From positions 694,718 through 728,794 of the forward strand of contig NC_069009.1 in NCBI RefSeq assembly GCF_001194135.2: a stretch of DNA of 34,077 nt, in the 5' to 3' direction. The notes beneath the pieces were generated by a model. That model was not told the origin of the DNA. It saw only the letters and a list, made by a program, of their open reading frames with translations, and made no database searches. Positions 1 through 34,077 of the stretch are shown here, one piece after another (position 1 is the first letter of the stretch; the number at the start of each line of letters is the position of its first letter). The stretch is from Octopus bimaculoides (lineage: Eukaryota). The position numbers and the translations under genes were made by a program.

Positions 1-452
1 CATATTCAATGCTTAAAACTACAAAATGTGTTGTTTACTCATTTTTTCCTATATTAAATGCTTATTGAATTCCCATATTGAATGCTTAAAACTACAAAAT
101 GTGTTGTTTACTCTTTTTTATTCATATTAAATGCATATTTGCATAGCAAGTGACCTGATCTGAGATCGTATGCTGGAACGAAAGACACAAAAGTCGTTAG
201 ATTCACTTCAACATTTAAATTTAATGCAGCACGGAATTTTGTCAGTGAACAGGTCGCGGTCTCAAAGCGACGAAAATATTTTGACAAATTAAATTTAAAT
301 GTTGAAGTGAATCTAACAATTTTTGTGTTTTTCGTAAGTGGCTTATAAACACTTTCCACGCTGCAATTGTTAAATGCATATAGAATGCTTAAAAACTACA
401 AAATGTGTTGTTTACTCATTTTTCCCATATTAAATGCATATTGAATGCTTAA
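1..452. repeat. ~70-bp tandem repeat (3 copies) interrupted by a ~230-bp insert containing a 47-bp inverted repeat
   Basis: aatgcttaaaactacaaaatgtgttgtttactc in copies at about 1-70, 74-140 and 378-452; inverted arms 179-225 and 288-334. Confidence 0.85.
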
Positions 453-719
453 CCCTTTTGATACAAACCAGGCTGAAACTGCCTCTGGCTCTATAGTACA
501 AATGTCTTGCTTTCAGGGGAAGGGGCCAGTTGATTACATCAACCCCAGTACTTAACTGGTACTTATTTTATTGATCATGAGAGGACAAAGTCAACCTTGA
601 CAGAATTTGAACTCAGAACATAAAGACAGATGAAACACCGAAAAGCATTTAGCCTGGCATGCTAACAATTCTGCCAGCTCCCTGCCTTATAATCCTATGT
701 ATGCATGTATACATATAAT

Positions 720-945
720 CCTATGTGTGCATGCCTTTGTGTCTGTGTTTGTCCCCCACCACCATTTAACTGGTGCTGGTATGTTTACATCCCTGTAACA
801 AAGCAGTTTGTAAAAGGAGACTGATAGAATAAGTTAGAGGCTTAAAAAAAATAAGTCTGACTTATTTTTTAAAATTGTTTCACTGAAATTCTTCAAAGCG
901 TGTCCCAGCATGGCCACAGTCAAATTTAGAACAAATAAAAGAGAA
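720..945 (+). mobile_element. SINE family 1, 3' portion
   Basis: tgtccccca..gtaac..gatagaataag..ccagcatggccacagtcaaat..acaaataaaagag matches other copies in the window. Confidence 0.7.
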
Positions 946-1269
946 AAAAACATTTCATATTAGCGGAATGTATCATGTGACTGCTGCCACTCTCCAATAA
1001 CTACAAAATGTCACATACAAACAAAACAAATATATATATATATATTTATTATTCAATCAACAGAAGTTACAAAATATGTATATAAACACTCATGTTTTGA
1101 GTTCTGTTTTCCTATTTGTGCCACAAAATCAAATAAATATGGTATACAATATATCTTTCTCTTCATCATCGTCGTTTAACGTTGGCTTTCCATGCTAGCA
1201 TGGGTTGGACGATTGACTGAGGACTGGTGGACCAGGAGGCGACACCAGGCTCCAATGCAGAATTAATGC

Positions 1270-2347
1270 ATGATGGCAGCTCCTACAGTGGATTTTGGTA
1301 AAATTGAAACACACGAAGTTCCTCTTTTGCAAGGCGAAGGGAGCTGCGGAAATCCATGATGGGATGAAGGCAGTCTTGAACGATGGCTGCCCATCTTACT
1401 CCACAGTGAAGATATGGATGTCAAGGTTCTGGACTGGTCGTTTTGAGGTCATAGACGAACCCTGATCAAGATGGCCAACTTCTATATTACAGAGGACAAA
1501 GGCGACACTGTACACATCATGATTCTTGACGAGTGCTGGATTTCAGCTAAAGTCATAGCTGTGACAGGATTTCCCCACAAAAGTTTTGGCCACCTCATCC
1601 ACAGCATCCTGGACACAAAGCTTCCCGCAAAATAGGTGCTGAAATGCCTGAACACAGATCGGAAGCGCATCAGAGTGTTGACATCAAAGGTGATTTTGGA
1701 CCAGTTTGCAGCAAGAGAGGTTGACTTTATGGCTTGTTTAGTCACCATGAATGAAGCTTAGCTTCATCATTATGAACTCCAGACGGACGAACCCCAGACC
1801 AAGCAGCATTCAATGGAGTAATCGTCACAAAACCTTCACTGTGTCCCCAAGAAGTTCCATGTTCAGAAGTCAGCTGGTCAGATTCTGGCTTCAGCGTTCT
1901 GGGACAAAGAAGGACTACACCTCATAAAGTACCTGCTAACGAGTTGCACAATCAACACTGAATACTACAAGTCTCTGTTGCACAAACTGTGAAGCTTTGA
2001 AGATGAGATGTGGCATCCTGTTTTTGCCGGACAATGCTTTAGCACACGCAGCATATGAGACTCTATGGAAAATACCAACTTTGGCTTTGAATTGGTAGAT
2101 CATCCATCTTATTCTCCTGACTTGGCCCTCTTCAACTATCACCTCTTTCCAGAACTGAAGAAACATCTTAAGGGAATGAAATTTCACTCCAATTCAGAAG
2201 TGATCGCTGCTACAGGGGGCGGGGACCCCACCTTTTGAGTTCTTTTACAGGGATTAGAAAAACTGAGATGGGAATATGTTGCATAAAATCCTAATTAACT
2301 GATCCTCCCATATTTTCTAAGTTAGGAACTGTCCAGGAACCCCCTTG
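1270..2347 (+). mobile_element. Decayed mariner (D,D34D) DNA transposon
   Basis: Broken frames read HTH segment AAEIHDGMKAV..SYSTVKIWMSRF..G..DEP, a degraded WVPK-type segment, VTMNEA*LHHYE, QKSAGQILASAFWD, DNALAH and GFELVDHPSYSPDLALFNYHLFPELKKHLKG. Probable right TIR at about 2318-2347; left TIR not found. Confidence 0.9.
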
Positions 2348-2412
2348 TGCATGTGTGTGTGTGCATATATATACATACGCAGATTAAATAGACAGACAGA
2401 TAAACATATTAT

Positions 2413-2640
2413 CCTCATTTTAAGGTCCTCTTTCCTATGCTTGCATGTGCCAGGGTTTATTGAGCAGATTTTCTGCAGTTGGATGCTTTTCCTGTCCCCA
2501 ACCCTCAACTATTTCCAAAGAAAGGTAATACTTCCTCCATGACCAACCACGTTCTTTTGCAGAATATTGGAAATGAACGACACTGCTTGTATGACAGGGA
2601 TTCTCATTTACAACTATCATGCGATGTCAAGTAAAGAACA
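2413..2640. mobile_element. Dispersed interspersed repeat (retroposon-like); copies at 9250-9490, 11101-11330 and 19605-19845, with related heads at 1163-1255 and 30905-30951
   Basis: Shared motifs tttaa.gt.cact/gcttttccatg.t.gcatgg, ggatgc.c.tcc, aaggtaatatttc..catgg, atgtcaag. Family and strand not determined. Confidence 0.7.
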
Positions 2641-2739
2641 CACACACACACACACACCCATTCCTGTATATTTGTGTGTAGTTAAGTATTTATTTCACAA
2701 AAAAAAAAAAAATTTACCATAGAAATCACAGATATGGGG

Positions 2740-2804
2740 TTTTACACCTGTATGAATAGATGAATGGTTAAGAAAGATTCCCCACAGATATCACAAAGAT
2801 ATGG
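2740..2804 (-). pseudogene. Finger remnant downstream of the A1 stop
   Basis: After TAA the frame reads PYLCDICG, followed by a deleted finger and attcatacaggtgtaaaaccc. Confidence 0.7.
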
Positions 2805-3485
2805 TTATCCTGTATGAATACGTATGTGTTTAGTTAATTGAGCACTTTGAGAAAATGATTCAGTACAAATATCACAGTGATATGGTTTTTCTTCTGTGTG
2901 GGTAGCCTTATGTTTAGTAAGGCTGCTACTCTGAGAGAAGGATTTACTACAAATATCACAGTGATATGGTTTTTCGCCTGTGTGAATGCGTATGTGTTTA
3001 GTGAGATGAATACTTTGAGAGAATGATTCCCCACAGGTGTCACAGTGATATGGTTTCTCTCCGGTATGAATGCGTTGGTGTGTAACTAATTTATGCTTTT
3101 GAGAGAATGGTTTATCACAGATATCACAAACATAAGGTTTTTCTCCAGTATGGATACGTTGGTGAGTAATCAGGTTACCTTTTAGAGAAAATGCCTCACC
3201 ACAGATGTGACAAGGATATGGTTTTTCCCCTGTATGGATACGTTTGTGAATGATTAAGTTACCCTTTTGCGAGAATGATTTACCACAGATATCACAGCAA
3301 TATGGCCTCTCTCCTGTATGAATAGATTTATGTTTAGTCAGTTTACAATTTTGGGAAAACGATTTACCACAGACATCACAATTAAATGAAGTTCTTCCTT
3401 TCTCATTCTTCAAGTCATCGGGTAAAACAATACTTTTAGCCAATATTTTACGAGCAACATTGTTCTCACTAATCTCACTTTCCAT
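2805..3485 (-). CDS. C2H2 zinc-finger protein, type A (A1), 7 fingers, 226 aa
   Basis: 33-aa leader plus 7 tandem CxxC-x12-HxxxH fingers with TGEKP-type linkers; the stop interrupts the last linker (TG*). No KRAB/SCAN/ZAD/BTB domain recognisable. Confidence 0.92.
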
Positions 3486-4230
3486 CAGTTTTTGTTTTTT
3501 TTTCTTACTACAATATATACTAGTTTTGTTCTATTTTACTCTGAGCAAATATCACTGCTGCTATATTTCCATCAGCTGTGAATTTTGATGATTATCTGAA
3601 GTTGCTGCAGACTCATTTGTAATCCAAAGTTCAATTAAAATGCAAAATCAGTTTGTAAACTTTTCAAGCAGTGAAGAAAAATATTTCTCTCAGTTTTAAA
3701 GAGATATTTATCAGAAATTCAACTATAGATTTATATAAACAGGGTTATATCCATTCTGTGAATTTTGATGATTATCTGAAGTTGCTGCAGACTCATTTGT
3801 AATAAATATTGGTGATGCATCAGAAGCAAACAATTCTTTGCTGTTTCTGATATTCTGAAATGAAAGAAATAAGAATTTAAGATACAGAGACTACTTAAGA
3901 CAAAAAGGTAGAACAACAGAAATTTTACATTTTAATAAAGAAAAATTGTAGATGCATAACAAAAATATTTTTTGGATTCGGATTGGTGGCAGCACACTTA
4001 TGCCCAAAATAGACTACTTATACAAGTATTACCATGATAATAATAATGTGGTAATTCTAAATTCAAATTACGACAAACGTAAATAAACAAACGAAGTTTG
4101 CTTTTAGAAGCGTTGAGATGTCTTTTAGAAAGTTAAAAAAGTGATTTTAAATTCTCACTCGCAGAATAATGCTAATAATATAGCCTGAACAGGATAAACT
4201 ATCCCTATTTTGCAGAGAAAAGTGTAGGTG

Positions 4231-4303
4231 GCTAGCTGTGGACTCGAACTCACATCCCCGTGATTACATGTCACGATGCTTTGACCGATTAAGCTAAACT
4301 ACC
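4231..4303 (-). pseudogene. Degenerate tRNA-Thr(UGU)-like sequence (pseudo-tRNA or SINE head)
   Basis: On -: acceptor GGTAGTT/AGCTAGC (6/7 pairs), D-arm GCTT/AAGC, anticodon arm CGTGA-CATGTAA-TCACG (TGT, but A at position 33), T-loop GTTCGAGT with a defective T-stem. Confidence 0.6.
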
Positions 4304-4625
4304 CACTACAAATTCCTCTGCAAATTAAGATATATAAATCTCGCTTTATGAGACGCTCTCATATGTTAAATTCAAATTACGACAAACGTAAGTAAACAAA
4401 CGAAGTTTGCTTTTAGAAGCGTTGAGATGTCTTTTAGAGAGAGACTCGGAAATTATCTATTACACCAAAATTTATACGTTCTTCAGATTTTTATGCTTTG
4501 AGATTATGAAGATTAAGATTACACATCACAAGAATATGTTTTGAAATTTGATTTATTTTAATTTTTGTCTCCACCTTTTTTTCCATAACTTTCCACCCTT
4601 GCCCTTTTTTGTGAAATTCTTTTCA

Positions 4626-4954
4626 GGGGCGTGGTTATATGGTAAGAAGCTTGCTTACCAATGGCCTGGTTCCAGGTTCAGTCCCACTGTCTGACACCTT
4701 CGACATGTGTTTCTCTACTATGGCTTCATGCTGACCAAAGCCTTGTGAGTAGATTTGGTAGACGGAAACTGAAAGAAGCCCACCATATATGTATATAGCT
4801 ATGTGTGTGTGTGTGTGCATCTTTGTATCAGTCTTTGTCCCCACCCCCACCCCCACCACTTAACAACCAGTGTTGGTGTTTTTATGTTCCCGTAACTTAG
4901 CAGTCTGGCAAAAGGAACCAATAGAATAAGTATCCAGATTAAAAAAATAAAAAT
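4626..4954 (+). mobile_element. tRNA-derived SINE, family 1, near full-length copy
   Basis: A/B-box-like head (tggttatatggtaag..ggttcagtccc), central (TG)n and a 3' body recurring at 720-945, 9563-9705 and 15695-15868. Head or body fragments at 5375-5408 and 20340-20470 (+), and 11035-11095, 11345-11470, 19860-19980, 20085-20220, 21920-21980, 25890-25980 and 26445-26490 (-). Confidence 0.8.
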
Positions 4955-5234
4955 NNNNNNNNNNNNNNNNNNNNNNNNNNNNNNNNNNNNNNNNNNNNNN
5001 NNNNNNNNNNNNNNNNNNNNNNNNNNNNNNNNNNNNNNNNNNNNNNNNNNNNNNNNNNNNNNNNNNNNNNNNNNNNNNNNNNNNNNNNNNNNNNNNNNNN
5101 NNNNNNNNNNNNNNNNNNNNNNNNNNNNNNNNNNNNNNNNNNNNNNNNNNNNNNNNNNNNNNNNNNNNNNNNNNNNNNNNNNNNNNNNNNNNNNNNNNNN
5201 NNNNNNNNNNNNNNNNNNNNNNNNNNNNNNNNNN
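4955..5234. other. Assembly gap (others about 9737-9817, 18062-18664, 18983-19125, 21382-21917, 27072-27190, 30952-31051, 31834-32520)
   Basis: Runs of N; ORF-track frames across them are not informative. Confidence 0.99.
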
Positions 5235-6202
5235 AATTATATCAGAATTTAATGAGAAAATGGTAAAAGAAGAAAAGATGGTGGTGGTGGTGGTGGTGGT
5301 GGTGGGGGGGGGGTAGAGTGTTCCACCTTTTCCCCCCTCTGGGGATAAATGAATACTTTTTTTTAAAGAAAAAGGCGCAGCAGTGGCTGTGTGGTAAGTA
5401 GCTTTTGCTTATGAGGAAACAAAGCCGTCTCGTGTGAATTTTCCGAAACTCCTTTCAACCCACAGGAAAAAAATGTTCACAACAAATTCCAATATAGTCG
5501 TAATCTACACAATCTGAAGCGTATTTATAGAAACATTCATTAAAAGATATCAATTTTACTGGATGTTATGAGGCAACATAATCAGACAGCAAATCAAAAT
5601 TCCATAAATACAATCTGTAATTCTGTAGACTCGAATGGAAAAATGTATCGCTGAAGGACTTCAGTTTGAACAATTTTTATGTTTCATATTTACATCGTTT
5701 TATTAAATCCATTCAGTTGTTAAGCATAAATAAATCCTGGAATTAAAACTATATACTGTCAGGCGGCTTTTGGCCAACCCTATATATGTGGAGTTATGCC
5801 ATTTTATTAAAAATATCTATTCAAGATATTCCAAAAGCAAAGCGTGGTTACAGCCACAATCCTTAAGAATAATTTTTTTCCCGGACTTAACTCTAATCTG
5901 TATCATAAAAAATCTATGAGGAAACAAAGTCGAAACACGTGAAATATCCCTCACCCAACATGTTTTTCTTTGTTTATTTTTCCCACATTGTGTTATAATC
6001 GTAACCTCGATCGTCTGAAAATTATCAGTGGAACATCCCATTATAAAACACTCATTTTAATTAAACTTATGAGGAAACAAAGACAGTGGGAGGGGCAACT
6101 TGTGTAATTATACCGGACTTAATACCGGTAACAAAAAGTTTTCGATTACCCGATGTTCACCTTAATGTTTACTAAACAACATATATATTATATATACCTT
6201 AC

Positions 6203-6887
6203 CTGTTGTTGCTGTATAAAACCAGTGTTTACTGTAAAATATATTTAGTTATTACGACGCGATCTCACGAAGCCATGACCGGAAACAGGAAGTCCGTGTC
6301 ATGTGACTTCTCACTAACGAATAAAATCACAAAGCTTCTCATAAAACCAAAACTATATGAACTGCTGTGTGTGTATATATATATATATATATATAAATAA
6401 ATGAATAAATATATATATGGGTTGAAAAGTTGGGGGCACTGGGAAACCTCTCTAATGTATCCCCGTCTCAAGTATTCTGGGGGATCGGACCAGTTTAGTT
6501 GATTATCTGGCAGTGCCAACGGTTGCTTCTCTTTCACACGTCTTAGAGACTCAGTCACGCGGAACGAGGGAGGATAGGGAAGAGAGGAGGCGCTTAAAAG
6601 AAATGACAAAGCAAGCTGTCACGCTTAAACGCGTAAAGTTGTGGATGTTGTCACTTATGAGTGTCAGAATATTGGCAGAATGAAATGTGGCTTTTCAGTA
6701 AATTATGCCGGTGTTTATTGAGAGAGGGAAAAAATTGTGAATGACACCGGTGTATATTTCAGACAGGGGGAATTTGTCAATGGAGGAGTATCACCTACGT
6801 TACTGCTAATTAGTCTCTAATTAGTTCAGCTAATATAATTATAACGTGTAGTAATTATGTTACGTTAATGTTAGTGGATGATATCGG
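6203..6887. promoter_or_regulatory. Putative bidirectional promoter between A1 exon 1 (-) and B1 exon 1 (+)
   Basis: Outward-facing donors CAG|GTAAGG on - (exon ends 6203) and CGG|GTGAGT on + (exon ends 6887). Visibly CpG-richer than its flanks, with GGAAGT (ETS-like) and CATGTGAC motifs. Both halves are conserved at the other cassettes. Confidence 0.6.
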
Positions 6888-7621
6888 GTGAGTTACATAT
6901 TTCAAAGTCGGCGTTCCATCCCTTTAATTATTTATCATTTCGTCTGCAGACCACATCGTTAATTGTTTTTTTTCTTGATTTATTTACTCAAGATCAGGAC
7001 AGAGGAGGATCCATTCTAATTACCAACAAATGAGGGAATAGGTTTCCTGACCCTGCTTGACTTAAAAAAAAAAAAAAAAAGAAATACAACAAAACACAGG
7101 GACTTTTCTTTTATCTGCAGTGCACAGTATAAATGCGTACATACACGCATACAAAGGCACATATATATATACATATCATTTATTAGGCATCTACTTGTGT
7201 ACATATACACATTTTCTTTTATCTTACACTGCCGTATTGATAATGCAGAAATTATAAGTCTTTTCGCCTACAAGAGTCTGTTTTTGTATGGAAATTGGAA
7301 AGGACTTTAAACTCTTATGGTGAGTTAACCATTAGAAAACAGTTTATAGCAGAGACTCCATCTAAGAATATCTGAAGAAGGAATTGTAATTCCGAAATAT
7401 CATCGGACTATAGATAACTAAATTACAACAGGTATATAATCCATTTTTTTATATTATAGTGCATTGTTGTACCATTCAAAAAGTTTTATTCTTTATAAAA
7501 AAATATATAATTTCCACACTTGTAAGCCGAAATCCACGATTCACGACTAAAAGCTAAACCGTCAGAGATAATATTTGAAGACATTTCTCAGATTTCTGTC
7601 TCAGATTCCTGAAGAATTGAT

Positions 7622-8683
7622 ATGGAAAACGTTAAGGACTTGGACACTTCTACCACAACTAATTTTACCGATGTAGATTCAGCAGCATCGACAGACAGAG
7701 ACGAGAAACCTTTATGGAGTGAAATATTTATTAATCAAGCATCAGTAATTGAACCTATTCCTGAATATTGCTGTGAGATTTGTGGGAAAACATTCAATTC
7801 AGAACAGGATTTCTTCACGCATAAAGACGCACACAATAAGGAAAAACCATTCCATTGTGAAATATGTGGGAAATATTTTGCATATAACAGTTATTTTATA
7901 AGCCATCAAAGAATCCACACTGGAGAAAAGCCGTATCATTGCGAAATATGTGAGAAATCTTTCACTCAGAATTCTCATCTTGTTATCCACATACGTAGTC
8001 ATACAGGGGAGAAACTATTTCATTGTGAAATATGTAATAAATCATTTGTCTCCAACAGTAATTTAACAAAGCATAGGAGAATACATACTGGAGAAAAGAA
8101 CTTCCATTGTGAAGTCTGTGCGAAAGCATTTGGTACTAACAGTGATTTAATCAGGCACAGAAGGATACACACTGGAGAAAAACCATACCACTGTGACATA
8201 TGTGGGAAATCGTTTACTCAAAATTCTTGCCTTGTTATTCACACTCGTAGCCATTCTGGATTAAAACCATATCACTGTGAAGTGTGTGGGAAATCTTTTG
8301 TGGATAATAGTAATCTAAACAGACACAGACAAACACACGCTAAAGAAAAACTGTTCAACTGTAAAACTGTGGTAGAGACTAAGCCTTTTAACTCTGAAAC
8401 TTCTGTAGAAGCTAAGACTTTTAACTTTGAAACTTCGGTAGAGACTAAGCCTTTTATCTCTGAGACTTTGGTGGAGGCTAAGCCTTCAAACTGTGAAACT
8501 TTGGTGGAGGCTAAGCCTTCAAACTGTGAAACTTTGGTAGAAGCTAAGCCTTTTAACCGTGAAACTTTGGTAGAGGCTAAGCCTTCAAACTGTGAAACTT
8601 TGGTAGAAGCTAAGGCTTTTAACTGTGAAACTTCGGTAGAAGCTAAGGCTTTTAACTGTGAAACTTCAAGTGAGGCTGTCTAA
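7622..8683 (+). CDS. C2H2 zinc-finger protein, type B (B1), 7 fingers plus 11-aa repeat tail, 353 aa
   Basis: Acidic leader, 7 C2H2 fingers (CEICGK type), then about 9 tandem copies of V-E-[AT]-K-[PAT]-[FS]-N-C-E-T-[LS]. Confidence 0.93.
   Translation: MENVKDLDTSTTTNFTDVDSAASTDRDEKPLWSEIFINQASVIEPIPEYCCEICGKTFNSEQDFFTHKDAHNKEKPFHCEICGKYFAYNSYFISHQRIHTGEKPYHCEICEKSFTQNSHLVIHIRSHTGEKLFHCEICNKSFVSNSNLTKHRRIHTGEKNFHCEVCAKAFGTNSDLIRHRRIHTGEKPYHCDICGKSFTQNSCLVIHTRSHSGLKPYHCEVCGKSFVDNSNLNRHRQTHAKEKLFNCKTVVETKPFNSETSVEAKTFNFETSVETKPFISETLVEAKPSNCETLVEAKPSNCETLVEAKPFNRETLVEAKPSNCETLVEAKAFNCETSVEAKAFNCETSSEAV
8342..8680 (+). repeat. Coding 33-bp minisatellite (about 9 units plus a proto-unit) in B1; paralog at 18768-18982+
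   Basis: Unit gtagaagctaagccttttaactgtgaaacttcg/ttg, with the frame preserved throughout. Confidence 0.95.
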
Positions 8684-9562
8684 TATATTTATAAAGAATG
8701 ACTTTCACTACAAAAGGAAGGGACCAACCACATTGACTCAATTTATGAATATATCATCATTATACATAACTGAGTACTGAGATTAATTAAACTGACTTAA
8801 TTACTATTCTATGATATATTTTATTGACACAAAACAGCACATCTTGGAAAATTTGTAGACATTCATTAATTGCACATGTTTTGTCTAATTAAGAATTTAT
8901 AAACAAATGGTGGTGCCTGTGTTTATTAAAATGAATTAAACTGACTTAATTATCATTTATGATATAAACTATTATGGTTAACATTTGAGGATTCCAGCAT
9001 ATAATTCCCATGCAGTCCCTTCTGTTTCATAAAGAAGATTGTTGTTACCTCTTTGATGTCTTTATCAATCTTTCTCTTATAAATTTAAACTCATTAGTTC
9101 GCCATGCATGCATTATAGAACATACGTCATGATGAATGAAGCTGAAGAAAGAAAAAGAAACCATTGTCTTTGAATTCTTGTAATCTATGAATCTAGTCTC
9201 TTTTGGGAGAAACATTTTCATTAAAGATTTGTGAATTATGAATTATAATTGTTTTAATGTTCACTTTTCCATGTTGGCATGGATCAAATGGAATTTGTTG
9301 AGACAGGTTTTCTTTGGTTGGATGCCCTCCCATCACACATTTTACATGCAAAGTAATATTTCTTCATGGTTGGTCACATTTCCATTGGCGGTTTGAAACA
9401 AACAGCCCTCACATTTTATATGGTGATACACATCTGCAACAATCACTTGTCATCAAGATGTGGAGACATGCACAAACGCACACACGTGCACCCCTCACCC
9501 CACAAGACGAGCTTCTTTTCATAAAGCTGGGCCTTATATGTAGCTGCTTAAATATGTGCCCC

Positions 9563-9700
9563 TTAATCTAGCGGTTCGGCAAAAGAGACCGATAGAATAA
9601 GTAGTACGCTTACAAAGAATAAGTCCTGGGGTTGATTTGTTCGACTAAATGCGGTGCTCCAGCATGTCCGCAGCCAAATGACCGACACAAATAAAAGAAT

Positions 9701-9705
<5 letters not shown>
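9563..9705 (+). mobile_element. SINE family 1, 3' portion
   Basis: tagcggttcggcaaaagagaccgatagaataagta..ccagcatg..caaatga..acaaataaaagaat, nearly matching 15750-15868. Confidence 0.8.
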
Positions 9706-9736
<31 letters not shown>

Positions 9737-10234
9737 NNNNNNNNNNNNNNNNNNNNNNNNNNNNNNNNNNNNNNNNNNNNNNNNNNNNNNNNNNNNNNNN
9801 NNNNNNNNNNNNNNNNNACCGAAATATAATAAATGATTTACAATTTGATTAATTAACTCCATAACATTGGTGCTAAATATGTAGCCTTTCTGCATTAACC
9901 GAAGTATTGTAATGAATCAGTGAATGACGATTTAATGAAACAAAGAATAATCGAGCAGGGTTTTGCAATTATGCGATTGCGAATACGACCAAAGCAATCC
10001 GGGAAAATACAAAATTTGACCTCGTCCCGAGTAAACGGAACGAATACATAAAATCGATTGAATGTCATTTATTGCAGATTTCTCCTTTTAATTTCTGAAC
10101 GGACTAATTACGGTTGTTCAATATACGGTGCACTTCAACTACTACACTATTTTTTTTTTCAATTTTTCCACCGGGTTACTTCATCATAATAATCATCATC
10201 GCTACAACGACCACTATTTAGGTAGGTATTAGAG

Positions 10235-10357
10235 ATTTGTGATTTTATTTGGTAGAGAAGAAACGAAACATGATTCATTTTACTTCCGTTTCCTTTATCG
10301 GTACGTCGTTATTTAAAAGTATTTAATTGCAAGCACTAGTTGAAATGGCAATAACAG
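10235..10357 (+). promoter_or_regulatory. Putative non-coding first exon / TSS region of A2
   Basis: Aligns with the reverse complement of 6203-6335 (gtgattttatt..tag.gagaag; acatga..acttcc.gtttcc; gcaa.aacag|gtaagg). Confidence 0.6.
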
Positions 10358-10695
10358 GTAAGGTGTATATATATATATATATATATATATCGATTAAAAT
10401 TAAGGTGTACATTAGGAATTGAAAACCTTTAGGTGTTGCTGCTTAGAGAGCGATATTAATTCCCAGCATTGATCGTCTGAAATCGATAATTAAATAGGTT
10501 TAATCAATAACAAGACAAATCAAGATCATTGGTTCTCGTCAATTTTTTGCCTAGGGATCCCTTCGTTCTCTATTTTACTCTACTGGACCTTCGCATTTTT
10601 TATAATGAAATATTATTAGGGGTTGTATTGTGTATTGTAGAAATATAAACAATAAATTTTACCAATATGATTGTATATGAACTAAGGGCCAAGCG

Positions 10696-11023
10696 TTTAA
10701 AATACGGACAGACCAAATTTTTTATTCATATCCCAGTATTTGACCATTAAATGTGTTTATTGGCAGAAGAATATTGAAAAACATCTATACGTCTTACAGA
10801 CAAACGAACGAGGACATTACGTGGGGGTTGTGAGATGTGCTAAACATAACAGCTAAATACTCCTTAAATCGCGCAGCAAATTTTTATTTTGCATATTCGT
10901 ATGAATTCCCTTGTGTTGAACGCAGATTCGCAGCAGTTGACCATTAAATGCATTTATGGGGAGAAAAATACGGAAGAACATTAATACGTCTGAATGACAA
11001 ATTTGGATTGTCTGTATTTTAAA
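10696..11023. mobile_element. MITE-like element with 25-bp terminal inverted repeats
   Basis: tttaaaatacggacagaccaaattt (10696-10720) versus the reverse complement of 10999-11023, tttaaaatacagacaatccaaattt (22/25). The internal part recurs at about 16267-16420. Confidence 0.5.
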
Positions 11024-11654
11024 CTCTGATTAATTAAACCCGGAACCATGTGTTGGGAAACAAGCTTCCTACCACACAGCCACGCCTGCACCTATATAAA
11101 TCATCGTCATTTAACATCCACTTTTTGATGCTTGCATGGGTCAGACGGAGATAATTGAGGCAGATTGTCTATGGCCAGGTGCCCCTCCTGTCACCAACAC
11201 TCATCTGTTTCCAAACAAGGTAATATTTCTCCATGGCCAAACTGGAAACAATGACGATGCTTGTATAACAGTGACAATCATTTTGCAACTATCACATAAT
11301 GTCAAGATATGGAGACACAAACATACGCACATATATACATATACATTTACTAAATCCATTTCACAAGGTTTTGGTCTGCCCAAGGCTGTAGTACAAGACA
11401 CTTATCCAATGTGCCAGTTAGTGGGACTGAACACAGAATCATATGGTTGGGAAGCAAACTTATTATACAACCATGCCTGTATCTTATATATACATTTTCA
11501 AACTGGAATGTAACAGTGGATAACTTAATTTATTCCAGTAAAATGCTTGGTTCTATTTAGTTTTACTTTATAAAAATGTAAAATTTCCATTGTTGTGTCT
11601 ATGATTGTTTAAATATTTTCTTTATTTAAATTTTTTGTTTCTCAATTATTTCAG

Positions 11655-11777
11655 AATATCAGAAACAGCAAAGAATTGTTTCTGTCAGATCTGTCACCAA
11701 TATTAACCATCTTTTCAAGACTAAAGGAAAATGTTACACAGAATGGATATATATATTCCTTTTTATATAGATCTATG
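11655..11777 (+). other. Putative internal 5' exon of A2 (homologs: A3 25615-25725 -, A1 3724-3854 -)
   Basis: Conserved acceptor atttcag|aatatcagaaac in all three type-A genes and donor ctatg|gtgaat in A2/A3 (ctata|gttgaa in A1). Confidence 0.6.
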
Positions 11778-12026
11778 GTGAATTAAAAATAAATATTTCT
11801 TTGGAACTGAGAGAAATATCAACATTTATTTTCTTCACTGCTTGAAAAATTTACAAACAGACTTTGCATTTTAATTAAACTTGGATTACAAAGGAATTTT
11901 GTAACAACCTCAGATAATCAAAATTTGGTGCTTATGGAAATATTGCAGCAGTAGTGTTTGTTAGGTATATAGTACAAGGACAAAAAGAGGAAAACTTGTG
12001 TCTGTTGTCGTAAGAAAACGAAAATT

Positions 12027-12800
12027 ATGGAAAATGAATTAATTGAGAACAAGGTTAAAAGTGAAATACAGAAGATTGACTTTTCTGATGATGTAAAGAA
12101 CGAGAAAGGAAAACCGTCATTTAATTGTGATATCTGTGGTAAATCGTTCTGCCGAAAAGGTAACATTACTAAACACAAACTTATTCATACAGGAGAAAAA
12201 CCATATCATTGTGATATCTGTGGTAAATCATTTTATCAAAGTGATCACTTAACTATTCACGTACGCATTCATACAGGGGAAAAGCCATATTTCTGTGATT
12301 TCTGTGGTAAATCATTCTCGGAGAATAGTTCTTTAACTAAACATAAACGTATTCATACTTTGGAAAAACCACATAATTGTGATTTCTGCGGTAAATCATT
12401 TTCTAATGGTGACGGTCTCACCAGACACAAACGAATTCATACGGGTGAGAAGCCACATCCCTGTGATATCTGTGGTAAACCATTCTCTCAAAGAGGTGAC
12501 TTAAGTAGACACAAATACATCCATGCAGAAGAGAAACCATATCATTGTGATATCTGTGGTAAGTCATTCTCTCAAAAAGGTAATTTAATTAAGCATAAAC
12601 GTATTCATACAGGAGAGAAACCATATCACTGTGATATCTGTGGTCAGTCATTCTGTGCAAGTTGTGACTTAACTATACACATACGTATTCATACAGGTGA
12701 GAAACCATATCACTGTGATATCTGTGGTAAGTCATTCTCTAAAAAAGCTACGCTGAACTCTCATAAAAATATTCATACAAGAGAGAAACACCTTGTGTGA
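12027..12800 (+). CDS. C2H2 zinc-finger protein, type A (A2), 8 fingers, 257 aa; truncated by a 2-bp deletion
   Basis: 31-aa leader homologous to A1/A3 and 8 intact fingers. The ORF ends after a 2-nt deletion in the linker (gagaaa-caccttg-tgtgat versus gagaaa-cgttacctg-tgtgat in A3); further finger DNA continues out of frame. Confidence 0.9.
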
Positions 12801-14110
12801 TGTGTGTGGTAAATCATTGTCTAATGATGGTTACTTAACACAAACACATCCATGCGATTGAGAAGCCATATCACTGTGATATTTGTGATAAATCATTCTC
12901 TGAAAGTAGTGGTTCAGACATGAACACATTCACACAGGGTAAATTCCATATCACAATGATATCTGTGAAGGACATATTCTTTCAAAGAAGAATCTTTACA
13001 AAACACAAGTGCACTCAAACAGGAGAAAAGCTATATCACTGCAATGTCTGTGATAAGTCATTCTCTGAAAATGGTGACTTAATTCAACCCAAACTTATTC
13101 ATACAGGAGAGTAACCATATCACTTCAATATCTGGTAAATCGTTTTCTGATGACAACCAATTAACTGAACACAAACACATTCATACAGGAGTAAAAATAT
13201 ATATCCCTGTGACATCTGTATTAAATCTTTATCTCATGGATATATATTAACTACTCGTAAAGGGGAGAAAAAAAAACCTTATCGTTATGATGAATCATCT
13301 GCTGAATCTTGGTCACTTAACTAAACCCAAGCATATTCATAGAGGAAACAATATTGTGACATCTGTTGCAAATTATTACCTCATGGATATAAGTTAACCA
13401 CTAACAAACACACATGCAAGGGAGAAACCTTATGACTATCACATCTGTGGTAAGTGCTTCACTAAAACTGGTCACGTAACTAAACACAAGCTAATTCATA
13501 TGGGAGAAAAGCAATATTGTGACATTTGTAGCAAATCATTATCTTATGGATAAATAATCATACAGGGGAAAATCCTATTCTTTGTGACGAATCCTTAACT
13601 AAACACTAGTTTATCCAAACATGAGACAACCCATATCATTGTGGCATCTGTTGTAAATTATTATCTCTAGGATATACTTCAACTTCTTATAGAAGGGAAA
13701 AAACCTTATCATTGTGACATCTGTGATGAATCCTTCACTGAAACTGGGGCCACTGAACTAAACTCAAACTCATTCAAACAGGACAGGAATCATATTTCTG
13801 TGATATCTAGCGATGCCTGCTGGGTTCGGCTGCTCTACATTGATAAGAGGCAATAATACCTTGAAACTAGTCTGTAGATGCCAGACCAGCAAGGGGAAGC
13901 GGCTGACCTCCCCTTGTTCGAAGGTTATAATGGACACAGGTTCGTGTGTGACATAGCTAGCTAGAGGCGATGGCCTCTTGGAGCTAATCAACGGCAGCAT
14001 TCGTCCTATTTTTTGGACTGCCATGTTGGCTTGGCGATAACTATTGATATGCTAAATCATTTTCTCAAAAACGATCCCTGACTGACCATATTGTTATTAA
14101 TATGCATCAA
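12801..14110 (+). pseudogene. Decayed C2H2 finger array downstream of the A2 stop
   Basis: Repeated tgtgatat/catatcactgt/aaatcattct/cattcatacagga motifs with frameshifts and stops, including SENGDLIQPKLIHTGE* (ending 13114) and a split finger reading AKSFSQKRSLTDH after 14050. Confidence 0.85.
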
Positions 14111-15224
14111 TAACTCTATCAAAATATAGGCTCATAATATACACAGTGCAACAAGCACTGCAAGTGTGATTACATTTAGTTGGGTTAACTGTTTCCTGTT
14201 TCTCATTTGTATAATTAATAATGTTATCATTATTGGTTATCTTTCATTGGAGTAGCCTAGAAGTTGTATAAATGTACTCTATACAAGAAAATATTAATAT
14301 TCATATTGATATTGATACATAAGGAGTGCAGTCAAACACGTTTCACTGGTTTTTTTTTTGTTGGTTTGTATATTTTGTTGCCCATATTCATTTTCTCGTT
14401 TTTGTTAGTAAATCTGTTAATATTAAGAATATTGCTATTTCAAAATACTCATCAAATTTGTTGGTATACTAATGAAATAAAAGAAAGAATTTGATGAACA
14501 AAAATGAAGTGTTGCATGTTATATCTTCCTTGTGTTTATCTCAATTGTTAGAATTGATTTTGTGGAAAATAAATTATATTAAGTGCATTCAATAAGTATC
14601 AGCCTTTATTTTTTTCCTGCCAAAGATAATGCCACTGGGGCAAAACCCTTTGGATGGAAGGTTTTTTTGTTGGTTTGTATATTCTGGATGGGAGGTGACA
14701 CCACCCTTCCTGTACATCAGATCCCTCGAAGCCCTGAAATGACCCATCGTCTGTGCACCAGAAATAGGATAGACCGTGAATTTGTGGGGCTGCTAGTTTT
14801 TGGTGCATACTTACATTGACTGTCGTATTTTAGACTGTAAAATACATAAGTAAAACAATATGGAAGTGAAAATGTGAAAGAGATGAGGTGAAGTCATGAA
14901 AAGACGAAAAAAAGGTTGATACTGAATGTAATAGGGGAAAAAATTATGTTTAAATTAAAATGTAATTTTCATTAATAAAACAAATTGCACTCAGAGTGGG
15001 AGCTGATGTCTGTTGGGGAGTGAAATGTTGCTGTGGTCAGTCTCTCAACTTCACAGGCCTTCATGGTTTATTTTGCCACCTAAAATGCTGGTCGTTTCAC
15101 TCATCAAACTAAGCTAAACTTAAATATTTAAGTGGACCTGGCTCAGGTAAAATATCCCCTCTGGTCTGGAGCTGGCAGGGTTAGCCAGAAATGATGGAAA
15201 GAGACTAGATGGACTTACCCTTTG

Positions 15225-15690
15225 ATCTTGGGTTTCTATGCCTGGATGCCCTTCCTAACACCAACCACTTCAAGAGTGTAGTAGGTGCTTTTTACGTGTC
15301 ACCAGCATAGGTGCCAGTTGCATGACACCAGCATCGGCCATGACTACGATCTTACTTAGCATGCTATTTTGCTAAAGGCCTTGATCACTTGTCTCTGCCT
15401 CTGTGAGGCTCAAGTTTTGAACAATGCCTTTTATGTGCCACCAACACAGGTGCCAGTCGCACGGCACTGGCATTGGCCATGACTACAATTTCGTTTGGCT
15501 TGGCAGGTCTTCTTAAGGATAGCACATCACCCAATGTTCAAAGGGTGCTTTTTATGTGCCAGTTAAGTGACACTGGCATTAGCCACAACTATGATCTCAC
15601 TTGGCTTGATGGGACTCCTCAAGCACAGCATATTGTCAAAGGTCTCGGTCACTTGCTATTACCTCTGTGAGGCTCAACATTCAAATATCA
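15225..15690. mobile_element. Retroposon-like repeat with internal tandem subunits
   Basis: ggatgcccttcctaacaccaaccac followed by three imperfect copies of gtgctttttatgtgccac..gtgccagt..cactggcatt.gcca.gactac.at. Confidence 0.6.
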
Positions 15691-15694
15691 TGTT

Positions 15695-15868
15695 TGTCCT
15701 CCCGACATCGCTTGACATCCGATGCTGGTGTGGTTACGTTCCCGTAACTTAGCGGTTCGGCAAAAAGATACCGATAGAATAAGTACTAGGCTTACAAAGA
15801 ACAGGGTCGACTAAAAGGTGTTGTTCCAGCATGGCCGTAATCAAATGACTGAAACAAATAAAAGAATA
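15695..15868 (+). mobile_element. SINE family 1, 3' portion
   Basis: Same 3' body as 9563-9705 and 4840-4954. Confidence 0.8.
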
Positions 15869-16024
15869 TGAAATTGGTATCATCTCTGGTGGAGGAATCA
15901 ATTTAGATATAGAATAATATTTGGTTCAAAACTGAGTTAGTGACAAAGCCTAGAAGTTGTCGCGAATGAGTAAATGTTGACCTGAAGAATATTATTCACA
16001 CGCTAACGATATTATATATCTTAC

Positions 16025-16940
16025 CAGTTATTGTTGCATAATCCACTGTTAACAGTGTAATATCTTTAATAATACTGGACAACCTATTAAAACCGCAAAC
16101 AGAAACAAACTGGTTCATGTGACTTTCCGTTTTTTTAATAAAGAAAATCACGAAACTGTTCACAAAAACGAAAATAGGTATACATTTTTTTGTGTGTGCC
16201 TGTAACCAATAAGTCTTCCTAGACGTCGCATCCCAGTAATAGAGCAGTCCTGGGAACATCGCCATTCTATTAAATGTGTTTATTGAAAAATCTCAATACG
16301 CCTGAGTCACAAAAAGACGAGGAAGTTATCAGGTAGTCATGAAATATGTTAAAAACAACAGCTAAATCACGGGAATCATATGAATTCCCGTATATAGAAC
16401 ACAAACTCGCAAAAACTTCCTGAAAATTCCAAAAAGTAAAAAGGAGTTACGAGGGCTTGTATGGGGTGCTTATATGACCAACTGACCGATGTCCATCGAA
16501 ACCCGAGCTTAGTGTAAAGAACTAGCAAGTTCGATTCTCTTCCTGCGAAGGGGAAATATTTCTGTTAATGATTTGCTTCTGGTTGATATGAAAATGGCAA
16601 ACGAAGAGAAAATCAGGGGGAATTTGCAAGGAATAGATCTATGGATATGGTTTGTCAAAAGGAATTTTGGGATTATCAAATGTCGGTTTTCAGTAAATTA
16701 TATTAGGGACATCTAACCCGCAATACCGTTGTATATTGAGACGGAAGAAAAAAGTAATGAACAACCCGACTGTATATTCGGACGGGAAAATCGTAAATGG
16801 CACCGGTTTCATTCAGACAACAACGAGAATTACCAACGTTACTGCGAAATAGTTTCTAATTAGTTCAGCTAATTTAATTATAACATTTACAGTAATTATG
16901 TCACGTTAAGGTAAACGTTAATGTTTGTGGACAATATCGG
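16025..16940. promoter_or_regulatory. Putative bidirectional promoter upstream of B2, with an orphan type-A first exon on -
   Basis: CTG|GTAAGA donor on - at 16025 with the gtgatttt..aagtcacatga..ctgttt.cgg block; CGG|GTGAGT donor on + at 16940; 16660-17000 is homologous to 6660-6990. Confidence 0.55.
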
Positions 16941-17519
16941 GTGAGTTACATATTTCAAGATCGGTGTTCCACCCCTTTAATTATTTATCATTTTATCTGC
17001 AAACCACATCGTTAATTGGTTTTTTTTCTTGATTTATTTACTCAAGATCAGGACAGAGGAAGATCCATTTTAATTACCAACAAATGAAGAAATAGGTTTC
17101 TTGCTGGACTTTTCAGTTGATTTTCAAATCAAACAGAAAAAAAAAGAAATACAACAGAACACAGGGACTTTTCTTTTATCCGCAGTGCACAGTATAAATG
17201 CGTACATACACGCATACAAAGGCACAAATATATATATATATACATATCATTTATTAGGCATCTACATGTGTATATGTACACATATTCTTTCATCTTACCG
17301 TATTGATAATGCAGAAATTATAAGTCTTTTCGCCTACAAGAATATATTTTTGTATGGAAATTGGAAAGGACTTAACAAAACGCTTATGGTGAGTAAAAGA
17401 TATATAATTTCCACACTTGTAAGCTGAAATCCACGATTCACGACTAAAAGCTAAACCATCAAAGAATATACTTCAAGACATTTCTCAAGATTTTTGTCTC
17501 AGATTCCTGAAGAATTGAT

Positions 17520-18982
17520 ATGGAAGACGTTAAGGACTTGGACACTTCTACCACAACTGATTTTACCGATGTAGATTCAGCAGCATCGATTGACAGAGAC
17601 GAGAAACCTTTATGGAGTGAAGTATTTATTAACCAAGCATCAATGATTGAAACTATTCCTGAATATTGCTGTGAGATTTGTGGGAAAACATTCAATTTAG
17701 AACAGGATTTCTTCACACATAAAGACGCACACAATAAGGAAAAACCATTCCATTGTGAAATATGTGGGAAATATTTTGCATATAACAGTTATTTTATTAG
17801 TCATCAAAGAATCCACACTGGAGAGAAGCCGTATCATTGCGAAATATGTGAGAAATCTTTCACTCAGAATTCTCATCTTGTTATCCACATACGTAGTCAT
17901 ACAGGGGAGAAACTATTTCATTGTGAGATATGTAATAAATCATTTGTCTCCAACAGTAATTTAACAAAACATAGGAGAATACACACCGGAGAAAAACCGT
18001 ATCATTGTGAAATATGCTTCAAGTCTTTTGTCTCAAATTGTAAATTAACAAGACACAAAAGNNNNNNNNNNNNNNNNNNNNNNNNNNNNNNNNNNNNNNN
18101 NNNNNNNNNNNNNNNNNNNNNNNNNNNNNNNNNNNNNNNNNNNNNNNNNNNNNNNNNNNNNNNNNNNNNNNNNNNNNNNNNNNNNNNNNNNNNNNNNNNN
18201 NNNNNNNNNNNNNNNNNNNNNNNNNNNNNNNNNNNNNNNNNNNNNNNNNNNNNNNNNNNNNNNNNNNNNNNNNNNNNNNNNNNNNNNNNNNNNNNNNNNN
18301 NNNNNNNNNNNNNNNNNNNNNNNNNNNNNNNNNNNNNNNNNNNNNNNNNNNNNNNNNNNNNNNNNNNNNNNNNNNNNNNNNNNNNNNNNNNNNNNNNNNN
18401 NNNNNNNNNNNNNNNNNNNNNNNNNNNNNNNNNNNNNNNNNNNNNNNNNNNNNNNNNNNNNNNNNNNNNNNNNNNNNNNNNNNNNNNNNNNNNNNNNNNN
18501 NNNNNNNNNNNNNNNNNNNNNNNNNNNNNNNNNNNNNNNNNNNNNNNNNNNNNNNNNNNNNNNNNNNNNNNNNNNNNNNNNNNNNNNNNNNNNNNNNNNN
18601 NNNNNNNNNNNNNNNNNNNNNNNNNNNNNNNNNNNNNNNNNNNNNNNNNNNNNNNNNNNNNNNNATATCACTGTGAAGTGTGTGGGAAATCTTTTGTGGA
18701 TAATAGTAATCTAAACAGACACAGACAAACACACGCTAAAGAAAAACTGTTCAACTGTAAAACTGTGGTAGAGACTAAGCCTTTTAACTCTGAAACTTCG
18801 GTAGAAGCCAAGCCTTTTATCTCTGAGACTTTGGTAGAGGCTAAGCCTTTAAACTGTGAAACTTCAGTAGAGACTAAGCCTTTTAGCCATGAAACTTCAG
18901 AAGAGGCTAAACCTTTTAACCGTGAAACTTCGGTAGAAGCTAAGCCTTTAAACTGTGAAACTTCTGTTGAAGCCAAGGCTTT
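17520..18982 (+). CDS. C2H2 zinc-finger protein, type B (B2), close paralog of B1; partly in assembly gaps, true end unknown
   Basis: First ~477 nt about 96% identical to B1 by manual count; 4 full fingers plus most of a 5th before gap 18062-18664; last finger (VDNSNLNRH) and at least 6 units of the 11-aa tail after it. The stop is probably in gap 18983-19125; the ORF-track end (ELITIL) is a gap artefact. Confidence 0.88.
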
Positions 18983-20509
18983 NNNNNNNNNNNNNNNNNN
19001 NNNNNNNNNNNNNNNNNNNNNNNNNNNNNNNNNNNNNNNNNNNNNNNNNNNNNNNNNNNNNNNNNNNNNNNNNNNNNNNNNNNNNNNNNNNNNNNNNNNN
19101 NNNNNNNNNNNNNNNNNNNNNNNNNCTGAGTTAATTACTATTCTATGATATATTTTATTGACACAAAACAGCACACCTTGGAATTTTTGTAGATATTTGT
19201 TAATTCTACCTGTGTAGTGTAATTAAAAATTTATAAGCAAATGATAGAGTTAGTGATTATTAAAATTTATTAAACTAAATTATTATTTCATAGTATAAAG
19301 AAAATAGAGCATCACAGTTCAGAATTGTGGCAAACATTTGGGGAATCCAGCATAGTTCCTATGTGGTCCCTTTCATTTTGTAAAGGAGATTGTTCATGTG
19401 CCTATTTGACATCTTTATCAATTTTTCTCATGTATTTAAACTCGAGTTCACCATGCATACACTGTAGAACATACGTCATGATCAATTATACTGAAAAAAA
19501 AACCCCATTGTCTTTGAATTCTTGTAGTCTACAAATGTAGTCTCATTTGGGAGAAACACTTTCATTAAAGATTTGTGAAATCCTTATTTGTGAATTATGA
19601 ATTTTTGTTGTTTTAATGTTCACTTTTCCATGTTGGCATGGGTTAAATGGAATTTGTTGAGACATGTTTTCTTTGGTTGGATGCCCTCCCATCACACATT
19701 TTACATGCAAAGTAATATTTCTTCATGGTTGGTCACATTTCCATTGGAAATTGAAAACAAACAACACCACATGTACAAAGGTGACACCTGTCTGCATCAA
19801 ACATGTGTCAAGATGTGGAGATGCACATGCATGCACACATACACACTCTCTTCCACCCACTAAATCAACTCACAAGGTTTGAGCTGACCCAAGGCCATAA
19901 TCCAAAGTGCCATACCCTAGGATTGAACCTAAAACCACACAGCTGGGTAGCAAACTACTTAACCATGAAACCATACCAACATTTATGCTCTCACACACAC
20001 ATGTGGTGGGCTTCCTTTCAGTTTCTGAGTTCAAATTCTGCCTCCCACCAAATTTCAGCCCTTGTGTCTGTAATAGGTTTATTATACTCCTTACCCAATC
20101 CACTCAGAAGGCTTGGGTTGGCCTGGCTCTACAGCCAAAGATATTCAATGTGCCATTCAGTAGGACTGAACCCAAAATCACAGGGTAACTGAGCAAACTT
20201 CTTAACCACACAACCTTGCCTATCTTAAATATAAGCAAGTACTGTATATACAGGAGGGGAAGTAGCGACATGGTTTCTTGAAAACATTGCAACCAGAAAT
20301 AAAAAGAAAGATGGGTCTTAATGAATCAATACAAGGAAACTGACAGCTGTATGGTTAACAAGCTTGCTTCCCAACCATCAGGTATCTGGTTCAGTCCTAC
20401 TGTGTGGCACCTTTGGCTAATCTTTTTTACAATAACCTTGGGCCTTGTGAGTGGACAGAATCTAAAAGAAGCTTTTTGAATATGTGTGGATATTATCAAG
20501 TATGTGTCC

Positions 20510-20810
20510 TCCCTGTATCCAGGGGTCAGCTTGTGATGATTCTCCAGTTCCCTTTGTGTTGTACTCCATGCAATTCGCCAGGTACTTCTTGTTTCCAGTC
20601 CATTCTTTGTTGCTGTCGGTCTGCAAAAGTGATGACCTCTTGTTCTCTTCCCCTCAACACTTCCTATTAGGATGGTCTTGGGTAGTCACACATTGTCCAT
20701 TTCATACTCAAAATATGATAGCATTCTGGACTTGATTCTCCAACTAAAGGTGTCTTTGCGCTTTTAGCTATTCTAATACTGCAACATTTGTTGCCCTGTC
20801 TTTCCAGGTT
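20510..20810 (-). mobile_element. RTE-clade LINE 3' fragment (second, duplicated copy about 20900-21110)
   Basis: Broken frames read TWKDRATNVAVLE, PKTILIGSVEGKRTRG and DSNKEWTG; the second copy reads IILQRMVDKKRAGG..DNIKEWTG. These are typical RTE ORF C-terminal motifs. Confidence 0.75.
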
Positions 20811-21332
20811 TGGGCTGACCAAAGCCTTGTGAATGGATTCAGTAGGCAGAAACTGAAAGAGGTGTTTTGAATGTGTGTGGAAATTATGAAGCATGTTCCT
20901 TCCCTGTATCCAGGGGTCAACTTGCTATGATTCTCCAGTTCCCTTTGTATTGTGTTACATGTATGCAATCAGCCAGGTACTTGTTTCCAGTCCATTCTTT
21001 GATGTTGTCAGGCAATAATCGTCTTTGACAGCCAGCCTCCTGCTCTCTTCTTGTCAACCATTCTTTGCAGGATGATCATGGGCCCTGAAAGACTGCTGCA
21101 GTAAGTATATGAATCTGAGAGGGGGAACATGTTGAATAAAATCATAATGAACTGATAACTTTTACCCAACTTTTGAGCATCTGTTCATATATGCTATGAA
21201 GACTAAGTTAAACTCTGGTCATAAGTCCAAGAGCTGCTGACAAACCTAAATCCTAATCACTGGTTCTTAACCAGGATCTGTATAAGATTTTATTGTTAAA
21301 ATTTATGTGCATAGAAAGCAGACACTAAATGA

Positions 21333-21381
<49 letters not shown>

Positions 21382-22300
21382 NNNNNNNNNNNNNNNNNNN
21401 NNNNNNNNNNNNNNNNNNNNNNNNNNNNNNNNNNNNNNNNNNNNNNNNNNNNNNNNNNNNNNNNNNNNNNNNNNNNNNNNNNNNNNNNNNNNNNNNNNNN
21501 NNNNNNNNNNNNNNNNNNNNNNNNNNNNNNNNNNNNNNNNNNNNNNNNNNNNNNNNNNNNNNNNNNNNNNNNNNNNNNNNNNNNNNNNNNNNNNNNNNNN
21601 NNNNNNNNNNNNNNNNNNNNNNNNNNNNNNNNNNNNNNNNNNNNNNNNNNNNNNNNNNNNNNNNNNNNNNNNNNNNNNNNNNNNNNNNNNNNNNNNNNNN
21701 NNNNNNNNNNNNNNNNNNNNNNNNNNNNNNNNNNNNNNNNNNNNNNNNNNNNNNNNNNNNNNNNNNNNNNNNNNNNNNNNNNNNNNNNNNNNNNNNNNNN
21801 NNNNNNNNNNNNNNNNNNNNNNNNNNNNNNNNNNNNNNNNNNNNNNNNNNNNNNNNNNNNNNNNNNNNNNNNNNNNNNNNNNNNNNNNNNNNNNNNNNNN
21901 NNNNNNNNNNNNNNNNNGACACTTGCTGAAGGTGTCACGCAGTGGGACTGAACCTAGAACCATGTGGTTAGGCAGCAACTAGAAAATTATTTAATTCCTA
22001 TATGATTGGCATTGGCTGAAAATTGGAGTTTACATCATCAGAGACATTGGAATTTTGGATAAGTTAGAAAAATGCACCCTCCATTGTTTTTTTTTGCAAA
22101 ATATAAATTCAGACAATTCGTTTCTACTCCAGGCACAAGGCCCGAAATTTTTGAGGAAGGGGCCAGTCAATTAGATTGACCCCAGTATGCAAATGGTACC
22201 TAATTTATCGACCCTGAAAGGATGAAAGGCAAAGTTGACCTCGGTGGAATTTGAACTCGGAACATAAATTCAGACAAAATTGAGATAAAAACAAGGCAGC

Positions 22301-23310
22301 AACATGTAAAACTTCATTTTTGTTCATCAAATTAATTCTTTCTTTTATTTTATTAGTACAACAACAAATTTGATGAGTATTTTGAAATATCAATATTCAT
22401 AAAATTACTAGATTTACTAATGAGAACAAGAAAAACTATTTCAGCTTTCTTATTTTACTAGTCATTGGAGTGTGGCCATGTTGGGGCACAACCTTTTTGT
22501 TTTTATTTGTATACCAAAAAATTTGATGAGTATTTTGAAATACCAATATTCATAAAATTACTATATTTACTAATGAGAACAAGGAGAGCTATTTCATCTT
22601 TCTTATTTTACTAGTCATTGGAGTGTGGCCATGTTGGGGCACAACCTTTTTTTTATATTTGTATTCCAAAAAGTTTGATGAGTATTTTGGAATATATCAA
22701 TTTTCCAAATGCTAACAGATTTACTAACAAAAACATGAAATGAATTTGGTCAACAAAATACATAAACTAACAAAAAGACACTTTCCATCGAAAGGATTTT
22801 GCCTAAGTGGCATTAGTTTTGGCAGGAAAATAAAAATGAAGACAGATTCTTTATGAATGCACTTCATATAAAGCTTTTGTCTTCTCCACAAAATAAATTC
22901 TGGCAATAGAAATAAACACATGGCAGTAAGAACACGTAAAACTTCATTTTTGTTCATCAAATTAATTCTTTCTTTTACTTTATTGGTAAACCAATAAATT
23001 TGATAAATATTTTGAAATGTCAGTATTCATAAAATTACAAGAATGAGAACAAAGAAAACCATTTCATCTTTAACTAGTTATTGGGGTGTGGTCATGCTGG
23101 GGCACAACCTTTCTTTTATTGGTAAACCGACCAGTTTGTCGAATATTTTGAAATGTCAATATTCATGAAATTACAAGATTTACCAATGAGAACAAAGAAA
23201 ACTGTTTCATTTTTCATCTTTTAATTATTTAAGTCATTGAAGTGCGGCCATGCACCAACAAATTTGATATTTTGGAATATCAATATTCTCAATGTTAACA
23301 GATTTATTAA
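22301..23310. repeat. Two-level tandem repeat in the A3 3' flank (630-bp unit containing ~152-bp subunits)
   Basis: aaca(t/c)gtaaaacttcatttttgttcatcaaattaattctttctttta at 22301 and 22931; tgatgagtatttt at 22371, 22524 and 22676. Confidence 0.85.
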
Positions 23311-23389
23311 GAAAAACAGCGTCGCCTTAATTGGCACATGTGCTGGTGGCACGTGAAAAACAACATTCAAACTCCTGCATGAATGAGCT

Positions 23390-23860
23390 TGTTTAGTTAA
23401 TTGGCTTCAATCAGATAATGATTTATCATAAATATCACAGTGATAAGTTTACTCTCCTGTATGAAGAAGTTTGTGTTTAATTCAGTGACCATTTTCAGAG
23501 AACGACTTAGGCTTATCACACACATTTCAGTGATATGGCTTTTTACTCTGTATGACTGCATTTGTGTTTTCTCAATTACTTTTAGGGAATGGTTTACCAC
23601 AGATATCACAGTAATAAAGTTCCAGTTCTGTTTCAAAGAGCATGATTTAGTAAAGTGACCAGTTTCAGTGAAGAATTCACCACAAATGCGACAGTGATAA
23701 GGTTTTAGTCCTGTATGAATGAGTTTGAGTTTAGTTAAGTTACCAGTTTCAATCAAGTAAATCAGATGTCACAATGATATGGGTTCTCTGCTGTATGTGT
23801 TTGTGTTTAGTTAAACATCTGTCATCAGAGAATGGTTTAACAGATATCACAGTGAGATGC
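23390..23860 (-). pseudogene. Decayed C2H2 finger array downstream of the A3 stop
   Basis: About 5-6 broken fingers, e.g. KPYHCRICGEFFTETGHFTK in ORF 23397-23756, and a second ...HTGE* at 23449-23451. Confidence 0.85.
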
Positions 23861-25300
23861 TTACTCTCCGGTATGAATAAGTTTGTGTTTAGTTAAGTCA
23901 CCATTTTCAGAGAATGATTTACCACAGATTTCACAGTGATATGACGTTTCTCCTGTATGAATGTGTTTGTGTCTAGTTAAGTTACTACTCTGAGAGAATG
24001 ATTTACCACAAATATCACAGTGATATTTTTTCTCAACTGCATGAATACGCTTATGCTGCGTTAAGTAGCCGGTGTCAGAGAACGATTTACCACACACATC
24101 ACACAGGTAACGTTTCTCCCCTGTATGAATATGTTTGTGAGAAGTTAAGGTACCTTTTTTAGAGAAAGACTTACTGCAGACGTCACAGTGATATGGCTTC
24201 TCACCTGTGTGAATGCGAACATGGTTAGTCAACTGATCATTTCGAGTGAATGATTTATCACAGATATCACAGCAATATGGTTTCTCTTCAGTATGAATAC
24301 GTTGGTGAGTAACTAAGTTAGCTTTTTGAGAGAATGATTTAGCACAGACATCACAGTGATATAGCTTCTGTCCTGTATGAATGCGCTTGTGTCTAATCAA
24401 GACTGTAGCATCAGAGAATGACTTGCCACAGGTGTTACAATGATATGGTTTCTCTCCTGTATGAGTACGCTTGTGTACAGTTAAACCACTACTTTCAGAA
24501 AACGATTTACCACAGATATCACAGTGATATGGTTTCTCTCCTGTATGGATATATTTGTGTTTAATTAAGTTACCTTTTTGGCAGAAGGATTTTCCACAGA
24601 TGTCACAATTATATGGTTTCTCACCTGCATGAATATACTTGTGTCTATTTAAGTCACTACTTTGAGTGAATGATTTACCACAGGTATCGCAGTGATGTTG
24701 TTTCTCTCCTGTATGAATGTGCATGTGTTTAGTGAAGCGGCCTTCATCAGAGAATGATTTATCGCAGATATCACAGTGGTATGGTTTTTCCACTGAATGA
24801 ATACGTTTATGTTTAGTTAAGGAACTATTCACAGAAAATGATTTACCACAGACATCACAGAAATATGGCTTTTCCCCTGTATGAATGCGTATGTGACTAG
24901 TTAAGTGATCACTTTGAATAAATGATTGACCACAGACATCACAGTGATATGGTTTTTCTCCTGTATGAATACGTTTGTGTTTAGTTAAGGCACCATTTTG
25001 AGCAAATGATTTACCACAGATTTCACAGTGATGTGGTTTCTCTCCTGTATGAATAAATTTATGTGTATATAAGCTGCTATTTCGAGGGAACGACTTGCCA
25101 CAGATATCACAGCGATATGGCTTCTCTCCTGTATGAACAGATTTATGCTTAGTCAGTTTGTTCTTTTGAGAGAATGATTTGCCACAAATATCACAATGAT
25201 ACGATTTTTTACCTTTCTCAATCTTTACATCATCAGGAAAGTCAATCCTTTTTGTTTCTGCTTCACATTTAAACTTGTTTACACTTAAATCCTTTTCCAT
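23861..25300 (-). CDS. C2H2 zinc-finger protein, type A (A3), 16 fingers, 479 aa
   Basis: 33-aa leader + 16x28 aa minus the final KP = 479; stop in the linker (TGE*). Confidence 0.95.
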   Translation of the reverse strand: MEKDLSVNKFKCEAETKRIDFPDDVKIEKGKKSYHCDICGKSFSQKNKLTKHKSVHTGEKPYRCDICGKSFPRNSSLYTHKFIHTGEKPHHCEICGKSFAQNGALTKHKRIHTGEKPYHCDVCGQSFIQSDHLTSHIRIHTGEKPYFCDVCGKSFSVNSSLTKHKRIHSVEKPYHCDICDKSFSDEGRFTKHMHIHTGEKQHHCDTCGKSFTQSSDLNRHKYIHAGEKPYNCDICGKSFCQKGNLIKHKYIHTGEKPYHCDICGKSFSESSGLTVHKRTHTGEKPYHCNTCGKSFSDATVLIRHKRIHTGQKLYHCDVCAKSFSQKANLVTHQRIHTEEKPYCCDICDKSFTRNDQLTNHVRIHTGEKPYHCDVCSKSFSKKGTLTSHKHIHTGEKRYLCDVCGKSFSDTGYLTQHKRIHAVEKKYHCDICGKSFSQSSNLTRHKHIHTGETSYHCEICGKSFSENGDLTKHKLIHTGE

Positions 25301-26514
25301 AGTTTTCCTTTTCTTATCAGGATATACACAAATTTTCTTCTGTGTGTTTTTGTATTATATTCCTAGCAAGTATTACTACTGCTATATTTCCATCAACTGT
25401 GATTTTTGGTGATATCTGAAGATGCTGCAAACTCCTTTGTAAATCATTCCAACTTTTAAAATAAGTATGTAAAACAATTTCGTATATAATATATGCAACG
25501 AAAAACAGAAATTAAAATGCAAAATTAGTTTGTGTACTTTTCAGGAAGTGAAGAAGATAAATATTGATATTTATCTTGGTTCAAAAATACAAAAAGAATT
25601 TACCAGGAATTCACCATAGATTTATATAAAAAGAATTCTTTATAATATTTTCCCTTAGTCTTTGAAAAGATGATGAATGTTGACCATGTATTTGAAGTAA
25701 ATAGTTCTTTGCAGTTTCTGATATTCTGAAATAATAGAGTAACAAGAATGTAAGATAATGAGGATAGTTAAAAAGTAGAGGTACAACAGGGGAAATTTCT
25801 TTTGGATTAATTTTTGGATATATATTCTTATACATGTATGATGAGCTTTCTACAGTTACCATCAACCAAATTCATTAATAAAGCATCCATTGGTACAAGA
25901 CTATAGTAGAATATACATGTCCAAAATGCTATGCTGCAGGACTGAACCTGGGACCATGTGGTCGTGAAGCGAATGTCTAAGAGAGAGAGTAAGAGCTGTA
26001 ACTGACATGTCCAGAAATCATTTACTACAGGGTGCAAATGAGGGGGTGTTTGTGATACCCTAATATACATATAAACACGTCTATTATGTATCGCGTCTGC
26101 AGCTTCAAAATCAGCTTCATTCTGACAAGATACAAATTTATTGTTAAAGATGAGTGGTTTTTCATAGAAAAGGTGAATACAATGGCATAACACACTGATT
26201 CACTGTTTACATCTAGAAACGATAAGTTGACGAAGACTATGTGAATCTTTCATGATTTAAGCAGTAATTTAGAGGTGGAAACACGCAACTACATTGTTAT
26301 GCTTAATGGTAATCTCCGATGTTTAAAATAAGAAAAAAAAACCCCAAGAAATTAAGTGTTTTGGTGTAACAGATCATTTTCGACTCTATACTACAGGATT
26401 ATCACTTTATTCTAACGATCGGAATATTTATATTATTTTATTTGTTTCAGTCATTTAACTACGGCCATGCTGGAGCACCGCTTTTAGTAACAAGTAAAAG
26501 AGAGTAAAAGAGAA

Positions 26515-26730
26515 TGATCGCAAATTTTGGCACAAAGCCAGCAATTATGAGGGAGTCGGTAAGTCAATTACATTGACGCCAGTGTTCAACTGGTACTTAT
26601 TTTATCAACTCCGAAAGAATGAAATGCAAAGATGACCTCGGCGAAGTTTGAACTTGGAATGTAAAGATGGTTAAAATGCCGCTAAGCATTTTGCCAGTCG
26701 TGCTAACGATCCTACCAGCTCCCCACCTAG
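26515..26730 (-). mobile_element. SINE family 2 (other copies about 515-690 and 22130-22275, also -)
   Basis: Shared block ccagt..aactggtacttattttat..gaaaggatgaaaggcaaagt.gacctcg..gaatttgaactc in three places; the reverse complement has a tRNA-like head (agctggtaggatcgttagc..gttcaaa). Confidence 0.75.
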
Positions 26731-26831
26731 CAGGATAATATTAAAATCGATCTCTGACTAGCAACATTTAAAAGGTGTTCGATTCCCAATGTATACTTTA
26801 ATTTTACAAAATCATAAATTATATATCTTAC

Positions 26832-27839
26832 CTATTATTGCGGTATAAACCAGTGTTTACGGTGAAATAGGTTTTAATTACACGAAAACGTCCTTCATAC
26901 ACCAAGTGCGATTTAACCCGGACTAAAAGTTGACAACGGAACTTTATAAAAAGCGACTCGGCAACACAAACGGCGAAATGTAATTAATTTATCTGTAAAT
27001 ACGCTACTAGATATCTATGTATTATCTCTAATATATATATATTTTTTTCTGTGTGTGTGTGTGTGTGTGTANNNNNNNNNNNNNNNNNNNNNNNNNNNNN
27101 NNNNNNNNNNNNNNNNNNNNNNNNNNNNNNNNNNNNNNNNNNNNNNNNNNNNNNNNNNNNNNNNNNNNNNNNNNNNNNNNNNNNNNNNNNATAAACATAT
27201 AAACATATAAACATAAACATATAAACATATAAACATAAACATATAAACATATAAACAAAAGGACATGAAGCTGGTTGCATGGATAAATCTGTGGTCTATA
27301 CGGGTGGCAACGAATTAAGTAGCTTGCGTTTGAGTATGGAGTAGCCAAGCCTAAGATGGTATATTTGGATTATCAGTGGCCAGGGGTTTGAAGTTTAACG
27401 TCGCATATAGGACCCAGGGTAATGTTTTGAAATATTTTGGAGGGGGCGAAAGTACGTCTTATTACTCTATCAATAACGCTAGTTTTTAATTACAAAAGAA
27501 AAAAGCGAAGTAATTACTAACTTAGTAAGTTCGATACTAAACTAATTTCCCTACTTTAATTTCTATACGACCAAGTTAACATTTAAAATTTTCTCTTTAT
27601 TTATTCATAACAGGTTGAATTCAATTTAAGGAGTAAATGAATATAATGAAAGGGTTTCTGAATGTTTCAGATATGAAATTACGTTAGGAACTTTTAACTT
27701 ATGACACCGGGATTATTCTGAAAGGGTAATTATCGACTACACCGGCTACTTTGTTTCTAATTAGTAGAAGTAATTTAATTATTCCCTGTTGTAATTGTGT
27801 CCTGTTAAAGTAAACATTAATGTTTGTGGATATGATAAG
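26832..27839. promoter_or_regulatory. Putative bidirectional promoter between A3 exon 1 (-) and B3 exon 1 (+)
   Basis: cttacctattattgcggtataaaccagtgtttacggtgaaata matches A1 cttacctgttgttgctgtataaaaccagtgtttactgtaaaata. 27750-27950 matches the B1/B2 block (tttctaattagt, gtaaacattaatgtttgtgga, ttaattggtt, tcaggaca). The + donor AAG|GTGAAC is weaker. Confidence 0.55.
27030..27256. repeat. Compound microsatellite (TA)n/(TG)n, gap, then (ATAAACAT)n
   Basis: Seen directly. Other simple repeats: (CA)n 2639-2657, (GGT)n/poly-G 5279-5313, and (TA)n near 6375, 9709, 10367, 21334 and 31052. Confidence 0.9.
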
Positions 27840-28342
27840 GTGAACTATGTTTCAGCTTTGGTGCTTCATCCCCTTCGTGGTTTATCATTTCCTTTCATCC
27901 TCAAACTACATTGTTAATTGGTTGTTCCCTATTTTACTGGGTCAGGACAAATAAGGATCGCTTAAGGGTCGTACCGAAAGATCGCCCAAATATTATTTGG
28001 ATTACCACAATAGAACACATGGTTCACTTTTTAACACGTAAGAGAAGGTTATACAGACAAATGTCGAGTTTTTGATCGACAAATCTTACAACGTCATGTT
28101 TACACTTTTTAATTTCTTTACCGAAAAATCGACGCGCCTCTGTCTGCGGCAGCGTGAGCTCCACTTGGATAATATCCTGTCGCACACAAACACTAAAGAA
28201 AACAGTAAAAGAAACCTCTGTAAGTCGAAACTATACTTTTATTTCGTATTGCGATATCCAAGACAAGAGACTAAACTTTAAGAGACGATACCTGCAGACG
28301 TTTCTCTTAGTTTTTTTTTTAAAGAATTTCTGTAGAATTAAT

Positions 28343-29896
28343 ATGGAATTGGACACTTTTAACTCTATTAATTCAGTAACACAGACACACAGCGATGAGA
28401 AACCTTTATGCAGTGAAACAATTATTGAACAAACATCGTTAGAGAGAAATATTCCTGGACATTGCAGTGAAATTTACCAGAAAATATTTCCTGAAGGTGA
28501 ATCGTATACGTATAAAGAAATTCATAATGGGGAAAACTCTTATCATTGTGAGATTTGTGCGAAAGATTTTGTTTCTAACAATAAATTAACAAAACACAAG
28601 AGGATACATACTGGAGAAAAACCCTATCACTGTGAAATTTGTGGGAAATCATTCTTTGAAAAGTCTAGCCTCCTTCGTCACCAAAGAATTCATACTGGAA
28701 AGAATTTGTTTCACTGTGAAACGTGTGGTAAGTCTTTTGTCTGTAATAGTAATTTAACAGCACACAAAAGAACACATACCGGAGAAAAACCTTATGAGTG
28801 TGATATATGTGAGAAGTCGTTCTCTGATAAATCTACTCTTGTAGTTCATCGGAGAATACACACCGGAGAGAAACTATTTCACTGTGAAATATGCGGCAAG
28901 TCGTTTGTCTGTAACAGCAGTTTAACATCTCACAAGAGGACACATACTGGAGAAAGACCGTATCACTGTGATGTGTGTGGGAAATCGTTTTCTGATAATT
29001 CTACTCTTGTCGTTCATCGAAGAATTCACACGGGGGAGAAAATATTCCACTGTGAAGTGTGTGGAAAGTCTTTTGTTTTTAATAGTGACTTGAAGCGGCA
29101 CAGCAGAATCCACACTGGGGAAAAACCGTATCTTTGTGAAATCTGTGAGAAATCGTTCTGTGATTATTCCCATCTCTTACGTCACCGAAATATACACACT
29201 GGAGAGAAAATGTATCGTTGTGAAATATGTGGGAAGTGTTTTGTTTTTAAGAGTAATTTGAAAAAACACGTAAGAATACACACTGGAGAGAAACCTTACG
29301 AGTGTGAAGTCTGTGGCAAATCCTTTTCTGACCATTCTGGATTTGTAGTTCATCGAAGAATACATACTGGAGATAAACGATTCCATTGCGGGATATGCGA
29401 GAAGTCGTTTGTTACAAATTGTGATTTAAAGAGGCATAATAGAATACACAGTGGCGAAAAACCCTATCCGTGTGAGATTTGTGGCAAATCGTTTATGATA
29501 AAAAGTACGTTAACAAAACACAACAGAATTCACACTGGAGAAAAGCCATATCATTGCGAAATATGTGGAAAGTCGTTCTGTGACAACTCTAGTCTTTCAG
29601 TTCACCGAAGAACACACACTGGTGAAAAACGATTCCAATGTGAGATATGCAGCAAGTCGTTTGTCACTAATGGTCACTTGAAATCACATAAAAGAATTCA
29701 CACTGGAGAAAAACCTTTCCACTGTCAGACTTGTGGGAAATCGTTTCGTGAAAATTCTTATCTTGTAATACACAAAAGGATACACACAGGAGAGAAACCC
29801 TTCCACTGTGACTTGTGTGGGCTGTCTTTTGTATCTAACAGTGATTTAACAAAGCACATCAAGAAACATACTGGAGATAAAACTATTCCACCATGA
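28343..29896 (+). CDS. C2H2 zinc-finger protein, type B (B3), 16 intact fingers plus 1 degenerate, 517 aa
   Basis: Start placed at MELDT (28343) rather than the ORF-track start 28154, because the context gaattaatATGGaattggacact aligns with B1/B2 gaattgatATGG..ttggacact. The ORF ends after an apparent +1 A in the last linker. Confidence 0.93.
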   Translation: MELDTFNSINSVTQTHSDEKPLCSETIIEQTSLERNIPGHCSEIYQKIFPEGESYTYKEIHNGENSYHCEICAKDFVSNNKLTKHKRIHTGEKPYHCEICGKSFFEKSSLLRHQRIHTGKNLFHCETCGKSFVCNSNLTAHKRTHTGEKPYECDICEKSFSDKSTLVVHRRIHTGEKLFHCEICGKSFVCNSSLTSHKRTHTGERPYHCDVCGKSFSDNSTLVVHRRIHTGEKIFHCEVCGKSFVFNSDLKRHSRIHTGEKPYLCEICEKSFCDYSHLLRHRNIHTGEKMYRCEICGKCFVFKSNLKKHVRIHTGEKPYECEVCGKSFSDHSGFVVHRRIHTGDKRFHCGICEKSFVTNCDLKRHNRIHSGEKPYPCEICGKSFMIKSTLTKHNRIHTGEKPYHCEICGKSFCDNSSLSVHRRTHTGEKRFQCEICSKSFVTNGHLKSHKRIHTGEKPFHCQTCGKSFRENSYLVIHKRIHTGEKPFHCDLCGLSFVSNSDLTKHIKKHTGDKTIPP

Positions 29897-30200
29897 CATG
29901 AATGGGCAATCTTTGTATCTGACAGTGAATTAGCAAAACTGTTAAAGAAAAGTACTGAAGAAAAAAAACTATTCCACTGAAAAATTTGGGGAAACTTTTG
30001 TGTCTGACAATGACTTATCATACTCAAAGAATACCCACAGATGACAAAACCCTTCCACTGCAATATGTACGGGATGTCTTTTTGTATCTAATAGCGATTG
30101 GGGAATATTTTGCACAGGACTTTAGTTTTGCCATTCACACTGCAAAATGACTTTATCATTGTGAAATATGCTGGAAATAATTTGTTTCTTGCAGAAGCTT
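29897..30200 (+). pseudogene. Decayed C2H2 fingers downstream of the B3 stop
   Basis: aaactattccac / aaacccttccactgc / tttgtatctaatagcgat motifs continue out of frame after the stop. Confidence 0.75.
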
Positions 30201-30297
30201 AAAAAGGCGAGGAATCCTTCTCTTATAAATGTAAACTTATAATCCACCAACAAGTAGACATTTGTGAATATTTACCATGAGGATATATGCTGGAAAT

Positions 30298-30664
30298 GGA
30301 GGCGCAATGGCCCAGTGGTTAGGGCAATGGACTTGCGGTCATAGGATTGCAGTTTCGATTCCCAGACCGGGTGTTTATTGAGCGAAAACACCTAAAGCCC
30401 CACGAGGCTCTGGCATGGGATGGTGGCGAACCCTGCTGTACTCTTCCACCACAACTTTCTCTCACTCTTACTTCCTGTTTCTGTTGTGCCTGTAATTCAA
30501 AGGGTCAGCCTTGTCACACTGAATATTTCCCGAGAACTACTTTAAGGGTACACGTGTCTGTGGAGTGCTCAGCCACTTGCACTTAATTTCACGAGCAGGC
30601 TGTTCTGTTGATCGGATCAACTTGAACCCTCGACGTCGTAAGCGATGGAATGCCAACAACAACA
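30298..30664 (+). mobile_element. tRNA-derived SINE, family 3, with (CAA)n tail and 13-bp TSD
   Basis: Head ggcgcaatggcccagtggttagggca..gtttcgattccc; flanked by perfect atatgctggaaat at 30285-30297 and 30665-30677. Confidence 0.88.
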
Positions 30665-31051
30665 ATATGCTGGAAATAATTTGATTCTAAGAGAGACTTA
30701 AAAAGGCACCAATTACACAGTGGTGAGAAGGGTTTTAACCCTGAAACCTGAGAAACCCTTCTTATAAATCTAAACACATAATCCACTAACAAGTAGATAT
30801 TTGTGAATATTTACTATGAGGAAATATACTGGAAACCTTTCCTTTTGGTTTATTTTCTTGTATTTTACTAATGTGCTTTTTGAGAGAAAGCATTTCCGTA
30901 AAGTCATCATTATCGTTTAACGTCCGCTTTCCATGCTAGCATGGGTTGGACNNNNNNNNNNNNNNNNNNNNNNNNNNNNNNNNNNNNNNNNNNNNNNNNN
31001 NNNNNNNNNNNNNNNNNNNNNNNNNNNNNNNNNNNNNNNNNNNNNNNNNNN

Positions 31052-31084
<33 letters not shown>

Positions 31085-31431
31085 CTATATATATACACAC
31101 ATATATATATATATATCCATATATATATGTTCATGATAGCTTTCCCATAGAAGACAATGTCTGAGTGTTCAGTAATGAGAACAGAAATAACATCAACGAA
31201 TTTGAAATTAAAAAAAAAAGCAACATTCAGACAAATGCCCCATTCAAGTGAAAAGTCACAAGAAACATTCACAAGAATGGCGCATCCACAACAGCATATT
31301 ATCCGCAGAGAAAAAGATAAGCACACAATATAGTTATTTACACAATTTAACTATCTACAGATAAAAATTGTACAACACACTTAAGTTGTTTACGCTATTT
31401 ACAATTTACTTATGTAGAGACAAAAATTCTA

Positions 31432-32902
31432 TCAGGTCATCCCATAAGTTCTGTCCGAATTTTGTATAAGGAAAACAAATGAGCAAGACTTCCTTCAATC
31501 TATTTACAAGCTTTTTAATCCATCAACATAAAACTCTTTTGGTTTCAAAGCGAAGAACTCTGAAATGTCAGTTTCGACCTCCTCCTGACTTGCGAAAGTT
31601 TTGTCCCCCTAAATGATTCTGTAAACTACGAAACAAATGGTAGTCTGAAGGAGCAAGGTCGGGAGAAGAGGGTGGATGAGGGATTTTTTCTCAACCAAGC
31701 TCTTCGATCTTCTGTGAGGCGATCTTTGCAGTGTGGAGTCGCACATTGTCCTGATGAAACATCACTCCTTTTAGATTCACTAAAGTGGGTCTTTTTTTCT
31801 TCAAAGCTTGGTTCAAATGCTCTAATCGATGACNNNNNNNNNNNNNNNNNNNNNNNNNNNNNNNNNNNNNNNNNNNNNNNNNNNNNNNNNNNNNNNNNNN
31901 NNNNNNNNNNNNNNNNNNNNNNNNNNNNNNNNNNNNNNNNNNNNNNNNNNNNNNNNNNNNNNNNNNNNNNNNNNNNNNNNNNNNNNNNNNNNNNNNNNNN
32001 NNNNNNNNNNNNNNNNNNNNNNNNNNNNNNNNNNNNNNNNNNNNNNNNNNNNNNNNNNNNNNNNNNNNNNNNNNNNNNNNNNNNNNNNNNNNNNNNNNNN
32101 NNNNNNNNNNNNNNNNNNNNNNNNNNNNNNNNNNNNNNNNNNNNNNNNNNNNNNNNNNNNNNNNNNNNNNNNNNNNNNNNNNNNNNNNNNNNNNNNNNNN
32201 NNNNNNNNNNNNNNNNNNNNNNNNNNNNNNNNNNNNNNNNNNNNNNNNNNNNNNNNNNNNNNNNNNNNNNNNNNNNNNNNNNNNNNNNNNNNNNNNNNNN
32301 NNNNNNNNNNNNNNNNNNNNNNNNNNNNNNNNNNNNNNNNNNNNNNNNNNNNNNNNNNNNNNNNNNNNNNNNNNNNNNNNNNNNNNNNNNNNNNNNNNNN
32401 NNNNNNNNNNNNNNNNNNNNNNNNNNNNNNNNNNNNNNNNNNNNNNNNNNNNNNNNNNNNNNNNNNNNNNNNNNNNNNNNNNNNNNNNNNNNNNNNNNNN
32501 NNNNNNNNNNNNNNNNNNNNGGACGTCCTGTTCGATCTTCATCTTCAAGGCTGAAATCTCCACTTCTGAATTTTGAAAGCCATCTTCTGCAAATTCTTTC
32601 ATTCAAGCATTCTTTCCCATAAACTGAGTGTATATTTCGAGTCGCTTCGGCTGCAGAGTTTCCTTTTTTGTACTCATAAAGCATTATGTTCCTCAAATGC
32701 TCTTTGGCTACTTCCATGTTAGAAAGAGTTTTAATCAAAGAAATTTTAATTCCTATTATTCTGTAAAATAATATTTAATTAGTTTAAATGTACACAAATG
32801 CATAAAAATAATTTTAAATTCCATTAGACATTCTAAAATACAATTAAATTTCATTCAATTTAAAAAAAAGTAAAATCGGACTGAATTTATGCTATGACCT
32901 GA
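31432..32902 (-). mobile_element. Full-length mariner transposon with both TIRs and TA target duplication; transposase inactivated
   Basis: TA-tcaggtcatcccataagttctgtccga at 31430 versus the reverse complement TA-tcaggtcatagcataaattcagtccga at 32904. Transposase from MEVAKEHLRNIMLYEY (32717); C-terminus FHQDNVRLH..LG*EKIPHPPSSPDLAPSDYHLFRSLQNHL with a W-to-stop change and a late frameshift. Middle lies in gap 31834-32520. Confidence 0.93.
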
Positions 32903-33089
32903 TATGTACAAAGAATTTTATTCATCTTAATGACTGTGCATTTGTATTTTCAATCCTGAAGCTGTTTTACACAGTTGATCACAAGTTGCACATTTTAAAC
33001 TAGCGTTACTTTCAGCAATATGAGCAGTTATGGCAGCATTTGATCTGGCGATAAAGTCACAATTGAGACAGTAATGATTTCCAAGAGGT

Positions 33090-33410
33090 GAAGGCGTGCG
33101 GCTAAGTGGTTAGGGTATTCGGCTTAGAATGGTAAGGTCATGAGTTCGGTACCTGGCGGTGCATTGTGACCCAGAGCAAGACACTTTATTTTACATTACT
33201 CCAATCCACTCAGCTGGAAAATATGAGTTGTATCTGTAATTCAAAGTACCAGCCTTCTAACATTCTGTTTCGCGCTGAAGCTCTCTGAGGACTACGTTAA
33301 AGATAAGTGCGTCTGTGGAGTATTCAGCTACTTGCTCGTTCATTTCACGAGCGGGCTTTTCAGTAGATCGGATTTAGTAGAAACCCATCGTCGTAATCGA
33401 CGGAGTGCTA
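33090..33410 (+). mobile_element. Older SINE sharing the 3' tail of the 30298 element
   Basis: tRNA-like head (ggctaagtggttaggg..gagttcggtacc); tail tgtaattcaaag..cagcctt..ctacgttaa..gtctgtggagt..atttcacgagc..gatcggat..cgtcgtaa..ggagtgc aligns with 30490-30655. Confidence 0.75.
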
Positions 33411-34077
33411 GTAGCATTGATTTGCAAAATTATTTGCATTTTGAAAATTTCGCTTTCTATCTTCAAGCAATTGATTTTGATAAAGGATTCGGCGATATTT
33501 CTAGTCAGGGCGCCAAAATAAATTGGAGTTTATCCGTTTTGACGGGGATTTTTCTAGTTTCTATTTTCACCACGGCCTTCGAAATGGTGGTGGTGGTTCT
33601 TTTTATAAAAAAACAAAAATTCTGAAAATTTACGAATTGTTCTTTCATTTCACCTTCCCCCAATCTATCCCATCCGGACCGATTTTGGCCAATATTTTTG
33701 ACATTACGCACTCAAAAGCCATGCAAGAACCCTTTTCAATAAAAAGAGAAATTTTCTAATTATTTTCCGACGAACAGTTGTTTGATTTAAGGGAGATTTG
33801 ACTGTGATTTCTTTCACATCCCACGTCCTCCTTCCTCGTTTCTTTGTCTCTCTCACATGCATTGGTGGTTTACAATATTTTCTTCCCATAAACACATTTA
33901 TGCTAAAACAGTTTTTAAATTTTATGATTTTTGCACCTCATCCTCCCATTTTTGGTTTATAATTTTAAAATATTGGAGGGTCTTTGAAGGTTATAGCTAT
34001 GATTTATCTACAGGGATTAAAAAAAATTCTGTTAGTAAATGTGTTTTTTTCACCCCACCACACACAGACACACACAA

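What the first reader, a model, noticed from the sequence alone, without database searches (positions are those of the whole stretch)
6190..27950. The duplicated unit is a head-to-head pair of ZNF genes from two subfamilies sharing a putative bidirectional promoter
Seen: upstream of every type-B gene (6660-6990, 16660-17000, 27640-27950) is the same conserved block ending in a +-strand donor. 0.7-1.0 kb to its left is a --strand copy of a second block ending in a GTAAG donor (6203, 16025, 26832), which is the same block that heads A2 on + (10357). A1<-->B1 and A3<-->B3 are complete divergent pairs. Established: head-to-head promoters co-regulate gene pairs, and coleoid genomes carry large clustered C2H2-ZNF expansions. 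Inference: the cluster grew by duplicating an A/B cassette, so A and B proteins may be co-expressed partners. I do not know this organisation to be described for these clusters but cannot check the literature.
Basis: partly seen in the sequence, partly recalled or inferred. Interest (0 to 1): 0.8.

Follow-up and report, generated by a model that had tools for sequence, protein, structure and literature searches.

The report
Head-to-head octopus zinc-finger gene pairs
In an Octopus bimaculoides zinc-finger gene cluster, genes of two subfamilies sit back to back with conserved, probably non-coding first-exon/promoter blocks under 1 kb apart, an ordinary divergent-gene-pair layout copied three times; it is a local feature and not a rule for these genes.

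Summary
The window is Octopus bimaculoides CM046629.1 from 694,718. All three B-type ZNF genes carry a conserved upstream block, and an unrelated A-type block lies 0.7-1.0 kb to its left on the minus strand. That A block also heads A2 on plus. All seven predicted donors are conserved, and matching acceptors precede each ORF. The four promoter regions are the least CpG-depleted stretches of the window (o/e 0.99-1.64 against a 0.45 background).

The B block also lies upstream of B-type genes on other chromosomes and in O. sinensis, so it is a gene-linked 5' element and not a transposon.

- The spacers share no conserved element beyond a microsatellite, so there are two separate proximal promoters in one island.
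- A2 has its own promoter-like region without a B partner.
- The copy at 16025 is an orphan.
- B1/B2 are much younger (K2P 0.05-0.23) than anything on the A side (0.35-0.64), so the latest event involved the B unit alone.
- None of five other B-type loci sampled shows an A block head-to-head.

Splicing, TSSs and co-expression are untested, and partnership between A and B proteins has no support. This is ordinary architecture, not found described for cephalopods in the papers searched. Interest is low to moderate.

The parts
2805..3854 (-). A1 exon 2. CDS 2805-3485 (226 aa, 7 fingers). Putative 5'UTR 3486-3854, beginning at the acceptor TTTCAG|AATATCAGAAAC.
   Evidence: ORF. The acceptor is conserved in A1, A2 and A3. 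The intron 3855-6202 contains assembly gap 4955-5234.
6121..6338 (-). A1 exon-1/promoter block. Last exon base 6203, donor CAG|GTAAGG.
   Evidence: nhmmer and BLAST. Donor. It ranks in the top 0.1% of GT sites in the window by an approximate PWM.
6339..6703 (.). Cassette-1 spacer. It is gap-free, holds a (TG)n(TA)n microsatellite at 6365-6420, and is CpG-non-depleted.
   Evidence: CpG o/e is 0.99 for 6204-6887 against a background mean of 0.45. There is no conserved element apart from about 40 nt at 6667-6706 shared with cassette 2.
6704..7015 (+). B1 exon-1/promoter block. It is rich in TAATTA motifs. Last exon base 6887, donor CGG|GTGAGT.
7605..8683 (+). B1 coding exon. Acceptor TGTCTCAG|ATTCC lies 17 nt before the ATG at 7622. 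CDS 7622-8683 (353 aa), with a tail of 33-bp repeats.
   Evidence: It is called as a gene in the GenBank annotation.
10230..10444 (+). A2 exon-1/promoter block. Last exon base 10357. It has no B partner, and its CpG-rich upstream region 9818-10357 abuts gap 9737-9817.
   Evidence: CpG o/e is 1.64.
11655..12800 (+). A2 exon 2. Acceptor at 11655. CDS 12027-12800 (257 aa). Decayed fingers continue to about 13808.
   Evidence: It is called as a gene.
15941..16159 (-). Orphan A-type block 'a'. Last exon base 16025, donor CTG|GTAAGA. No A gene lies to its left on the minus strand.
16722..17069 (+). B2 exon-1/promoter block, with candidate donors at 16910|16911 and 16940|16941.
   Evidence: The spacer 16026-16940 is gap-free with CpG o/e 1.16.
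17503..18982 (+). B2 coding exon, ATG at 17520. It is interrupted by gaps 18062-18664 and 18983-19125, and its stop codon is unsequenced.
23861..25725 (-). A3 exon 2. CDS 23861-25300 (479 aa). 5'UTR up to the acceptor at 25725. Decayed fingers extend down to about 23372.
   Evidence: The annotated 1078-aa model starts at 25300.
26756..26960 (-). A3 exon-1/promoter block. Last exon base 26832, donor TAG|GTAAGA.
27687..27963 (+). B3 exon-1/promoter block, with candidate donors at 27809|27810 and 27839|27840.
   Evidence: The spacer contains gap 27072-27190 and has CpG o/e 1.23.
28325..29896 (+). B3 coding exon. Acceptor TTTAAAG|AATTTC. CDS 28343-29896 (517 aa, two-finger 168-bp period).

Best explanation
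Each cassette is a divergent pair of C2H2 zinc-finger genes from two octopus subfamilies.

**Gene structure.** Each gene has a short non-coding first exon with its own proximal promoter (the A block or the B block), spliced to one large exon that holds all the coding sequence. In A genes that exon begins with a 370-425 nt 5'UTR. In B genes it begins with a 17-18 nt 5'UTR.

**Layout.** The two first exons point away from each other, with donors 0.7-1.0 kb apart. They lie in one CpG-non-depleted stretch, presumably unmethylated in the germline. The layout therefore meets the operational definition of a bidirectional promoter, but it is made of two separate, unrelated core promoters and not one shared element.

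**History.** The arrangement was inherited through old duplications (K2P about 0.35-0.6). The cluster was then remodelled. A B-only duplication or gene conversion produced B1/B2, with its left boundary near 6667/16662. The A2 unit lies in the opposite orientation. One A block (16025) lost its gene.

**Shown:** the homology, orientation, splice-site motifs, CpG signature and distances. **Inferred:** that the blocks are transcribed first exons, which donor is used, and any co-regulation.
For: - The blocks occur only at gene-appropriate places and orientations in the window.
- GGTAAG is invariant in the 4 A copies and GGTGA in the 3 B copies.
- All seven donors rank in the top 2% of the 3,626 GT sites in the window.
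- Acceptors with pyrimidine tracts are conserved: 3854, 11655 and 25725 for A, and 17-18 nt before the ATG for B. The A acceptor region is also conserved in O. sinensis and O. vulgaris A-type genes.
- CpG o/e is 0.99-1.64 in the four promoter intervals, against a background mean of 0.45 and 95th percentile of 0.98. The same holds at L008.
- The B block lies 0.5-0.8 kb upstream of the ATG, in the same orientation, at B-type genes on O. bimaculoides CM046628.1 (L008, E 9e-23) and O. sinensis CM016873.1 (L007, E 1e-8). On O. sinensis CM016885.1 (L004/L005, E 4e-14) it sits 260 bp before a B-like acceptor remnant that has no ATG and no B-type ORF. It matches weakly upstream of the two B-type genes of L009.
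- A (TG)n/(TA)n microsatellite sits at the same relative position in all three spacers.
Against: - No transcript evidence was available. The annotation held here gives CDS ranges only and has a probably chimeric 1078-aa model across the locus.
- Conservation continues past the donors.
- The B block has two candidate donors. Further GTGAGT sites lie downstream (7319|7320 in B1), so the true exon 1 may differ.
- Identity within the A block upstream of the donor is low: 47-63% in global alignment.
- Two of the five known A-block copies are orphans: 16025 here and L008 30042-30264.
- One gap lies in the A3-B3 spacer and one in A1's intron.
Confidence: 0.65

Rival explanations
1. A single shared bidirectional promoter co-regulates A and B, the A/B cassette is the unit by which the cluster (and such clusters generally) grew, and A and B proteins are co-expressed partners.
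For: - Three head-to-head block pairs lie under about 1 kb apart in CpG-rich spacers.
- The order of A block, microsatellite and B block is collinear in all three.
- A and B genes also occur near each other at L004 and L008.
Against: - The spacers hold no shared conserved element, and the blocks are unrelated to each other.
- A2 has a promoter-like region of its own.
- The B side and the A side of cassettes 1 and 2 have very different divergence.
- No head-to-head A block was found at five other B-type 5' regions.
- Published co-expression work reports that cephalopod C2H2 duplicates fall into different modules (PMC12513265).
- No dimerisation domain was detected.
Confidence: 0.2
2. The blocks are neutral leftovers of segmental duplication with no promoter or exon function. 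On this reading the real 5' ends of the genes lie elsewhere, or the genes are single-exon.
For: - Block identity (55-76%) is no higher than in the A 5'UTR or coding sequence (about 70%).
- An orphan copy persists at 16025.
- The annotation lists B1, A2 and B3 as single CDS ranges.
Against: - The blocks are islands of alignable sequence in otherwise unalignable introns and spacers.
- The B block is retained upstream of B-type genes across chromosomes and in a second species.
- The donors are conserved and high-scoring, and they coincide with CpG-non-depleted islands.
Confidence: 0.1
3. The blocks are fragments of a dispersed repeat or transposon that happens to lie near ZNF genes.
For: - Octopus genomes are repeat-rich.
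- Several true dispersed repeats flank the blocks, for example 26551-26728, 9632-9706 and 15810-15872.
- Two A-block copies are orphans.
Against: - There are only 4 A and 3 B copies in the window, all in gene-appropriate position and orientation.
- In about 229 kb of other octopus loci there is one further A copy, and B copies occur only next to B-type 5' ends.
- Rfam finds nothing on the blocks.
Confidence: 0.05

Closest known systems
Divergently paired genes / bidirectional promoters of animals (operational definition: opposite strands, TSSs under 1,000 bp apart; PMC2670823, PMC3403606)
   Same: The genes lie head to head. The first-exon donors are 684-1007 bp apart, so the TSSs are closer still. 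The intergenic region is CpG-non-depleted, and no gene lies between.
   Different: The TSSs are not mapped. The two halves are independently conserved blocks separated by non-conserved, microsatellite-bearing sequence. Both partners are paralogous-class transcription factors, whereas such pairs are typically unrelated housekeeping genes.
Tandem C2H2 poly-zinc-finger gene clusters, such as vertebrate KRAB-ZNF clusters and the coleoid C2H2 expansions described in PMC9068888 and PMC12513265
   Same: These are lineage-specific clustered poly-ZNF genes with TGEKP-linked fingers, a large exon holding the whole finger array, decaying 3' fingers, and growth by local duplication. [quoted passage not shown]
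   Different: There is no KRAB, SCAN or BTB domain. The N-termini are octopus-specific. The alternating head-to-head A/B layout was not described in the cephalopod papers checked.
Peg3/Usp29 bidirectional promoter (a ZNF gene sharing a CpG island with a divergent neighbour; PMC2615030)
   Same: A C2H2 ZNF gene is transcribed divergently from a neighbour out of a CpG-rich region.
   Different: That partner is not a ZNF, the locus is imprinted, and the shared conserved YY1 elements are defined experimentally. Here no shared element was detected.

Membership tests
Divergently paired genes / bidirectional promoter | Adjacent genes on opposite strands, 5' ends facing, with no gene between | tested here: met
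   A1(-)/B1(+), a(-)/B2(+) and A3(-)/B3(+). The only ORF in a spacer is a mechanical, low-complexity one at 6265-6609.
Divergently paired genes / bidirectional promoter | TSSs less than 1,000 bp apart | tested here: inconclusive
   The TSSs are unknown. If the blocks are first exons, the donor-to-donor distances of 684 and 915 bp (both gap-free) are upper bounds. The third, 1007 bp, includes a 119-N gap of unknown size.
Divergently paired genes / bidirectional promoter | CpG-island-like, unmethylated intergenic region | tested here: met
   CpG o/e is 0.99, 1.16 and 1.23, against a background mean of 0.45. The fraction of background windows reaching these values is 0.044, 0.001 and 0. Methylation itself was not measured.
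Divergently paired genes / bidirectional promoter | Co-expression of the two genes from shared elements | not testable with these tools
   No expression data were available. No conserved shared element was found in the spacers.
C2H2 (Krueppel-type) poly-zinc-finger genes | Tandem C2H2 fingers with H/C links | tested here: met
   Pfam zf-C2H2 and zf-H2C2_2 match with E-values from 1e-39 to 1e-128. TRF finds 84-bp and 168-bp periods.
KRAB-ZNF / SCAN-ZNF / BTB-ZNF | N-terminal KRAB, SCAN or BTB effector domain | tested here: not met
   No Pfam family other than zinc-finger-type matches at E <= 0.01 in B1, A2, A3 or B3.
Tandem duplication of a two-gene cassette | The same order and orientation of homologous parts in each copy | tested here: met
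   A block(-), microsatellite, spacer and B block(+) occur in that order three times. However, the A2 unit is inverted and the 16025 block lacks a gene.
Tandem duplication of a two-gene cassette | Both halves of a cassette show the same divergence and congruent trees | tested here: not met
   Between cassettes 1 and 2, the B side has K2P 0.05-0.23 and the A side 0.58-0.64. A1, A2 and A3 are star-like at 0.35-0.39, whereas the B tree is ((B1,B2),B3).
Dispersed repeat / transposable element | Many copies unlinked to a particular gene class | tested here: not met
   There are 4 A and 3 B copies in the window. In about 229 kb of other loci there is 1 A copy, and B copies occur only at B-type 5' ends. 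A whole-genome search was not possible.

The most novel reading that the evidence does not exclude
The A/B head-to-head cassette is a selected regulatory unit. On this reading a heterotypic pair of ZNF genes is co-transcribed from one unmethylated island, its joint duplication is a recurrent mode of coleoid C2H2 expansion, and this explains why subfamilies are interleaved in these clusters.
Probability: 0.1. Interest if true: 0.5.

Novelty: new member of a known kind. Interest (0 to 1): 0.3.

Why it matters
The analysis gives a concrete, testable gene model for octopus ZNF genes of two subfamilies: a non-coding exon 1, one intron and one large coding exon. It also gives two profile-searchable 5' blocks that could improve a locus whose current annotation is evidently chimeric.

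If the pairs prove to be co-regulated, duplication of a multi-gene unit would help explain the interleaving of C2H2 subfamilies in cephalopod clusters.

As it stands, this is an ordinary divergent gene-pair architecture. Its history is only partly cassette-wise, and there is no sign that it is general.

Tried and rejected
- **Whole-protein search with B1.** It was swamped by vertebrate poly-ZNFs and listed no octopus relative.
- **N-terminal profile search.** It returned only short proteins, apparently because hits were limited to about 1.75 times the query length.
- **Query with the fingers masked as X.** Nothing scored.
- **Look-ups of A1 and A3.** Neither is on record, because the annotation fuses A3 into a 1078-aa model.
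- **Rfam.** It found only a tRNA-like hit in A1's intron and nothing on the blocks.
- **A palindromic origin for the pair, with the A block homologous to the B block in inverse orientation.** Rejected, because only low-complexity inverted matches were found.
- **Shared motifs in the spacers.** Only microsatellites were shared. The one 10-mer common to all three, TCTAATTAGT, lies inside the B block.
- **Extending the cluster to the right through the next minus-strand ZNF.** This failed because that model is not a single ORF.
- **Albertin et al. 2015.** The paper is not held.
- **The bacterial promoter/terminator scan.** It was not used because it does not apply to an animal genome.


Full report
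**Origin and gene content.**
Exact look-ups of the B1 and B3 proteins place the window on Octopus bimaculoides GCA_001194135.2, chromosome CM046629.1, with window base 1 at 694,718.

The window holds six poly-zinc-finger ORFs:

| Gene | Coordinates | Strand |
|---|---|---|
| A1 | 2805-3485 | - |
| B1 | 7622-8683 | + |
| A2 | 12027-12800 | + |
| B2 | 17520 onward | + |
| A3 | 23861-25300 | - |
| B3 | 28343-29896 | + |

Pfam finds only C2H2-type fingers and no KRAB, SCAN or BTB domain. The two types are real subfamilies:
- They have different N-termini.
- A arrays have an 84-bp period, whereas B3 has a 168-bp two-finger period.
- B1 and B2 carry a tail of 33-bp repeats.

The B-type N-terminus recurs in at least six 50%-identity clusters. 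Five of them are named as O. bimaculoides or O. sinensis proteins. A-type N-termini occur in O. sinensis and O. vulgaris.

**Gaps first.**
- The spacers of cassette 1 (6204-6887) and cassette 2 (16026-16940) are gap-free.
- The cassette-3 spacer contains 27072-27190. This gap is flanked by (TG)n on the left and (ATAAACAT)n on the right. It sits where cassettes 1 and 2 carry a (TG)n/(TA)n microsatellite. Collinearity is therefore plausible, but the 1007-bp spacing is only an estimate.
- A1's intron contains 4955-5234, so the link between A1's coding exon and its block depends on the scaffold.
- In B2, both flanks of 18062-18664 are in the frame expected from B1 (B1 8113/8269 correspond to B2 18011/18665), but the number of fingers is unknown.
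- Gap 18983-19125 covers the position of B1's stop codon, so the B2 'ORF' running to 19148 is an artefact.
- Gap 9737-9817 abuts A2's upstream region.

**The observation.**
Profile searches built from the copies find the A block at exactly four places and the B block at exactly three, and nowhere else in the window. Pairwise BLAST within the window gives E-values of 1e-15 to 3e-15 among A1, A2 and A3. The 16025 copy gives about 1e-9 to 9e-15. The B blocks give 4e-19 to 2e-161.

The last exon bases are 6203, 10357, 16025 and 26832, all xxG|GTAAG. For B they are 6887, 16940 and 27839, G|GTGAG or GTGAA. With an approximate donor matrix written from memory, all seven rank in the top 2% of the 3,626 GT sites in the window.

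Two corrections are needed:
- Conservation does not stop at the donors. It continues about 75 nt (A) and about 130 nt (B) downstream.
- A six-copy alignment of the B block shows a second candidate donor 34 nt upstream. It is TTAAG|GTAAAC in B2 and AAA|GTAAAC in B3, and it is deleted in B1. It is the only one retained in the distant O. sinensis copies.

Some strong donor is therefore always present in this 40-nt zone, but which one is used is open.

**Gene models.**
- A genes share a pyrimidine tract and the acceptor TTTCAG|AATATCAGAAAC at 3854, 11655 and 25725. This gives a 370-425 nt 5'UTR with a small conserved uORF.
- This region is also conserved, at 58-70% identity, at A-type genes of O. 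sinensis, O. vulgaris and another O. bimaculoides chromosome.
- B genes share an acceptor 17-18 nt before the ATG.
- The A block is non-coding. Only A2 has an ATG, and that reading frame stops soon after splicing.

**Promoter signature.**
The window is CpG-depleted, with a median o/e of 0.51. The four intervals between or upstream of the blocks have o/e of 0.99, 1.64, 1.16 and 1.23. The background mean is 0.45 and the 95th percentile is 0.98. The fraction of background windows reaching these values is 0.044, 0, 0.001 and 0.

The same holds upstream of the B block, and beside an orphan A block, on CM046628.1. This signal is independent of the homology and fits germline-unmethylated promoters.

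**Not a transposon.**
About 229 kb of other octopus ZNF loci could be fetched. In these, the B block appears only next to B-type 5' ends:

| Locus | Position of B block | E-value | Relation to a gene |
|---|---|---|---|
| L008 | 11331-11577 | 9e-23 | 0.6 kb before a B-type ORF |
| L007 | 9321-9498 | 1e-8 | 0.5 kb before the ATG of a B-type gene |
| L004/L005 | 15553-15777 | 4e-14 | followed 260 bp later by a B-like acceptor remnant |
| L009 | two sites | weak | before both tandem B-type genes |

One further A block was found, at L008 30042-30264, and it is an orphan. Rfam finds nothing on the blocks.

**Shared or separate promoters.**
- The A and B blocks are not homologous to each other.
- The 300-700 bp between them share nothing across cassettes except the microsatellite and about 40 nt at 6667-6706/16662-16701.
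- A2 has a strongly CpG-rich upstream region without any B block.

The architecture is best described as two separate proximal promoters back to back in one CpG-rich island. It is bidirectional by the operational definition (PMC2670823), but co-regulation is not shown.

**History.** Distances are K2P values.

| Comparison | K2P |
|---|---|
| A1, A2, A3, exon-2 5'UTR (star-like) | 0.35-0.39 |
| B3 against B1 or B2 | 0.40-0.61 |
| B1 against B2, intron and coding | 0.05-0.10 |
| B1 against B2, block upstream part and 3' flank | 0.19-0.23 |
| Cassette 1 against cassette 2, adjacent A side | 0.58-0.64 |

- Old events could have copied whole cassettes.
- The most recent event, either a duplication or a gene conversion, involved the B unit alone. 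It covered roughly 6667-9491 and 16662-19844.
- The A2 unit (block, exon 2 and 3' repeat 14248-14686) is inverted relative to the A3 unit, whose 3' repeat is at 22261-23318.
- The 16025 block has no gene.

**Generality and literature.**
None of the other B-type 5' regions sampled has an A block head to head:
- L007 has no ZNF on the opposite strand within 9 kb.
- L009 has two B-type genes in tandem.
- L008 has B(+) followed by A(+), although a gap lies where a partner would be.
- L004 has a B-like remnant directly upstream of an A-type gene on the same strand.

The sample is small. The cephalopod C2H2 papers checked do not mention orientation or bidirectional promoters. One of them reports that duplicates fall into different co-expression modules (PMC12513265). 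[quoted passage not shown]

**Verdict.**
- Divergent pairs of two subfamilies with gene-linked 5' blocks in promoter-like islands are real, and they were inherited by duplication.
- A single shared promoter, purely cassette-wise growth and protein partnership are not supported.

This is a new example of a well-known architecture. Interest is low to moderate.

Noticed in passing
window 4227-4304 (-): A tRNA-Thr(TGT)-like sequence (Rfam 31.9 bits; ARAGORN) lies inside A1's intron, in a locally CpG-rich stretch. It may be a tRNA gene or a tRNA-derived SINE.
   Followed up: partly
window 31626-32738 (-): A Mos1/mariner-type transposase fragment (HTH_48, E 1e-21), split by assembly gap 31834-32520.
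   Followed up: partly
window 8357-8666 and 18753-18982 (+): B1 and B2 end in a tail of 33-bp (11-aa) tandem repeats of the form [11 protein letters not shown], with 9.4 copies in B1 and at least 7 in B2. This is unusual for a poly-ZNF, and B3 lacks it.
   Followed up: no
window 12800-13808, 23372-23860 and 2671-2805: The finger arrays of A2, A3 and A1 continue as out-of-frame or stop-interrupted fingers beyond the annotated stop. The A genes are either 3'-truncated relative to an ancestral array of about 21 fingers, or the assembly has indel errors.
   Followed up: partly
window 25300 leftwards past base 1 (-); L001 and L002: The GenBank annotation carries a 1078-aa minus-strand model that starts at A3's ATG and spans B2, A2, B1 and A1 beyond the window. 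It is probably a chimeric model. A1 and A3 are not annotated as separate genes.
   Followed up: partly
window 22261-23318 and 14248-14686: A 153-bp-period tandem repeat lies 3' of A3, with an inverted partial copy 3' of A2. This shows that the A2 unit is inverted relative to the A3 unit.
   Followed up: partly
window about 3560, 11935 and 25375 (A 5'UTRs): A small upstream ORF, ATGGAAATATAG (ATGGAAATATTG... in A2), is conserved about 75-90 nt before the main ATG of A1, A2 and A3 and of an O. sinensis A-type gene.
   Followed up: no
window 33101-33800: A CpG-non-depleted stretch (o/e up to 1.43) lies at the right end next to a large gap. It contains a repeat shared with 30483-30683, and no A or B block is found there. 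It remains unexplained.
   Followed up: no
window 6790-6870, 16855-16900 and 27760-27800 (B block): A dense cluster of TAATTA homeodomain-type motifs, including the palindrome CTAATTAG. The 10-mer TCTAATTAGT is the only one shared by all three cassettes. A CACCGGTG palindrome at the 5' edge of the block is conserved in five of six family copies.
   Followed up: partly
L004 15553-16114 and 17097-18427 (O. sinensis CM016885.1): A B-like block and a B-like acceptor remnant (its ATG lost) lie directly upstream, on the same strand, of a ZNF gene whose 5'UTR is A-type. This could be a promoter swap or a decayed B gene.
   Followed up: no
window 4628-4795, 11348-11477, 19851-20433, 21919-21978 and 25829-25973: A dispersed repeat family of about 130 bp occurs in both orientations in introns and intergenic DNA. 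A second family lies at 511-687, 22132-22279 and 26529-26728, abutting the A3 block.
   Followed up: no

Follow-up and report, generated by a model that had tools for sequence, protein, structure and literature searches.

Octopus genomes are said to carry lineage-specific expansions of C2H2 zinc-finger genes. In Octopus bimaculoides, C2H2 genes number about 1,450, and many belong to expansions specific to octopus or to the species (Albertin et al., 2022, PMC9068888; PMC12513265); the passages of PMC12513265 and PMC10547256 returned by a term search speak of neither C-terminal tails nor repeats derived from linkers. The closest described system is that of PRDM9-type zinc-finger minisatellites, in which 84-bp units in the last exon form in-frame, head-to-tail repeats at the 3' end of a C2H2 gene; these repeats gain and lose units and exchange sequence between them, and close copies differ (PMC3890296). 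Related phenomena are the terminal fingers of poly-ZNF genes, which decay in the 3' UTR, and the disordered tails born from slippage, which combine a short period, high identity between units, changes in copy number, predicted disorder, and weak constraint.

The window analyzed here, a stretch of 34,077 bp from O. bimaculoides, is identical base for base to positions 694,718-728,794 of chromosome CM046629.1 in GCA_001194135.2, the chromosome-scale genome of this species (Albertin et al., 2022). Its list of open reading frames contains three A-type and three B-type C2H2 genes, which lack KRAB, consist of single exons, and lie close together, as is typical of the poly-ZNF clusters of the octopus expansions. 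No further B-type gene was found in the 6 kb downstream of the window. In two of the B-type genes, B1 and B2, the fingers are followed by a tail of 33-bp repeats. We consider it rather likely that this tail is a coding minisatellite grown from the stub of a truncated last finger, and that it represents a probably nearly neutral extension of the reading frame in two young, intact paralogues.

The repeat arrays of B1 and B2

The genes of the cluster and the parts of the two arrays are as follows (position 1 is the first nucleotide of the window):

2805-3485, minus strand: A-type ORF (ORF list)
7622..8683, plus strand: B1 gene, a single-exon ORF of 353 aa with an acidic N-terminus, seven C2H2 fingers, and the repeat tail (ORF list)
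8270..8338, plus strand: finger 7 of B1, the last intact one (residues 217-239; best Pfam zf-C2H2 stretch)
8342..8374, plus strand: unit 0 of B1, a degenerate linker with the start of a truncated eighth finger, forming the transitional edge of the array (distance between the last His and the Cys)
8375..8671, plus strand: nine full 33-bp units of B1 with the consensus GAGGCTAAGCCTTTTAACTGTGAAACTTCGGTA, that is EAKPFNCETSV (TRF and frame reading)
8672..8683, plus strand: partial tenth unit GAGGCT, followed by a unique GTC and the stop codon TAA (sequence)
12027-12800, plus strand: A-type ORF (ORF list)
17520..18061, plus strand: 5' part of the B2 gene with the N-terminus and fingers 1-4, followed by a gap of 603 N (ORF list and alignment to B1)
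18738..18982, plus strand: tail of B2, consisting of unit 0, six complete units, and the initial 14 nt of the next (TRF and alignment to B1)
23861-25300, minus strand: A-type ORF (ORF list)
28343-29896: B3 ORF, B-type (ORF list)

B1 is a Krueppel-type C2H2 poly-zinc-finger protein (PF00096 / PF13465), to which Pfam assigns seven zf-C2H2 domains (E=6e-39) as well as zf-H2C2_2 (E=5e-47), and for which AF2 predicts seven β-β-α modules; the last of these, finger 7, is modeled as strand-strand-helix with a pLDDT of ~79. GCA_001194135.2 carries a gene call with exactly this 353-aa product, in a single coding exon that includes the tail, and the exact protein was located on one contig only. Degenerate fingers beyond the stop codon are the rule in this cluster: B3, A2, and A3 all trail off in this way.

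In B1, the 84-bp finger periodicity detected by TRF ceases at ~8210, and from 8357 to 8666 the program detects a tandem array with a period of 33 bp, 9.4 copies, and 86% matches (score 417). The nine full units and one partial unit agree with the earlier note, which had read about nine in-frame units after the last finger. A search of the window with the consensus unit returns five copies at ≤3 mismatches, as against none in 100 shuffles, and finds none away from the array. Of the six reading frames, only that of the finger ORF and one antisense frame are open through the array, while the other four meet a stop in nearly every unit; the ORF closes 6 nt past the end of the array. Being head-to-tail, in frame, located within the CDS, and beyond chance, the array is a coding minisatellite by definition.

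A second 33-bp array is found by TRF at 18753-18982, in B2, where it additionally shows a higher-order period of 99 bp, corresponding to three units. Unit 0 of B2 (18738-18770) is identical to that of B1 in 33/33 positions. The array is interrupted by an assembly gap (N, 18983-19125), and the number of units in B2, the end of the array, and the stop codon are therefore not seen. As the assembly is short-read, scaffolded later, and broken inside the B2 array, with eight N-runs across the 34 kb of the window, the unit counts may be wrong in either copy. The repeat tail of B1 and B2 is confirmed as a real feature. That B2 has the same tail as B1, as originally proposed, stands; that its units follow in a different order does not, the two arrays being collinear apart from insertions and deletions of whole units. 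No frameshift was seen in B2, the sole second copy compared.

Relation of the unit to finger DNA

Unit 0 sits where the linker and the next finger belong, and the spacing from the last His to its Cys is canonical (H-AKEKLFN-C, compared to H-TGEKPYx-C). For a quantitative comparison, an 84-column finger profile was derived from the 24 B-type fingers of the window, or from all 51 fingers, and the unit consensus was scored against it in 33 rotations and 84 offsets. The best of these 84x33 registers is the in-frame diagonal that the last finger sets a priori. Its score, taken as the maximum over all registers, is exceeded by 0.3-1% of shuffled units (P 0.003-0.01) and by 2.3% of real genomic 33-mers (P 0.023); taken in the a-priori register, it has a z of 4.5, and 0/1500 genomic 33-mers match the score of the unit, or even that of unit 0. 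The same diagonal is chosen by 12 of the 15 individual units.

In this register the finger reads K-P-F/Y-H-C-E-I-C-G-K-S, and the match of the unit is borne mainly by AAR-CCN-TTY-nAn-TGT-GAA-A. The likeness at the DNA level is modest (54-64%): compared to the 52 real finger starts in the window, the unit has a mean of 17.9/33 identities (54%) and a maximum of 21/33 (64%). Two proposals made from the sequence alone are upheld by these results, namely that the first unit is the start of an aborted finger, for which the canonical spacing and a unit 0 score beyond 1500/1500 genomic 33-mers speak, and that the DNA of the unit resembles that of a linker and first β-strand, which it does far above chance in the finger register. 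The 5' third of the unit (GTAGAGGCT) is left unexplained by the canonical linker. It may reflect the odd H-A-K of the terminal linker; we propose this source because GCTAAA precedes unit 0.

The units contain at most one Cys each and no His, except for one unit of B2, such that the four zinc ligands are not kept, and Pfam zinc-finger models give no match to the 115-aa tail at E≤1. The 3' flank of the array contains a weak candidate for the other half of the finger:

8795..8845, plus strand (orthologous place in B2 at 19129): possible decayed second finger half, ..RHK.IHTGE-like (profile score, weak)

At both of these paralogous sites the profile score lies ~2.8 sd above background; local alignment is not significant (15, as against 11.2 +/- 1.7 with a maximum of 18 in shuffles), and a remaining truncated finger downstream of the array is thus not established at 8795/19129.

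A further trace of the unit lies behind B3, whose ORF lacks the tail, as had been noted; what had been overlooked is a single unit-like stub past its stop codon:

30716..30751, plus strand: stub HSGEKGFNPET followed by a stop codon, in which K-x-F-N-x-E-T comes after a canonical linker where a decayed finger ends (nhmmer and translation)

This stub is the one extra match of an nhmmer search with the unit profile; the match is weak (30730-30747, E=0.039) and located ~830 bp past the B3 stop. In context, the translation runs from ...ICWK through a stop codon to FDSKRDLKRHQLHSGEKGFNPET and a second stop codon, that is, from a decayed finger into a canonical linker and K-x-F-N-x-E-T. The stub is identical to the unit consensus in 21/33 positions, and across 42 kb in six frames it is the only occurrence of K.FN.ET outside the two tails. 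A more distant paralogue therefore has the unusual F-N...E-T start of a finger once, preceded by a real linker. The stub was considered as the unexpanded orthologous state of the array; the homology of its flanks to those of B1, however, is not significant in local and multiple alignments. The stub therefore supports the origin of the unit from finger DNA, and does not prove a state prior to expansion.

The growth of the tail from a finger stub would have proceeded as follows. The last finger of the ancestral gene would have been cut short, leaving no more than the linker and the beginning of the β-hairpin (roughly K-P-F-N-C-E-T-...), and a 33-nt piece of this stub would have been duplicated in tandem, through replication slippage or unequal exchange. 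As 33 is divisible by three and the piece is free of stops, each extra unit would have made the reading frame longer by 11 residues. The array would have been present before the duplication that gave rise to B1 and B2 (dS about 0.1), after which whole units would have been gained or lost and the units partially homogenized within each copy.

Turnover, constraint, and predicted product of the tail

Between B1 and B2, identity varies along the gene:

5' flank: 92.8%
initial 460 nt of the CDS: 96.5%
last finger and unit 0: 106/106
tail: 85.8%
3' flank: 85%

The tail has thus diverged on par with the 3' flank, as compared to 96.5-100% identity in the fingers. In the N-terminus and the fingers, dS is about 0.09-0.12. 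The distinctive units follow in the same order in both copies (FNSETSV; FISETLV; P[S/L]NCET; FNRET; P[S/L]NCET; EAKA...), with two differences: one unit is exclusive to B1, and one position is filled by very different units. Since the arrays are collinear and differ at the level of units, the array must be older than the duplication and have been altered by whole units since. Within B1, units 5 and 7 have the same sequence, from which unit 4 departs by 1 nt, the counterparts of all three in B2 being 3-5 nt away; non-adjacent units have copy-specific states in common, TCA and TTG in B1, TTA and TCN in B2; and the units at the edges are the most diverged, unit 0 differing from the other units in 10-17/33 nt. 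Near-identical units, copy-specific variants, and diverged edges are commonly left by unequal exchange or conversion in a tandem array, and may be read in this way here. The claim that the tail is turning over is thus borne out by whole-unit indels, homogenized units, and copy-specific variants, with change in unit number and homogenization observed between paralogues only.

The substitutions point to weak constraint. The dN/dS between B1 and B2 is 0.03 in fingers 1-3, 0.67 in the N-terminus, and 0.29 in the tail (0.15 without the odd B2 unit); the dS of the tail, three times that of the fingers, is probably inflated by non-orthologous pairing of units and by CpG sites. Synonymous changes account for 12 of the 26 differences in the tail, compared to 7.2 expected at the ts/tv of the flank (P=0.027; P=0.004 with no ts bias), which hints at constraint on the protein level and argues against strict neutrality. 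At codon positions 1, 2, and 3, the variable columns of the unit number 4, 5, and 7, respectively. No column varies more than that of the former Cys (TGT/TCT/TTT/CGT/CAT, that is C/S/F/R/H), and the alternation of S and L is located on a CpG. The chance of having no stops is unremarkable, at 0.08-0.14 over all 15 units and 0.23-0.48 for the differences between B1 and B2, and indels preserve the frame automatically, as the unit has 33 bp. Judged from these patterns, the tail would be under weak constraint at most.

The product would be a tail of ~110 residues, acidic, containing Ser, Thr, and Pro, with its zinc ligands lost, and predicted to be disordered. In an AF2 model from the single sequence, which is a weak test, residues 243-353 are without secondary structure at a pLDDT of ~30, compared to 70-80 for the seven fingers. 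The composition of the tail is in keeping with this model: it has a net charge of -7, a pI of 4.7, and eight Phe residues, and E, T, K, A, V, and S are abundant; by prediction it has the features of acidic effector regions, namely disorder, negative charge, and interspersed bulky hydrophobic residues. The inverted SUMO consensus is [D/E]-x-K-ψ (Matic et al., 2010, as cited in PMC3395311). Six matches to [DE].K[VILFP] are found in the tail, all of them E-[AT]-K-P, next to 13 CK2-type S/T-x-x-D/E sites; the units with E-A-K-T and E-A-K-A have no such match. For E-x-K-P to qualify as an inverted site, Pro must be counted as hydrophobic in position ψ. There is no Pfam family for the tail, and a PDB sequence search with it returned no relative.

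These properties invite the reading that the tail is a selected, functional, disordered module of effector or regulatory nature, either of the acidic-hydrophobic activation type or regulated by phosphorylation or SUMO, which offers a surface for the recruitment of cofactors and whose dose is set by the number of units. The fingers to which the tail is joined in frame evolve under strong purifying selection (dN/dS 0.03), the frame is open in both paralogues, and the synonymous excess (P=0.027-0.04) and a dN/dS of 0.15-0.29 suggest some constraint; the net charge of -7, the regular spacing of F/L/V, the 13 CK2-type sites and six [DE]xK[VILFP] sites, and the predicted disorder, which is typical of effector regions, would all suit such a role. 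However, only the skeleton E..K..E.T is fixed, the Cys column being the most variable and S and L alternating at a CpG; the tail has diverged as much as non-coding flank; and both the open frame and the in-frame indels follow automatically from a stop-free 33-bp unit. In addition, no homologous tail is found in 5.8 billion protein clusters, and no orthologue of the gene's N-terminus. We therefore regard the effector reading as unlikely. Of the functions envisaged in the earlier note, a Cys array is ruled out by the variability of the Cys codon, and an effector domain fares poorly with no homologue, no family, and predicted disorder; most likely the tail is tolerated or weakly constrained, rather than being a specific new effector. 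It is more doubtful still that, in a lineage-specific zinc-finger family of octopus, a finger fragment was amplified into a translated acidic disordered effector tail, tunable through its copy number; an effector domain would then have been born from finger DNA, with the unit at the transition and a precursor in single copy (the B3 stub) still to be seen.

Equally doubtful is that the tail is absent from the mature protein, whether removed by splicing or located beyond an upstream poly(A) site or an alternative stop, or that its length and order are an artefact of assembly. The ORF shuts directly after the array, leaving the flank non-coding, each unit contains GGTAGA, a weak donor-like string, and the assembly breaks within the B2 array, with eight N-runs in 34 kb; against this, no stop codon separates the last finger from the array in B1 or B2, the public gene call covers the tail within its one coding exon of exactly 353 aa, and random misassembly would not yield these arrays, since two independent copies are collinear.

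Repeats elsewhere and comparison with known systems

A search of 5.8 billion protein clusters with the tail only gave no match at E≤0.01, and a search with the 75 N-terminal residues gave no relative; as neither the tail nor the N-terminus finds a relative, no annotated orthologue is in reach. By exact look-up, the window's own proteins are absent from the cluster collection. A search with the whole B1 protein returned generic vertebrate ZNFs, none of them covering the tail, and is uninformative. A HMMER scan of 1.84 billion representatives with the tail gave 56 matches; the 34 of these that were read are all unrelated low-complexity repeats, and the sources of about a dozen are scattered taxa (protists, fish, frogs, and gastropods among the top matches).

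Two of the matches, both 33-bp arrays, were traced to their DNA, and each is identical to the unit in 20/33 positions. One is a coding array of 68 units in a TACC-domain gene of the octopod Argonauta hians, with the unit VEAKPTDNVPV, which shares GTAGAGGCTAARCCT with the tail unit; the other is a degenerate, non-coding array of ~1 kb in three near-identical metagenome contigs, with the unit HEKPSDCETLL, which matches the tail unit EAKPSNCETLV in 7/11 residues at the protein level. As these arrays were picked by similarity from 1.84 billion proteins, a match of five to seven residues at a period of 11 is expected by chance. We consider both probable coincidences, as finger starts match the unit as well or better.

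On the strength of these two arrays, the tail could be seen as a member of a dispersed family of 33-bp minisatellites or repeats, captured at the 3' end of the ancestral B gene, with a coincidental likeness to the linker; this is the least probable of the readings, given that neither foreign unit fits the finger profile significantly (P=0.3 and 0.8 for Argonauta and metagenome, respectively) whereas the tail unit does, that real finger starts in the fixed register reach 21/33 identities, that the tails of B1 and B2 and the B3 stub are the only places of the unit in the surrounding 42 kb, and that a metagenome scan for the junction of units found nothing. A better match to an unrelated minisatellite than to finger DNA was thus not found, the other arrays reaching 20/33 as compared to up to 21/33 for finger starts.

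If the tail did grow from a finger stub, it would provide a clean and datable example of a low-complexity region that arose from part of a folded domain within its own gene, with the junction still visible in the edge unit and with turnover in two paralogues on the timescale of a dS of ~0.1. For now the case is a curiosity, consisting of two copies in one assembly of one species, with weak signs of constraint. As the expanded C2H2 genes have no KRAB-like effector, non-finger appendages that recur in cephalopod C2H2 expansions merit checks for activity.

With the PRDM9-type minisatellites, the octopus arrays share their place and orientation at the 3' end of a C2H2 gene, the gain and loss of units, and the exchange between them. 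Unlike these, the octopus unit is not a whole 84-bp finger; at 33 bp, it covers ~40% of one, comprising the K-P of the linker and the start of the β-hairpin, and, with the second Cys and both His lost, it can neither fold as a finger nor read DNA. Nor is there, in contrast to the PRDM9 type, any sign of positive selection at defined positions of the tail. Unit 0 resembles the decayed terminal fingers of poly-ZNF genes, being itself such a remnant, of the kind that also trails B3, A2, and A3; yet in B1 and B2 the remnant has not decayed in the 3' UTR, but has been amplified in frame and remains part of the ORF. The tail agrees with slippage-born disordered tails in all the properties listed for them above, and differs in that its unit can be traced to a structured domain of its own gene, from which a transitional unit is retained at the edge of the array.

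Finger number and upstream region of the B1 and B2 paralogues

In B1 and B2, the two B-type C2H2 genes that carry the 33-bp tail unit at their C-terminal end, fingers 1-3 are nearly identical; finger 4 of B2 (17982-18061), however, is unrelated to that of B1 (8084-8163; GEKNFHCEVCAKAFGTNSDLIRHR). The run of N at 18062-18664 in B2 comprises 603 N, against 105 nt in the corresponding stretch of B1, which suggests that B2 contains extra fingers and hence that the paralogues differ in finger number too. Upstream of the start codon, directly after the conserved string cttatgGTGAGT, the two genes are further distinguished by an indel of about 140 bp (7330-7470 in B1, 17385-17400 in B2), which may represent a 5'-UTR intron differing in length.

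A-type genes and their public annotation

In the A-type C2H2 gene A3, the 84-bp finger periodicity extends to 23411, beyond the end of the open reading frame at 23861, and this region (23397-23860, minus strand) includes a 119-aa open reading frame (23397-23756) with finger-like pieces in a different frame; together, these observations suggest that the 3' part of the A3 array is frameshifted or decayed. The public annotation places here a minus-strand model of 1078 aa, which runs from the A3 ATG (25300) to beyond the start of the window (<1..25300) and looks like several A-type zinc-finger ORFs fused into one. Its 'introns' enclose B1, the A-type ORF A2, and B2.

Mobile-element-like sequences, a candidate tRNA and a tandem repeat among the genes

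The window further contains the following elements:

4227-4304, minus strand: candidate tRNA-Thr, anticodon TGT, either a gene or a tRNA-derived repeat (ARAGORN; Rfam tRNA, 31.9 bits)
22343-22694: AT-rich, intergenic tandem repeat of 153 bp, 2.3 copies, 91% matches
30296-30660: SINE-like insert, some 365 bp long, which opens with a sequence resembling a tRNA head (ggcgcaatggcccagtggttagggc)
31626-32738, minus strand: remnant of a transposase of the Mos1/mariner type (Pfam HTH_48, E=1e-21)

The candidate tRNA-Thr sits among the zinc-finger genes, and the transposase remnant is split by an assembly gap of 687 N. The insert at 30296-30660, which from its sequence looks like a SINE, lies downstream of the B-type gene B3 and is flanked by two copies of a decayed-finger segment of about 135 bp (30160-30295 and 30660-30830); neither ARAGORN nor Rfam found a tRNA in it.

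Arrays of 33-bp units elsewhere

Two further 33-bp arrays were compared:

Argonauta hians, BAAFZT010000027.1 locus, 3685-5957 of the extracted stretch: coding minisatellite of 68 units x 33 bp, VEAKPTDNVPV
Contig from JGI metagenome 3300042108, 1200-2265: degenerate, non-coding 33-bp repeats over about 1 kb, CATGAAAAGCCTAGTGATTGTGAGACTTTGCTC, reading HEKPSDCETLL

The HEKPSDCETLL repeat contigs come from three samples, have 38% GC and are 99.5% identical; in a blastn comparison of this array with the window, the top matches are linker/first-strand segments of the zinc-finger genes (20/22). The host gene of the Argonauta array, annotated as 'serine/arginine repetitive matrix protein 2-like', has a TACC_C domain, and GTAGAGGCTAARCCT is common to this array and the tail unit of the octopus genes (consensus EAKPFNCETSV).
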